Below are positions 1 to 64,000 of a stretch of DNA of 64,000 bases, piece by piece. The position numbers and the translations under genes were made by a program. The stretch's first letter is position 1. The number at the start of each line of letters is the position of its first letter. The stretch lies in assembly GCF_964213995.1 (NCBI RefSeq), contig NW_027590219.1, positions 496,001-560,000 on the forward strand. Reading direction: 5' to 3'. This DNA is from Mustelus asterias (taxonomy: Eukaryota). The notes below the pieces were generated by a model that saw only the letters and a program-made list of their open reading frames with translations, was not told the DNA's origin and searched no databases.

Positions 1-380
1 GAAGACAAACTCCTTCATCCAAGCAATCAGTCTAGTGAATCTCCCCTGAACTGTCTCCAATGCACCCGTATCACTGTTCAAGCAAGGAGACCAAATCTGT
101 ACACAGTACTCTTGGTGCAGTTTCACCAATTCTTTGTATAATTGTAGCAAGACTTTATTACTTTTATATTCCATCTCCCTTACAGAAAACCTTCCTAACG
201 ACTTGCTGTTCCTGCTTGTTACTTTTGTGATTCTTTTAGAAGTTCACCCAGATCCCTCAGTCCTGCAGCATTCTACACTCTCTTTAGATTATATTGTTTT
301 TTCCTATTCTTCCTGCTAAAGTCAATATCCTTATATTTTCCCATATCATACTCCGTCTGCTAAGACTTTTCCTACTCACT
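1..380 (-). mobile_element. Old degraded CR1-type LINE ORF2 fragment
   Basis: Minus strand of ~22-55 reads LETVQGRFTRLI-like, preceded by EYCVQIWSP-like sequence. No intact ORF. Confidence 0.55.
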
Positions 381-811
381 TACCTATTTATATACCTTTG
401 CAGATTCTTTGTATCCTCCTCACAACATGCTTTCCTATCTATCTCCGTGTCAACCTGTTGCTTGATTGGACTGTGAGACTGTAGGAAAGGTCAGTTTGTA
501 GTTTAGTTCTGTGTAATGATCAAATAATTGAATTATATTAATCATTTAACCTGATGTGATATTCTGCTTAATTGTAGTCAGTGTAAGATTTGAGAATCTT
601 GTGACTGGCTCTTTGTCTGTAGCTGCATGCTTATTTGACAAGTGAAATACATCACATACCCTTGGATAGTGTAGAGTTACACTTTTTATTGTTAAATTAC
701 AGAGCAAGTGCTGTGAAACCCATCAAATCTTGGTGAGTTAAGACCTGGAGCCATTAGCTTCCCAGCCATTGACAACAAACAGTTATATTTGAGTTAGAGG
801 CCTTGTTACAT

Positions 812-1225
812 TGAAACATACATAGAAACTAGAAGCAGGAGTAGACCATTCAGCCCTTTGAGCCTGCTCCGCCATTTATTATGATCATGGCTGATCATCA
901 AATTCAATATCCCGGTTCCCCCCTCCCCCACCCCCCCCCCCCCCTCCCCCGCCCCCCAAATATTCCTTTAGGCCCAAGAGCTATATCTAATTCCTTCTTC
1001 AAATCACAAAACATTTTAGCCTCAATTATTTTCTGTGGTAGTGAATTCTACAGATTTACCACCCTCTGGGTGAAGAAATTTCTCAACTCAGTCCTAAAAG
1101 GTTTACCCATTATCCTCAAACTATGACCCCTAATTCTGGACTCCCCCCACCATTGGGAACATTCTTTCTGAATCTACCCTGTTTAACCCTGTTAGATTTT
1201 TATAAGTTTCTATGAGATCCCCTGT
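812..1225 (-). mobile_element. CR1 LINE 3' end fragment containing an expanded C-tract (~920-957)
   Basis: Reverse of the CR1 tail (catagaaactagaagcaggag..ccattcagccc), then NFFTQRVVNL-type sequence. Confidence 0.75.
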
Positions 1226-1804
1226 CAATAAACCATCACACCTGCAATACTTTGTTTTAAATTTATATCATTTAGAAACTCTGCTGAAATAAAGATGAAC
1301 AATAAACAGATCACAGTGCATTCCTGCAGCTCTACATTGACAGGAGAAAGTCTGTTCTGTAACTCCAGGATGAGGCAGTGTAAGCTCTGAATGTTGGTAA
1401 TCACAGGCAGGCTTGAGCTGTTTGATAGATGAGTTGTTCATAGCTGTTAACTTGCAGATATTGAAGGAATTACTCTGAAAGTAAACTCGATAATTTATAA
1501 GCTCAGACTCTGCTCCTTGCTGTAATGAATACTCAGCATCCATTAGTGCTAATTTACAGTGACTCACTGAGTATCCTGGGATCTTTGTTACTTGTTTTGT
1601 GAAATATCTCTCCCCATTAGTGTTGAACTGCTGGATAACTCTGATTGCATTTAGACATGTCTAGAAAGGGTCTGTGTGCCCAGATTTAACTGCAATTTGT
1701 AAGCAATAAACAATCTGACTTGCAGATTGGTGTCTTGGTGATTTGTGAAGAAAGATTTAATTCACTCACTCAGCAGTTTGAGGGGAACCAGACTGAGGTT
1801 TAAT

Positions 1805-2760
1805 GTAATAAGAAATAGGAGCAGGAAGAGGCCATTCAGCCCTTTGAGTTTGTTCAGCTATTCACTGAGATCAAGGTTGATAATCTACCTCAACCCCACC
1901 TCCCCGCACTGTCCCCATATCGCTTAACTTCTCTTTGTATCCAAATAGTTATCAATCTTTGTCTTAATTACACCCAATGCCGAGCATCCACTGCTCCCTG
2001 GGGTAGAGAATTCCAGGAATTCACAACTGAGTGAAGAATTTTCTCCTCAATTCAATCTAAATGATTGACCCCTTATTCTGAGACTGTGACCCAGTGTTCC
2101 AGGTTCCGCAGTCAGGGGAAACATTTTCACACCATCGAACCTCTCAGGCCCATGAAGAATCATATACTCTGATCAGATCACCTCTCATTTTTCTCACCAC
2201 CATTAATTTGATCCTAGTCTGATTTTATCGGTAAAAGCAAAATACTGTGGATGCTGGAATCTGAAACAAAAATAGAAAATGCTGGAAAATCTCAGATCTG
2301 ACAGCGTCTGTGGGGAGAGAATAGAGCAACATGTCGAGTCTGGATGACTGTCTGTCAGAGCTGACGAAGGGTCATCCAGACTTGAAACATTGGCTCTATT
2401 CTCTCTCCACAGATGCTATCAGACCTGCTGAGATTTTCCAGCATTTTCTGTTTTTGATTTTATAAGTACCCTGTTACCAAGTCCCTAACAATAAGATTTC
2501 TAATATTTCACCTACAACCGATGTTAACTGGTCTATATTCCCCATTTTCTCTCCTACTTTCTGGACTAGTTAATGTTTGCTGACTTCCGATCCTTGGGAA
2601 CCTGTTCGAGGGTTTAAGGAATTCTGGAAGATCAAACTAATGCATCCAGTATTTCTGCAGCTCCCTCTTTTAAATCCCCAAGATGCAGGTTGTCTGGTCC
2701 AAGGAATTTGTCACCATTTAGTCCCATTAATTTCTCCAGTCTCTATAAGACCCTCATTCT
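1805..2760 (-). mobile_element. Degraded CR1 fragment(s) interrupted by a Penelope-type element
   Basis: CR1 tail at 1808-1850. aactggtctatattcccc near 2526-2543 corresponds to a GNYRPV-like motif on the minus strand. Confidence 0.55.
2232..2460. mobile_element. Penelope-type inverted (fold-back) terminal-repeat fragment, family B, with hammerhead cores on both arms
   Basis: Imperfect palindrome centred near 2359 (agaaaatgctggaaaatctcag / ctgagattttccagcattttct). CTGACGA..GAAAC core at 2361-2390, with a degenerate mirror copy at 2323-2358. Confidence 0.7.
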
Positions 2761-2942
2761 TATTGGACAAGGGACTGTGTAACCTGTGTCTCCAAAGCCA
2801 CCACAGCTTTGGACTTGGGCACCTCCCAATCTTGATCAATCAAACCCATTTTAATGGGAATTAAATGGCTAGTTTCATTTTTAAAAACTTTTATTCACAT
2901 TTCACTTGTCAGAAAGGATCATTTAATTAACAACACGACACA

Positions 2943-3855
2943 ATGATAAGTGGAAAAGTGAATTGTGTGGAGGGCGTAGAAGGTCTGCAGAGAGATTTGG
3001 ACAGGCTGAGTGAGTGGGCGAGGATCTGGCAGATGGAGTATAACGTTAACAAATGCGAGGTTATTCACTTTGGAAGAAATAATAGCAAATTGGATTATCT
3101 AAATGGAAAGGAATTACAACATGCTGCTGTGCAGAGGGACCTGGGGGTCCTTGTGCATGAGACGCAAAAACCCAGTCTGCAGGTGCAACAGGTGATCAAG
3201 AAGGCAAATGGGATGTTGGCCTATATCGCAAGGGGGATAGAATATAAAAGCAGAGATGTCTTGCTGCATCTGTATAGGGCATTGGTGAGGCCGCAGCTGG
3301 AATACTGTGTGCAGTATTGGTCCCCTTATTTGCGGAAGGATATATTGGCCTTGGAGGGAGTGCAGAGAAGGTTCACTAGGTTGATACCAGAGATGAGGGG
3401 TGTTGATTATGAGGAGAGACTGAGCAGATTGGGTTTGTATTCGTTGGAATTTAGAAGGCTGAGGGGGGATCTTATAGAGACCTATAAGATAATGAAGGGG
3501 CTTGATAGGGTAGAGATGGAGAGATTCTTTCCACTTAGAAAGGAAACTAGAACTAGAGGGCACAGCCTCAAAATAAAGGGGGGTCGGTTTAGGACAGAGT
3601 TGAGGAGGAACTTCTTCTCTCAGAGGGTGGTGAATCTCTGGAATTCTCTGCCCACTGAAGTGGTGGAGGCTACCTCGTTGAATATGTTTAAATCACGGAT
3701 AGATGGATTCCTGATCGCTAAGGGAATTAGGGGTTATAGGGATCAGGCGGGTAAGTGGAACTAATCCACTTCAGATCAGCCATGATCTTATTGAATGGCG
3801 GGGCAGGCTCGAGGGACTCGATGGCCTACTCCTGCTCCTATTTCTTATGTTCTTA
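2943..3855 (+). mobile_element. 5'-truncated CR1 LINE (ORF2 C-terminal 273 aa open, 2943-3764) plus 3' tail
   Basis: LQRDLDRL..W..WQM.YN..KC, LVRPQLEYCVQYWSP, QRRFTRLIP and RNFFSQRVVNLWN motifs; ttcttatgttctta tail. Confidence 0.93.
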
Positions 3856-4233
3856 ACTTTTCTGTAAAGTTCCATAAAATGATGTCAGAACATGTCTGTC
3901 TGGTTTTTCATTATTATTGACATTTGATGAACAGTATTACAACTCGAACGATATTGTATTGGAGACTAATGTTTAAAAATGGCTCTTCCTTGTATTAAAG
4001 TTCCCGCCCCCTTGCACTAACCCCATGGTTCCCCATTATTAGAATTTTTCTTTTGTCTTCTACCATGAAGACAGATAGATACAAAGTATTTGTTGCATTT
4101 CTCTGCCATTTCCTTGTTCCCCATTATATTTTGCCTTTTATCTGCCTCTCATAGAGAATGTTTACTTTCACTCGCTTCTTCCTATCCACATACCTACAGA
4201 AACATTTAAAAATATACTTTCTAAACTCTTACT

Positions 4234-4690
4234 GGTCTGCACCCAAAAAGGGAATTGAGCTCAGAAGCGATTTTAAAACAGTTTATTGAGAAGCAACAGT
4301 TAAAACAAGATGTGTGAGTTAAATAGATAGGAAAAGCACCTGACCTGTGACAGGTGAGAGACATTTACAGATCCCAGAGGACAAGCAGACGGATGAAGCC
4401 AAGTGAATGCTGATGTCCATAACTGGTGCCTATGGAAGGTTCACTTCAATGAGCCTGATTGTGGGTGTTGGGGAGAAGCCAGTCAATTTGAAATCTCCTT
4501 GCTCTTGAGGGCCTGTTTTAACCTTTACATGGAGTTAGTTACTATAAGAGCCAATGGTATGAAGGTTAAAAATGTCTTGCCTCAAGGCCTGTGCGAGAGA
4601 CAGGTCCTTGGCAGGGAGAAAGGCTTGTCCTGTGTTTGTCAGCCAGCAAGCTTTCTTCCGAAGACAGAGGTAAAGCTCTTTCTATAATAT
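4234..4690 (-). repeat. Unclassified interspersed repeat, possible solo LTR (second diverged copy at 21515-22560)
   Basis: Collinear shared blocks (cccaaaa.g.g.a.ttgagctca; gtttatt; gcctgttttaacctt; tgtcctgtgtttgtca.ccagcaa). AATAAA and a TATA-like motif lie on the minus strand. Confidence 0.4.
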
Positions 4691-4997
4691 TCCATCAGTA
4701 TCCAAAGATTTTATAAGGCTATTAGATGGTGATTTCTCACAATCTGTTACTTGGATTTGACTTTTCTCCATTCCTGTGCTGAGGGGATTTCTGTTCCAGA
4801 CGGGATGGGTGACATTTGGGAACTCTCGATTCTCCACCAATTCCCAAACCCCTTCTTTCTGGGGGATACTGGAGGTGTCACTGTGTGTAGGTCAGTAAGA
4901 ATTCTCAGCAAGGATTAATCAGCACTTTCTAATTGGAGATGTTCATCAGTGGAACCTCTCAGACACTGAATTGTAGAATTCGGGCCAAAGATCAATA

Positions 4998-5290
4998 GGA
5001 CGGCAGAGTGGTTCGCACTGCTGCCTCACAGCGCCAGGACCCGGGTTCGATTCCTGATTTAGGTCACTATCTGTGCGGACTCTGCACGTTCTCCCCATGT
5101 CCGTGTGGGTTTCCTCCAGATGCTCTGGTTTCCTCACAAGTCCGAAAGATGTGCTGGTTAGGTGCATTGGCCATGCTGAATTCTCCCTCAGTGTACCCAA
5201 ACAGGCGACTAGGGAATTTTCACAGTAACTTCATTGCAGTGTTAATGTAAGCCTACTTGTGACACTAATAAATAAACTTAACTTAAACAA
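4998..5290 (+). mobile_element. tRNA-derived SINE (HE1-like head/core, 'cttgtgacactaataaa' tail type)
   Basis: Pol III A box (gtggttcgcactg) and B box (ggttcgattcc), conserved core gtgggtttcctcc.g.tgctc.ggtttcctc, aataaa tail. Confidence 0.85.
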
Positions 5291-5512
5291 TTTAAGATTG
5301 AAGTAAAAGTTCTGAATCTTGTTGTAAACTAATTTCAGATGGACAGCGGTAACTGCAGCCCCAGGAGCACAATCACCTCTTGATCCAGAATATTAAATTC
5401 CAGCCCAGTTACCGGCTGTATTAACATCAGCAGAAACAAACTCCAGCTGTCAGAATGAAAGGGCCTGGTTGTCATTAACAGCAGCAATAACAGCAGAATC
5501 CAATCCCTGCCC

Positions 5513-6211
<699 letters not shown>

Positions 6212-7009
6212 GTTGATGATCAGTTGAAGCCTCGTCCACACACACAACACGTGTACAGTTTCTCCTCACTGAATGGTGATGTTTTTTCAGGCTGTGTAAC
6301 TGGTTAAAGCTCTTTTCACAGTCAGTTCACTGGAACACTCTCACTCGGGTGTGCGTGTGTCTCGGTGCTTTTCCAGTCACACTGATGTTTGAAATCTTTT
6401 CCCGTAGACAAAACAAACACACATTTCTCCTTCCACTTTCCAAGTACGATGATATCCAGGTCCTAATGAATCAAGTGATTCTGTCAGATCTTGATGTGAT
6501 GTCTGGTTTGAGATTCCCGACTGCAATCCTCAACTTCTAACAGCTGTAAAAACCGTCAATAAAAGTCATCACTAACAGTCCAGGATAGAAATTCTCAACA
6601 GACAATTCTAGTTTCTCTGGAATTTTTTCCTCTCGAACCCCCAAAGTTGCAGATCCCCATCCCACACACTCTCCCTCCTCCCTGAACTGAAATCCAAATA
6701 AATTAACAGATAATCATTTCAGTATCCCCTTAAAAAATGTGTACAACTAGAGATAGTATTTTTGATGATTCACTTCATTCATAACACATGAGAAAACATT
6801 AATCTGAATCACCCTGACCCGATCAGTCAGAATAGCAGATGTTAACTTTGTGTCCAGAACTGACTGTTTCGAGATTTGATGAGAAATTGTGAAGGGGGTT
6901 TCTCTAAACCTCCCTCTCTAACTAAGTTAAACCTGGTTTCAGTGTCAGGGCCCATTCTGTTTTCTGGTTCTCTTCCTGCTGACTATTAACCTCAATAAAA
7001 TATCAAGAA

Positions 7010-7725
7010 TACTGAAGCCACTGTTTTTGGTCCCCCTTCCAAGTCTTGTTCCTTTGCAATCCACTCAATCCCTCTTCCTGGCAAATGTCTGAAATTAAGC
7101 CAGTTTGTTCATAACCTCGGTGTCCCATTTGATCCCAAGTTTCTGGGACTGCCTATTTCCACCTCGGGAACATCACATGACATCAACGCTACCTCAGTGC
7201 ATCTGGTGCTCAAAACCCTCATTCAGGCCATTGTTACCTCCAAACTCAACTGTTCCATTGCACTCTTGCAGGTCTCGCACATTTTACCCATGGGAACGTG
7301 AAGTCATCCAAAAGTCCGCTACCCGTTTCCTAATTAACAGCAAGTCCTGTTCCCTGATCACCCCTGTCCTCCCTGACTTGCCTTGACTCCCAGTCATGCA
7401 ACACCTTGATTGTAAAATTCGCATCCTTGTTTTCAAATCCTTCCATGGCTTCAGCCCTCCCAATCTCTGTAATCTTCCCACAAACATCCGAGATATCAGT
7501 GCTGCTCTTGTACATTCCCTACCATAATTGCTCCACCACTGGTGGTTGTGTTTCAGTTCTTCAGCCCCAGGATCTGAATTCCCTCCCGACACCTCTCTGT
7601 CTCTCCCTCACTTTCCTCCTTTAAGCCTCTCTTTAAAACTCACTTCTTTGTCAAGTTTTTGGTCATTTGTCCTAATATCTCCTGATGTATCTGGGAATCT
7701 CACTTTGTTTTATAATGTTCCTCAA
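7010..7725 (+). mobile_element. Degraded L2-type LINE 3' portion
   Basis: IQKSATRFL..LITPVLPDL.WLPV..KI.ILVFK-like residues across frames. Confidence 0.7.
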
Positions 7726-7980
7726 AGTTTATTTATCAGTCACAAGACTTACATTAACACTGCAATGAAGTTACTGTGAAATTCCCCTAGTCGTCACACT
7801 CCAGCACCTGTTTGGGTCAATGCACCTAACCAGCACATCTTTCCAACTGTGGGAGGAAACCATAGTACCCGAAGGAAACCCACGCACACACGGGGCAGAA
7901 TGTACAAACTCCACACAGTGACCCAAGCCGGGAATCGAATCCTGGCGCTGTGAGGCAGCAGTGCTAACCACTGTGCCGCC
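7725..7980 (-). mobile_element. tRNA-derived SINE (HE1-like)
   Basis: Reverse complement of the 4998-5290 family. Confidence 0.85.
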
Positions 7981-8198
7981 TGTGTGAAGTGCACTGGAAT
8001 GATTTATGACGTTATAAATAGAAGTTGTTGTTGGCTATAATTCTGACCTCCTGTTTTACAACAACCCACTGATTTTACAACAAACTCTATCTCTGATGTT
8101 TTGTTTGCTGAGGATTATCCATTTGGTTTTGCCCTTAATAAAGATGGCCGATGTTAACATCTGAGGATTTTGCCTCACAAATTGAGGAATTAAAATTT

Positions 8199-8488
8199 AA
8201 TTATTAGTGTCACAAGTAGGTTTACATTAACACTGCAATGAAGTTACTGTGAAATTCCCCCAGTCACCACACTCCGGCACCTGTTCGGGTTACACTGAGG
8301 GAGAATTTAGCATGGCCCAATGCACCCTAACCAGCACGTCTTTCAGACTGTGGGAGGAAACCGGACCACCCGGAGGAAACCCGCGCAGACACGGGGAAAA
8401 TGTGCAGACTCCACACAGGGACCCAGGCTGGGAATTGAACCCGGGTCCCTGGCGCTGTGAGGCAGCAGTGTTAACCACTGTGTCACCC
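8199..8488 (-). mobile_element. tRNA-derived SINE (HE1-like)
   Basis: Reverse complement of the same family. Confidence 0.85.
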
Positions 8489-8489
8489 A

Positions 8490-9480
8490 TGCCCGAGATC
8501 CGGCATCTGGCCGACACCGGGTGTTTATGAAGCCTCACCGCCCGGATCCATTTATGTTTCCGGTTTTCTATCGGGCTCTGGATCCGCGCCATTTAAAATT
8601 CCCATTGAAAACCCGCCGGCTCGAGCTCCTTCCCGCCTGCGGATCCACAAAGTGTTTCCAAATCCTCCCAGCCACCGCCTAACGCTGACTCCGCTTCTCC
8701 GGGACAAACAAGCGCCAAGGACAGCAATGACACTGCGCATGCTCCACATCACAATGACGGCAGCTCCGGACCAATAGGAAGAGGGGGCGGCGCTGGAGGA
8801 CCGAGCCGAGCGGCTGGTCCTCCAACCAATTGGAGTGAATGAGGGGCGGGATTGGAGGACCGAGCGTGAGCGGCTCGTCCTCCAACCAATCAGAATAAAT
8901 GAGGGGCGGAGCTGGAGGACTGAGCCGGAGCGGCTGATCCTCCAACCAATCGGAGTGAATGAGAGGCGGGTCCAGGCTGGGAGTGGAGCATGCGCAAAGA
9001 TGATCAGGCGTTGGGGAGCCTGGGAACGGACTGCGCAGGTGTGGTGTGCACAGGAAGAAGTCACAACACCAGGTGAAAGTCCAACATGTTTATTTGGAAT
9101 CAGGAGCTTTCGGAGCGCCGCCCCTTCATCAGGTGAGTCACCCAGTCCAACACCGGCATCTCCACATCAGGTGGTGTGGGTGTGCGCTCTGAGCATGCTC
9201 AGTGTCAGTCATGGTGTTGGGGAGGAGATTGTGAGCACAGGGTGGGAATGGAAACCACGGCTGCACTGGAAACAGCACCAACTTCTGGCCTAGGCCGCAG
9301 GCCCCGGCTTTACCACAGGGACAGCGCTGAAACCGGTGGCTGGACATTGAGGAGGATTTGGAAACACTTTGTGGATCCGCAAACCCTTCAGAATCATTGT
9401 CAGCTCCCTGGTTTGCAGCTGCGGGGCTTCTCCCTCCCTCCCTCCCGGGAACAGGCCCAGGTTAACGGCCCCATCCTGGC
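8490..9480. promoter_or_regulatory. CpG-rich putative bidirectional promoter 1 (between ZNF 5.5-6.2 kb minus and ZNF 11.1 kb plus)
   Basis: CpG enrichment; four CCAAT + GC-box units (8771, 8826, 8886, 8946); NRF1-like TGCGCATGC (8735) and GCATGCGCA (8988); YY1-like CGCCATTT (8587). Confidence 0.7.
9051..9168 (-). mobile_element. Penelope-type short element, family A, with minimal hammerhead (9100-9137)
   Basis: Minus strand reads tcac-CTGATGA-aggggcggcgctcc-GAA-AGCT-C. Shares the end ccagtccaac.ccggcatctccacatca with other copies. Approximate flanking duplication ggtgtg(g)gtgtgc. Confidence 0.7.
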
Positions 9481-9806
9481 TCAGCCACTGGAGGATGGTT
9501 CACATCAGAGGATGGGGGAGGGGGACAATAAATAAGAGGTTACACTTTGGCCTCAAATCAATGAGGACTCTGATCTCTGGGAAGGAAGGAAACCCTGGGA
9601 GGTGGGCGGGGAGGATTCACAAACACCCGCTGGAGGCCCCAACACCCCCAATAAGACCCATTGGTTTTATTGTCAGTCTGCAGACAGGAGCTGGAGAACT
9701 GAACCCAGACAGAGGAGAGGGAGGGAGAAAACTGGGAGTGGAGGAAAGAAAATTGTCTGTTCAGCGTTTCTATTGTGGATTGACAGCTGCTTTATAGATG
9801 CAAGAT

Positions 9807-10124
9807 GGGGCAGCACGGTGGCACAGTGATTAACACTGCTGCCTTACAGCGCCAGGGACCTGGGTTCAATTCTGCCCTTGGGTGACTGCCTGTGTGGAGT
9901 TTGCACATTCTCCCCGTGCCTGCGTGGGTTTCCTCTGGGTGCTCCGGTTTCCTCCCACAGTCCAAAGATGTGCAGGTTAGGTGGATTGGCCATGCTCAAT
10001 TGCCCCTTCGTGTCAGAGAGATTAACAAGGTAAATATTACGGGAATGGGTGGGATAGTTGTCGGTGCAGACTCGATGGGTTGAATGGCCTCCTCCTGTAC
10101 TTTGAGGATTCTCCGATTCTATGA
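9807..10124 (+). mobile_element. HE1-like SINE with CR1-type tail
   Basis: Same head and core, but ends gggttgaatggcctcctcctgtact..gattctatga, matching CR1 3' ends. Confidence 0.85.
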
Positions 10125-11014
10125 TGGATGTTTGAAAACTGCTTTTACACACGGTTACATGTTGACGATTTACACACAGAAAACTCAACCCCAAGAGAAA
10201 TGTTTGTCTCTCTGTGATTTCTATTCTGCATTGACTGTGATGATTTTTGTAAACAGAGATTACAACTTTCAGGAAAGGTTAAATGGACTGAAGTTTTTTC
10301 CTATCGAGCAGTGACCTGATAAAAGTCTTTCAAATTATTAGTGGCTTGGACAGGGGAAATGTGGAGAGAATGTTCCACTTGTGACAGAGTCTAAAAGAAG
10401 GAATGATCAATAAACGAAGAGTCATAAATACAAGATAGTTACCAATAAATCCAAGAAGCAATAAGGACAAATTTCTTCACTCACAGGTTTAGAATGACCA
10501 TAGAAATGAGTTGAGGAAAGTGCTGAGATTGTTTCAAAAGGAAATGGGAGAAACACACAAGAGAAAAAGAAATGGAAAAATCAACTGAAAGGCTGAGATG
10601 AGGTCTGTGGGACAGGAGAAGATGTGTCAAGTATAAAGAATTAAACTGAATGGCTTGTTTGTGTCTTGTGTATTCAAAGTAATTCAATGTAAACTCCTTT
10701 TCCAGAATATCTGCAGATGGGCGATTCAAACCAAAGGTCTCGGGATCTGACAGTGTCACATGATTCTTCAGGATCTGAATATCAAAGGCCTATGAATGTG
10801 GAATTATTCAACATCAGTGTGACTGGAAAAGCCCCGAGACACAGACATCTCAGTTATTTTTCCACAGTCAGCTGGAACAGAGCTTTAACCAGTCACACAG
10901 CGTGAAAAGAAATAGCACATTTACATCAGGTAGACACCGTACTCGTGTTCTTTGTGTGGACCTGATTTCAACTGATTATATAACCTGGAGAGACAGGAGG
11001 ACACCTGCACCATG

Positions 11015-11139
11015 TGAACAAGGAGCAGCAATACGCCATTCGGCCCCACGGGCCAGTTCCGCCATTTAATAACATCATGGCTGATCTGATAGTGAGCTCA
11101 AATCTGCATCCCGCCTACACCCGATAGCCTGTCAATAAT
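11015..11139 (-). mobile_element. CR1 3'-tail insertion at the ZNF start codon
   Basis: ccattcggccc..catcatggctgatctga tail flanked by catg at 11011-11014 and 11140-11143. Confidence 0.7.
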
Positions 11140-11140
11140 C

Positions 11141-12289
11141 ATGGAGAAACCGTGGAAATGTGCGGACTGTGGGACGGGATTCAATTACCCATCTGAATTG
11201 GAAACCCATCGACGTATTCACACTGGGGAGAGACCATTCACCTGCTCTGTGTGTGGGAAGGGATTCACTCAGTCATCCAGCCTGTACACACACCAGCATG
11301 TCCATACTGGTGAGAGGCCATTCACCTGTCTTCAATGTGGAAAGGGATTTAATGCTTTATCAAACCTCCGGACTCACCACCAGGTTCACTCTGATCAGAG
11401 ACCGTTTAAATGTTGTGAGTGTGGGAAGAGCTTTAAAAGCGGAAAGGATTTGTTGATTCACCAACGCACTCACACTGGGGAGAGGCCTTTCATCTGCTCC
11501 GTGTGTGGGAATGGATTCACTCAGTCATCCCACCTCCTGACACACCAAAGTGTTCACACTGATCAGAGACCATTTCAATGTTCTGACTGTGAGAAGAACT
11601 TTAAAAGTAAAAAGGATTTATTGATTCATCAGCGCACTCACACTGGGGAGAGGCCGTTCATCTGCTCCGTGTGTGGGAAGGGATTCACTTGTTCATCCCA
11701 GCTCCTGAAACATCGATTTGTTCACACTGATCAGAGACCTTTCAATTGTTCTGAATGTGATAAAACATTTAAAAGCAAAAAGGATCTTCTGAAACACCAG
11801 CACACTCACACTGGGGAGAGACCATTCATCTGCTCTCTCTGTGGGAAGGGATTCACTCGATTAGCTCACCTTCTGAGACACCATCGAGTTCACACTGGGG
11901 AGAGGCCGTTCACCTGCCCTGTGTGTTGTCAGGAATTCATTGATGCATCTGACCTTCTGATACACCGGCGAGTTCACACTGGAGAGAGACCTTACACTTG
12001 CCCCCTGTGCGGCAAGAGATTCACTCAGTCATCCCACCTGACTACACACCAACTTGTTCACACTGATCAGAGACCTTTTGAATGTTCTGATTGTGAGAAG
12101 AGATTTAAAAGTAAACAGAATCTGCTGAAACACCAGCGAGTTCACACTGGGGAAAGGCCGTTCAACTGCTCCATGTGTGGGAAGGGATTCGCTCAGTCAA
12201 ACAACCTGCTGAAACACCAGCAAGTTCACAGGCAACAGCAGGGGTTGGATTCTGCTGTTATTGCTGCTGTTAATCACATCCAGGACTGA
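11141..12289 (+). CDS. C2H2 zinc-finger protein, 13 fingers, no KRAB domain
   Basis: Intact 382-aa ORF starting MEKPWKC, with 13 CxxC-12-HxxxH units and TGERP/TDQRP linkers. Confidence 0.9.
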
Positions 12290-12790
12290 ATGATGCCAAG
12301 ATGCCTGTTTCCAGTGGTGGTCCACAGTTTTCTGGTATGTGTCAATAATTTTGGCTCAACTGTGTGGAAAATGATTGCTAAGTTTGCATCTGATACAAAA
12401 GTAGCTCCCATGGTTGACAATGAGGAATAAAGCTGTGGACGGCAGGAAGATATTAATGGACTGGGGGGTGAGTCAACACAAAAATAGCAAATAGAATTCA
12501 ATCTGGATGAATGAGAGATTGAATTTGGGAGAGTAAACAAGACAAGGGAATGAACAATACATGGGATGATGTTGAGAATTATAGAGGAACAGAGGGACTT
12601 TGGAGTGCATATCCACTGATCCCTGAAGATGGCTGCACATGAAGATCAGATAGTCAAGAAGGCATTTGGGACACTTTCCTGTCTGAGGCCTGGAATATAA
12701 GAGCAGGGAGATTACGTTAGAACTGATAAAAGACGAGTTAGAACACAGCTAGAATACTGAGCACAGTTCTGGTCACTGCATCATCCAACT
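12290..12790 (+). mobile_element. Degraded CR1 RT fragment
   Basis: KFASDTKV (FADD-like) at ~12380; QRDFGVHIH; LEY.AQFWS relics. Confidence 0.65.
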
Positions 12791-13299
12791 ATAAAGTAAG
12801 ACATGATTCATTAATTTGTATAAAACTGATCATTTATCATATAATTGCAGATCATGTTTAATTCATCAAATTTAGGAGATAAATAATTATAAGGTGACTT
12901 CAGGAAAATGGAAAAGGCTGATTAGTGACTAGCTGGAGAATCTTTATTTATTTTAATCTTGACTTTACTTTTCATAGAATCCCTACAGTGCAGAAGGAGG
13001 CCATTCAGCCCATCGAGTCTGCACTGACTCTCAGACAGTGTCTCGAGAGGAGTTGGATTCTGCTTTTGTTGCTGCTGTTGATCATATTTAGGATTGAATC
13101 ACATTAATTCTGGCTTTTATTTTGCTGATGTTAATTCCTGTAATGTGGCTGGAGTTTAATATTTTAATACATCAAATAAATCAGCTTTGTTTCAAACAGA
13201 CAGCGTTTTGTGTGGTTCATCTCTGAGATGTCATGAACATTTTCCCTTAAATCTGCTCTGGAAATGTATTTAACAGAAGATCAACAATTAAATACGTTG

Positions 13300-14700
13300 C
13301 ATCAAATAATTGGGAAAAATCCACTGGGGGCATTCATTTCTCAATTAATTCTGTTCTGGAACGTTCTGCCTGAAAGGGGATGGAAGCAGATTCAGATACA
13401 TCTTTCCGAAGTGAATTGGATCTCCAGTTGAAGGTAAAGTTAGCAGGGCTCTGGGGAAAGGGGAGGGGAGTGGGGCGGATGGGCAGCTCTTTCAAATGTG
13501 ACCACAACCCCATAAGGCAGCTGTATATTGACAGGAGAAAGGCTGATGTCCAAATACCCGAGAATAATAAGGAAGTTGTGATGAACCAAAATAAAGCATT
13601 GGTTCAGCCTCAACTGGAGCATTGTGGCCAACTCCGGATAGATCGCTATAGGAAGGAGGTGAAGACATTGTAGAGGATGCAGAAAAAATTCATGAGACTG
13701 ATTCCAGGGATGAGAAACTTCAGTTATGAGGGTAGATCGGCAAAGCTGGAGCTGATCTCTATAGAGAAGAGGCGATTCGATAGAAATATTCAAAATCAAG
13801 AGGGATTTGGACAGAGAAGATCGGAAGAAACTATTCTGATTGGCAAAAAGGTCAAGAAGCAGAGGACACAGATTAAAGGTGATCTGTGAAATAAGCAATG
13901 GTGATTTGAGGAAATCCCGTTTCCAGAGTGAGTGGTTAGAACCTGGCGTGCACTGACCCAGTGTGGGGAGGAGGAAGGTTCAAACAAGATTTCAAAACAC
14001 AACTCGATAACTATCTGAAGAGAAAAAAAATGTTCAGGATTACGAGAGAAAGACTGTGCACTGGCCGAGGGAGAGGCCAGGGAGGGACCGAGGGAGAGGC
14101 CGGGGAGTGACCGAGGGAGAGGCCAGGGAGGGACCGAGGGAGAGGCCAGGGAGGGATGGAGGGAGAGGCCAGGGAGGGATGGAGGGAGAGGCCAGGGAGG
14201 GATCGAGGGAGAGGCCAGGGAGGGATCGAGGGAGAGGCCGGGGAGGGAGCGAGGGAAAGGATGGGAGTGACCGAGGGTGAGGCCGGGGAGTGACCGAGGG
14301 AGAGGCCGGGGAGTGACCGAAGGAGAGGCCGGGGAGTGACCGAGGGAGAGGCCAGGGAGGGATGGAGGGAGAGGCCAGGGAGGGATGGAGGGAGAGGCCA
14401 GGGAGGGAGCGAGGGAAAGGACGGGAGTGACCGAGGGTGAGGCCGGGAGTGACCGAGGGAGAGGCCGGGCAGTGACCGAGGGAGAGGCCGGGCAGTGACC
14501 GAGGGAGAGGCCGGGAAGTGACCGAGGGAGAGGCCGGGGAGTGACCGAGGGAGAGGCCGGGGAGTAACGAGGGAGAGGCCGGGGAGTAACGAGGGAGAGG
14601 TTGGGGAGTGGGACTGGCTGTGTCACTCTCTCAGAAAGCTGGTGTGGGTGTGAACACGATGGGCTGAATGACCTCTTTATTTGCTGTCATCGTTCTCTAA
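13300..14700 (+). mobile_element. Degraded CR1 fragments hosting a G-rich minisatellite
   Basis: LVQPQLEHC..MQKKFMRLIPGMRNFSYE; CR1-like tail after 14610. Confidence 0.65.
14063..14610 (+). repeat. G-rich ~23-bp minisatellite (gagggagaggccggggagtgacc / gagggagaggccagggagggatg variants)
   Basis: About 24 tandem units of two variant types, seen directly. Confidence 0.92.
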
Positions 14701-14954
14701 TTGTAGTGAAGGCTCTGAGGAAAAGGGACTAACCGGCAGCTCCTTCAGAGATGATCCTGACCCTGCAATGCAGCTGTACATTGACAGGACACAGTCACAG
14801 TGGTCATGCTGAGTATATCCCTCATCAAGGAGACCACTATGGAATTCTGCAGCCTATTTAAATAAAATGCTGATTTTCTATTCTTCCCAACAATGCGGAT
14901 AACCTTTTTCCACAAATTATACTTTATCATTCCCACGTTCCCATTTACTTACCC

Positions 14955-15150
14955 TATAGTGTGATGTATTTTCAGGCTGTGTAACTGGTTAAAGCGCTTT
15001 CCACACTCAGTTCACTGGAACACTCTCACTCGGGTGTGTGTGTATCTTGGTGCTTTTCCAGTCACAATTATATCTGAAATCTTTCCCCATGGACAGAATA
15101 GACGTAACATTGCTCCTTCCACATTCAAAGGCCAGTGATGTTCAGGGCTG
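14955..15150 (-). pseudogene. Orphan ZNF 5' leader fragment (dead fingers only)
   Basis: Matches 6280-6450 and 28900-29070. No downstream finger array. Confidence 0.65.
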
Positions 15151-15464
15151 TTACGGGGTTTCTTTCAGAGACAAAGTATTGCCAAATCTTTAGCTAATAC
15201 AAAGACTTGTGACACAGCATCCCAGTGAAAGGCATTTTTATTGACCAATGTGAGATAAAACACCTGGAAAATGTGTACAAGGAAGGCCCGAGATAGTATC
15301 AGAATGTGGACCGGCCTCTCGATGGGACAGGCAGTGAGAGCAGCTGAGAAATCAGTGGAGAAAGATTGTTCAGAGTACAGCTAACCTCAGAACAAGGACG
15401 GATAAAAGACAAGACACCTGTAGTGGTAGGAAAAAGACTATTTATTTCCAGGATAAAGTTAATG

Positions 15465-15705
15465 TACTCGATAGAAACTAGGAGCAGGCCATTCGAGTCT
15501 GCTCCACCATTCAATATGATCATGGCTGATCCTCAATCTCAATGCCATATTCTCCCCATACCACCTGAAGCCATTAAAATCTTTTAAAAAATCTATCTCT
15601 TCCTTGAACATATTCAATGACTTGGATTCCACAGCCTTCTGTGGTGGAGAATTCCACAAGTTCACTACCCTTTGAGTTCAGATTTTTTTCCTCATCTCAG
15701 TCTCA
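15465..15705 (-). mobile_element. CR1 3' end fragment
   Basis: VNLWNSPPQKAVE..LNMFKEEID on the minus strand, plus tail. Confidence 0.8.
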
Positions 15706-15908
15706 TCTGACATCTGCTTTTGTGGATCATTTCAGTGGAAATGTGCCCTCGCTCAAAGAGAATCAGCCACTGGAATGAAAACTGAGACCGGCCAGTCCAG
15801 CAGCAAGAAACCCTCCGACCCTCCCACTTCACCAACTGTCAGAATGAACATGGTTCAGTCCCGGATGTGATTAACAGCAGCAATAACAGCAGAATACAAC
15901 CACTGTAA

Positions 15909-16841
15909 TCACTTGTGAACTCGCTGGTGTCTCAGCAGGTGGGATGACTGAGTGAATCCCTTCCCACAGTCAGAGCAGGTAAATGGTCTCTCCCCAGTGT
16001 GAACTCTCTGGTGTGTCAGCAGGTTGGATGACCGATTGAATCTCTTCCCACACACGGAGCAGGTAAATGGCTTCTCCCCGGTGTGAACCCGCTGGTGTGT
16101 CAGCAGGGTAAGTAAATCACTGAATCGCTTCTCACACTCTGAGCAGGTGAAAGGCCTCTCCCTGTCCCCGCTGTGAATTTGCTGGTGTCTTAGCAGATTG
16201 GCTAACTGACTGAATTCTCTCCCACAATTGGAGCAGGTGAACGGCCTCTCCCCAGTGTGAACTCGTTGGTGTGTCAGCAGGGTGGAGGAATCTCCAAATC
16301 CTTTCCCACACACGGAGCAGATGAACGGCCTCTCCCCAGTGTGAACTCGCTGATGTGCCAGCAGGTCAGATGAATCTCTGAATCCTTTCCCACACTCTGA
16401 GCAGGTGAATGGTCTCTCCCCAGTGTGAACGCGATGGTGTCTCTGCAGACTGGATAACCGAGTGAATCCCTTCCCACACTCAGAACAAGTGAACAGCCTC
16501 TCCTTGGTGTGAACTTGCTGGTGTACCAGCAGGGTGGATGAATCTCTGCATCTTTTTCCACACACTGAGCAGGTGAATGGTCTCTCCCCAGAGTGAACTC
16601 GACGGTGTCTCACTAGATTGGATGAAATACTAAATTTCTTCCCACAATCAGAGCAGGTGAATGGCCTCTCCCCAGTGTGAACTCGCTGGTGTGTGAGCAG
16701 GTCGGATGAATTAGTAAATCTCTTTCCACACTGATAGCAGGTGAATGGCCTCTCCCCAGTGTGACTGCGTCGATGTGTTTCCAGCTCAGATGGGGATCTG
16801 AATCCCTTTCCACAATCCCCACATTTCCATGGTTTTCCCAT
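15909..16841 (-). CDS. C2H2 zinc-finger protein, 11 fingers
   Basis: Intact 310-aa ORF MGKPWKC...HQRVHK*. One extended linker (HSGDRERP). Confidence 0.9.
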
Positions 16842-17294
16842 GGTGTGGGTGACTGCGTCTTGGTGCTTTTCCTGTCACTCTGATGGTAAAATGGGCGATG
16901 ATTTTCCCCGTCCTAACGAGTGATTCCATTAGAGCTTGACGTGAAGTTTCGTTTGAGATTTCTTCTGGCAAATCCTCCCCTTTTAATATCCTGTAAAAGG
17001 AGTTTACAAATGTCATCACAGTCAGTACAGCTCAGAAACTGAGAACAGACAATTCTAGTTGCTGTGGAACACTCTTTCCTCACTGGCTTAGAGTGAATAA
17101 TGAATTTAAAACATCATTGCGAGCCATCAAATCAATCAAAATGCTCACAAAGGAGTGGAATTTATCTCCAGATGTGCGGAAATCAGAAATAGTGAAATTA
17201 TCTTCAATTCGGACAGAATTTTAAGAATCCGTGGAACCCCTACAGTGCAGAAAGAGACTATTCAGCCCATCAAATCTGCATCGATGATTCAGAT

Positions 17295-17465
17295 TAATGA
17301 ACATGGTTCAGTCCTGAATGTGATTTAACAGCAGCAAAACAGCAAAATCCAACCCCTGCAATCACTTGTGAACTCGCTGGTGTCTCAGCAGGTGGATGAC
17401 TGACTGAATCCCTTCCCACACACAATGCAGGTGAACAGCCTCTCCCCAGTGTGAACTCGCTGGTG
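17295..17465 (-). pseudogene. Orphan ZNF 3' end (last finger plus 3' UTR)
   Basis: Similar to 15845-16000, with a frameshifted finger. Confidence 0.65.
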
Positions 17466-17869
17466 AATCACACCAGCCCCAGAGCCATGAAACCTCTCAC
17501 AGACAACAGAGCAAAGCACTAAAAACTCTAAACTGTAGATGAATGCGCAATAATACTCACCTCCGGAACAATTTCACTGTTTTCAAATTTAAAACCTCCT
17601 GCTGGAGCCTGCAGCTGGAAAGATGCCAGAAGCACTGGAGTCGGACAACAATTGCAGTCTTCAAATCTTCTAATTCCCTGTGAAAGGAGATTACAAGAGT
17701 CATGTGTCAACAGTGGTTAGAGATTAAGAGATAAACATTTTTCTTGGTTTGAGATTGCTGTGTATAAATCCTCCCCTTCTAACTGTAAAAGGAGTTTCCA
17801 AAATCCATTAGTTAGTCCAGAATATAAATTCATAACACCTCTCCTTCTGTTTCCTAGCATAGGATTATT

Positions 17870-18460
17870 TAAGATTGAAATGGTGACATAGGTTGCAGTT
17901 CAGACAAGGTCCACTACGATAATTCCTGGCATAAAGAAGTTTGTTTATTAAGGAAAGGTTAACAGGGTGCGTCGATACTCATTGGATTTTAGATAAATGA
18001 GAGGAGATCTAACTGAAGCACATATGATTCTGAGGGTACTTGACAGGGTAAGTGCTGTTTCCCCATATCAGGGAATCAAAAATTGCAGGGACAGTTTAAA
18101 AAAAGGGACAGAGATGAGGAGCAATTGCATCTCTCAGAGGGCCAGTAGCCCGTGGAGTTCTCTCCCCCAGTGGGCAGTGGAGATTGGTCATTGGGTATAT
18201 TCAAGGCTGTGTTCGCACCGGGAGTTTCACCTCCAAGGGAGTTAAGGGTGAGAGAGGCTGGAGGAAAACTGAGTTATGACAATGAACAGATGGGCTCTGA
18301 CGAAGGGTCATCCAGATTTGAAACTTCAGCTCTATTCTCTCTCCACAGATGCTGTCACACCTGAGATTTTCCAGCATTTTCTTGATCAGATGAGCCATGA
18401 GTTTATTGAATCGCAGAGCAACCTTGATGGGTCGAATGGCCTCCTCATGCTCCTAATTCT
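17870..18460 (+). mobile_element. Degraded CR1 3' fragment with a nested family-B Penelope hammerhead piece (18292-18382)
   Basis: MRGDLTEAHMILRVLDRV; gggct-CTGACGA-agggtcatccagattt-GAAAC..agctct. Confidence 0.65.
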
Positions 18461-18479
18461 GATTATATTTTCTTCTGTT

Positions 18480-19005
18480 ATTCGGATGGCCGCACATTCG
18501 CCCTGCAGCACCTTCCCTCTCTAAAGAGAGCGCCAATTAACCCGCCCTGTCAGTCAATGAATCAAACCTTTCCTCTCCTGGTCACCGGGACCCTGCAGCA
18601 CCGCCGACTGGCCGCGCATGCGCTCTGCTCCCCGCTGAACAAAGATGGCGGCCGCTGCCCTGGGCCTGATGCCGGATAAAATCCCCGCAGCTGCAAACCC
18701 GGGACCCGCAGGCTCTGATTCGGGCCTTGCGGCCTACAGCGGGTGTTTGTGAAGCCTCCGCTCCCTCCCCACCCTGACTCCTGGCTCCATTCCTCCCTCC
18801 CCACCCTGACTCCCAGCTCCATTCCTCCCTCCGCTCCACACACTCACCCGTTGAAAAAAGCAACCCCCGCACTCGCAGGGCTCCGAGCAAAGTGACATTG
18901 CGCATGCTCCACATACAACACCGCGCATGCGCTGTGGGCTCCTGTGGAGTGAATAGGGTACTTTCACATCCGCAAGGAATGGTGGTTAACAGCAGCGCCA
19001 TTGTA
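18480..19005. promoter_or_regulatory. CpG-rich putative promoter 2
   Basis: GCGCATGCGC (NRF1) at 18614 and 18923; AAGATGGCGGC (YY1) at 18642; lies between divergent ZNF loci. Confidence 0.65.
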
Positions 19006-19186
19006 ACCTCAAACAGTGAATATAAAATAACATTGTTAGGTATTGAGATAAATTAATTTTAAAAAAACGCAAATTATTGCGAATTGATGATCTGCTATGT
19101 TAAATTACTCAAATTCTCCTGTGGGAAGCTTTTACACTGTCTCTTTCCCTTTCCCTGATGGTGCTGACTCTGTCTGGATTCAATCG

Positions 19187-19333
19187 CAGTAAGAAGTCTC
19201 ACAACACCAGGTTAAAGTCCAACAGGTTTATTTGGTAGCAAATTGCTACCAAATAAACCTGTTGGACTTTAACCTGGTGTTGTGAGACTTCTTACTGTGC
19301 TTACCCCAGTCCAACGCCGGCATCGCCACATCA
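19187..19333. mobile_element. Penelope-type family A fold-back element (~55-bp arms) with 14-bp TSD
   Basis: cagtaagaag...tggtagcaa followed by its reverse complement. TSD tggattca(a/g)tcgca at 19175-19188 and 19334-19347. Confidence 0.8.
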
Positions 19334-19507
19334 TGGATTCAGTCGCACAGTCACTGGTTCCTCTCGTTCTGTCTCATCCTGATTCTGAATATTCATTGTT
19401 TTACAGAATGATACAGATGGATGGAAACCATTCAGCTCAGTATGCCTGTGCTGGCCTTTGGAAGATCTATCCAATAAATTCCACAGCCCTGTTGGCAAAG
19501 TCAGAAC

Positions 19508-20045
19508 AATAAGACCCCGTTTGGAATACTGTGTGCAATTCTGGTCACCCTATTATAGAAAGGATATGATTAAACTAGAAAGATTGCAGAAAAGATTTAC
19601 TCGGATGCTACCGGGACTTGATGGATTGAGTTATAAGGAGAGGCTGGATAGATGGGACTTTTTTCTCTGGAGCATAGGAGGCCGAGGGGTGATCTTATCG
19701 AGGTCTATAAAATAATGAGGGACACAGATCAGCTAGATAGTCAATATCTTTTCCCAAAAGTAGGGGAGTCTAAAACTAGAGGGCATAGGTTTAAGGTGAG
19801 AGGGGAGAGATACAAAAGTGTCCAGAGGGGCAATCTTTTCACACAGAGGGTGGTGAGTGTCTGGAACAATCTGCCAGAGGTAGTCATAGAGGCGGGTACA
19901 ATTTTGTCTTTAAAAAGCTTAGAGAAGTTACATGGGTACGATGGGTGTAGAGGGATATGGGCCAAATGCGGGCAATTGGGATTAGCTTAGGGGTTTTTAA
20001 AAAAAGGGCAAGTTGGGCCGAACCTGCTGTAAACCTCTATGACTA
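19508..20045 (+). mobile_element. CR1 3' fragment (same subfamily as 53665-54238)
   Basis: RPRLEYCVQFWSPYYRKD..RGHRFKVRGERY; ctatgact tail. Confidence 0.9.
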
Positions 20046-20059
20046 ATATATATATGCTC

Positions 20060-21360
20060 TCGTGAACTGAGAGCTTAATGGACAAGGTATTCCAGGTTGA
20101 TGCATCTCAGACACATTCACCTGTGTGCAAAGATTGATTGTCCCGTTTATTAAGCATATATTAAATGCTCACTTGAGTGAAACGCACAGAGTACCTGTTA
20201 GACTTTAATTGGATGATTCTACAGATTGGATAAGCCCTGGTAACATTGTGAATAAAGGGAGTGCTCCTGGTGTTAAAGAGTAGACGAATTGTGAGATTAC
20301 AAAGTAAAGACATTAATATCCTGAAACTTCACAATTATCACAAGGCTGGGATATTGTAGCATGAAAGAATTCCACATACCTAACAGAAGAAAGAGACAAA
20401 GTCCAATCCTGTTAAAGCCATATCCTTGTTTGACTGTATTAGAGTTCGTAGATTGATCTGGGTTTTATGAATCAGGTCCATATCAGTCTGGCGCTGTGTC
20501 TTTGATTTCCAGTGACAGTATGTGGCATCCTTATTAAATTGGCACCACAATATTTAGCCCAGAAATCTGAGGACATCATCAATACAGCCCATTACTGATA
20601 GAATCACCAACTATTCTGAAAGTTTCATTAGTTGTACCTCCTTCACTGGAAACAGCTTCTCTGGCAAAAAAAAAATCGCCCACCATTTCAAACTCTGAAT
20701 GATTGGGGATGTTGCTGGTAAGTGTCCGGGACAAATTGCTATTTGTAAGGTGAAGGTAGATCAGCAGCAGGAGTTAGTGAAGAGGGTGATGGTAAGAACC
20801 AGGCAGACTGACTCACCAAGAAAGCTGCTTTAGAGGAGATTCCATGGGCTTCACCCAAAACATAATCATTGGCACTGGTATGACAGACTCCAGTTAAACC
20901 TGATTTTAAAACTCGTCACGATCCTGACTCTGACATGACTGTGGTCAGATAGGCCGTACACCATAGGAACAACTTTCTCTTATGGCTCACAGCGAGTAAG
21001 GACTGGACAATCCAACAAGGTGGATTGAATTTAACTTGCTGCATTGTGATGTCTTACAAAACAACTAGTTTAGGGATTAAATTAGGAAGTGTTTCTCTTT
21101 TGATTCATCCTTATGTTCATAATTACTACCGGTGGCTGAGGAAACAGGAGGATGTTCCTTACCACTTGAATCTGTGTCCAAATTAATCTGGCTCTGTGAA
21201 ATAAAATGTCCAAATGGACACATCCCATCTGAATGATATTCCCTGGGAAACTTTGCAGGTTGATTATACAGGCCCATTATCCACAGTAAAAGGAGGGAGC
21301 GGGTATATCCTAGTAGGTTGCTTGGTGGATTGAAGCTTTTGCAGTCTGAAAAAAAAGAGA
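20060..21360 (+). mobile_element. Degraded LTR-retroelement/ERV pol relic (integrase core start recognisable)
   Basis: 21241-21345 translates PWETLQVDYTGPLSTVKGGSGYILV then (frameshift) WIEAFAV. The upstream extent is a guess. Confidence 0.6.
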
Positions 21361-21847
21361 CCCAGCTTGTCAATCCTTTCCTAGTATCTAGTACCTACAC
21401 ATTTCTGATATAATTATTGTAAATTTTCTCTTCCCTTTCTAATGCCTCAACTTTTTTTTAATATGGCAACTAGAAGTGCACACAGTGTTTGGTAAGACGT
21501 GATCCAGGGGAATCTGATTACCCAAAAGAGGGACTTGAGCTCATGTGTGAGTTTTAGATTGGTTTATTATGAAACAACAGTTAATAATAATGCATAATGG
21601 AACGAAAACAAAATTGATCTATGACAGTGAGAGCGGTTTCCCAGTTCCCGAGGACAAACCAATGACACAGATTAAATGTTGGTCTCCATTGCTAATAGCT
21701 TCAGTCTCCTCTGAACTGTTCACTGGTGTGAACCAGAGAATGGATGTTGGGCTGAAGCCAGTGTGGATCACTTTGAAATCTGTTCCTTGTCCAAAGTGAT
21801 GGTTATTTTCCTTGAGAGCCTGTTTTAACCTTAACACAAATCGGTTA

Positions 21848-22313
21848 ACAAAGAACAATACAGCACAGGAACAGGCCCTTCGGCCCTCCAAGCCCGTGCT
21901 GCTCCCTGGTCCAAACTAGACCATTCTTTTGTATCCCTCCATTCCCACTCCGTTCATGTGGCTATCTAGATCAGTCTTAAATGTTCCCAGTGTGTCCGCT
22001 CCACCACCTTGCCTGGCAGCGCATTCCAGGCCCCCACCACCCTCTGTGTAAAATACGTCCTTCTGATATCCGTGTTAAACTTCCCCCCCCTCAACTTGAA
22101 CCTATGACCCCTCGTGAATGTCACCATGGACCTGGGAAAAAGCTTCCCACCGTTCACCCTATCTATGCCTTTCATAATTTTATACACCTCTATTAGGTCA
22201 CCCCTCATCCTCCATCTTTCCGGTGAGAACAACCCCAGTTTACCCAATCTCTCCTCATAACTAAGCCCTTCCATACCAGGCAACATCCTGGTAAACCTCC
22301 TCTGCACTCTCTT
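21848..22313 (-). mobile_element. Young CR1 3' fragment (near-identical subfamily to 56090-56985)
   Basis: RVQRRFTRMLPGMEGLSYEERLGKLGLFS..RTYFTQRVVGAWNALP. Confidence 0.9.
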
Positions 22314-23419
22314 TACTTGTAGAAACAGAGAAAATAGGAGCAGGAGGAGGCTATTTGGCCCTACAAGCCTGCTCCACCATTCATTAGGATCATGCCTGGC
22401 CATCCAAGTCATGAGATCAAATCGTATCAGAGTTAGAAATATCTTGTTTCATTGTCTGTGAGGGAGACATATCGTGGACAGTGATAACAGGCCTGTCCTG
22501 TGTTTGTCACCCAGCAACTGCTATGGAAGTGAGAGGGGGAATGAACCATTCCGGTAATATTTAAGAAATGCCTTCATATTTTATCAGTTGTCAATCTCCC
22601 ACCTTGAGAAGGGAAAATTCTTATTGATTCTCACAAACTGATTTCTGATTAATGCAGCTATTCCGAAGCTACAATTGTTTTTCCCTAATTTCTTGATTAC
22701 TTAATATTGATGACATATTAAAGCAACGAGAATGATCAGAATCAGCAACATAAACACATTTTCACTAAAATGTGATACCGGTTGACGTTGATTTATCCGG
22801 AACTGTAGATCATCACTTGCAAATCTATATTACTGATTTGTGGTAAGTACCTCTGGTTGAAACAAAAGTTCAACTTTAAAGATTCTCAACTCCCTTTTCA
22901 CCCAAATCCATCTTGTGGATATTTTCTATATGCCTCTTCAGTTTAATTTTACTCTTCTGATCGATTTCAGTGTCTTTAATTCTGTCCTGTTTATTTTAAC
23001 GTCAGTTTGTCTGTGGAGTCTGTGTCAATACCTTGATGATTTAAAATGTTGTCCCATTCTACTGACCACATTAATCAGTCAATGTTGTTCTGTTAGATGA
23101 GCTGAGCATATCAGGGACCCGTTCTTCAATGCAGCTTCACCAGGCATTTCCACAGGTTAATTAAACCACATATAACATATCACATCTACACACTAACACT
23201 GCTATCCCAGTATAATGTCCCATGTGCCACCTGATAAAAGCCAGCTTCTGGGGTTTCAGGAAATCTTACCAACAGATCATGAAGTGCGTGTGTGTGCGGG
23301 TGCATGTGTGTGTTTGGGGGTGGGGGGGTGGTGTCTCTGTCTGAAGATCTTATCATCCCTGCGTGGTTCCAATACTTCAGGCAGTGGCCAGATTTTCAAA
23401 TTCAGTTTTTTTGTTCAGA

Positions 23420-23645
23420 GGTATCTAATCCACGCATCCCAGGACACTAAGGGGCAATTTTAGCATGGCCAATCAACCTAACCCGCACATCTTTGGACTG
23501 TGGGAGAAAACTGGAGCACCCGGAGGAAACCCATGCAGACATGAGGAAAATGTGCAAACTCCACACAGATAGTGACCCGAGCCGGGAATCGAACCCAGGT
23601 CCCTGGAGCTGTGAAGCAGCAGTGCTAACCACTGTGCTACTGTGT
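23420..23645 (-). mobile_element. HE1-like SINE inserted at the ZNF leader/acceptor
   Basis: SINE core reverse complement, directly followed by the LEGEEFQ leader motif. Confidence 0.8.
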
Positions 23646-23991
23646 CGTTAGAGGGAGAGGAGTTCCAGATGGGAAAGTCAGAACAAACGTCATGTCAAAA
23701 TCTGACAGAATCACTCGATTCATCAGGGACTGAATATCATCGACCTCTGAATGTGGAAGGAGAAATGTTAGTTCTGTCTGCGGGAAAAGATTTCAAACAT
23801 CAGTGTGACTGGAAAAGCATCAAGACACACACACTCACCTGAGTGAGTGTTCCAGTGACCTGACTGTGGAAAGACCAGTTACACAGCCTGAAAAAACATC
23901 ATACCTTTCACAATGCGGAGAAATGTACAGGTATTCTGTGTGAGGCTCCAACTGAACATCCAACCTGGAGAGACAAATGAATAACTGAATT

Positions 23992-25103
23992 ATGGAGAAA
24001 GCATGGACATATGGTGATTGTGGGATGGGATTAATGTTCCCATTTGAACTGGGAAATGATCAATACAGTCACACTGCGGAGGGACCGTTCACCTTCTCCA
24101 TGTGTGGAGATGGATTTACTCAGTTATCCAGTCTGTCGACACACCAGCCAGTTCATTCTGGGGAGAGGCCGTTCAGATGCTCCATGTGTGGGAAGGAATT
24201 TGCTGACTCGTGACCTGCTGGCGCATGAGCAAGTTCACACTGAGGAGACCGCATTCATCAGGCCTGTGTGTGGCAACGAATTCACTCAGTCATGCCAGCT
24301 CACTGAACATCAACATGTACACAGTGATCAGAGACTTTTTTAATGTTCTGACTGCGATAAGAGCTTTAAGAGCAAAAGGTATCTGCAAATACACGAACGA
24401 CTTCACACTGGGGAGAGACTGTTCATCTGCTCTGAGTGTGGGAAGAGATTTGTTCAGTCATCTGACTTGCTCACACACCAGCGAAGTCACACTGGGGCGA
24501 GGCCATTCATCTGCTCTGTGTGTGGAAAGTGATTCACTCAACCACACCACCTTCGGACACACCAGCAGGTTCACACTGGGGAGAGGCCATTCATCTGCTC
24601 TGAGTGTGGGAAGGGATTCACTCAGTCATACCAGCTTCTGTTGCACCAGCGAGTTCACACTGGGGAGAGACCATTCACCTGCTCCGTTTGTGGGAAAAGA
24701 TTCTCTCAGTCATCCCAACTCCTCAAACACCAGCGAGTTTACACTGGGGAGGGGCCATTCACCTGCTCCGTATGTGGGAAAAGATTCTCTCAGTCATCCC
24801 AACTCCTGAAACACCAGAAAGTTCACACTGGAGAGAGGCCGTTCACCTGCTCTGACTGTGGGAAGGGATTCACTCAGTCATCCCATCTGCTGAGACACCA
24901 GCGAGTTCACACTGGGGAGAGGCCGTTCACCTGCTCAATGTGTGGGAAGGGAATGGAGGGATACAAACGATTGGTCTAGTTGGACCAAGGAGCGGCACAG
25001 GCTTGGAGGGTCGAAGGGCCTGTTTCCTGTGCTGTACTGTTCTTTGTTCTTTGATTCACTCTGTCATCACAGCTTGTGACACACCAGCGAGTTCACAAAT
25101 GAC
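23992..25103 (+). pseudogene. C2H2 zinc-finger pseudogene (frameshifts, stops, CR1 insertion)
   Basis: MEKAW start; degenerate first fingers; frame breaks near 24210, 24340 and 24497; TGA at ~24530; CR1 tail at 24950-25052 in the last finger. Confidence 0.8.
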
Positions 25104-25794
25104 TGCAAGAATTAGATTCTGCTTTTAATCATATTGAAGACTGAATGTGTGGGTTAATCCTGATGTGTGTAAGAAAGCCACTCTCTTCCATGGTTTAGAG
25201 CTCTTAGATATGGAACAGAAGCTCCTTTACAACTATATTTAGAGTCAGAAAGAATGCTGGAAACATGATGTCAAATCAGAGATTGGTGTAAAACTGGGAT
25301 CTGTTCCTGACAAAGTAAAACGGCAGGTTTAACTTTACAGTCTGAAAATAGTACGAAGATTGAAAATGTTTGTGTGAAAATCCTGAATCTACCAATGTAA
25401 GGTAATGATAACATCAAGTTACATTTCTATCTGGAACCTTTGGCCATCTCTCACCTGCCATTGACTTCAGTGATAGAAACTGACTTGAAATCTGTCAACA
25501 TTAGAAAACTATTTATAAATAATTTGAGGGTTTTTTACAGTTGGGATCTTTCTCTGTTCTCTCCACTCAAGGTTTTAGATAACAGACTTTCTCCTGTGAG
25601 TATCCAGCTGGAGTATTGGGCCCTGATGTGTTTCTTTGTTCATCTTATTGACTCTAAATATTGAACCTTGTGGTTTCAGCCGCTGATAATCAAGCTCCCA
25701 ACAACAGATTGTCTTTTACTGACTTTATTAACAGCACTGCAATAATACAGACAGAGTAATTCCTCACATGGTTCCAGTACTCAGTGAAGTACTT

Positions 25795-26177
25795 TTTAAA
25801 AATTCATTCATGGGATGTGGATGTCACTGGCTTGGCCAGCATTTAGTACCCACCCTAATTACCCTTGAACTGAGTGGATTGCTAGGCCATTGCAGAGGGC
25901 ATTTAAGAGTCAACCACATTGCTGTGGATCTGGAGTCAAAGATGTGCCAGACCAGGTAAGGACGGCAGATTTCCTTCCCTAAACACATTCGTGAACCAGA
26001 TGGGTTTTTTTTACAACAATCGACAACAGTTTCCTGGTCATTGGACTTTTAACTCCAGATTTTTATTGAATTCAGATTTCACCACCTGCCGTGATGGGAT
26101 TCGAACCCTGGTCCCTGAAGTATTACCTGGGACTCTTGATTACTAGTTCAGCGACAATATCACTACGCCACTGCCTG
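25795..26177 (-). mobile_element. Second tRNA-derived SINE family (other copies 32048-32396 +, 39687-40036 +, 58360-58638 +, 59915-60240 -, 60245-60470 +)
   Basis: Head ggcagtggc..agtgg..atcactggactag..ggttcgaatccc, core ccatctggttcact.atgtcc, tail aaatgctggcc..gac.cccacatccc. Confidence 0.75.
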
Positions 26178-26846
26178 CCTTTTATATGAAATTTATATGC
26201 ATCTCCGAGCCTGTAATGGTGTATTGGTCTGTAATTTTAACATAATCTAATTCAATATTCCTTCTTTAATATCCTGTTTACCACTTTCCTATTACCTGAT
26301 GAATTTGTTAATTGTTATTATTACTGGATTGTCACAGTTTCCATGTGTTTAACATGATTATTTAGTCTGTACCTGAATTTTATGATTTTTTGATACAAGT
26401 TACAAAGCAATTCAGCCTTTTGGCTGTGATCCTGTTTCTTGAATGAAATATCATTCGATTTAAAAAGTTACCCAGTCTGGAGAACAGAGATAATACAGTG
26501 GATTCAGAACTCTCTCCTCCTCAGCTCTGATCTAACAAGCTGCAGCTACACGAGAGATATTCATGTTTAAATTGTTCACGACAGTTGTGATCTGACCCTG
26601 TTCAAACTGTAACCAGAATGATATCTGTGCATTGTTCTGAGTGTGAGCACAGGTTGTGTCACTGTCACAAACACATACCATTTCCTTGGTTCATATCTCC
26701 ACACAAAGACCAGCTCTTTACACATCCCCTTTCTGCACAATCACAGCAACATGAGCAAGGATATGATGCTCATTACTTTTCACCCACATTTCATAACAGC
26801 AAAGGCTCCACTGTACAGGAGCACACTGACCGGAGAAGAGTCTAAT

Positions 26847-27672
26847 CAGCCTGCAGGCTCCTGTTAAATACAGAGCAGTACAGGAACACACTGACAGTGT
26901 AACGCAGTCTCATCAGCCTGCAGGTTCCTGTTAAATACAGAGCAGCAGAGGAACACGCTGACAGTGTAACACTGTCTCATCAGCCTGCAGGCTCCTGTTA
27001 AATACAGAGCAGTAGAGGAACACACTGACAGTGTAACACTGTCTCATCAGCCTGCAGGCTCCTGTTAAATACAGAGCAGTACAGGAACACACTGACAGTG
27101 TAACACTGTCTCGTCAGCCTGCAGGCTCCTGTTAAATACAGAGCAGTACAGGAACACACTGACAGTGTAACACTGTCTCGTCAGCCTGCAGGCTCCTGTT
27201 AAATACAGAGCAGTACAGGAACACACTGACAGTGTAACACTGTCTCGTCAGCCTGCAGGCTCCTGTTAAATACAGAGCAGTACAGGAACACACTGACAGT
27301 GTAACACAGTCTCATCAGCCAGCAGGCTCCTGTTAAATACAGAGCAGTAGAGGAACACACTGATAGTGTTACACAGTCTCATCAGCCTGCAGGCTCCTGT
27401 TAAATACAGAGCAGCAGAGGAACACACCGACAGTGTAACACAATCTCATCAGCCTGCAGGCTCCTGTTAAATACAGAGCAGTACAGGAACACACTGATAG
27501 TGTTACACTGTCTCATCAGCCTGCAGGCTCCTGTTAAATACAGAGCAGCAGAGGAACACACTGACAGTGTAACACTGTCTCATCAGCCTGCAGGCTCCTG
27601 TTAAATACAGAGCAGCAGAGGAACACACTGACAGTGTAACACAATCTCGTCAGCCTGCAGGCTCCTGTTAAA
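26847..27672 (+). repeat. 67-bp minisatellite, ~12.3 copies
   Basis: Unit cagcctgcaggctcctgttaaatacagagcagtacaggaacacactgacagtgtaacactgtctcat. Starts at 26847+67n up to 27651. Confidence 0.95.
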
Positions 27673-28271
27673 TTTGCTGAGACGATTTCAATTTAAACCA
27701 GGTTTGCAGGCATCATGTTCCATTCACATGTCAAAGAAGAGAGAGATGTTTTGGGACAGGGGTGAAGTCCAAGAGTCAAAAACAACAAGCAGACTTGGTT
27801 TTAGCTTTATTGATCACAGGACTGTGACCGATAACTTCCCTGGATCCCAGCACCAGGAGAGACACTCTGGAAAATATGGGGAGCTGAGAATTGTCCACGA
27901 GAATAACCGAAGGCGTGAGAACTGAAATAATCTAGAGTTCGAAATGAGCAAAGGCCCCAAATGAAGCTGGTAGCAGGACATCAATTAGTCTCCTCTTCCA
28001 TTGGAGAAATATTAACACAGCACTGCGCATTTCCATAAAAACTGACTTAGTGACATTTATCTAGAATATCAATAACTCCTATAACAGGGTTGGAGTTTAA
28101 CATGAGCAGAAACACACAATGGAAGTGATTGACAGAATCCCACCCTTGCACAAAAACTTACTGATGTCTCAATAGGTGTTGTGACTGAATGAGTCCCTTC
28201 CCACAGACAGAGCAGGTGAGCATCCACTCTTCAACACAAATGCATTGGTGTGTCTGCAACTCACTCTTCTC

Positions 28272-28805
28272 TCATTCGTAATGTTTAAAAAGTAATTTTT
28301 CAGTGTGAACATGTTGATGCAAACTGAGAGTGTCTAACCGAGTGAATTCCTTCCCACACTTGGAGCAAGGGAACGGCCTCTCCCCAGTGTGAACTCGCTG
28401 ATGCCTCAGCAGGGTGGATGACTGAATGAATCCTTTCCCACACACTGAGCAGGTGAACGGCCTTTTTCCCGTGTGAGTCTGCTGGTGTCTCATCAGTGTG
28501 GCTGACTGAGTGAATCCCTTCCCACACACAGAGCAGATGAATGGCCTCTCTCCAGTGTGTGTGTGTTGGTGCTGTTTCAAGTGCTTTTTGCTCTTAAAGC
28601 TCTTCTCACAGTTGGAACATTTTAAATGTCTCTTATTGGAATGAGAGCGTTGGTGTGACTGCAGGTGTTGTGACTGAACAAAACCTTTTCCACACACACA
28701 GCAGATGAACGGTCTCTCTCCTGTGTGACTGCGACGATGAGTTTCGAGATGGGAAGGATAATTGAATCCCTTCCCACAGTCCTCACATTTCCACGGTTTC
28801 TCCAT
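28272..28805 (-). CDS. C2H2 zinc-finger protein, 6 fingers (further decayed fingers lie past the stop)
   Basis: 177-aa ORF MEKPWKC. Relic finger sequence continues to ~28150. Confidence 0.75.
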   Translation of the reverse strand: MEKPWKCEDCGKGFNYPSHLETHRRSHTGERPFICCVCGKGFVQSQHLQSHQRSHSNKRHLKCSNCEKSFKSKKHLKQHQHTHTGERPFICSVCGKGFTQSATLMRHQQTHTGKRPFTCSVCGKGFIQSSTLLRHQRVHTGERPFPCSKCGKEFTRLDTLSLHQHVHTEKLLFKHYE

Positions 28806-29599
28806 AGTGCCAGTGTCCTTGTGTCTCTCCAGGTTGGATGATCAGTTGAAGTCTTGTCCACACACACAACATATGTACAGTTTCTCCCAGCTGTGAATGG
28901 TGTGATGTTTTTTCAGGCTGTGTAACTGGTTTAAGCTTTTTCCAGTCAGTTCACTGGAACACTCTCACTTGGGTGTGTGTGTCTCAGTGCTTTTCCAGTT
29001 ACACTGATGTTTGAAATCTCCTCCTCCAGGCAGAACAGACAAACATTTCTCCTTCCACGTTCAAAGTCTCAGGATATTCAGGTCCAAATAAGTCGATACT
29101 CAATCTGATTTTTATGTGATGTTTCCTCACCTCACCTGTAAAAGGAGTTAACAAAAATTGTCACGGTCAATCGAGATAGAAATTCAGTCCAAAGATGTGC
29201 GGGTTAGGTTGATTGGCCATGCTAAAAAGAAAATTGCCTCTCTTGTTCCCCCAAATCAGTAAATCCCTGTACCACACACTCTCCCTCCTCCCTGGGCTGA
29301 AATCCAAACCCATCTCACCATTTCTTTCCTCCACTCCCAGTTTTCTCCCTCCCTCTCCTCTGTCTGGGTTCAGTTCTCCAGCTCCTGTCTGCAGACTGAC
29401 AATAAAACCAATGGCTCTTATTGGGGGTGTTGGGGCCTCCAGCGGGTGTTTGTGAATCCTCCCCGCCCACCTCCCAGGGTTTCCTTCCTTCCCAGAGATC
29501 AGAGTCCTCATTGATTTGAGGCCAAAGTGTAACCTCTTATTTATTGTCCCCCTCCCCCATCCTCTGATGTGAACCATCCTCCAGTGGCTGAGCCAGGAT

Positions 29600-30345
29600 G
29601 GGGCCGTTAACCTGGGCCTGTTCCCGGGAGGGAGGGAGGGAGAAGCCCCGCAGCTGCAAACCAGGGAGCTGACAATGATTCTGAAGGGTTTGCGGATCCA
29701 CAAAGTGTTTCCAAATCCTCCCAGCCACCGCCTAACGCTGACTCCGCTTCTCCGGGACAAACAAGCGCCAAGGACAGCAATGACACTGCGCATGCTCCAC
29801 ATCACAATGCCCGGGCACTGATTGACGGCCGCTCCGGACCAATAGGAATAGGGGGCGGGCTGGAGGACCGAGCGGGAGCGGCTGGTCCTCCATCCAATCG
29901 GACTGAATGAGGGGCGGGGCTGAGGTGTCCCCATAGAACGCACGGGAAGGGGTTCGCATGCGCAGTAATGTTACAGTCTGGAGCATGCGCAGTAAGCAAC
30001 GGCGTTTGCAGCACGCAGTGTGGGTGATCGCAATCGGAGAGAAGTTCCTCTGTCTCATCAGCAGCCGGTAAGGATGCGGAAACGTAGAGGGAGCAATGGA
30101 ACCGGCGGATGGACGTCGAGGGTTTCTAAATACCTGGTCAAAGCCTCAAATCTCGAAAATGAGCCCGTCGGTCTGTGTTTGCAGCTTCCGGTCTTTTTCC
30201 CGAGACGAGACTCAGGTTAACGGCCGCCATCTTGATTCAGCAGGGAGGAGAGCGCATGTTCTCGGTGACGCAACATCGAGTGGGCGGGGCTTCATGTTTC
30301 TGCTTCCCCTCCAGGTCCTAGCTCCCGGTCCTATAGCACAATGAG
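29600..30345. promoter_or_regulatory. CpG-rich putative bidirectional promoter 3
   Basis: CCAAT (29839, 29893), GC boxes, two GCATGCGCAGTAA motifs (29956, 29983), YY1 GGCCGCCATCTT (30222). Confidence 0.7.
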
Positions 30346-30519
30346 CAATAGGTTTCTAAACAGCTTCACCCACCCAGGCTGCAGCTGCTGTTTGCAGCCT
30401 CGATGAGTCCATGGGCCATGTACATATTCAGTCTGAGAGGTTGCAAACTCTGTATAGTTACCTAAAGCGGTTACACAGCTTTTGGTTACACTTCAGCCCC
30501 AGGCTCCTCATGTTTACAT

Positions 30520-31560
30520 AGAAACATACATAGAAAATAGAAGCTGGGAGTCGGCCGTTCGGCCCTTCGAGCGTGCGCCGCCATTCATTATTGTCATGGC
30601 TGATTATCAAATTCAATACCCTGATCCCTGTCGCCCCAAGAGATTTATCTAATTGAAATCAGACTCTACTTCCACTTTTGAAGAACGTGAATCCAAAGAT
30701 TCATGACCCTCTGAGAGAAAAACATCTCATCTCTGTTTTCAATGGGCAATGCTGTTTTTTAAAACAGCGACTCCCTAGATTCTCCCCTGAGAGTAAACAT
30801 CCTCTCCAGATCCAAAACAGAAAATGCTGGAAAGTCTCAGCAGGTCAGGCAGCACCTTTTCTCCCCCTTTGCTTCGCCTTTCCCCCTTTTTCTCAATTTT
30901 TCCTCCCTCCAATCCACCCCCCCCCAACATCTTCATCCATCACAACTTCTTCAGCTTCTCTGCTGTTTGGCCATTCACACTTCTATACTCTCTATGGACT
31001 GCCATTAGCATCCTTTCCCCTGGTTCCTGTGGCTTGGACCCATCTTTCATTCCCTCACAGTGTAAATATCTCCCACTTTCTATGCCTTTTTTATGCTTTG
31101 ACAAAAGGTCACCTGGACTCGAAGCTTCAGCTCTTTTCTCTCCTCACAGATGCTGCCAGACCTCCTGAGATTTTCCAGCATTTTCTCTTTTGGTTTCAGA
31201 TTCCAGCATCCGCAGTAATTTGCTTTAACCTTTCTCTCCATATTCACCCTGTCAAGAGTTTTCAGAATCTTGAAGGTTTAAATTAAGTTGCCTCTTACTC
31301 TTTTGAAGTCGAGCAGAAGCTAAACTCGAGCAGAGACTGTCTCACTGCTCCTCATCGGACAATCCACCCATTTCCAGGTATTAATCTACTAAACCTACTA
31401 TGAACTGCTTCTCATAAAGCAGTTAAAGAATAATATGCACTCATATTTTTCCTTAAATAAGGAAACCGATAATGTACACACTGCTCCAGATATGTCTAAC
31501 CAATGCCCTGTGCAACTGAAACATAACTTCCCTGCTTTTACTCAATTCCCCTCATAATAA
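30520..31560 (-). mobile_element. Old CR1 fragment with a nested Penelope family-B element (30812-31227)
   Basis: CR1 tail at 30520. The nested piece has inverted ends (aaaatgctggaaa.tctcag / ctgagattttccagcatttt) and a decayed hammerhead at 31095-31134. Confidence 0.6.
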
Positions 31561-32434
31561 ATAATAGCTTTCTGAATTACTTGTACCTGAGATAATATTG
31601 CGATTTTCTATCGTGATGGATTTTGGACACTTTTTCTTAAACAGGGGGTTAGAAAGGGAGGATTTACACACAACAAGCTCAAACCAAGAGTTGTCTCTTC
31701 TGATATAGGCTTTCTGAATGGGATAAGTAGGTAGCTGTGAATGGAATGTTTCCACTTGTTGGTGTTTCCAATACTGGGAACCATGAACAGACAACAGAGA
31801 CGAATAAATCAACAGGAGGAGATATTTATTTCTTCGGACAGTTGTTAGAATATGGAACTCACTGCGACTGGAAGTGGTTGAGACAAATACCTTAGATGCT
31901 TTAAAAAGGAAACCAGATGAGAACATGAGAGAAAAAGGATTAAAAAGTTGAGCTGAAAAGCTGAGTTGAGGTGAGCAGAATGAGAGGAGATTTGTGTGGA
32001 TTAGAAATTCCAGTACAGATCAGGGCAGGGGTGGGAGGGTGGCGGCGGAGGCAGTGGCACAGTGGAACTATCACTGGACTAGCAACCCAGAGACCCAGGA
32101 TAATGTTCTGGGGACCGAGGTTCGAATCCCACCACAGCAGATGGTGAAATTTAAATTCAATTAAAAGTCTGATATTGACCATGAAACCATTGTTGATTGT
32201 CGTAAAAGCCCATCTGGTTCACTGATGTCCTTTAAGGATGGAAATCTGCTGGCCTTAACTGGTCTGGCCTACATGTGACCCACAGCAATGTGGTTGACTC
32301 TCAAATGCCCTGTGAAATGGAGGGCAGTTGGGGATGGGCAATAAATGCTGTCCCAGTCGGCGACACCCACACCCCGTTAAAAATGAATTTAAAAAATAGA
32401 CTGGCCTGTTTGTGTTTTGTGTATCTCATGTATT

Positions 32435-32726
32435 CATAGAATCCCTACAGTGCAGAAGGAGGCCTTTCAGACCACCCCACCCAGGCATATTCCCGTAACC
32501 CCACATATTTACCCCGCTAATCTCCCTAACCTACACATCTTGGGACAGAAAGGGGCAACCACCTAACCTGAACATCTTTGGAGAGTGGGAGGGAACCGGA
32601 GCACCCGGAGGAAACCCACACAGACACGAGGAGAATGTGCAAACTCCATACAGACAGGTAACCAAGGCTACAATCGAACCCAGGTCCCTGGTGCTGTGAG
32701 GCAGGAGTACTAACCACTCTGCCATC
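32435..32726 (-). mobile_element. HE1-like SINE with CR1-type tail
   Basis: catagaatccctacagtgcagaagg tail plus SINE core. Confidence 0.8.
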
Positions 32727-33011
32727 CATGTAATTCTTTGTAAACTTATTTTGCAGGAAATTGAAGAGAAGGATCTGCAGTCTGGATGATCGAATCTCAC
32801 GTCAGACAGAGTCAATCGGTTATAGAACATAGAACATTACAGCGCAGAACAGGCCCTTCGGCCCACGATGTTGCACCGACCAGTTAAAAAAAAACATCGG
32901 GATCTGAAAATTTGTGCATCTGAAGGGATTTAATTGACCATCTCAGTTGGAAACTGGTGAGAATCCGTTCATCTGCTCCTCGTGTGGGAAGGGATTGATC
33001 AGCTGGTAAAC

Positions 33012-34553
33012 ATGCTGACACGACAGCGAGCTCGCAACAGTGAGAGTTCATTCACCTGCTCCGTGTGTGGGAAGAAATTCATGTGTTCGTCCAACCTGCT
33101 GGCTCACCAACTCGATCACATTGATGAGAAGCCTCTTCAAAGCTCTGACTCTGGGGACAGCGTTGAGACGTCTGAGGAACAGGCCCAACACCAGCTCCTT
33201 CACATTGACGAGAGACCGTTCAGCTGCTCCCACTGCGGGAAGAGGTTCAGCCAGTCCTCCCGCCTTGCAGAGCACCAGCTCCTTCACACACACGAGAGAC
33301 CGTTCAGCTGCACTCATTGTGGAGAGTCATTCAGTGACTCAGTGCATCTCACTGAGCACCAACAAGTTCACACCAAGGACAGGCCATTCAGCTGCTCCCA
33401 GTGTGGGAAGAGATTCACTCAGTCCTCCCACTGCACCGTTCACCAACTGGTTCATTCTCAGAAGAGACATTTTAAATGCTTTAAATGTGAGAAGACCTTC
33501 AAAAGAAGGATTAGTCTGCTGAGACACCAGGGCACTCACACCGGGGAGAAGCCGTACCCCTGTTCTGTTTGTGGGAAGAGATTTGCTCATTCATCTCATC
33601 TTCTGACACACAAGCGAGTTCACACTGGGGAGAGGCCTTTCCTCTGCTCCCTGTGTGGGAAGAGATTCACTCGATTTTCACGCCTTTTGACACACAAGAG
33701 TATTCACACTGGAGGGAAACCATTCACCTCCTCAATGTGTAGAAAGGAAGAAGTTCAATCAACTGACCAGCTGACACACCAACAAGTTCACACTGGGGAG
33801 AAGCTGTTCACCTGCTCGGTGTGTGGGAAGGAATTCACTCGGTCTTACTATCTTCTGAGGCACCGGCGAGTTCACACTGGGGAGAGGCCATTCCTCTGCT
33901 CCGTGTGTGGGAAGATGTTTCCTTGTTCATCCCAGCTTGTGATGCACGAGCGTGTTCACACAGGGGAGAGGCCTTACGCTTGCCCTGTGTGCGGGAAAGC
34001 ATTTGCTTCTTCACAACACCTGCTGAGACATCGGCCTGTTCACACCGGGGAGAGGGCGTTCATCTGCTCCGAGTGTGGGAAGGCTTTCACCGAGTCATCC
34101 AGCCTCCGGACACACCGCCGCACTCACACAGGGGAGAAGCCGTTCTCCTGCTCCATTTGTGGCAAGAGATTCACTCAGTCGTCTGACCTGCTGAGACACC
34201 AATACATTCACACAGGGGACAGGCCGTTCACCTGCTCTGTGTGTGGGAAGGGATTCATTGATTCATCCTGCCTGCAGAGACACCAGCGAGTTCACACCGG
34301 GGAGAGACCATTCACCTGCTCTGTGTGTGGGAAGGGATACACTCAGGTATCCAGCCTGCAGAGACACCAGCGAGTTCACACTGGGACAGAACCGTTCGCC
34401 TGCTCCCTGTGTGGGAAGGGATTCACTGATCCATCCCGCCTGCAGAGACACCAGCGAGTTCACACTGGGGCAAAACCTTTCAACTGCTCCATGTGTGGGA
34501 AGGGATTTAATCAGTATTACAGCCTGCTGAAACATAGACGACTTCATGTGTGA
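33012..34553 (+). CDS. C2H2 zinc-finger protein, 16 intact plus 2 degenerate fingers
   Basis: Long open frame. The ORF track starts at GTG 32982; the first in-frame ATG is 33012. The true start is uncertain. Confidence 0.85.
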   Translation: MLTRQRARNSESSFTCSVCGKKFMCSSNLLAHQLDHIDEKPLQSSDSGDSVETSEEQAQHQLLHIDERPFSCSHCGKRFSQSSRLAEHQLLHTHERPFSCTHCGESFSDSVHLTEHQQVHTKDRPFSCSQCGKRFTQSSHCTVHQLVHSQKRHFKCFKCEKTFKRRISLLRHQGTHTGEKPYPCSVCGKRFAHSSHLLTHKRVHTGERPFLCSLCGKRFTRFSRLLTHKSIHTGGKPFTSSMCRKEEVQSTDQLTHQQVHTGEKLFTCSVCGKEFTRSYYLLRHRRVHTGERPFLCSVCGKMFPCSSQLVMHERVHTGERPYACPVCGKAFASSQHLLRHRPVHTGERAFICSECGKAFTESSSLRTHRRTHTGEKPFSCSICGKRFTQSSDLLRHQYIHTGDRPFTCSVCGKGFIDSSCLQRHQRVHTGERPFTCSVCGKGYTQVSSLQRHQRVHTGTEPFACSLCGKGFTDPSRLQRHQRVHTGAKPFNCSMCGKGFNQYYSLLKHRRLHV

Positions 34554-34687
34554 CCGGCAAAGTTGGATTCTGTTGTTTCTGCGCCCTGAGATAAACAATA
34601 ACAATTAGAACATAGAACATAGAAAGCCACAGCACAAACAGGCCCTTCGGCCCACAAGTTGCGCCGATCACATCCCCACCTCTAGGC

Positions 34688-37600
34688 CTATCTATAGCCC
34701 TCAATCCCATTAAATCCCATGTACTCATCCAGAAGTCTCTTAAAAGACCCCAACGAGTTTGCCTCCACCACCACCGACGTCAGCCGATTCCACTCACCCA
34801 CCACCCTCTGAGTGAAAAACTTACCCCTGACATCTCCTCTGTACCTACCCCCCAGCACCTTAAACCTGTGTCCTCTCGTAGCAACCATTTCAGCCCTTGG
34901 AAATAGCCTCTGGGAGTCTACCCTATCCAGACCTCTCAACATCTTGTAAACCTCTATCAGGTCACCTCTCATCCTTCGTCTCTCCAGGGAGAAGAGACCA
35001 AGCTCCCTCAACCTATCCTCATAAGGCATGCCCCCCAATCCAGGCAACATCCTTGTAAATCTCCTCTGCACCCTTTCAATGGCTTCAACATCTTTCCTGT
35101 AATGAGGTGACCAGAACTGCGCGCAGTACTCCAAGTGGGGTCTAACCAGGGTCCTATAAAGCTGCAGCATTATCTCCCGACTCCTAAACTCAATCCCTCG
35201 ATTAATGAAGGCCAGTACGCCGTACGCCTTCTTGACCGCATCCTCCACTTGCGAGGCCGATTTAAGAGTCCTATGGACCCGGACCCCAAGGTCCTTCTGA
35301 TCCTCTACACTGCTAAGAATGGTACCCTTCATATTATACTGCTGCTTCATCCCATTGGATCTGCCAAAATGGATCACCACACACTTATCCGGGTTGAAGT
35401 CCATCTGCCACTTCTCCGCCCAGTCTTGCATTCTATCTATGTCTCGCTGCAACTTCTGACATCCCTCCAAACTATCCACAACACCACCTACCTTGGTGTC
35501 GTCAGCAAACTTACCAACCCATCCCTCCACTTCCTCATCCAGGTCATTTATGAAAATGACAAACAGCAAGGGTCCCAGAACAGATCCCTGGGGCACTCCA
35601 CTGGTCACTGACCTCCATGCAGAGAAAGACCCCTCCACAGCCACTCTCTGCCTTCTGCAGGCAAGCCAGTTCTGGATCCACAAGGCAACAGCCCCTTGGA
35701 TCCCATGCCCTCTCACTTTCTCAAGAAGTCTTGCATGGGGGACCTTATCGAACGCCTTGCTGAAGTCCATATAGACCACATCCACCGCTCTTCCTTCGTC
35801 AATGTGTTTGGTCACATTTTCAAAGAACTCAACCAGGCTTGTAAGGCACGACCTGCCCTTGACAAAGCCGTGCTGACTACTTTTGATCATACTAAACTTC
35901 TCTAGATGATCATAAATCCTGTCTCTCAGGATCCTCTCCATCAACTTACCAACCACTGAGGTTAGACTCACCGGTCGGTAATTTCCCGGGCTGTCCCTGT
36001 TCCCTTTCTTGAATATAGGGACCACATCTGCAATCCTCCAATCCTCCGGAACCTCTCCCGTCTCCATCGACGATGCAAAGATCATCGCCAAAGGCTCCGC
36101 AATCTCCTCCCTCGCCTCCCACAGTAACCTGGGGTACATCCCATCCGGTCCCAGCGACTTACCAACCTTGATGCCATTCAATAGTTCCAACACATCCTCT
36201 TTCTTTATGTCCACATGCTCGATCCTTTCTGTCCACCGCAAACCAGCAGTACAACCACCCAGATCCCTTTCCACCGTGAATACCGAGGTAAAGTATTCAT
36301 TAAGCAGCTCCGCCATTTCTAACGGTTCCGCACAAACTTTTCCCCCTTCACCTTTTAAGGGTCCTATGCCTTCACATCTCATCCTTTTACTCTTGACATA
36401 TTTGTAGAAAGCCTTGGGATTCTCCTTAATCTTACCCGCCAAGGCCTTCTCATGACCCCTTCTCGCTCTCCTAATTTCCTTCTTAAGCTCCTTCCTACAT
36501 CCCGTATACTCCTCTAAATCCTTAATACCTCCTAGCTCTCTGAACCTTCTGTACGCCTCTCTTTTCTTATTCACCAGGTTCATCACAACCTTCGTGCACC
36601 ACGGTTCCCGTACCCTACCAACACCCCCCTGTCTCATCGGAACGTTGTCATGCAGAGCTCCAGACAAACATTCCTTGAAAATCCTCCACTTTCCTTCGGT
36701 ACTTTTCCCCAAGAATGCCTCCTTCCAATTTACCCGTCTAATTTCCTCCCTGATGACACTGTATTTCCCTTTACTCCAGAGAAACACTTTCCTAGCCTGC
36801 CTGATCCTATCTCTTTCCAATGCTATCGTGAAGGAGATAGAATTATGATCGCTATCCCCAAGATGCTCACCCACTGAGAGATCCTCCACCTGTCCAGGTT
36901 CATTAGCCAGCACCAGATCAAGTACAGCCTCTTCTCTAGTAGGCTTATCCACATACTGTGTCAGGAAACTCTCCTGGACACACCTAACAAACTCCTCTCC
37001 ATCCAAACCCCTAGCCCTAGGGATATTCCAATCTATGTTTGGGAAATTAAAATCTCCCATCACGACAACTCTGTTATTCCTACATCTCTCCAGGATCTGT
37101 TTCCCCATCTGCTCCTCAACATCTCTGTTACTATTGGGCGGCCTATAGAAAACACCCAGCAACGTTACCGACCCCTTCCTGTTCCTCACCTCCACCCACA
37201 GAGACTCCGTAGTCAATCCCTCCACGGCGTCCACCTTCTCTACAGCCGTGACACTATCCCTGATCAACAGTGCCACTCCCCCCCCTCTCTTGCCTCCCTC
37301 CCTGTCCTTCCTGAAACATCTAAAACCCGGCACCTGAAGCACCCAGTCCTGTCCCTGAGACATCCAAGTCTCCGTAATGGCCACCACATCACAATTCGAA
37401 GCAGCAATCCACGCTCTAAGCTCATCCACTTTATTCACTACACTCCTGGCATTAAAATAGACACATCTCAGACCTTCAGCCTGAGCACTTCCCTTCTCCA
37501 TCACTCGTCTAACCTCCCTCTTACCCTGTTTACATTCCTTATCTATTTGCGAGCTAACCTCCTCGCTCTCAGTCCCCTCATTTCGATTCCCTCCCCCCAA
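34688..37600 (-). CDS. LINE ORF2: APE endonuclease plus reverse transcriptase
   Basis: YFNARS, AITETW, YRPP, GDFN, SDH (APE); NYRPVSL, QHGF, DFSKAFD, GVPQGSVLGP, FADD (RT). The track start is TTG, the first ATG is at 37501, and the frame is open up to 37630. Confidence 0.95.
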   Translation of the reverse strand: MGGGNRNEGTESEEVSSQIDKECKQGKREVRRVMEKGSAQAEGLRCVYFNARSVVNKVDELRAWIAASNCDVVAITETWMSQGQDWVLQVPGFRCFRKDREGGKRGGGVALLIRDSVTAVEKVDAVEGLTTESLWVEVRNRKGSVTLLGVFYRPPNSNRDVEEQMGKQILERCRNNRVVVMGDFNFPNIDWNIPRARGLDGEEFVRCVQESFLTQYVDKPTREEAVLDLVLANEPGQVEDLSVGEHLGDSDHNSISFTIALERDRIRQARKVFLWSKGKYSVIREEIRRVNWKEAFLGKSTEGKWRIFKECLSGALHDNVPMRQGGVGRVREPWCTKVVMNLVNKKREAYRRFRELGGIKDLEEYTGCRKELKKEIRRARRGHEKALAGKIKENPKAFYKYVKSKRMRCEGIGPLKGEGGKVCAEPLEMAELLNEYFTSVFTVERDLGGCTAGLRWTERIEHVDIKKEDVLELLNGIKVGKSLGPDGMYPRLLWEAREEIAEPLAMIFASSMETGEVPEDWRIADVVPIFKKGNRDSPGNYRPVSLTSVVGKLMERILRDRIYDHLEKFSMIKSSQHGFVKGRSCLTSLVEFFENVTKHIDEGRAVDVVYMDFSKAFDKVPHARLLEKVRGHGIQGAVALWIQNWLACRRQRVAVEGSFSAWRSVTSGVPQGSVLGPLLFVIFINDLDEEVEGWVGKFADDTKVGGVVDSLEGCQKLQRDIDRMQDWAEKWQMDFNPDKCVVIHFGRSNGMKQQYNMKGTILSSVEDQKDLGVRVHRTLKSASQVEDAVKKAYGVLAFINRGIEFRSREIMLQLYRTLVRPHLEYCAQFWSPHYRKDVEAIERVQRRFTRMLPGLGGMPYEDRLRELGLFSLERRRMRGDLIEVYKMLRGLDRVDSQRLFPRAEMVATRGHRFKVLGGRYRGDVRGKFFTQRVVGEWNRLTSVVVEANSLGSFKRLLDEYMGFNGIEGYR

Positions 37601-37605
37601 CCTTT

Positions 37606-38523
37606 CTAGTTTAAAGTCTCTCCAGTAGCCTTAGCCAACCTTCCCGCCAGGATATTGGTCCCCCTGGGATTCAAGTGCCACCCGTCTTTTTTAAACAGGT
37701 CACACCTGCCCCTAAAGAGGTCCCAATGATCCAAGTACCCAAATCCTTGTCCCTTGCTCCAGTCCCTCAGCCACGCATTCATTCTCCACCGATTCCTGTT
37801 CTCACTCTCCCGCGGCACAGGCAGCAATCCCGAGATTACTACCTTTGCATTCCTCTTTCTCAGCTGTCTACCTAACTCCCTATATTCTCTTTTCATGACC
37901 CCTTCCCTCTTCCTACCTATGTCAGCAGTACCTATATGCATCACGACCTTCGGCTCCTCTCCCTCCCCCTTCAGGATTTCTGGGACTCGACCAGAGACAT
38001 CCCGGACCCCTGCACCAGGGAGGCAAACCACCATCCGAGAGTCCCGTCTGTGTCCGCAAAAACGCCTATCTGACCCCCTCACCGTCGAGTCCCCAATTAG
38101 CACTACCCTCCTTTCCTTACCCTTTTGCACTACTGGGCCAGGCTCAGCTCCAGAGACACTGCCACCGCTGCTTCCCCCAGGTGGGCTGTCCACCCCATTA
38201 GTACTCAGACAGGAGTACTTATTATTAAGGGGCACATCCACCGGGGTGCTCACCATCAACTGAGCTTTCTCCTTCCTCACTGTTACCCAGTTACCCTCCT
38301 CCCGTGGTCCCGGTGTGACCACCTGCCGATAGCTCCTGTCAATGACCTCCTCACTATCCCTAACCCGGCGAAGGTCCTCGAGCTGCAATTCCAGTTCCCT
38401 AACATGTTCCCTTAGGAACCGCAGCTCAACACACCCAGCACAGATATGGTCGTCCGGGAGGCTAGGAGCCTCCAGGACCTCCCACATCCTACATTGGAAA
38501 CAACATACTGGCCTCACACTCAT
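37606..38523 (-). CDS. LINE ORF1: zinc-finger/leucine-zipper plus SGNH esterase-like domain
   Basis: CxxC..CxxC, a heptad region (VRELELQLEDL), and LIGDS, PGA, HIGTAD and DGWHLN SGNH blocks. First ATG at 38523. Confidence 0.88.
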   Translation of the reverse strand: MSVRPVCCFQCRMWEVLEAPSLPDDHICAGCVELRFLREHVRELELQLEDLRRVRDSEEVIDRSYRQVVTPGPREEGNWVTVRKEKAQLMVSTPVDVPLNNKYSCLSTNGVDSPPGGSSGGSVSGAEPGPVVQKGKERRVVLIGDSTVRGSDRRFCGHRRDSRMVVCLPGAGVRDVSGRVPEILKGEGEEPKVVMHIGTADIGRKREGVMKREYRELGRQLRKRNAKVVISGLLPVPRESENRNRWRMNAWLRDWSKGQGFGYLDHWDLFRGRCDLFKKDGWHLNPRGTNILAGRLAKATGETLN

Positions 38524-38704
38524 AATTGCCCCTTTAAACACACAGGGAAAAAAAAGTGAATGAAAATTTTAAACTTACCTTTCCTCCTCCTGTTTTCTCC
38601 AAAGCCCTGCTCTCACTGGGTCTTTTTTTTAGGTTAGAGGAGGAGGGAGGGTGGGATACTCTACAAGTGTAGAGTATCGGGATTCCTCTCTGTTCCAATT
38701 TATT

Positions 38705-39670
38705 GGGGAAAAAAAATCTCTCTCTCCCAGACCTCCCTGCGCGACCACTTCCGGGTTTAGATATTTTTAAAGAAAAAACCCGTGAAAAAGTAAGTTAAAA
38801 ATAACAGCGCTTACCCGCAGCACTCCTCTCGCGAATCTCTCCCTCTCTGCTGCACTTCCAAGACGCAATGAGGCCGATTCACTGAGGTGAGTAACTTTTT
38901 TTAAAAAAAAAAAATCTCTCTCCCAGACCTCCCTGCGCGACCACTTCCGGGTTTAGATATTTTTAAAGAAAAAACCCGCGAAAAAGTAAGTTAAAAATAA
39001 CAGCGCTTACCCGCAGCACTCCTCTCGCGAATCTCTCCCTCTCTGCTGCACTTCCAAGACGCAATGAGGCCGATTCACTGAGGTGAGTAACTTTTTTAAA
39101 AAAAAATCTCTCTCTCCCAGACCTCCCTGCGCGACCACTTCCGGGTTTAGATATTTTTAAAGAAAAAACCCGCGAAAAAGTAAGTTAAAAATAACAGCGC
39201 TTACCCGCAGCACTCCTCTCGCGAATCTCTCCCTCTCTGCTGCACTTCCAAGACGCAATGAGGCCGATTCACTGAGGTGAGTAACTTTTTTTTAAAAAAA
39301 TCTCTCTCTCCCAGACCTCCCTGCGCGACCACTTCCGGGTTTAGATATTTTTAAAGAAAAAACCCGCGAAAAAGTAAGTTAAAAATAACAGCGCTTACCC
39401 GCAGCACTCCTCTCGCGAATCTCTCCCTCTCTGCTGCACTTCCAAGACGCAATGAGGCCGATTCACTGAGGTGAGTAACTTTTAAAAAAAAAAAATCTCT
39501 CTCTCCCAGACCTCCCTGCGCGACCACTTCCGGGTTTAGATATTTTTTAAGAAAAAACCCGCGAAAAAGTAAGTTAAAAATAACAGCGCTTACCCGCAGC
39601 ACTCCTCTCGCGAATCTCTCCCTCTCTGCTGCACTTCCAAGACGCAATGAGGCTGCACTTCCAAGACGCA
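38705..39670 (-). repeat. ~195-bp tandem monomers (about 4.8 copies) in the LINE 5' UTR
   Basis: cccagacctccctgcgcg recurs at ~38726, 38922, 39116, 39309 and 39505. CpG-rich, each with CCGGAAGT on the minus strand. Confidence 0.92.
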
Positions 39671-40129
39671 ATTGGATCAATAGTTGAGGCAGTGGCACAG
39701 TGGAATTATCACTGGACTCAGGGTAAGGCTCTGGGGACCCAGGTTCGAATTCCACCACAGTCAATGGTGAAATTTGTATTCAATTAAAATCTCGAATTAA
39801 AAGTCTAATGACAAACCTTAACCATTGTTGATCGTTGTCAAAACCACTCTGGTTCAGTCATGTCCTTTCGGGAAGGAAACCTGCCATCCTTACTTGGTCT
39901 GGCCTACATGTGACTCCAGACCCACAGCAATGTGGTTGACTCTCAAATGCCCTCTGAAATGGAGGGCAGTTAGAGATGGGCAAGAAATGCTGGCCCAGTC
40001 AGTGACGCCTATATCCAGTAAAAATTAATTTAAAAAAGTTCCTCAGTATCTCAGTAACCTCCTCCAGCCCCACAACACTCTGTGTAAATACAAGTTGTTG
40101 ATGATTATGCCCTGAGATAGAAAATGTGA

Positions 40130-40960
40130 ACCCGATTCCCCTCGTCCACCAACACAGCAACTTCTTCATAAAAATTGAAGCACATGGGATTGGGGTGAAT
40201 GTATTGAGATTGAAAACTTGTTGGCAGACAGTAAATAGAGTAAGAGTAAACAGGTCTTTTTCCAACTGGCAGGCAGTGATTATTGGGGTAATGCAGGATC
40301 AGTGCTGAGACCCCAGCTAGTCACCTGCCATGGGTCTTCTGTTTTTTTCCCCCCTTTTACAATGCATCATTTTTAAATTGTTGCTTCTTAATATTCTGAT
40401 TTAAAACCATGGATAAGCTCAAACCACTTTTGGATAACCTGTGACTCCCTGATCAAGAATCTTACCGACCACTGCATGCCATTTTGGTCACCGTATTATA
40501 AAAAAGATATCTCTGCACTGGAGAAAGGTACAGAGATGATTTTTAATGATGATACCAGAAATGTAGAAAGCAGCTCACCACCACCTTCTCAACGTCAATC
40601 TGAGGTTAGCAATAAATGGTGGCCAAGCCAGCGATGTCCACATCCCATAAATGATTTTTAAACTGTGTGTTTGGTTATCTATCAGGAAAGGATTGACACG
40701 CTCACGCTTTCTTGAAAAATTAAGGCTGAGGGGGAACCTAATAGAGGGATTCAAAATTATAAAAGGTTTTGAAATAATGTTTCTTCTTTTGGAGAAAGGC
40801 AAAACTGGAGACCATCAATACAAGACAGTCGCCAAGAAACCCAATAGGAAATCCAAGATAAATTTCTCCACCCAAAGAGTGGTGAGAATATGGAAATCAT
40901 GACCACAGGGAGTGAAATGAACAGTATCGATGTCTTTCAGGAGAAGCTCAACAAGTATTT
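40130..40960 (+). mobile_element. Degraded CR1 fragments
   Basis: KIEAHGIG, FWSPYYKKDISALEK, LRGNLIEGFKIIKGF, NFSTQRVVRIW. Confidence 0.65.
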
Positions 40961-41596
40961 GTGTGTGATTTTATAATTCATTCAGGATTTATTTCAAAAA
41001 AACTAAGAATAAAGTAACAGGAGATATTTTGAGGCATCTGAGAGTCTGTGTGTGTGTGAGGGTGTCTGTGTAAGGGTGTCTGTGAGTGTGTGTGTAAGGG
41101 TGTCTGTGAGTGTGTGTGTTACTTCTCATTGGTTTCACACCAACCTTCCTCTTTCTGAGCAGACATTCTGGCCCCTGATAAACCCATTGAGTGATTTGAA
41201 TGGTACAATTCAGAGATTCTTCATCCAGGCTGAAACCACAGGCTGACTGTGTGCTGTGTAAAACCTGACATCTACACAACCTAATCCCACTTCTCCTGGA
41301 ACAACGTGAAGTGACTACAATTTTCCAGATTGATTTCTTTGCTCTCAATATTCTTTCAGATAGTTCATAAATTCCATGAGTACGTTATCCTTTAACACAC
41401 CTGTGGTGTCCAGTTTAAATACTTTCCTCAGTCTGACCAACATATAGCAATGGGATTGTTGTTATTACAGGAATCCATTCTGTAAATCTGATTCCAAGGC
41501 ACTCTGGAGTAATGCAGTGATCCACACCTCCCCACTCAACACCAATCTATAGTTCCATCTGAGTTCCAGATTTTAACATGATTTTTCAAAACACAG

Positions 41597-41995
41597 GCAG
41601 CAGGGTGGCACAGTGATCAGCAGCGCCAGGGACCTGAGTTCAATCCTGGGCTCAGGTAGTACGAGTGAGCTTACATTAACACTGCAATGAAGTTACTATG
41701 AAAATCCCCTAGTCGCCACACTCGACGCCTGTTTGGGTGTACTGAAGGAGAATTTAGCACGGCCAATGCACCGAACCAGCATGTCTTTCAGACTGTGGGA
41801 GGAAACCTGAGCACCCGGAGGAAACTCATGCAGATACGGAGAGAACGTGCAAACTCCACACAGTCACCCAAGACCGGAATTGAACCGGATCCCTGGCACT
41901 CTGAGGTAGCAGTGCTAACCACCGTGCCACAGCTCTCTGTGTGGAGTTTGCACGTTCTCCCTGTGTCTGCATAGGTTTGCTCAGAGTGCTCCACT
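41597..41995. mobile_element. HE1-like SINE (41668-41929, minus) nested within plus-strand SINE pieces
   Basis: Head at 41597-41655 and core at 41934-41995 flank an inverted copy. Confidence 0.65.
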
Positions 41996-41999
41996 TTTT

Positions 42000-42310
42000 G
42001 GAAGGAGTAATTTGACAAGGAAAAATTCAATGAACGGCATGACACTAGTAAGCTCTGTGGAACAAAGGGACCAGGGTGTGATTGTCCATAGATCTCTGAG
42101 GACAGAAGTGTATGTTAGTAGGCTGGTGAAAAAGGCATGTAGGACACTTGCCTTTATCAATTGAGGTATAGATTACAAAAGCAAGGAAGTCATGTTGGAG
42201 TTGCATAGAACTGTGGTGAGGTCACTGCTGGAATACTGTGTGCAGTTCTGGTCGCCACATTATAAGAAGGATGTGATTGCATTGGAGGGGGTGCAGAGGA
42301 GATTTACCAG
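42000..42310 (+). mobile_element. CR1 RT C-terminal fragment
   Basis: LLEYCVQFWSPHYKKDVIALEGVQRRFT. Confidence 0.75.
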
Positions 42311-42837
42311 TGAAGGTGAGTTACAGATGAGAGGGACAGTGTCAAAAGAGAGAACCATTGACAATATTAGATAATGTGGGGAAGTTGGGTTATCAGTGGT
42401 TTAGAGGGTAAAGGGAGATGAAGGGAGGTCTCATGGACAAGATGAGCAGTGAGAGGGTTTGATGGGAGATAGCAGAAGAATTGGAGAAAGATGTGAGTTC
42501 AGTACTTGGAAAAAGGGAAATTTCAGAGAGAGTTTTGTCTGGTGGTCCAGTGGAAGGGAGGGAGGCAGCAGATCAGATTGTCTCAATCTTAGAGACAAAG
42601 AAGCTCCACGAGCTCCTCACACTTGTTGTTGAAGATGAGGACGGAGGAGACGGGAGAGAGGCCCTTCAAAAGGAGAACCATTCACAGATTTTTTAAAAAG
42701 ACAACAGACAATACATTAACACAAAGACGGTGTATTTGAATGTTGTCCAGAATATTCGCCTCTATAACTGGCCTGAAGTTTATTAACATCAGCAGGTGCA
42801 GACCACAGTGTGATTGACAACAACATCCAATCTCCAG

Positions 42838-43707
42838 TTATTTATGAACTTGCTGGTGTCTCAGCAATGCGGATGACTGAGTGAATCTCTTCCCACACTT
42901 GGCGCAGGTGAATGGTCTCTCCCCGGTGTGAACCCGCTGATGTACAGTGAGATGAGATGATCGCCTGAACCCAGTCCCACAGTGAGAGCATCTGAATGGT
43001 TTCTCGCCAGTGTGAACTTGTTGATGGGACACCAGTTCCTGCGAGGTTTTAAAACATTTCCCACACTTCAGACACTTAAACGGTCTCTCATCAGTGTGGC
43101 CTCTTTGGTGTGTAATTAGGATGGATGAATTAACAAATCCCTTCCCACACTGGGAGCAGGTGAATGGTCTCTGCCTCGTGTGAACTTGCTGGTGTGTCAG
43201 CAGGGTGGATTTGTGAGTGAATCCCTTTCCACACTCAGAGCAGGTGAATCGCTTCTCCCCGGTGTGAACTCGCTGGTGTGTCAGCAGCGTGGATGACTGA
43301 GTGAATCCCATCCCACACACAGAGCAGGTGAATGGTCTCTCCCCAGTGTGAATTAGTTTGTGTTTAATCAGGGTGGATGACTGAGTGAATCCCTTCCCAC
43401 ACAAAGAGCAGGTGAATGGCCTCTGCCCAGTGTGTGTGCGCTGGTGATTTTGCAGGGTGGATAACTTAGTGAATCCCTTCCCGCAGTCCGAGCAGGTGAA
43501 CGGCCTCTCCCCGGTGTGACCACGCCGATGGGTTTCCAGCTGGGATGGGTAATTGAATCCCTTCCCACAGACCCCACATTTCCACGGCTTCTCCCCATCA
43601 TGACTGCATTTATGTTTGAACAGGCCAGATGATTGGTTGAAGTCTTGTCCACAAACGGAACACGAGTATGGTTTCTCCCCACTGTGAACGGTGCTTTTTC
43701 CTTCCAT
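42838..43707 (-). CDS. C2H2 zinc-finger protein, 10 fingers ([13 protein letters not shown] subfamily)
   Basis: Intact ORF, first ATG at 43707. Polypyrimidine acceptor upstream at ~43815. Confidence 0.9.
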
Positions 43708-44219
43708 GTTCAAAATCCGATGATATTCCGGTCACAAAAAATTAGGCAGCTCTGAGATCCTGATGTGGAATTTGGTTTCAGTTTCCCAACTGCAAATCCT
43801 AATCTTCTAAGACACTGTGAAATTGATTTAAAACAGAAAAAAAGGGAGTGAGAGAGAACACACAAAAACAGGTTGTGAAATTGAGCTGAATGAATGGGGT
43901 AATTTGTGGGGCCGGCATTAAGAAAAAGTGACCATGAAAACTGCTGGATAGTCATAAAAACCCAACTGATTCACTAATGTGCTTCAGGGAAGGAAACCTG
44001 CCGCCTGGTCTGGACTGACACATGAACCAATATCTATCGAAGGGGTGAGAGAGAGGTGGAAGAATCAGAGGGTTTCTCTACATCTACATCCTGACCAGAA
44101 CTCTGAGAGAATCTCCTAATCTCTCAACCTCCACCATTTAGCTGGACCAGGGTAGTAGGTGCATGTGAAGATTATCACCTCCTAGTTCCCCTCCAACTCA
44201 TACAACATCCTGACTTGTC

Positions 44220-45345
44220 TGACATCAATTACTGCATGAGCAGAAGTTTCCAGCATTTGAATATCGGGAAGACTGGAGTCATTGTCTTCAGTCCCCACTA
44301 CAAACTTCACCACCCTCACAACTGACTCCACCCTCTCCATGTTAAATATCTGAAGCTGAACTAAGTTGTTCACAACCATGGTGTCTTACTTGAGAAGAGT
44401 TTTAGACCACATATCCACATCATCATCATCATCACCAAAATCATCTATTTCCACCTCAGTAACATCCCCCAACTCTGCCTTAGCCTCAGTTAATCATAGA
44501 ATCTCTACAGTGCAGAAGGAGGACATTCGGCCCACACCGACAACAATCCCACCTCGGCCCTATCCCCATTGCCCCATGTATTTACCCTGCTAAACCCTGA
44601 CACTAAGGGGCAACTTAGCATAGCCAATCAACTTAATCCACACATCTCTGGAGTATGGGAGGAAACCGGAGCACCCGGAGGAAACCCACGCAGACACGGG
44701 GAGAATGTGGAGACTCCAGACAGACAGTGACCCAAGCTGGGAATCGAACCCGGGTCCCTGGCACTGTGAGGCAGCAGTGCTAACCACTGTGCCATCATGT
44801 CGCTGCAGAATCCATCATCCATTCCTTTCTTACCTCCAGACTAAACAATTCCAATACAGTTCCAACCGGCCTCCAACATTAAGCAACCCCCTCCAAACCA
44901 TCCTAAACTGCCCATATGCTTACTCACACCAAATCATGTTCACCCATCGCCCCTATGCTTGCTGATCTACAAATGCTTCCTTTTAAGAAGCATCAGAATT
45001 TTAAAATTCTCATCTTTGTTTTCCTCCATGGTTACAATCATTCCTGTGTCTGTAATCTTCTCCAGCCACACACTCCTCTGAGATCTCAACGATAATCTAA
45101 TTCCTCTTGAGCATTCTCAGTTTTAATCATTATACCATTACAAATCATCCTTTCAGTTGCACAGGCCACAAGCTCTGCAATCTCTTCTTCAAATCTCTCT
45201 GCCTGTCCATCACCTCTGCTTTCTTTAAAACCCACCTCTTTGACCAAACATTTGGTCACCTGTCCTAATATAGCTCAGTATCAAATGTCACTGTCTAATA
45301 TTTGTGAGAAAATGTCTGGGGCTGTTTTATTATGTTAAAGACACA
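44220..45345 (+). mobile_element. Degraded L2-type LINE interrupted by an HE1-like SINE (44495-44795, minus)
   Basis: LNIGKTGVIVF.. and FKILIFVF relics; SINE with CR1-type tail. Confidence 0.6.
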
Positions 45346-45469
45346 ATATGAATATAAATGATTGCAACTGCCCTGATATCGTTGTTCTCGTCAGTAAGAA
45401 ATTGGAAGTGAAAGGGTGAAGCAGGTCGATGGTCAAGTTATTCACATTCTGTCAGTGGTAATTCCAAAA

Positions 45470-46080
45470 CATTGCCCCAAACAAAGATGGCGACTGCGCA
45501 TGCGCCGTGTTGCTCGTGCGCCGACTGAAGACGGCTACTGCGCATGCGCCGTGTTGCTTGTGCGCCGACTGAAGACGGCGACTGCGCACGCGCCGTGTTG
45601 CTCGTGCCCCGATGACGATGGCCCTGATGAACCCGGGTCTGTAACTGGGAGAATGCTGACGCCCTGCTCTGCGCTGAGGGCCGGGACCATCCTCTGATAT
45701 CACTCAGTTCTTTTTAAGAGTTCGCAGCTTACGTAACATGTTTACGACGCCTCTCCAAACCCCCGCCTGGTCTATCGCGTCCTCCGCCCCGCCATTCCCA
45801 CCTTTACTGATTGTGGATCCGAGAAAGAATGTCTCCACCGCCATTAATCACACTGCGCATGCTTCACTCAGCCCCGCCCCTCATTCACTCCGATTGGTCG
45901 GAGGACCAGCAGCTCCCTCGCGACCGTCCAGCCTCCTCTCCTTCTATTGGCCCGGAGCTGCCGTCAATCAGTCCCCGGGCATTGTGAGGTGTCGGGTGAG
46001 AGGTCAGTGCCGGGGGGGCGGGGTTTACAATGAACATTCTCCACTCTCCCTGTCCACTGCTTCCGGCTTCTCCCCTCAAA
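45470..46080. promoter_or_regulatory. CpG-rich putative bidirectional promoter 4 with 3x44-bp NRF1 repeats
   Basis: AAGATGGCG (45484); TGCGCATGCGC units at 45486, 45530 and 45574; the ATTGG/GC-box cassette at 45850-45990 is the inverse of 29800-29925. Confidence 0.7.
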
Positions 46081-46371
46081 CCATCTCCAACAAAGAGAGA
46101 AGGGGACACGGTGACCGAGTGACAATGTCACTGCATTAGTAATCCAGAGAGACAGCACAATGTTCTGGGGACAGGACTTCAAATCCATTCAATTAATACA
46201 ATTTACAATTTAAATTTAGTCTCAGTGAGGGTGACTGAGGCTTCTCTGAGAAAATCTCCACACATTCCATTCTGGGCACAAGATTCAGATTCCTGTTTTG
46301 TCACAAGGTATGAATGAAATTATGTTCAGTTTATTATTTTTGTTAAAATTGGATTTTTTTGTTAAATTTGT

Positions 46372-46665
46372 CAGGTACAGTGGTTAGCACTGCTGCTTTT
46401 CAGCGCCAGGGACCTGGGTTCGTTTCCCGGATTGGGTCTGTGTGGAGTTTGCATGTCCTCCCCGTGTCTGCGTGGGTTTCCTCCGGGTGCTCCGGTTTCC
46501 TCCCACAATCTGAAAAATGTGCTGGTTAGGTGCATTGGCCATGCTAAATTCTCTCTCAGTGTACCCGAACAGACGCTGGAGTGTGGCGACTCGGGGATTT
46601 TCATGGTAACTTCATTGCAGTGTTAATGTAAGCCTACTTGTGACTAATAAATGGACTTTACTTTA
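46372..46665 (+). mobile_element. HE1-like SINE
   Basis: A/B boxes, core, aataaa tail. Confidence 0.85.
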
Positions 46666-47213
46666 AAAGGATCTGGAAAAAATTATCTAAAACTTAATTT
46701 GGATATCCAGAGAGTGTGTGGGACGGGAATTGACAGATTTGGGGGAACAAGATAGGATAAAATGTTCCAGAGAAACTAGAATTGTCTGTTAAGAGTTTCT
46801 GTCCTGGACTGACATTTGGTTACATTTGTAAACCCCATTGAAAGCATATTAGAAGCTGAGGATTTGTGGAGAAAATATTTAATTAAGGATCAATTCAGGG
46901 TCAAAGTCATTTGGGGAATGAAAGTGAAAAATATTCCACCAAATGAGAACTGTCTGTTCTGAATTTCCATCTTGTACTGACAGTGATGACTTTTTAAACT
47001 CCTTTATCAGGTTATTAGAAGCAGAGGATTTGGAGATAGGAAATGCAAACCAAACATCGCATCAACATCTGATACTCAATGAATCAGAGTGTGAGTATCA
47101 TTGGCCTTTGAATGTGGAGGGAAGATTGTTTTAACAAGTTGCATAGCCTTTAAAACATTTCAACATTTGAAGCAGATAGAATCCACGTGTACTATGTACG
47201 AGGCTTGAACTGA

Positions 47214-47840
47214 TCAACCAACCTGGAGAGAAACAAGGATACCAGCACCACAGGGAAACCGTGTAAATGTGGGGATTGTGGAAAGGGATTCAAATACCCA
47301 TCCCTGCTGGAAATTCATCGACGCAGTCACACTGGAGAGAAGCCATTCACCTGCTCTGTGTGTGGGAAGGGATTCACTCAGTCAACCACTCTGCTGAGAC
47401 ACCAGCGATTTCACACAGGGGAGAGACCGTTCCCCTGTTGTGTGTGTGGGAAGGGATTTGCGCAGTCATCTGAGCTTCTGATACACTGGAGAGTTCATAC
47501 TGGAGAGAAGCCATTCACCTGCTCTGTTTGTGGGAGGGGATTCACTCAGTTATCCCAGCTGCTGACACACCAGCGAGTTCACACTGGGGAGAGGCCATTC
47601 ACCTGCTCTGTGTGTGAGAAGAGATTCACTAATTCATCAAACCTTCTGACACACCAGCGCGTTCATACTGGCAAGAGGCCATTCATTTGTTCCATGTGTG
47701 AGAAAGGGTTCACAACTTCATCCAACCTTCTGACACACCAGCGAATTCATACCCGGGAGAAGCCATTCACCTGTTCAGTGTGTGAGAGGGGATTCAGTCA
47801 GTCAGCCCACCTGCTGACACACCAGCAAGTTCACAAGTGA
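47214..47840 (+). pseudogene. C2H2 zinc-finger locus, 7 intact fingers but family start ATG mutated
   Basis: Frame open from TGA 47211 to 47840. accATGgag is replaced by accACAggg at ~47250. Confidence 0.6.
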
Positions 47841-48371
47841 CTGAAGGGTTTGGATTCCACTGATGTTGCTGGCATTCACAATGCCCAGTACTGAACCATT
47901 TCATTCTGACAATTCAGGTTTCTTTATCTGATGTTACCAACCATAATTGGCTGATTATGTTCTTGGGCCTGCAGTCTCCCTTTCAGAATATGTGTCTATG
48001 ATCATTCCCCTGAATTCAGAGAATTCCACCAGCAATTATTTTCGCACAAGTATTAAACTTTTACTTGAATCCTAAATTGATCTTTGGTTCAAACTCTACA
48101 AATGTTTGAGAGGTTCCACTGATGAACATCTCCAATTAGAAAGTGCTGATTAATCCTTGCTGACAATTCTTGCTGACCTGCACATTACACACAGTGAGAG
48201 CTCCGTTATCCACCAGAAAGAAGGGGAATGGGAATTGATGGAGAATTGAGAGGCTCCAAATGTTACCCATCCCGTCTGGTACAGAAATCCCCTCAGCTCA
48301 GGAATGGAAAAAGTCCAATCGAAATAACAAACTTGTGTATATTCTTTCTGAGAATGTGGGGCTACATTATA

Positions 48372-50715
48372 ATCAGATAGGAGGAGGTTGGTGTCAGTGG
48401 CTGGGGTTTATATCAGACAGGAGGAGATTGGTGTCAGTGTGGGGTTTTGTATCAGACAGGAGGAGGTTGGTGTCAGTGACTGTGGGGTTTATATCATGAT
48501 GTGGAGATGCCGGCGTTGGACTGGGGTAAGCATAGTAAGAAGTCTCACAACACCAAGTTAAAGTGACTGTGGGGTTTATATCACAGTAAGAAGTTTAACA
48601 ACACCAGGTTAAAGTCCAACAGGTTTATTTGGTAGCAAAAACCACACGGGTTTATATCAGACAGGAGGAGATTGGTGTCAGTGTGGGGTTTATATCAGAC
48701 AGGAGGAGATTGGTGTCAGTGTGGGGTTTATATCAGACAGGAGGAGATTGGTGTCAGTGTGGGGTTTATATCAGACAGGAGGAGATTGGTGTCAGTGTGG
48801 GGTTTATATCAGGCAGGAGGAGATTGGTGTCAGTGTGGGGTTTATATCAGACAGAAGGAGATTGGTGTCAGTGACTGTGGGGTTTATATCAGACAGGAGG
48901 AGATTGGTGTCAGTGTGGGGTTTATATCAGACAGGAGGAGATTGGTGTCAGTGTGGGGTTTATATCAGACAGGAGGAGATTGGTGTCAGTGTGGGGGTTT
49001 ATATCAGACAGGAGGAGATTGGTGTCAGTGTGGGGTTTATATCAGACAGGAGGAGATTGGTGTCAGTGTGGGGTTTATATCAGACAGGAGGAGATTGGTG
49101 TCAGTGTGGGGTTTATATCAGACAGGAGGAGATTGGTGTCAGTGTGGGGTTTATATCAGACAGGAGGAGATTGGTGTCAGTGTGGGGTTTATATCAGACA
49201 GGAGGAGATTGGTGGCAGTGTGGGGTTTATATCAGACAGGAGGAGATTGGTGTCAGTGTGGGGTTTATATCAGACAGGAGGAGATTGGTGTCAGTGTGGG
49301 GTTTATATCAGACAGAAGGAGATTGGTGTCAGTGTGGGGTTTATATCAGACAGGAGGAGATTGGTGTCAGTGTGGGGTTTATATCAGACAGGAGGAGATT
49401 GGTGTCAGTGTGGGGTTTATATCAGACAGGAGGAGATTGGTGTCAGTGTGGGGTTTATATCAGACAGGAGGAGATTGGTGTCAGTGTGGGGTTTATATCA
49501 GACAGGAGGAGATTGGTGTCAGTGTGGGGTTTATATCAGACAGGAGGAGATTGGTGTCAGTGTGGGGTTTATATCAGACAGGAGGAGATTGGTGTCAGTG
49601 TGGGGTTTATATCAGACAGGAGGAGATTGGTGTCAGTGTGGGGTTTATATCAGACAGGAGGAGATTGGTGTCAGTGTGGGGTTTATATCAGACAGGAGGA
49701 GATTGGTGTCAGTGTGGGGTTTATATCAGACAGAAGGAGATTGGTGTCAGTGTGGGGTTTATATCAGACAGGAGGAGATTGGTGTCAGTGTGGGGTTTAT
49801 ATCAGACAGGAGGAGATTGGTGTCAGTGTGGGGTTTATATCAGACAGGAGGAGATTGGTGTCAGTGTGGGGTTTATATCAGACAGGAGGAGATTGGTGTC
49901 AGTGTGGGGTTTATATCAGACAGGAGGAGATTGGTGTCAGTGTGGGGTTTATATCAGACAGGAGGAGATTGGTGTCAGTGTGGGGTTTATATCAGACAGG
50001 AGGAGATTGGTGTCAGTGTGGGGTTTATATCAGACAGGAGGAGATTGGTGTCAGTGTGGGGTTTATATCAGACAGAAGGAGATTGGTGTCAGTGTGGGGT
50101 TTATATCAGACAGAAGGAGATTGGTGTCAGTGTGGGGTTTATATCAGACAGGAGGAGATTGGTGTCAGTGTGGGGTTTATATCAGACAGGAGGAGATTGG
50201 TGTCAGTGTGGGGTTTATATCAGACAGGAGGAGATTGGTGTCAGTGTGGGGTTTATATCAGACAGGAGGAGATTGGTGTCAGTGACTGTGGGGTTTATAT
50301 CAGACAGGAGGAGATTGGTGTCAGTGTGGGGTTTATATCAGACAGGAGGTGATTGGTGTCGGTGTGGGGTTTATATCAGACAGGAGGAGATTGGTGTCAG
50401 TGTGGGGTTTATATCAGACAGGAGGAGATTGGTGTCAGTGTGGGGTTTATATCAGACAGGAGGAGATTGGTGTCAGTGTGGGGTTTATATCAGACAGGAG
50501 GAGATTGGTGTCAGTGTGGGGTTTATATCAGACAGGAGGAGATTGGTGTCAGTGTGGGGTTTATATCAGACAGGAGGAGATTGGTGTCAGTGTGGGGTTT
50601 ATATCAGACAGGAGGAGATTGGTGTCAGTGACTGTGGGGTTTATATCAGACAGGAGGAGATTGGTGTCAGTGTGGGGTTTATATCAGACAGGAGGAGATT
50701 GGTATCAGTGACTGT
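48372..50715 (+). repeat. 38-bp minisatellite (~54 homogeneous copies from 48647, plus degenerate edge units)
   Basis: Unit gtggggtttatatcagacaggaggagattggtgtcagt, with occasional +4 (gact) and agaagg variants. Confidence 0.97.
48497..48646. mobile_element. Two Penelope family-A end fragments inserted in the satellite edge
   Basis: tgatgtggagatgccggcgttggactgggg...cacaacacca and cagtaagaag...tggtagcaaa, separated by a duplicated tgactgtggggtttatatca. Confidence 0.7.
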
Positions 50716-50786
50716 GGTCTTGGTTTGTTTCGGGTATAAAGAGATTGGTGTCATCCGGCATGAAGAGCTTCCACCTTCCCTGTAAC

Positions 50787-51522
50787 CAAAGAACAAAGAA
50801 CAGAACAGCACAGGAAACAGGCCCTTCGGCCCTCCAAGCCTGTGCCGCCCCTTGGTCCAACTAGACCAATCGTTTGTATCCCTCCATTCCCAGGCTGCTC
50901 ATGTGACTATCCAGGTAAGTCTTAAACGATGTCAGCGTGTCTGCCTCCACCACCCTACTTGGCAGCGCATTCCAGGCCCCCACCACCCTCTGTGTAAAAA
51001 ACATCGCTCTAATATCTGAGTTATACTTCGACCCTCTCACCTTGAGCCCATGACCCCTCGTGACCGTCACTTCTGATCTGGGAAAAAGCTTCCCACTGTT
51101 CACCCTATCTATACCATTCATAATCTTGTACACCTCTATTAGATCTCCCCTCATTCTCCGTCTTTCCAGGGAGAACAACCCCAGTTTACCCAATCTCTCC
51201 TCATAGCTAAGACCCTCCATACCAGGCAACATCCTGGTAAACCTTCTCTGCACTCTCTCTAACGCCTCCACGTCCTTCTGGTAGTGCGGCGACCAGAACT
51301 GGACGCAGTACTCCAAATGTGGCCTAACCAGCGTTCTATACAGCTGCATCATCAGACTCCAGCTTTTATACTCTATACCCTGTCCTATAAAGGCAAGCAT
51401 CCCATATGCCTTCTTCACCACCTTCTCCACCTGCGTTGCCACCTTCAAGGATTTGTGGACTTGCACACCTAGGTCCCTCTGTGTTTCTATACTCTTGATG
51501 GCTCTGCCATTTATTGTATAAC
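50787..51522 (-). mobile_element. Young CR1 3' fragment (open 201 aa)
   Basis: LVRPHLEYCVQFWSPHY..QRRFTRMLP. Its tail matches the 24950-25052 insertion. Confidence 0.92.
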
Positions 51523-53076
51523 TCCTGCCTCCTTTTTACTTTCCAGATATTTTCCTGGGTATTCTGGGGACCAAATTGGAGATTTAAACTCAAACATATC
51601 AGGAACCACAGGTCTTAACATTGGCCAAAAGCAAAATCCTCCAGGTTTGGGAAATACTCAGATGTTCAGTCTCCATCTATGAAGGGAGAAACAGTCTTCA
51701 TGTTTGCTCGATGACCTTTCATCAGAGCCCACTGTGGGACCGTCAACGTTCCTGTGAAGGGTTTTGGGGTGTGTTGAGGATGGTCGAGGTGCTATATAAA
51801 TGCAGCTTGTTGTTGATATTGACTGAGGGTGGGATTCAGTCACCTATCTGAGCTGGAAGCTCGATCCAGTCCTGCTGGGGGAGAGCTTACCAGCTGCATG
51901 ATGAAAGGGATTAACTCGTCCCATTCAGTGACACAGTCGGACAGTCACACTGAGAAAGGGTTCAGACACTTCCTGTCTCTGACAGGATTTACTCAGCTTT
52001 CCCACCTGTTAACATCCCAGTTTTAAAAATCAAATGATTTCTTGCACAATCAGTGGCGGAGAGTCAGTGTGTGGGCAAGGAAGATTCACAAACACTTCCC
52101 TCAGGCGGCAAATCCCAAATCCACATTTGCCCCATTAGGGTTGGCAGCTCTGGGCATTGCCCGGGTGGTGGGCCCAGATTAACAGCTGCCATCCTCATAG
52201 GGGGCAATGAGCAGCTGGTCACATGTACACATATTAAGCTGATCTTTCTCTACACCCTAACTATGACTGAAATACTGTAATCTGCACTCTCTCCTTTCCT
52301 TCTCCCTTATGTACTCGATGAATGGTATGTTTTGTCTGCACAGCGCGCAAGAAACATTACTTTTCACATGTGACAATAAATCAAATCAAATGTGTCGTCA
52401 TCCTGGGCTCGGAGGAGGGAATGTTGTGAATTTCCCAGAATTGTTACAGCACAGAAAGAGGCCATTTGGCCCATTGCGTCTGTGCTGGCTCTCGGAACGA
52501 GCAATTCATGGAGAGCTATTTCCCTGCCTCCTCCCTGTAACCCGGATCATTCATCCCCTTCAGATAACCAAATTCAGATTTTGTATCCTGGACTGACAGT
52601 GATGGATTTTGGGAATTCCTCTTACAGAGGGTTAGAAGGGGAAGATTTACACACAGCAAACTCAAACCAAAAGAAATGTTTGTTCTGAATGTTATCTTGT
52701 CCCTGCATTGACAGCTTTTTTCAACACCTTTCCCACAGGGAGTGACAGTCGGGAAACACATTTCAATATCTGAAAAATTCACTCAATTCATCAGGAGCCG
52801 AATATTATCGACCTTTGAATGTGGAAGGAGAAATGTTGGTCTGTTCTGTCTGTGGGAAAAGATTTCAAACATCAGTATGACTGGAAAATCACTGAGACAC
52901 ACACACACCAGAGTGCGAGTGTTCCAGTGAACTGACTGTGGAAAGAGCTTTAACCAGTTACACAGCCTGAAAAACATCACACCATTCACAGCGAGAAGAA
53001 ACTGTACAGATGTTCTGTGTATGGATGAGGCTTCAACTGATCATCCAACCTGGAGAGACACACGGATACCAACACC

Positions 53077-53571
53077 ATGGAGAAACCGTGGAAATGTGAG
53101 TTCTGTGGGAAAGGATTCAGTTCTCCATCCAATCTGGAAGCTCATCGACGCAGTCACACCGGGGAACGGCCATTCACCTGCTCTGGGTGTGGGAAAGGAT
53201 TCACTCAGTTATCCTGTCTTCAGACACACCATCTTGTTCATTCTGAGAACAAACTTTTCACTTGCTCTGACTGTGAGAACAGTTTTAAAAGGAAACCATA
53301 TTTGCTGACTCACCACCGTATTCACACTGAGCAGAGACCTTCTCTGCGTGTGGGAAGGGATCAATCATCCAACCTGCAGACACACCAGCAAGTTCACACT
53401 GGGGAGAGGCCATTCACCTGCTCCGAATGTGGGAAGGGATTCATTCAGTCATCCCACCTACTGAGATACAAAGAAGTTTACACAGGGGAGAGGCCATTCA
53501 CCTGTTCCCTGTGTGGGAAGAGATTCACTAATTCATCCCACCTACTGAGACACCAGCGGGTTCACAAGTAA
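53077..53571 (+). CDS. C2H2 zinc-finger protein, 4 intact plus 2 degenerate fingers
   Basis: 164-aa ORF MEKPWKC...HQRVHK*. Finger 4 is partly deleted in-frame; finger 5 has His to Tyr changes. Confidence 0.65.
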   Translation: MEKPWKCEFCGKGFSSPSNLEAHRRSHTGERPFTCSGCGKGFTQLSCLQTHHLVHSENKLFTCSDCENSFKRKPYLLTHHRIHTEQRPSLRVGRDQSSNLQTHQQVHTGERPFTCSECGKGFIQSSHLLRYKEVYTGERPFTCSLCGKRFTNSSHLLRHQRVHK

Positions 53572-53664
53572 CAGCAGGGATTGGATTCTGCTGTTATTGC
53601 TGCTGTTAATCACATCCTGGATTGAACCATGTTCATTCTAACTTTTTCAGTTTGTTTCTGTTGA

Positions 53665-54238
53665 TGTTGTACAAGACATTGGTAAGGCCACAATTGGAAT
53701 ACTGTGTGCGGTTCTGGTCACCCTATTATAGAAAGGATATTATTAAACTAGAAAGAGTGCAGAAAAGATTTACTCAGATGCTACCGGGACTTGATGGTTT
53801 GAGTTATAAGGAGAGGCTGGATAGACTGGGACTTTTTTCTCTGGAGCGTAGGAGGCTGAGGGGTGATCTTATAGAGGTCTATAAAATAATGAGGGGCCAG
53901 ATCAGCTAGATAGTCAATATCTTTTCCCAAAGGTAGGGGAGTCTAAAACGAGAGGGCAAAGGTTTAAGGTGAGAGGGGAGAGATACAAAAGTGTCCAGAG
54001 GGGCAATTTCTTCATACAGAGGGTGGTGAGTGTCTGGAACAAGCTGCCAGAGGTAGTAGTAGAGGTGGGTACAATTTTGTCTTTTAAAAAGCATTTAGAT
54101 AGTTACATGGGTAAGATGTGTATAGAGGGATATGGGCCAAATGTAGGCAATTGGGATTAGCTTAGGGGTTTAAAAAAAAGGGCAGCATGGACAAGTTGGG
54201 CCGAAGGGCCTGTTTCCATGCTGTAAACCTCTATGACT
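53665..54238 (+). mobile_element. CR1 3' fragment inserted in the ZNF 3' UTR
   Basis: LVRPQLEYCVRFWSPYY. The UTR resumes at atgttaatc (54239). Confidence 0.9.
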
Positions 54239-54394
54239 ATGTTAATCATCCGAAGAACTGAGCTGGAGTTTAAGATTCTGAATACAGGTGAAATAAATTA
54301 GCTCAGTATTAAACACCCGGTGTGTTGCGTATTTGTTAAGAGACTAACTGAAATCCTGTTCTCCACTGTTCCATTTCTGGGTCTTCTCTCAGTT

Positions 54395-54785
54395 GAAGGA
54401 ACATTTATATTTGTGTTGAGCCTTTCCTGACATCAGGTTGTTCCAAAGCTTTTCTGGCCAATCAGACAGTGTTGGAAATGCAGCAGCTCATTTGCGCAGC
54501 AAGATCCCATAGAAAATAATCCAGATAATGTATTTGAGTGATCTTGATTGAGGGATAAAGGTTGATCAAGACTCTGGGGAGAAATCCCCTGCTCTTTGAA
54601 AGAGCATCAATGGATCTCTTATGCCTGACTGTTCAGTCTCACTTGGAACACAGGACCTCTGACAGTGCGGGGCTCCCTCAGTACTGCAGTGGAATGTCAG
54701 CCTGGAATTTCTGTTCACTTCTCTGGATTTGAAAACACAGCCTCCTGACTCAGATATGAGAAAGCAACCACTGAGACAAGACTAA
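54395..54785 (-). mobile_element. DeuSINE-like (SacSINE1/AmnSINE-type) element
   Basis: Minus strand has a tRNA-like head, then aggctgacattccactgcagtactgagggag..gcactgtcagagg (resembles the Deu domain as recalled) and an L2-like tail. Confidence 0.55.
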
Positions 54786-54965
54786 CACCTCATCATTACT
54801 GTGGATTATTTCAGTTTTCAAACCTCTGGTTACCCTCATGGACAAGTCCCAGCTGCCCATTCCTTCAAGTGTGTCTCTCTTAGCCTGGATATCCTGAGGA
54901 GGTGTCGGTAACACAGCCATGTAGCTGTCCTCAGTGTTTAATGGGACAGTGTGGACACAAATCCA

Positions 54966-55177
54966 CAGGAAGTAGTCTCACAACACCAGGTTAAAATCCA
55001 ACAGGTTTATTTGGTAGCACGAGCTTTCAGAGCGCCGCTCCTTCATCAGGTGAGTGCGTTATGAAGGAGCAGCGCTCCAAAAGCTCATGCTACCAAATAA
55101 ACCCATTGGACTTTAACCTGGTGTTGTGAGACTACTTACTGTGCTTACCCCAGTCCAACACCAGCAACTCCACATCA
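54966..55177. mobile_element. Penelope family-A fold-back element with hammerhead on the minus arm and a partial one on the plus arm
   Basis: Arms of ~85 bp; minus tcac-CTGATGA-aggagcggcgctct-GAA-AGCT-C-gtg. Flanking duplication cacaaatccacagg at 54956 and 55176. Confidence 0.8.
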
Positions 55178-56064
55178 CAAATCCACAGGGACAGTGAGAG
55201 TCCAATTCAATGTTGTACAATCTGTTCAATATTTCATCCTTGGCTCTGAGTCTTTTGGTGATGATTTAAATCTGATGTCTGTTAGTTGCTGACTCATCGA
55301 CTTGGGAAATAGTTTTTTCTCATTTGCCTGATAAAATTTTGAACCCATCCCCAGATTTTCAATCAGTTCTCGTGAAAAGAGCCCCAGTTTCTAGAATCTT
55401 TTCTGATAACTAAAGCCTCTATTCCCTGTGATTGTCTCAGTGAATCTCTTCTGCACGCCATGATTTTGAATGTTTCTATCAAATCTCCTCTCAGTCTTTT
55501 CTCCAAGTGAAAGAGTCCCAAATTCTCCAATCTGTCTTCATCACTGAAGTTTCTCATTCCTGGAATCATTCTCCTAAATCTGATTTTCCACCCTTTGTTT
55601 TCTATTTCCATGTGGAGAGAATTGCTACAAGAACTGGAAAAACTCAGCGTGTCTGCCCATATTTATCAAGAGAGAAAGCAGAGTTAAGGTTTCAGGTCCT
55701 TTGACTTTTCGTCACAGTTGAAGAATTACTGCCCGATTTCACTCTGAGCTCCAATCTTTCACACAATGTTCCCTTGTTCTTGATTCCCCACCAGAGGAAA
55801 TCATTTTTCCATATTTACCCAATTGAAAGGATCAACTGATTTTGGTCAGTTCCCTTTAATCTAGATCAGCACAAATTTCCCTTTTACATTCCAGGACCTG
55901 CAGCATTTCAGGAATGGTTTATAACAAGAAATTCACAATTTCCTATCCCATGAAGAAAAGGTTATGGTTATAACTTAATCCTGGATTGGTGCTGAATCTG
56001 GACATGTAAAGCCAGGTTAAAGTTTAAAGTTGAGATCATTTTTTTAAAGGTGAGATGATGTACT

Positions 56065-57165
56065 AGCGGACTCAAGAACAGCTTCTTCCCTGTTTGCGGA
56101 CAACACAAAATTGGCAGGACTTGCAGATAGTGAGGAGCATTGTCAGAAGCTACAGAAGGATATAGATGGGCTGGAAATTTGGGCAAAGAAATGGCAGATG
56201 GAGTTCAATCCTGATGAATGCGAAGTGATGCATTTTGGTAGAAATAATGTAGGGAGGAGCTATACGATAAATGGCAGAACCATAAAGGGTGTAGATACGC
56301 AGAGGGACCTGGGTGTGCAAGTCCACAGATCCTTGAAGGTGACGTCACAGGTGGAGAAGGTGGTCAAGAAGGCATATGGCATGCTTGCCTTTATAGGACG
56401 GGGCATAGAGTATAAAAGTTGGGGTCTGATGTTGCAGATGTATAGAACGTTGGTTCGGCCGCATTTGGAATATGCGTCCAGTTCTGGTCGCCACACTACC
56501 AGAAGGAGGTGGAGGCTTTGGAGAGAGTACAGAGGAGGTTTACCAGGATGTTGCCTGGTATGGAGGGGCTTAGTTATGAGGAGAGATTGGGTAAACTGGG
56601 GTTGTTCTCCCTGGAAAGACGGAGGATGAGGGGAGACTTTATAGAGGTGTATAAGATTATGAAAGGCATAGATAGGGTGAACGGTGGGAAGCTTTTCCCC
56701 AGGTCGGTGGTGACATTCATGAGGAGTCATAGGTTCAAGGTGAAAGGGGGGAGGTTTAACACAGATATCAGACGGACATATTTTACACAGAGGGTGGTGG
56801 GGGCCTGGAATGCGCTGCCAGGCAAGGTGGTGGAGGCGGACACACTGGGAACATTTAAGACTTATCTAGATAGCCATATGAACGGAGTGGGAATGGAGGG
56901 ATACAAAAGAATGGTCTAGTTTGGACCAGGGAGCAGCGCGGGCTTGGAGGGCCGAAGGGCCTGTTCCTGTGCTGTATTGTTCTTTGCCACCATCAGACTT
57001 TTGAATGCAGATCTTTCTCTCGACCCTATCTGTAAGTGCAACATTATATTCTGCAGCCTTTCCTTCTCCGCTATGTACTCTATGAACAGTATTTATTTTC
57101 TTGCACGCTGTTCAGACACAATACTTTCACTGTATCCCAATAAATGTGACAATAAATCAAATCAA
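56065..57165 (+). mobile_element. Young CR1 fragment (56090-56985) nested in the 3' end of a Rex/Babar- or L2-like LINE
   Basis: The host motif KNSFFP|ATIRLLN is split by the CR1. Host tail tgtgacaataaatcaaatc also occurs at 52370. Confidence 0.75.
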
Positions 57166-57267
57166 AACAGAGAATTGTTACAATGATTAACCCGGAAGAA
57201 TTGAAGACACAGAGGATAAGATAAACTTTGAAAGATTGAATATTCGAAGGTAAAGTAAAAGTATTTT

Positions 57268-57557
57268 TTTTATTAGTCACAAGTGGGCTTACTTTAACAC
57301 TGCAATGAAATTACTGTTAAAATCCCCTAGTCACCACACTCCGGCACCTGTTCGGGTACACTGAGGGAGAATTTAGCATGGCCAATGCACCTAACCAGCA
57401 TGTCTTTTGGACAGTGGGAAGAAACCGGAGCACCTGGAGAAAACCTACACAGACCCGGGGAGAAGATGCAGACTCTGCATAGAAAGTAACCCAAGCCGGA
57501 AATTGAACCTGGGTCCCTGGTGCTGTGAGGCACCAGTGCTAACCACCGTGCCGCCCC
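57268..57557 (-). mobile_element. HE1-like SINE
   Basis: Reverse complement of the family consensus. Confidence 0.85.
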
Positions 57558-57599
57558 TGGTGGAGGGATGTGGGGAACAGGCACTTATGATATAAAAAT

Positions 57600-57685
57600 A
57601 GTAAGAAGTCTCACAACACCAGGTTAGAGTCCAACAGGTTTATCTGGAACCATGAGCTTTCGAGCGCTGCTGCTTCATCAGGTGA
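57600..57685 (-). mobile_element. Penelope family-A fragment with hammerhead core
   Basis: Minus tcac-CTGATGA-agcagcagcgctc-GAA-AGCT-C. Flanked by tgatat(a/g)aaaata. Confidence 0.7.
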
Positions 57686-57819
57686 TATGAAAATACAAGC
57701 TGGACTGCAGTGAATGAACCTGAGTGAAGTGGTTCTGATCATGTTGAGGGTTTGTTGGGTGATTCACTCTCCTTTGTTCAGACACAACATGTCCCAACAT
57801 CCAACTGCAAGACTGTGCA

Positions 57820-58130
57820 TCTGCACTGCCAGCGCAAGCGCAGTTTCCCTTGGAACGGCCTGTCAACGTGTTTGCGCACGTGCAGATTCTGAGCTCATCG
57901 CGCAGTCGCAACTATGCGGTGACGCCATCACGCACTCACCATTGTGGTGTCATCACGCCCACTTCCGGGGTTCCCACAGTGGCGGGAGTTTTGAAATCTC
58001 TCTCTCTGGTTTCTGATCTTTCCAGCTGCAGCTCCCAGAAGCAGATTTATCTTTAAAAACAGCGGCATTGTTTCAGAGGCAAGTGCTTGTGACCATTCCT
58101 CTGAAACTGAGAGCTTTTAGTGGTGAGTTC
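57820..58130 (+). promoter_or_regulatory. Putative promoter/first exon for the ZNF at 61 kb
   Basis: CpG cluster, CACGTG, ACTTCCGG (57961), candidate donor GTG|GTGAGT at ~58123. Confidence 0.5.
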
Positions 58131-58661
58131 TGTTATCTGAGAGAGGTTCCATGTGTGGCTGGTCTGACTTCTTTACTGTGGATCTGAATCCATGTCCATC
58201 CATTGCTCAGTTTTACCTCTGCCCTCCCTGATCACCTTTCTGTCATTGTCTAACTTCCCTCTGTCTCTAATGCTGGGTGCGTTTTAACTGTGTTTAATAT
58301 TTTACTGTTAGATTGTCTAAATGAAGTTTCAACTGCTGTCTCTCCCCTGACTATGTATTGATGGTGATATTTGAATGCAGTCAAAAAATCTGGAATTTAG
58401 TGTTTACTGATGACCATGAAACCATTGTCGATTGTTGTTAAAAGCCTATCTGGTTCACTAATGTCCTTTAGGGAAGAAAATCTGCTGTCCTTACCTGGCC
58501 TGGCCTACATGTGACTCCAGACTTTCAGCAATGTGGCTGACTCTTATCTGCCTTCTGAAATGGCTCAGCAAGCTACTCAGTCCAAGGGCAATTAGGGATG
58601 GGCCAGTCCTTCTCCTGTGAATGACTTTTTAAAAAAATTACTAGCTTTATCTTCCCACAGC

Positions 58662-58982
58662 ATAGAATCATGGAATACCTACAGTGCAGAAGGAGGTCAT
58701 TCAGTCCATCAGGTTTGCACCTGCAATAATCCCACCCTGGCCCTATCCCCGTAACCTCACATATTTACCCTGTTAACCCCTCTGACAGTAATGGGCAATT
58801 TAGCTTGACCAATCCACCTAACCTGCACATTTCTGGAGTGGGAGGAAACCGGAGCACCCGGAGGAAACCCATGCCAGCACAGGGAGAATGTGCAAACACC
58901 ACACTGACAGTCACCCAAGGCTGGAATTCAACCCGGGTCCCTGGTGCTGTGAGGCAGCAGTGCTAACCACTGTGCCACCGTG
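58662..58982 (-). mobile_element. HE1-like SINE with CR1-type tail
   Basis: catagaatc..tacagtgcagaagg tail plus core. Confidence 0.82.
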
Positions 58983-59530
58983 CATCCTTCAGCATCAGGA
59001 CGTTTTTTTTTCCTGTAGTCAATTTCTCTTCCACTTCTGAGCTTATTGACCATCAAATCCTGCACCATTTTTATTCTTCAAATTTCATTCTGCAGTACCT
59101 TCCTGAATTGTTCATTCTGTCTCTTTCTCTCGCCACAGGCAGTACCCGGCCTGCTGAGTTAACAATTAACAATCAGCCATGGTCGGAAATATTTGGGCAG
59201 ATATCTAAAAGCTTGGTCAAAGAGGTAGATTTTAAAGAGGAAAGGGAGGTGGACAGCTGTAGAGAGCGAGGAGGCTAGAATTAGAGGAGTGGCGATTTGT
59301 CAGCATTGTGCATCTGGAGGAGTTTATAGAGATCATGAGAGTCAAGGCCATGAAGAGATTTGAAAAATCATTTCAAACATTAAGGTGGTGTCTTAACCAG
59401 AAGCTTGTGAGGGTAAGATGAGGGTTTCAGTGGACAATGAGATGAGGCAAAGGTGAAGTTTGATGATACTCTGACCAAAATAGGATTCTAATGATGACAT
59501 GGAAATGTGGTCAGAAACTCATCTTGGGGT

Positions 59531-59892
59531 CCATAAGACCATAAGACATAGGAGCGGAAGTAAGGCCATTCGGCCCATCGAGTCCACTCCACCATTCAAT
59601 CATGGTTGATTTCAACTCCATTTACCCGCTCTCTCCCCATAGCCCTTAATTCCTCGAGAAATCAAGAATTTATCAATTTCTGTCTTGAAGACGCTCAACG
59701 TCTCGGCCTCCACAGCCCTCTGTGGCAATGAATTCCACAGACCCACCACTCTCTGGCTGAAGAAATTTCTCCTCATCTCTGTTCTAAAGTGACTCCCTTT
59801 TATTCTAAGGCTGTGCCCCCGCGTCCTAGTCTCCCCTGTTAATGGAAACAACTTCCCTACGTCCATCCTATCTAAGCCGTTCATTATCTTAT
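59531..59892 (-). mobile_element. CR1 3' fragment
   Basis: RGHSLRIKG..RRNFFSQRVVGLWNSLP; (ccataaga)n tail. Confidence 0.9.
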
Positions 59893-61006
59893 GAGGGAAG
59901 GTGGTGGTGTTATTATTCATTCATGGGACGTGGTCATTGCTGGCTGACCAGCATTTATTGCCCATCCCTAATTGCCTGAGGGCAGTTGAGAGTCAAGCAT
60001 ATAGCTGTAGCTCTGGAGTCATGTGTAAGCCAGACGGAGTAAGGATGGCAGATTTCCAAATAGGCTTTTACAACAATGGTTACATGGTCATCGGTAGATT
60101 CTTAATTCCAGCTAATTTTTTTGTTTATTGAATTCAAATTCCACCACTTTCCGTGGTGGGATTCGAACCCGGGCCTCCAGAACGTTGGCTGAGTTTCTGG
60201 ATTAATAGTCTAGTGACAATACCACTTGGCCATCAACTCCCCGTAATGGTATTGTCGCTGGACTAGGAGCCCAGAGACTCAGGCCAAGATCTGGGGGCCA
60301 TTTGAATTCAATAAAAATAAAATTTAAAAAGGCTAATGACAATTGTCGTAGCAACCCATCTTGGTTCATTAATATCCTTTAGGAAAGGAAATCTGCCATC
60401 CTTATTTGGCAATATGGTTAGGGATGGACAATAAACATTGGCAATGCTCACATCCCATTAATTAAAAAAAACACACAATGATACAGATTGGTTCTGCCAC
60501 AGTTGTCAGGAAGAGTCAGCAGCCAGGAATTGGACAATGTCTTCAGATTTCCCAGTTTATTATTGGAGGACTGGTGTCAGACAAATTAAACATCAGGCTG
60601 ATGTGCAGGGCAACTTGGAGGTGATGTTCACATATAGCTGCTTCCCCTAGTCATTCTAGACTGCGGAGATTGAGGGTTTGGGAGATTCTGTCACTGTTCC
60701 TATCAAGTTGTACATCTATAAAAAATCTCTACTTCGCTCTGCCTCTCTCACCTCTTTCTCTCTCATCCCATTGCTGTGGCAAGTTTCCTGCCCTCATGTT
60801 GATTCCATAAATCAGCAGATCCATTCCGTTCAATTTTACAAACTGCCTTTGTGATCCTGTGGGTTTTCTCATTCTCTCTTTTTTTCTGTTTTAAATCTCT
60901 CAGAATATTTGAAGAGAAGGATTTGCAGCCGGGACATTCAAACCCACAGCAGAATCTGACAGAATTACCCAATTTATCGTAACCCGACTATCATTTTACT
61001 TTGAAC

Positions 61007-61708
61007 ATGGATGAAAAAAGCAGCGTTCACAGTGGAGAGAAACCGTTTATGTGTGTTGTGTGTGGACAAGGCTACAGTCGATCATCTGGCCTGTCGAAAC
61101 ACAAACGCAGTCACACTGGAAAGAAGTTGTGTAAATGTGGGGACTGTGGGAAGGAATTTAATTTCCCATCTGATCTGGAAATGCATAGACGCTGTCACAC
61201 CAGGGAAAAGCTGTTTAACTGCTCCGAGTGTGGGAAGGGATTTAATCGCAATGCGCATCTGCAGCAACACCAGCGCGTTCACACGAGGGAGAGACCATTC
61301 ACTTGCTCAGTGTGTGAGAAGGGATTTACTAGTTCATCTATCCTGCTGAGACACAAGCAGGTTCATACGGACGAAAGACCTTTCAAATGCGCAGAATGCG
61401 GGAAATGCTTTAAAAGTTCGAGGGAACTGAGGAGCCATCAGCTCATTCACTCTGATGAAAGACCGTTCAGGTGCTCTCACTGTGAGGCTGGGTTCAAGCA
61501 TTCGTATCAACCCTCTCTCCACCAGCGCACTCACACTGGGGAGAGGCCGTACACCTGCTCCCAGTGTGGGAAGAAATTCACTCAGCCATCCCATCTTCGG
61601 TTACACGAACGAGTTCACTCTGGGGAGAAACCATTCACTTGCACTGTCTGTAAGAAGAAATTTGCTCATTCATCCCATATGTTGAAACACCAGCGAGGTC
61701 ACAAGTAA
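61007..61708 (+). CDS. C2H2 zinc-finger protein, 8 fingers (paralog of 42838-43707)
   Basis: [13 protein letters not shown] start. Shares the KCFKxSxELxSHQ and FRCSHC finger pair with the paralog. Acceptor at ~60903. Confidence 0.88.
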
Positions 61709-62559
61709 TTGCAATGATTGGATATTGTTAATCACGTCCGGGATTGAACTGTGTTCATTTGGGGTCTGTTTTTGCTGATGTTACTAACCTCCAGTCCAGT
61801 TATACAAGTGCTAATCTCCTGGCTAAAAGTCAAATAAACTGGCTTTGTGTTAAACAATGTGAGTCGCCTGAATATCTGACACAAGTTAATTCCTTCTGAA
61901 GGATTCTCCGTCTTTCTATCTGCTCCATCCTCACCTCCAAGTGAGAGGAACTCATGGATCTTCTTTGATTGGAAGATCTCAATCTTAGTGACAGTTGCCT
62001 CTGCCGTGTCCATCCCATGCACTAGCCCACCGAGCTAAAATACCCCTTATCTGAGTCCTGCATCTGTATCTTTCTCTAGATTCTCCCACCTCCCCTCATG
62101 ACCTCTGCCCTCAAGACCCACTTCCTGCACCTTCTATCCTATTCTCGCTGAACTGCTGACTACACAACATCCCCACGTGAGCTTACATTGTTAGTGGTTC
62201 GCTTCTTTCTTCGGGTATTGTCCCTCTTTCCTTTAAATCTGTTGTCATCTCCCCCCACTCCCCCCCAAAATAACAAACACATCACTCCTGCATCAGTCCC
62301 TGGTTAAGCAGCACCTTGTTTTAAAATTTCTATCCTTATTTTCAATCACTGTATGGCCTCGCCCTTCCCTATCTTTGTGATCTTCTCCAGCCCCACAACT
62401 CTCATATATCAGATCATTTCCAATTCTGGCCTCTTGTAGTGACCATATTTCATTTGCTCCACCGATGGTGGTGGTGCTTTCAGCGTCATCACCTGTAAGC
62501 TCTGGAAATCCCTCCATAAGCCTCTCTACCTCTTTCTCCTTCTTTACAATGCTTCTTAA

Positions 62560-63900
62560 ATAGTCACTTTGTAAGTGCAGAGGATTGCTGTAAAATGAGC
62601 CATGCTGCAGAAGCTTTTTCACTTAACATGACAGATACAAGAATAGCAAATTTCAAAGGGAACAACAATTTATTCTGTGTGTAAAGAGGTTGCTGATGGG
62701 TTGGGAAGTTGACTTTGGCTGAGTCATTGCAATGTGGAATGCTCCAGAGAACGGTTTGTTCCTCCGTGCTTTTGTTTAATTGGAAAATTGAAAGGAGGGA
62801 GATGGCAAGTAGCTCACACCAATTGCTGGGAATTGTAGAAAGAATGAACCGCACATGAAGCTCGTTCTCAGAAAATAACTGGATGGAACAGCACAAAGTG
62901 GACTGAAGAACTTCCACTGGTTCTCGTGAGTATCTGGAGTAGGTCCCTATTAGCCCCATCGAACCACAGGAGTGTCATATTGGAGACCAAGTGAGGGTAA
63001 GAAATTGTGCAAAGGGAGATGTGTTTGGACCCCTGTATAAGGGACCATACACGACAATGGATAAGGTCAGTTGTATTGAATATGCAAACGGGCGGCACGG
63101 TGGGGCACAGTGGTTAGCATTGCTGCCTCACAGCGCCAGGGACCCGGGTTCAATTCCTGGCTTGGGTACTATCTATGTGGAGTTTGCACGTTCACCCCGT
63201 GTCTGCATGGCTTTCCTGCGGATGCTCCAGTTTCCTCCCACAGTCCGAAAGACGTACTGGTTAGATGAATTGGCCATGCTAAGTTCTCCCCCAGTGTACC
63301 TGAACAGGCACGGAGTGTGGCAACGAGGGGATTTTCACAGCAACTTCATTGCAGTGTTAATATAAGCCTATTTGTGGCACAAATAAAATAATAAACGTTT
63401 TGGCTAAAAAGTCAAATGGTTTTCTCATAACTTGGTGAAACTCAGAGTCCCAGATAATGGAAGAAGCTGAGAAGGATCAGGACTGTTACGTACACGGTGA
63501 AGAATATGCTGCGGACCTGGGACAATGATGAAAAAGAAGTGAAAAGTGCACCTGTACCATGGCTATTGTATCAGGAGGATGTTAAGATGGAAGCTCAATC
63601 CCCCTCAGCATCTTCATCTGGATGTTATCCAAAACCACATTAGGAAGGGGAATAATATCCAAAATGTCAGACAGTAACGGGGTATAATGAATGATGCTTC
63701 AACAGCTTTTAACACCAGGGTTGTTAATACCATTAACTTAGCCACTCTTAAGGTCGGAACTTAACCATACATTTACAACATATGGTCAGGCCCTAAAGTC
63801 TCACGTACAAATGATCAATCAAATTATTAAAGAAAGTAAAATTGTATTAAGTGAATCTACTGAATGTATAATGTATGGATCTTGGTTGGTGGAACAAGCC
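62560..63900 (+). mobile_element. Degraded LTR-retroelement/ERV integrase relic interrupted by a SINE (63090-63397)
   Basis: GIVERMNRT at ~62829 and FGPLYKGPY at ~63024. The downstream extent is uncertain. Confidence 0.55.
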
Positions 63901-64000
63901 AGAGAGATGATATAGTATATTGCTAAAGGAAGATGCACTGCAGCAATTCACCAAGGCTCCTTAGGCAGCACCTTCCAAAGCCACGACCACTTCCATCTAA

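Follow-up and report, generated by a model that had tools for sequence, protein, structure and literature searches.

Five short insertions in a contig of Mustelus asterias are very probably truncated 3' ends of an abundant Penelope-like retroelement

The window, the whole stretch of 64,000 nucleotides of contig NW_027590219.1 of Mustelus asterias which was analysed, contains five sites (1 to 5, at 9051, 19187, 48497, 54964 and 57600) with short insertions, together consisting of nine arms of one repeat (Table 1). The five sites described in the initial annotation are real, and a BLAST search of the window with all five gave no further copy. The insertions measured about 85-214 bp, close to the 85-210 bp given earlier. 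Each bears all, part or none of a small self-cutting RNA motif of a Penelope-like element (PLE). The five sites are very probably cut-short 3' ends of a very abundant Penelope-like retroelement rather than mobile elements of a novel kind; the repeat family is ordinary and its anatomy has already been published. The literature searched, with most subscription papers as well as Repbase and Dfam outside its coverage, held no description of this particular family, so it may well be catalogued.

Table 1 Features of the five insertion sites (positions are those of the window)
Feature	Position	Strand	Remarks
Site 1, left target duplication, imperfect	9038-9049	+	right copy 9173-9185, one indel; weak; ungapped score 8, p 0.02
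Site 1, inverted arm, tail-less	9050-9139	-	from internal start through hammerhead
Site 1, minimal hammerhead core	9104-9132	-	stem II 5 bp with one G-U pair; first stem I pair broken
Site 1, sense arm	9140-9169	+	30 nt, tail only
Site 2, left target duplication	19175-19188	+	right copy 19334-19347, 13/14 alike
Site 2, inverted arm, tail-less	19187-19240	-	54/54 identical to right arm; stops before hammerhead
Site 2, sense arm	19244-19333	+	with 34-nt tail, 19300-19333
Site 3, first target copy, 21 bp	48476-48496	+	again at 48563-48583; last 12 bp also at 48648-48659
Site 3, arm a, tail-bearing, 66 nt	48497-48562	-	tail 48497-48530
Site 3, arm b, tail-less	48584-48645	-	orientation as arm a
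Site 4, left target duplication	54956-54969	+	right copy 55176-55189, 14/14
Site 4, inverted arm, tail-less	54964-55056	-	runs through hammerhead
Site 4, best-kept minimal hammerhead	55021-55049	-	stem I 3 bp, extra A, stem II 5 bp (G10.1-U11.1 wobble), palindromic AGCU
Site 4, sense arm	55061-55177	+	begins inside hammerhead core (dead); AATAAA; 34-nt tail 55144-55177
Site 5, left target duplication	57588-57600	+	right copy 57683-57695, 12/13
Site 5, single arm, tail-less	57601-57682	-	decayed hammerhead core 57654-57681

All arms begin at either of two points, with 34 nt between them. The five arms without the tail all start within 3 nt of one point, the internal start, and the four arms with it all end at one point 34 nt from there; the tail is 34 nt long and, as had been stated, is found at four of the five sites. 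Loose ends in the contigs of sequencing run X4 piled up at both boundaries (151 and 177 at 55140/55142, 277 at 55177). An inverted 5'-truncated copy adjoins the 5' end at sites 1, 2 and 4 (3/5). The fold-backs claimed at all five sites were true at 19187, a perfect stem of 54 bp with a 3-nt loop, and at 54964, an imperfect hairpin of 180 nt. The other three sites are not fold-backs: 9051 holds an inverted arm and the tail only, which do not overlap, 48497 has two arms on the same strand with nested duplications, and 57600 is one arm alone. A direct head-to-tail pair (partial tandem, direct pLTRs) was not found in the window, the two arms of site 3 being split by target DNA; one tail-to-internal joint was present in single contigs of runs X17 and X4.

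Within a PLE origin, the hairpins could also have come from snap-back self-priming of one cDNA (or on an antisense template) followed by nuclease resolution, which is considered unlikely. The perfect hairpin of site 2 would suit such a course, as would published proposals of self-priming for PLE palindromic junctions and of EN-mediated resolution for the tail, but the left arm of site 4 has sequence missing from the right arm, the left arm of site 1 is without any counterpart, lone tail-less arms occur at 3b and 5, and in vitro both strands were extended from both start sites. Since the tail-less arms at sites 1, 3b and 5 lack a hairpin partner, the internal start needs no fold-back.

Flanking duplications, previously given as 12-20 bp, were present at 12-21 bp and were weak at 9051. 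When compared with 20,000 random non-array junction pairs, five of the six junction pairs were at p ≤ 0.0025: 19175/19334 (14 bp, one mismatch, p 0.001), 54956/55176 (14 bp exact, p 0.00025), 57588/57683 (13 bp, one mismatch, p 0.002) and the two pairs of site 3. The latter lie inside an array, within a 38-bp minisatellite; the exact 21 bp at 48476/48563 was matched by 0/20,000 non-array pairs (p 0.02 against all pairs) and the 12 bp at 48572/48648 had p 0.0007 against non-array pairs and p 0.05 against all pairs. At 9051 the best ungapped match reached no more than 8 bp (p 0.02); with one indel allowed, 12/13 bp matched by eye. An empty paralogous site was present in the window for site 3, the target 21-mer of which is uninterrupted at 48871, 50282 and 50628 within the minisatellite, and none was found there for sites 1, 2, 4 and 5. 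Microhomology of at least 2 nt between target and RNA was observed at eight of the nine priming junctions; most junctions share 2-7 nt and several of the targets are not AT-rich.

The CTGATGA-(stem II)-GAAAGCTC core of the hammerhead occurs at exactly three places in the window, as many as in the initial annotation, all on the minus strand (9104-9132, 55021-55049 and 57654-57681), and both stem I and stem II are kept only in the copy at 55021-55049, the predicted cut of which lies between 55021 and 55020. In the 57654 core stem II is broken and stem I has the same mismatch as at 9104. A relaxed core with a stem II of at least 4 bp was found four times in the window (two of these from a second family), compared with a mean of 0.18 per shuffle in 100 shuffles. 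The motif has the traits of PLE minimal hammerheads: the core CUGANGA / GAAA / UH, an unpaired base between 9 and 10.1, G10.1-C11.1, palindromic 15.2-16.2 and no helix III. At position 17 the window has C and the read consensus A or U, and G was never present among the rows listed. Covariation in stems I and II had been proposed earlier as a check and was not seen; none of eight stem pairs was changed on both sides, including among the four arms spanning stem II, and two were changed on one side (G-U), a comparison with very low power as 3-4 arms cover the stems. At gathering level, Rfam gave no hammerhead match in the window (0 hits). With E ≤ 10 on 54900-55250, eight hits far below gathering scores were obtained, mostly to microRNA hairpin models and none to the hammerhead, and these were rejected as generic hairpin matches. 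Minimum-energy dimers from ViennaRNA did not adopt the hammerhead fold, which has little bearing on activity. The core is complete in three arms, and one more arm runs across the cut site. The hammerhead appears to be a passenger of the pLTR, mostly decayed in the window copies.

Raw reads (X21) were from a relative (organism B), other than the species of the window. Of 13,065,944 reads, 104,122 (about 0.8 %) aligned to the family region, with a depth of about 41,000-43,000 in the arms versus 16-63 in flanks free of other repeats. Beyond 55056, 7,660 X21 reads continued with a common consensus (30 letters, agreement 0.55), and contigs in all three other runs also extended past this point. The largest true fold-back joints in X21 had 108 and 102 reads, and no junction was above about 1 % of arm depth among the 15 joints listed of 559; the same 15 included no orthologous empty-site joint for site 4. 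A joint of 313 reads, 55018-55088, was taken to be an alignment switch between the two arms and was excluded from the fold-back comparison. A few arms end at the predicted cleavage site. After the tail, longer copies have a low-agreement consensus starting TG(G/A)CTA (0.36-0.42, among the 24 loose-end rows listed of 1,595). This short consensus would supply a candidate ATG at the tail end. Between the hammerhead and the tail, all three sense frames were closed when read by eye.

It is extremely improbable that the insertions are a MITE or foldback DNA transposon with the arms as terminal inverted repeats, and this reading is largely refuted. Two sites are hairpins between direct repeats, as it would have them; however, only two of the five are true inverted-arm hairpins, the tail makes the ends asymmetric, the duplications vary in length from 12 to 21 bp, no two sites agree in length and centre, and the fold-back junctions are scattered, none of those listed being dominant. 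A short non-autonomous master RNA (a solo pLTR, SINE- or retrozyme-like), moved in trans by PLE protein with the same insertion chemistry, is very unlikely as the template. All nine arms are of 116 nt or less, three of them terminate (9139, 55056 and 57682) no more than about 6 nt apart, immediately 5' of the hammerhead core, solo pLTRs are able to act in trans, and animal retrozymes are pLTR-derived and present in a chondrichthyan, all of which would agree with such a master. Against it, the family runs on past 55056 in the X21 reads and in the contigs, and the window is without the tandem hammerhead-bearing units that are the defining form of non-LTR retrozymes. The share of reads touching the family, the shared continuation past the hammerhead and the lack of a dominant fold-back junction therefore point to independent truncated insertions and not to the MITE or retrozyme option of the initial annotation.

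The autonomous partner with GIY-YIG and RT, which the initial annotation had expected, was not found in the window ORFs or contig collections. Pfam searches of 242 window ORFs (≥62 aa; a set without those lying for the most part in zinc-finger, LINE and array blocks) gave no RT and no GIY-YIG, only three zinc-finger hits and one sub-threshold hit. A 27-letter motif was absent from the metagenome, viral and genome contigs, and no contig carrying the full element was found in four collection scans. A 20-letter tail motif matched four metagenome loci over 19-22 bases only and was dismissed as chance. Since the RT/GIY-YIG ORF was not found, membership of the PLEs is supported on the basis of anatomy. 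Features published for PLEs are seen in the pair of starts separated by 34 nt, in the tail-less inverted arm, in the target-site duplications (TSDs) and in the minimal hammerhead, which has a base unpaired before its stem II; this agreement supports the truncation-product option put forward earlier. Very probably, each site arose on its own as a dead-on-arrival insertion of the pLTR, the 3' end of an endonuclease-bearing Penelope-like retrotransposon with a high copy number, and a two-nick priming mechanism is likely.

In the proposed mechanism the GIY-YIG nuclease would nick both target strands, 12-21 nt apart judging from the TSDs; nicking of both strands has been shown in vitro for the Poseidon element of Anolis (Frangieh et al. 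2024, PMC11167929). Either freed 3' end could then prime reverse transcription on the element RNA, at the tail end or 34 nt inside, apparently aided by pairing of 1-7 nt. The fixed starts are seen in the window, and two RT start sites were shown in vitro for Poseidon. Synthesis would halt early, after 30-116 nt, and the ends would be joined, the junctions now showing either 0-4 additional bases or microhomology of 2-3 nt. Priming from both nicks would give either a fold-back, head to head and bearing the tail on only one of its sides (sites 2 and 4), or an arm plus the tail (site 1), priming from one nick a single arm (site 5), and two primings from the same nick may account for site 3.

It is possible, though doubtful, that the family also preserves a genomic record of two steps which were unseen in the only in vitro PLE study, namely the use of cleaved RNA as template in vivo and pairing-guided priming at both start sites. 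The former is suggested because arm b of site 3 has its end precisely at the cleavage site predicted for a subfamily seen in run X3, and the strongest joint listed for X17, a run that may be of RNA, connects the end of the tail directly with the base that follows the cut; the latter because eight of nine junctions share at least 2 nt. The literature searched, which left out most subscription papers, gave no account of PLE insertions ending at the hammerhead cut. The value of the family lies in its being material for questions of PLE mechanism. In very short and very numerous insertions a single read spans the joining point along with the two priming junctions. Such insertions could therefore decide by what route inverted PLE copies arise and whether template RNA is cut by the hammerhead in vivo.

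The units of EN+ PLEs (Penelope/Poseidon, Neptune) have an inverted 5'-truncated copy, a tail of 30-40 bp and a TSD (Craig et al. 2021, PMC8557442; Arkhipova et al. 2013, PMC3846280), and published PLE tails of 30-40 bp lie between two RT start sites (Craig et al. 2021; Frangieh et al. 2024). In Adineta, an inverted pLTR is accompanied by a 31-bp tail and a TSD of 8-10 bp (Craig et al. 2021; Arkhipova et al. 2013). The window copies resemble these units in the inverted tail-less copy on the 5' side, the tail at one end (34 nt), the TSDs, the strong 5' truncation and the pLTR hammerhead, but have no ORF in any copy and TSDs of 12-21 bp, longer than those of Adineta. The Poseidon element PAc of Anolis carolinensis (PMC11167929) likewise has two fixed RT start sites which bound the tail downstream of the hammerhead; both target strands were extended and uncleaved RNA was copied through the hammerhead, which some of the window arms also cross. 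The PAc ORF starts at stem II, whereas the family in the window has closed frames from hammerhead to tail and a candidate ATG at the tail end. Priming of PAc was described as non-homologous, at AT-rich DNA, while most window junctions share a few nucleotides. Of metazoan PLE minimal hammerheads (Cervera and de la Pena 2014, PMC4209133; see also Lunse et al.), the CUGAUGA core, the extra base before stem II, G10.1-C11.1, the palindromic 15.2-16.2 without helix III, several sequence variants per genome and mostly dispersed single motifs with some close opposite-strand pairs are features shared with the present family. Here stem I is of 3 bp, or of 4 in certain variants, and stem II is of 5 bp, compared with 4-5 and 7-8 bp in Schistosoma (PMC4209133). 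Non-LTR retrozymes (Li, Clavereau and Pollet, bioRxiv 10.64898/2026.07.22.740005) are also non-coding and pLTR-derived with a type I hammerhead, but form tandem arrays with a hammerhead in each unit, whereas the copies in the window are dispersed, variably truncated and partly inverted single insertions, in which five of the nine arms lack hammerhead sequence.

When the five short insertions proposed in the initial annotation (sites 1 to 5) were compared with the window by BLAST, exactly these five sites and none further were returned. Put in one orientation and aligned, they correspond to nine arms of one unit, which on the sense strand runs from a minimal hammerhead through AATAAA and approximately 45 nt to a 34-nt tail with terminal CACATCA. 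Four arms (sites 1, 2, 3a and 4) end at the tail end, in agreement with the proposed tail at four of the five sites, and five (sites 1, 2, 3b, 4 and 5) begin at most 3 nt from a point 34 nt inside the tail end, the internal start. The far end is unlike in all nine arms, which are 30-116 nt long. The proposed fold-back structure was found at sites 2 and 4, but not at site 1 (one inverted arm and nothing else but the tail), site 3 (two arms pointing the same way, both behind the same target base) or site 5 (one arm only). The site 2 hairpin has a folding energy of -97.5 kcal/mol as RNA and, if transcribed, would be a double-stranded RNA substrate.

Coordinates of the repeat arms and neighbouring features
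Feature	Position	Strand	Remarks
Site 1	9051		centre 9126-9152
Site 2	19187-19297		perfect 54-bp hairpin, 3-nt loop
Tail, first part (site 2 sense arm)	19288-19312		pyrimidine-rich
Site 3, arm 3a	48497-48562	-	tail-bearing
Site 3, arm 3b	48584-48645	-	tail-less
Site 4	54964		imperfect hairpin, 180 nt
Site 5	57600		
Second family	2230-2458, 18294-18382, 30809-31229		
Second family, hammerhead-like cores	2361, 18297	+	stem II 5 bp, stem I absent
Second family, inverted arms	2230, 30809		
Second family, flanking repeat	2220/2455		9 bp
Complementary pair	9351-9751, 29321-29721		401 nt each, 100 % complementary, 19.6 kb apart
LINE	34688-38568	-	980-aa and 320-aa ORFs, both open
194-bp tandem array	38709-39653		adjoins LINE; ~5 copies, 98 % alike
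Zinc-finger ORF	11096		

The flanking target duplications (TSDs) noted initially were significant at five of the six junction pairs (p ≤ 0.0025 against random non-array pairs), but weak at site 1 (p 0.02 in the same comparison). The duplications of site 3 (21 and 12 bp) lie within a 38-bp minisatellite, in which the 21-mer is present uninterrupted at three other places, and they are weaker once array pairs are counted (p 0.02 and 0.05).

Sequences of four of the 24 listed runs were aligned to 54500-55700, the region of site 4. In X21, raw whole-genome reads of a relative, organism B, 104,122 of 13,065,944 reads aligned, a small share of which belongs to two other repeats inside the region. Depth was approximately 43,000 and 41,000 on the arms of site 4, 38,600 on the tail and 16-63 in flanks without other repeats, which means about one locus in every 25-38 kb in organism B, the same order as five in 64 kb in the window. 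The tail depth, slightly below half of the summed arm depth, is that expected if about half of the arms bear the tail. Beyond the hammerhead end, 7,660 X21 reads continued with a common consensus (agreement 0.55), and the family is thus longer than any copy in the window. Among the 15 of 559 joint rows from which joint figures come, the largest true fold-back joints had 108 and 102 reads, so no hairpin form is dominant. At 54656-54686, 699 X21 reads jump back 31 bases; this is a piece of a short tandem repeat unrelated to the family.

The 22,102 reads behind the tail were mostly heterogeneous (agreement 0.37), and in each of the four runs the sequence there opened with TG(G/A)CTA. This would supply an ATG at the tail end and may be an ORF start or a trace of priming preference. 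The first part of the tail, with CAG at its end shortly before the candidate ATG, resembles a 3' splice site; introns in Penelope-like elements (PLEs) are described in PMC4209133.

A strict core search confirmed three hammerhead copies, all on the minus strand. Like the PLE minimal hammerheads as characterized in PMC4209133, the core has an unpaired base 5' of stem II, G10.1-C11.1, a palindromic 15.2-16.2 (AGCU) and no helix III. Rfam models gave no match to it in the window or the site 4 stretch. Only at 55021-55049 are both stems intact, stem I with 3 bp and stem II with 5 bp, of which one is a wobble. Covariation, which the initial annotation had made a check, was not demonstrated, since none of eight pairs had two-sided changes and two had one-sided changes to G-U among the 3-4 arms spanning the stems. 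In the loose-end read consensus (three rows, by eye), stem II was unchanged, the loops varied and position 17 was A or U, a picture that fits a functional ancestor. PLE hammerheads are cited in PMC6466107 as cleaving as dimers.

It appears unlikely that hammerhead-cleaved RNA was copied in vivo. With a single mismatch, arm 3b matches the subfamily that run X3 has behind 55019, and it ends at the last base before the cut predicted for this subfamily; one arm of eight ending there has a chance expectation of 8-34 %. The top joint shown for X17, a run that is RNA only by guess, runs straight from the tail end into the base immediately after the cut (one contig, depth 1,790), and may be a single locus in one abundant contig; the joint was found in one contig of X4, in no X21 reads and not in X3. 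That uncleaved RNA was copied follows from three arms with the full core and a fourth spanning the cut; this counts against a cleaved template, as does the finding in PMC11167929 that no RNA-seq ends lay at the cut. A literature search found no paper on PLE insertions ending at the hammerhead cut.

Insertion would involve nicking of the target, priming and joining. Counted by eye, target and template overlap by 2, 2 (7 allowing a 2-nt slip), 2, 5 and 1 nt where priming was at the internal start. For the tail-end junctions the counts are 2, 3, 2-3 and 2 nt, and two of these four rely on the consensus of the reads behind the tail. Overlap was at least 2 nt at eight of nine priming junctions (binomial probability ~3e-6 with equal base frequencies), a count that is small, post hoc and dependent on the imperfect TSDs of sites 1, 2 and 5. 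The hairpins could also originate by snap-back self-priming, with which site 2 is as compatible as with priming at two nicks. The tail-less arms without partner at sites 1, 3b and 5, and the additional sequence in the left arm of site 4, argue for two-nick priming over snap-back.

The window, from what we take to be a cartilaginous fish, is made up of a C2H2 zinc-finger ORF cluster, LINE pieces, presumably CR1-type, and tandem arrays; the remaining short repeats are presumably SINEs. Within 8700-9200, site 1 is directly behind a CpG-rich stretch (CpG o/e 0.76 vs 0.37 in the whole window) with five CCAAT and two GCATGCGC words, approximately 2 kb upstream of the zinc-finger ORF at 11096, and may be in the 5' region of that gene. 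Contigs of organism A (depth 79) and organism B (depth 48) contain a joint, 55053-55149, that is one base off the site 1 centre; this suggests an old insertion at site 1, or one that was copied along with zinc-finger gene units. The complementary pair is due either to an inverted duplication or conversion that took place very recently between such units or to an assembly effect. Together, the LINE and the adjoining array have the look of a young, full-length element whose 5' end bears tandem repeats. The second, unrelated family of the same build, with an apparent tail on one side, is probably another PLE family.

For the five-site family, the analysis establishes two fixed starts, far ends that vary, TSDs, a high copy number and a longer parent, and these favour the initially proposed PLE truncation. 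The elements behave like PLE ends and very probably are such ends; an ORF with the defining RT/GIY-YIG domains was not found among 242 window ORFs outside the zinc-finger, LINE and array blocks (Pfam) or by motif search of contig collections. The retrozyme or MITE option received no support: by the definition in bioRxiv 10.64898/2026.07.22.740005, retrozymes consist of tandemly arrayed units that each contain a hammerhead, unlike the window elements, and there is no dominant hairpin form. PLEs are reported in PMC4350176 from every vertebrate genome covered there, including that of the elephant shark. Their insertions are described as 5'-truncated, frequently accompanied by a truncated copy in inverted orientation next to them and by a tail of 30-40 bp on one end (PMC8557442), and with the same build, a 31-bp tail and TSDs of 8-10 bp (PMC3846280). 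The in vitro experiments of PMC11167929 describe Poseidon protein cutting and extending both target strands, with reverse transcription of uncleaved RNA beginning at two sites bounding the tail; priming was reported as non-homologous there, whereas the window junctions show target-template overlap. The window sites have the pattern described in these three accounts of PLE insertion in its shortest form.

Follow-up and report, generated by a model that had tools for sequence, protein, structure and literature searches.

A conserved slippery heptamer at the ORF1/ORF2 junction of CR1 retrotransposons suggests programmed −1 frameshifting

Retroviruses join two proteins by ribosome slippage, and a stem-loop or pseudoknot about 5–9 nt downstream of the slip site is the usual, though not universal, companion of such sites. 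How LINEs translate ORF2 is named an open question in review excerpts, which describe UAAUG coupling for SART1 and unconventional reinitiation for mammalian L1. The CR1 LINE studied here resembles both in having a bicistronic RNA and a presumably low ORF2 output, and the UAAUG of SART1 also occurs in one CR1 family (family D). However, SART1 and L1 make a separate ORF2 protein, whereas in this CR1 copy the stop codon does not overlap a start codon, and several of the CR1 families are AUG-less. The Dictyostelium elements TRE5-A and TRE3-A, likewise APE-type non-LTR retrotransposons, are stated in one review sentence to need a −1 frameshift for ORF2 (PMC5911963), although they differ from CR1 in clade, host and ORF1. 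The preliminary description of the present DNA left the novelty of its reading to a literature check; no paper on frameshifting in CR1 was found in searches covering work other than the older CR1 papers, and for LINEs at large PMC5911963 gives a precedent. The −1 frameshift systems in the available sections of PMC5009743 share with this locus the heptamer class, the phase and the linking of a polymerase to a protein that is structural or binds RNA, and U_UUA_AAC, G_GGA_AAC and A_AAA_AAC rank there among the most shift-prone heptamers; unlike those systems, CR1 has a short conserved G-tract, no downstream pseudoknot or stem-loop that we could find, and a stop codon adjoining the site. Canonical-CR1 (PMC13343379) resembles our element in its esterase ORF1, APE-RT ORF2, tandem 5′ units and short repeat tail, and its consensus rows carry the same heptamer and stop; in the available text of that paper we found no statement on frameshifting, ORF overlap, start codon or translation.

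The window analysed is a stretch of 64,000 nt from Mustelus asterias contig NW_027590219.1, and its minus strand, on which all features below lie, holds an intact, young CR1 LINE of the esterase type. The CR1 label is supported by the domain layout and by likeness, judged by eye, to CR1-labelled rows. The 5′ end of the element lies near 39668, and its 5′ UTR holds an array of 194-bp units (38709..39653; 4.9 copies, 98% alike). ORF1 (37606..38523; 305 aa) runs from ATG 38523 to a TAG stop at 37608-37606 and matches the GDSL/SGNH esterase profile above cut-off (PF13472, E 8e-13), with Cys pairs and a coiled-coil-like stretch recognizable by eye at its N-terminus. ORF2 (34688..37630) comprises a linker, an APE endonuclease (PF03372) and then a reverse transcriptase (RT; PF00078), both profile matches, and the 3′ UTR (34607..34687) terminates in short TTCTATG repeats. 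A 5-bp target duplication (34606-34602 and 39673-39669) is possible but uncertain. The element is dispersed in high copy number, with 1008 candidates, of which 40 were scored; each of these 40 was 100% identical across 401 bp.

The preliminary description placed a slippery heptamer in ORF1 phase against the stop codon, ORF2 in a −1 frame open only from 37630, and no in-frame ATG before 37501, and each of these readings was borne out. ORF1 ends GAG ACT TTA AAC TAG, with U_UUA_AAC at 37609..37615 (read 37615-37609) adjoining the stop. Relative to ORF1, the ORF2 frame is −1 and is open from 37630 to 34691 (980 codons, 973 of them 3′ of the slip site); the 22-nt overlap of the two frames (37609..37630) is the sole region where a ribosome on ORF1 could get into the open −1 frame. 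The first in-frame ATG (37499..37501) is codon 37 of the −1 frame and has G at −3 and +4, and the ATGs ahead of it, at 37581 and 37535, are out of frame. On both strands of the window, U_UUA_AAC lies directly 5′ of just 1 among 5849 stop triplets, and any X_XXY_YYZ heptamer directly 5′ of 29; because such chance pairs occur, a lone site is suggestive only, and the weight comes from conservation.

In a survey of the same genome, anchored on the DGxHL motif independently of the heptamer itself, 104 distinct copies fell into eight families 60–82% identical, and 96 of them carried the heptamer at the expected place; because families and clusters are related, p-values from such comparisons overstate independence. 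Across the last 501 nt of ORF1 in eight representatives, it forms the longest invariant run (7 nt vs 5 nt for the next best). Elsewhere in this stretch, invariance extends to 1/30 four-fold sites and 3/11 two-fold columns, the Leu codon is fixed in 0/10 invariant-Leu columns, and TTA accounts for 17 of all 117 Leu codons. By these sequence comparisons, the heptamer is conserved beyond coding need. Furthermore, linker length differs in all eight families with the −1 phase retained: the APE Asn motif falls at −1 frame codon 53, 47, 46, 52, 49, 50, 62 or 79 in the eight representatives, and up to this motif the −1 frame is stop-free, with 1–4 stops in frame 0 and 2–8 in +1. Third-position bias among linker residues is weak. 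Family H was considered as a counter-example (1/9 copies open) and rejected as such, since the motif window was too short; its −1 frame opens just 10 nt before the stop, and all 20 further copies, a set separate from the original nine, are in −1 phase. The preliminary description had allowed that heptamer or phase might not be shared by intact relatives, and both hold in the eight families.

CR1 consensus sequences published for fish, frog, coelacanth and reptiles carry the same site, and in the consensus library of PMC13343379 the heptamer plus stop closes 18 ORF1s. Of the 25 close homologs that are complete, 22 have LN as the ORF1 C-terminus. Among 93 distant ORF1 proteins, 64 end in Asn and 29 otherwise; the residue before the terminal Asn is L in 45, G in 11, K in 3 and another in 5, and the ends LN, GN and KN are expected because X_XXA_AAC slippery sites predict them. 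A residue lacking a T-ending codon precedes LN in 1/45 (16% expected), and Gln stands ahead of GN in 9/11 and ahead of LN in 0/45. That GN would reflect G_GGA_AAC was predicted before the DNA was inspected; this heptamer was then seen at two loci. At L095 it reads G_GGA_AAC-UAG, and the −1 frame there encodes APE; at L097 it lies one codon 5′ of the stop. At other loci ORF2 lies in the +1 phase without the heptamer (L099) or in frame after UGA (L098 and L123). No related loci were found in metagenome or viral contigs with query A1 or in viral contigs with query A3, and query A2 gave a single, unrelated bacterial match in prokaryote genomes; 32 metagenome loci considered as relatives proved mostly bacterial or non-LINE esterases. 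The junction pattern had no match in plasmids and 30 in viral contigs, with CR1 homology in 0/30. A naturally fused ORF1-ORF2 protein was not found among longer homologs, a weak test in which two candidates turned out to be host genes carrying ORF1 fragments.

ORF2 could alternatively arise by termination-reinitiation, either at an AUG such as 37501 in this copy or the UAAUG of family D, or at a near-cognate codon, the heptamer being kept for other reasons. This is the route reviews describe for SART1 and L1; the context at ATG 37501 is good, and an in-frame AUG precedes the endonuclease in family A, to which this copy belongs (24/24), in B (7/7), in D (3/3), and also in H and L095. The positions of these AUGs are unshared, however: the first falls at codon 37, 24, 2 or 47 or is missing, that at 37501 is not common to other families, and two out-of-frame AUGs lie ahead of it. 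UAAUG occurs in family D only and is absent from this copy and from seven of the eight representatives, and the codon after the ORF1 stop varies (GAA, ATT, ATG, GAT, GTT, GAG). An AUG precedes the APE motif in 0/15 copies of E, 0/13 of G and 0/1 of F. In family C, which is young (20/20 copies in −1 phase, 99.3% alike, 11/20 with the full 966-codon ORF2), there is none before the endonuclease N-terminal motif; apart from one copy with a private AUG at codon 53, the first AUG is at codon 124, 3′ of Asn46 and of catalytic Glu73, which aligns with L1 endonuclease E43. Because families without a pre-endonuclease AUG exist, ORF2 expression cannot generally need an AUG like 37501, a dependence that the preliminary description had named as counting against its reading. 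Near-cognate codons are available in the AUG-less linkers, but reinitiation would leave unexplained the invariant heptamer, the G_GGA_AAC swap and the lack of −1 frame stops ahead of the AUGs. It is possible where an AUG exists, this copy included; as an account of the whole pattern we give it a small share of the probability.

It is very unlikely that the Leu-Asn end reflects constraint on the esterase protein, or that the heptamer is a non-decoding DNA or RNA signal with an inherited −1 phase. The LN end of most close homologs would suit the former, and the palindrome GTTTAAAC, present in several families, a binding site; yet a demand on the amino acids cannot keep the codons used for Leu and Asn, and the wobble base before them, unchanged when other synonymous sites vary. 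Neither this copy nor the G_GGA_AAC loci are palindromic, and a single phase has been kept through eight different linker lengths. A joining of the frames in RNA, by polymerase slippage or by splicing rather than by the ribosome, seems to us less probable still. With three identical bases in a row, the runs in the heptamer are short for slippage of a polymerase. In RNA run X2, one contig lacks 37664-37991, a gap bounded by GT..AG in the sense orientation of the element, but this 328-nt skip yields the +1 frame, not ORF2, and comes from one contig only, with one side of 36 nt and 80% likeness. None of four RNA runs lists an insertion at the heptamer; these runs are assembled contigs of mostly guessed type that drop rare variants and are blind to expression, strand and slippage.

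Programmed −1 frameshifting at the conserved U_UUA_AAC is, in our judgement, the probable explanation, and would give a 1278-aa ORF1-ORF2 fusion. Since a conserved site lies beside the stop and ORF2 is in the −1 frame, a minority of ribosomes likely slips back one base at the heptamer, presumably with tRNA-Leu and tRNA-Asn slipping in tandem. The product would be ordered esterase-linker-APE-RT, and the gag-pol-like fusion suggested in the preliminary description gains support, at the level of sequence, from the conserved heptamer, the phase and the AUG-less families. Most ribosomes would release the 305-aa ORF1 protein, keeping the ORF2:ORF1 ratio low. The least certain part concerns the stimulator, for which the G-tract 11–20 nt 3′ of the heptamer (37589..37598) is a candidate and the likeliest pause source. 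It is conserved at 92–99% from +11 to +15 and at 89–93% from +18 to +20 (72 non-A copies), and may act as a two-tier G-quadruplex, predicted in 6/9 sequences, with families C and E among those lacking it, or as a protein-binding site; the adjacent stop codon possibly helps the pause. Both the G-run and the GCGAG/CTCGC arms (37566-37562 and 37553-37549) noted earlier exist, but the hairpin is disfavoured as stimulator: it begins 43 nt 3′ of the heptamer, is absent from the plain minimum-energy fold, lies in a region folding no better than chance (z = −1.29; 21/200 shuffles equally good) and has no such fold in other families. Downstream of the site, no stem-loop or fold is shared across families (z-scores −1.8 to +2.1), no conserved pseudoknot was found by folding without an explicit pseudoknot model, and none of the top matches for long-range pairing with the G-tract is common to three full-length elements. 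The usual 3′ stimulator thus appears to be missing.

The absence of a classical stimulator hints at an unusual one, and a 2016 review, in its available part, knew of no natural G-quadruplex stimulator of frameshifting. More speculatively, and with a good deal of doubt, −1 frameshifting might be the ancestral route by which esterase-type CR1, in jawed vertebrates and outside them, produces its RT within a Gag-Pol-like fusion of ORF1 and ORF2; the G-tract would then be a naturally occurring stimulator, acting as a G-quadruplex or through a bound protein, and UGA-CUA readthrough would bring sister lineages to the same fusion. According to PMC13343379, the CR1 group dominates the retrotransposons of most vertebrates. 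If CR1 uses −1 frameshifting, its RT would be tethered to the RNA-packaging ORF1 protein and one seven-base site would set the ORF1:ORF2 ratio; ORF2 annotations starting at the first AUG would be wrong or truncated, and an intact junction would be needed for CR1 reconstitution.

The full-length LINE extends from about 39668 to 34607 on the minus strand of the window and consists of a 5′ array, ORF1, ORF2 and, at its 3′ end, a short repeat tail. The array (38709-39653), at the 5′ end, contains 4.9 near-identical 194-bp units, which carry variable T/A runs and resemble a monomer promoter array. ORF1 encodes 305 amino acids with a GDSL esterase and ORF2 encodes APE and RT domains, a domain layout that suggests a CR1 element; among named ORF1 homologs the nearest are those of rays and skates, which by homology makes the host a cartilaginous fish. 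The element is young, since the 401 bp spanning the ORF1-ORF2 junction are 100% identical in 40/40 scored genome matches (1008 candidates). It sits antisense just behind a C2H2 zinc-finger array exon of ~530 codons (32961-34553, plus strand), which ends ~50 nt from the LINE 3′ end. The window also holds older, 5′-truncated ORF2 fragments of 30-70% identity (243-1228, 2937-3740, 12329-13935, 19509-22316, 41997-42308, 50873-56907 and 59639-59893), and the ORF1 junction is absent from all of them.

In agreement with the preliminary description, ORF1 ends GAG ACT TTA AAC TAG on the minus strand, with the heptamer U_UUA_AAC (37615-37609) in ORF1 phase and adjoining the TAG stop (37608-37606). ORF2 indeed lies in the −1 frame, which is open from 37630, 22 nt before the ORF1 stop, and its first ATG is at 37501, as had been claimed, preceded by two out-of-frame ATGs. 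At one site alone the heptamer is only suggestive, because canonical heptamers precede 29 of the 5849 stop triplets in the window.

Related copies were gathered in searches with the DNA of the window and with seven ORF1 protein homologs, taking the best 10-30 loci per search; six of the seven proteins themselves end in LN, a small ascertainment bias. Anchoring on the DGxHL motif rather than on the heptamer gave 125 loci (109 distinct), and 104 copies were grouped into eight families (A-H, A being that of the window copy) with 60-82% identity over the 3′ part of ORF1. Outside these are four rearranged window-family copies, all with the heptamer, and L134, without the junction. The proposed signal is shared by these relatives: the −1 phase is open in all eight family representatives and the heptamer is in place in 96/104 copies (A 24/24, B 6/8, C 10/11, D 4/6, E 18/20, F 2/2, G 23/24, H 9/9). 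The remaining eight comprise five point changes, one truncation and two copies whose heptamer is retained but displaced by an indel upstream. A locus retrieved by a query without an LN end (L228) also has the heptamer. The ORF1 stop is TAG or TAA according to family, and TGA is rare. In copies L089-L091 and L073 the stop is mutated to a sense codon with the heptamer kept; in L089-L091 the mutation is the same and the contigs are small, which may reflect an amplified segment.

The heptamer is conserved beyond what the protein requires. With one representative per family, it is the longest invariant run (7 nt) over the 3′-terminal 501 nt of ORF1, followed by three runs of 5 nt. Among the other 160 ungapped codon columns, 1/30 four-fold, 0/10 invariant-Leu and 3/11 two-fold synonymous sites are invariant, and TTA provides 17/117 Leu codons; the pooled product for the three fixed synonymous choices is ~0.001 if the sites are taken as independent. 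Among the differences listed for contigs from four public runs, positions 37604, 37616, 37619 and 37621 vary and none falls within 37605-37615 (a weak test); one public-run contig has a 9-nt deletion in the latter stretch.

The APE Asn motif lies at −1-frame codon 53, 47, 46, 52, 49, 50, 62 and 79 in the eight representatives. No stop precedes it in the −1 frame; over that stretch frame 0 has 1-4 stops and frame +1 has 2-8. Shuffling the linkers gives a joint chance of 6e-9 for stop-free linkers, which is generous because the representatives were chosen as open and are related; per-copy counts are the fairer measure of phase. The −1 frame is open in A 24/24, B 7/8, C 7/11, D 3/6, E 15/20, F 1/2 and G 13/24 copies, and in 1/9 for H because the motif window was too short. 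A further 20/20 family H copies, chosen for intact ORF1, are in −1 phase, 14/20 with a full 1004-codon ORF2, and here the frame opens just 10 nt before the ORF1 stop. In a young C subfamily (20 copies 99.3% alike, chosen on ORF1 score), 20/20 are in −1 phase and 11/20 have a full 966-codon ORF2. Its ORF2 frame has no AUG before codon 124, except for one at codon 53 that is private to a single copy. Codon 124 lies downstream of Asn46 and Glu73, the latter aligning to the catalytic residue E43 of the L1 endonuclease; an AUG start would therefore lose the endonuclease's first third in a recently amplified family. No AUG precedes the APE motif in E (0/15), G (0/13) or F (0/1). Pointing the other way, A, B, D and H each have one in frame, at positions unrelated between families. 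Family D (L055, L051, L057) combines the heptamer with a SART1-like UAAUG stop-start that is in frame with ORF2.

Complete close ORF1 homologs end in LN in 22 of 25 cases (28/31 matches aligned). Among the best 150 profile matches, which reach more distant proteins, 93 carry the motif at 20-40 residues from the C-terminal end; the last residue is Asn in 64/93, after L (45), G (11), K (3), S (3) or E (2), and 29/93 have another ending. A snake, two lizards, a turtle and an eel are among the named sources of LN-ending members. An X_XXA_AAC site predicts a penultimate L, G, K or P and also restricts the preceding codon: the residue before LN lacks a T-ending codon in 1/45 versus 16% expected (p 0.004), and Gln precedes 9/11 GN ends and 0/45 LN ends, the clusters being non-independent in both comparisons. 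That GN corresponds to G_GGA_AAC was predicted ahead of any GN-type DNA; in metagenome locus L095, ORF1 ends G_GGA_AAC-UAG with APE in the open −1 frame and in-frame AUGs from codon 62 onward. Locus L097 has G_GGA_AAC one codon upstream of the ORF1 stop, where the contig ends. ORF2 is in +1 phase without the heptamer in L099 and in frame after UGA-CUA in L098 and L123; thus, the layout is not common to all esterase-type elements. In the latter two (L098:1316-1322, L123:1326-1331; DGLHP or related type), ORF1 ends TGA then CTA and an endonuclease-like frame continues stop-free in the same phase. UGA-CUA is a readthrough context, and readthrough is a possible second route to an ORF1-ORF2 fusion. 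The APE match is weak in L123 (PF03372, E 0.007), and the short L098 piece gave no APE match. A protein labelled Pseudomonas aeruginosa SGNH hydrolase (P0018), with 54% identity to the window ORF1 and an LN end, probably stems from a bacterial record contaminated with host sequence.

In a published consensus library (PMC13343379), visible for the first 400 nt of each row and with no bird among the visible rows, the heptamer plus TA or TG occurs in 30 visible rows: by eye, 18 ORF1 ends with a stop, one without, and 11 elsewhere. The 18 come from sharks, rays, chimaera, bowfin, halosaur, coelacanth, bullfrog, bearded dragon and crocodilians (six names checked, others read from abbreviations); the search, made with the site itself, is circular as a measure of frequency. 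With ORF1 as the anchor, 34 places came up in the visible sequence, six of them evaluable ORF1 ends, and the site is present in 6/6 (gapped consensus rows; heptamer read, not phase). The UGA-CUA junction motif has 10 occurrences there, and no visible junction coincides with any of them.

The GCGAG/CTCGC hairpin pointed out earlier is not upheld as a stimulator: its arms begin 43 nt downstream, plain minimum-energy folding does not form it, and the region does not stand out from shuffled sequences in how well it folds. No fold common to the families was found downstream of the heptamer. There is a conserved G-tract, with G in 92-99% at +11 to +15 and 89-93% at +18 to +20 (72 copies from families other than A, weighted by family size), and both its Gly codons are GGG in 7/8 representatives versus 48/134 Gly codons in ORF1. 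Among G4Hunter windows it ranks between the 96th and 99.7th percentile in 9/9 sequences, and a G-quadruplex is predicted in 6/9, C and E being without prediction; in L095 the tract is looser and shifted. We infer it only as a candidate stimulator.

Judged from sequence, a programmed −1 slip at the heptamer probably makes a fusion beside the ORF1 protein. The majority of ribosomes would terminate at the ORF1 stop, giving the 34-kDa ORF1 protein, and a fraction would slip on the heptamer with tRNA-Leu and tRNA-Asn, the next codon being CUA, giving a 1278-aa, 146-kDa ORF1-ORF2 fusion. Reinitiation, which suits the families with an AUG and may coexist with frameshifting, accounts neither for the heptamer nor for the swap to another shift-prone heptamer, and is an unlikely source of ORF2. 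It is very improbable that protein constraint or another signal keeps the heptamer, a poor fit. Joining of the frames at the RNA level could be read from one contig of public run X2, which skips 328 nt (37664-37991) bounded by GT..AG in the element's sense orientation, but this joint would lead not into ORF2 but into the +1 frame, which closes at the TAA within the heptamer; such joining also fits poorly and is likewise very improbable.

LINE ORF2 translation has been attributed to unusual initiation (PMC5009743), with CR1 unmentioned in the first 300,000 characters of that text. According to PMC5911963, TRE5-A and TRE3-A of Dictyostelium depend on a −1 frameshift, which therefore provides a precedent for the mechanism among LINEs. 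No description of a CR1 frameshift was found in a full-text search thin on subscription papers, and 1990s CR1 papers may mention the overlap; other literature covered in part was PMC3708506, PMC11835228, PMC2881922, PMC3905857, PMC2734521, PMC4120745, PMC5006619, PMC5972666, PMC3894237 and PMC13343379. The proposed CR1 frameshift would be a variant of a known mechanism, new for CR1 in the literature searched, and the recoding-type signal in this CR1 LINE is, by sequence comparison, real and deeply conserved.
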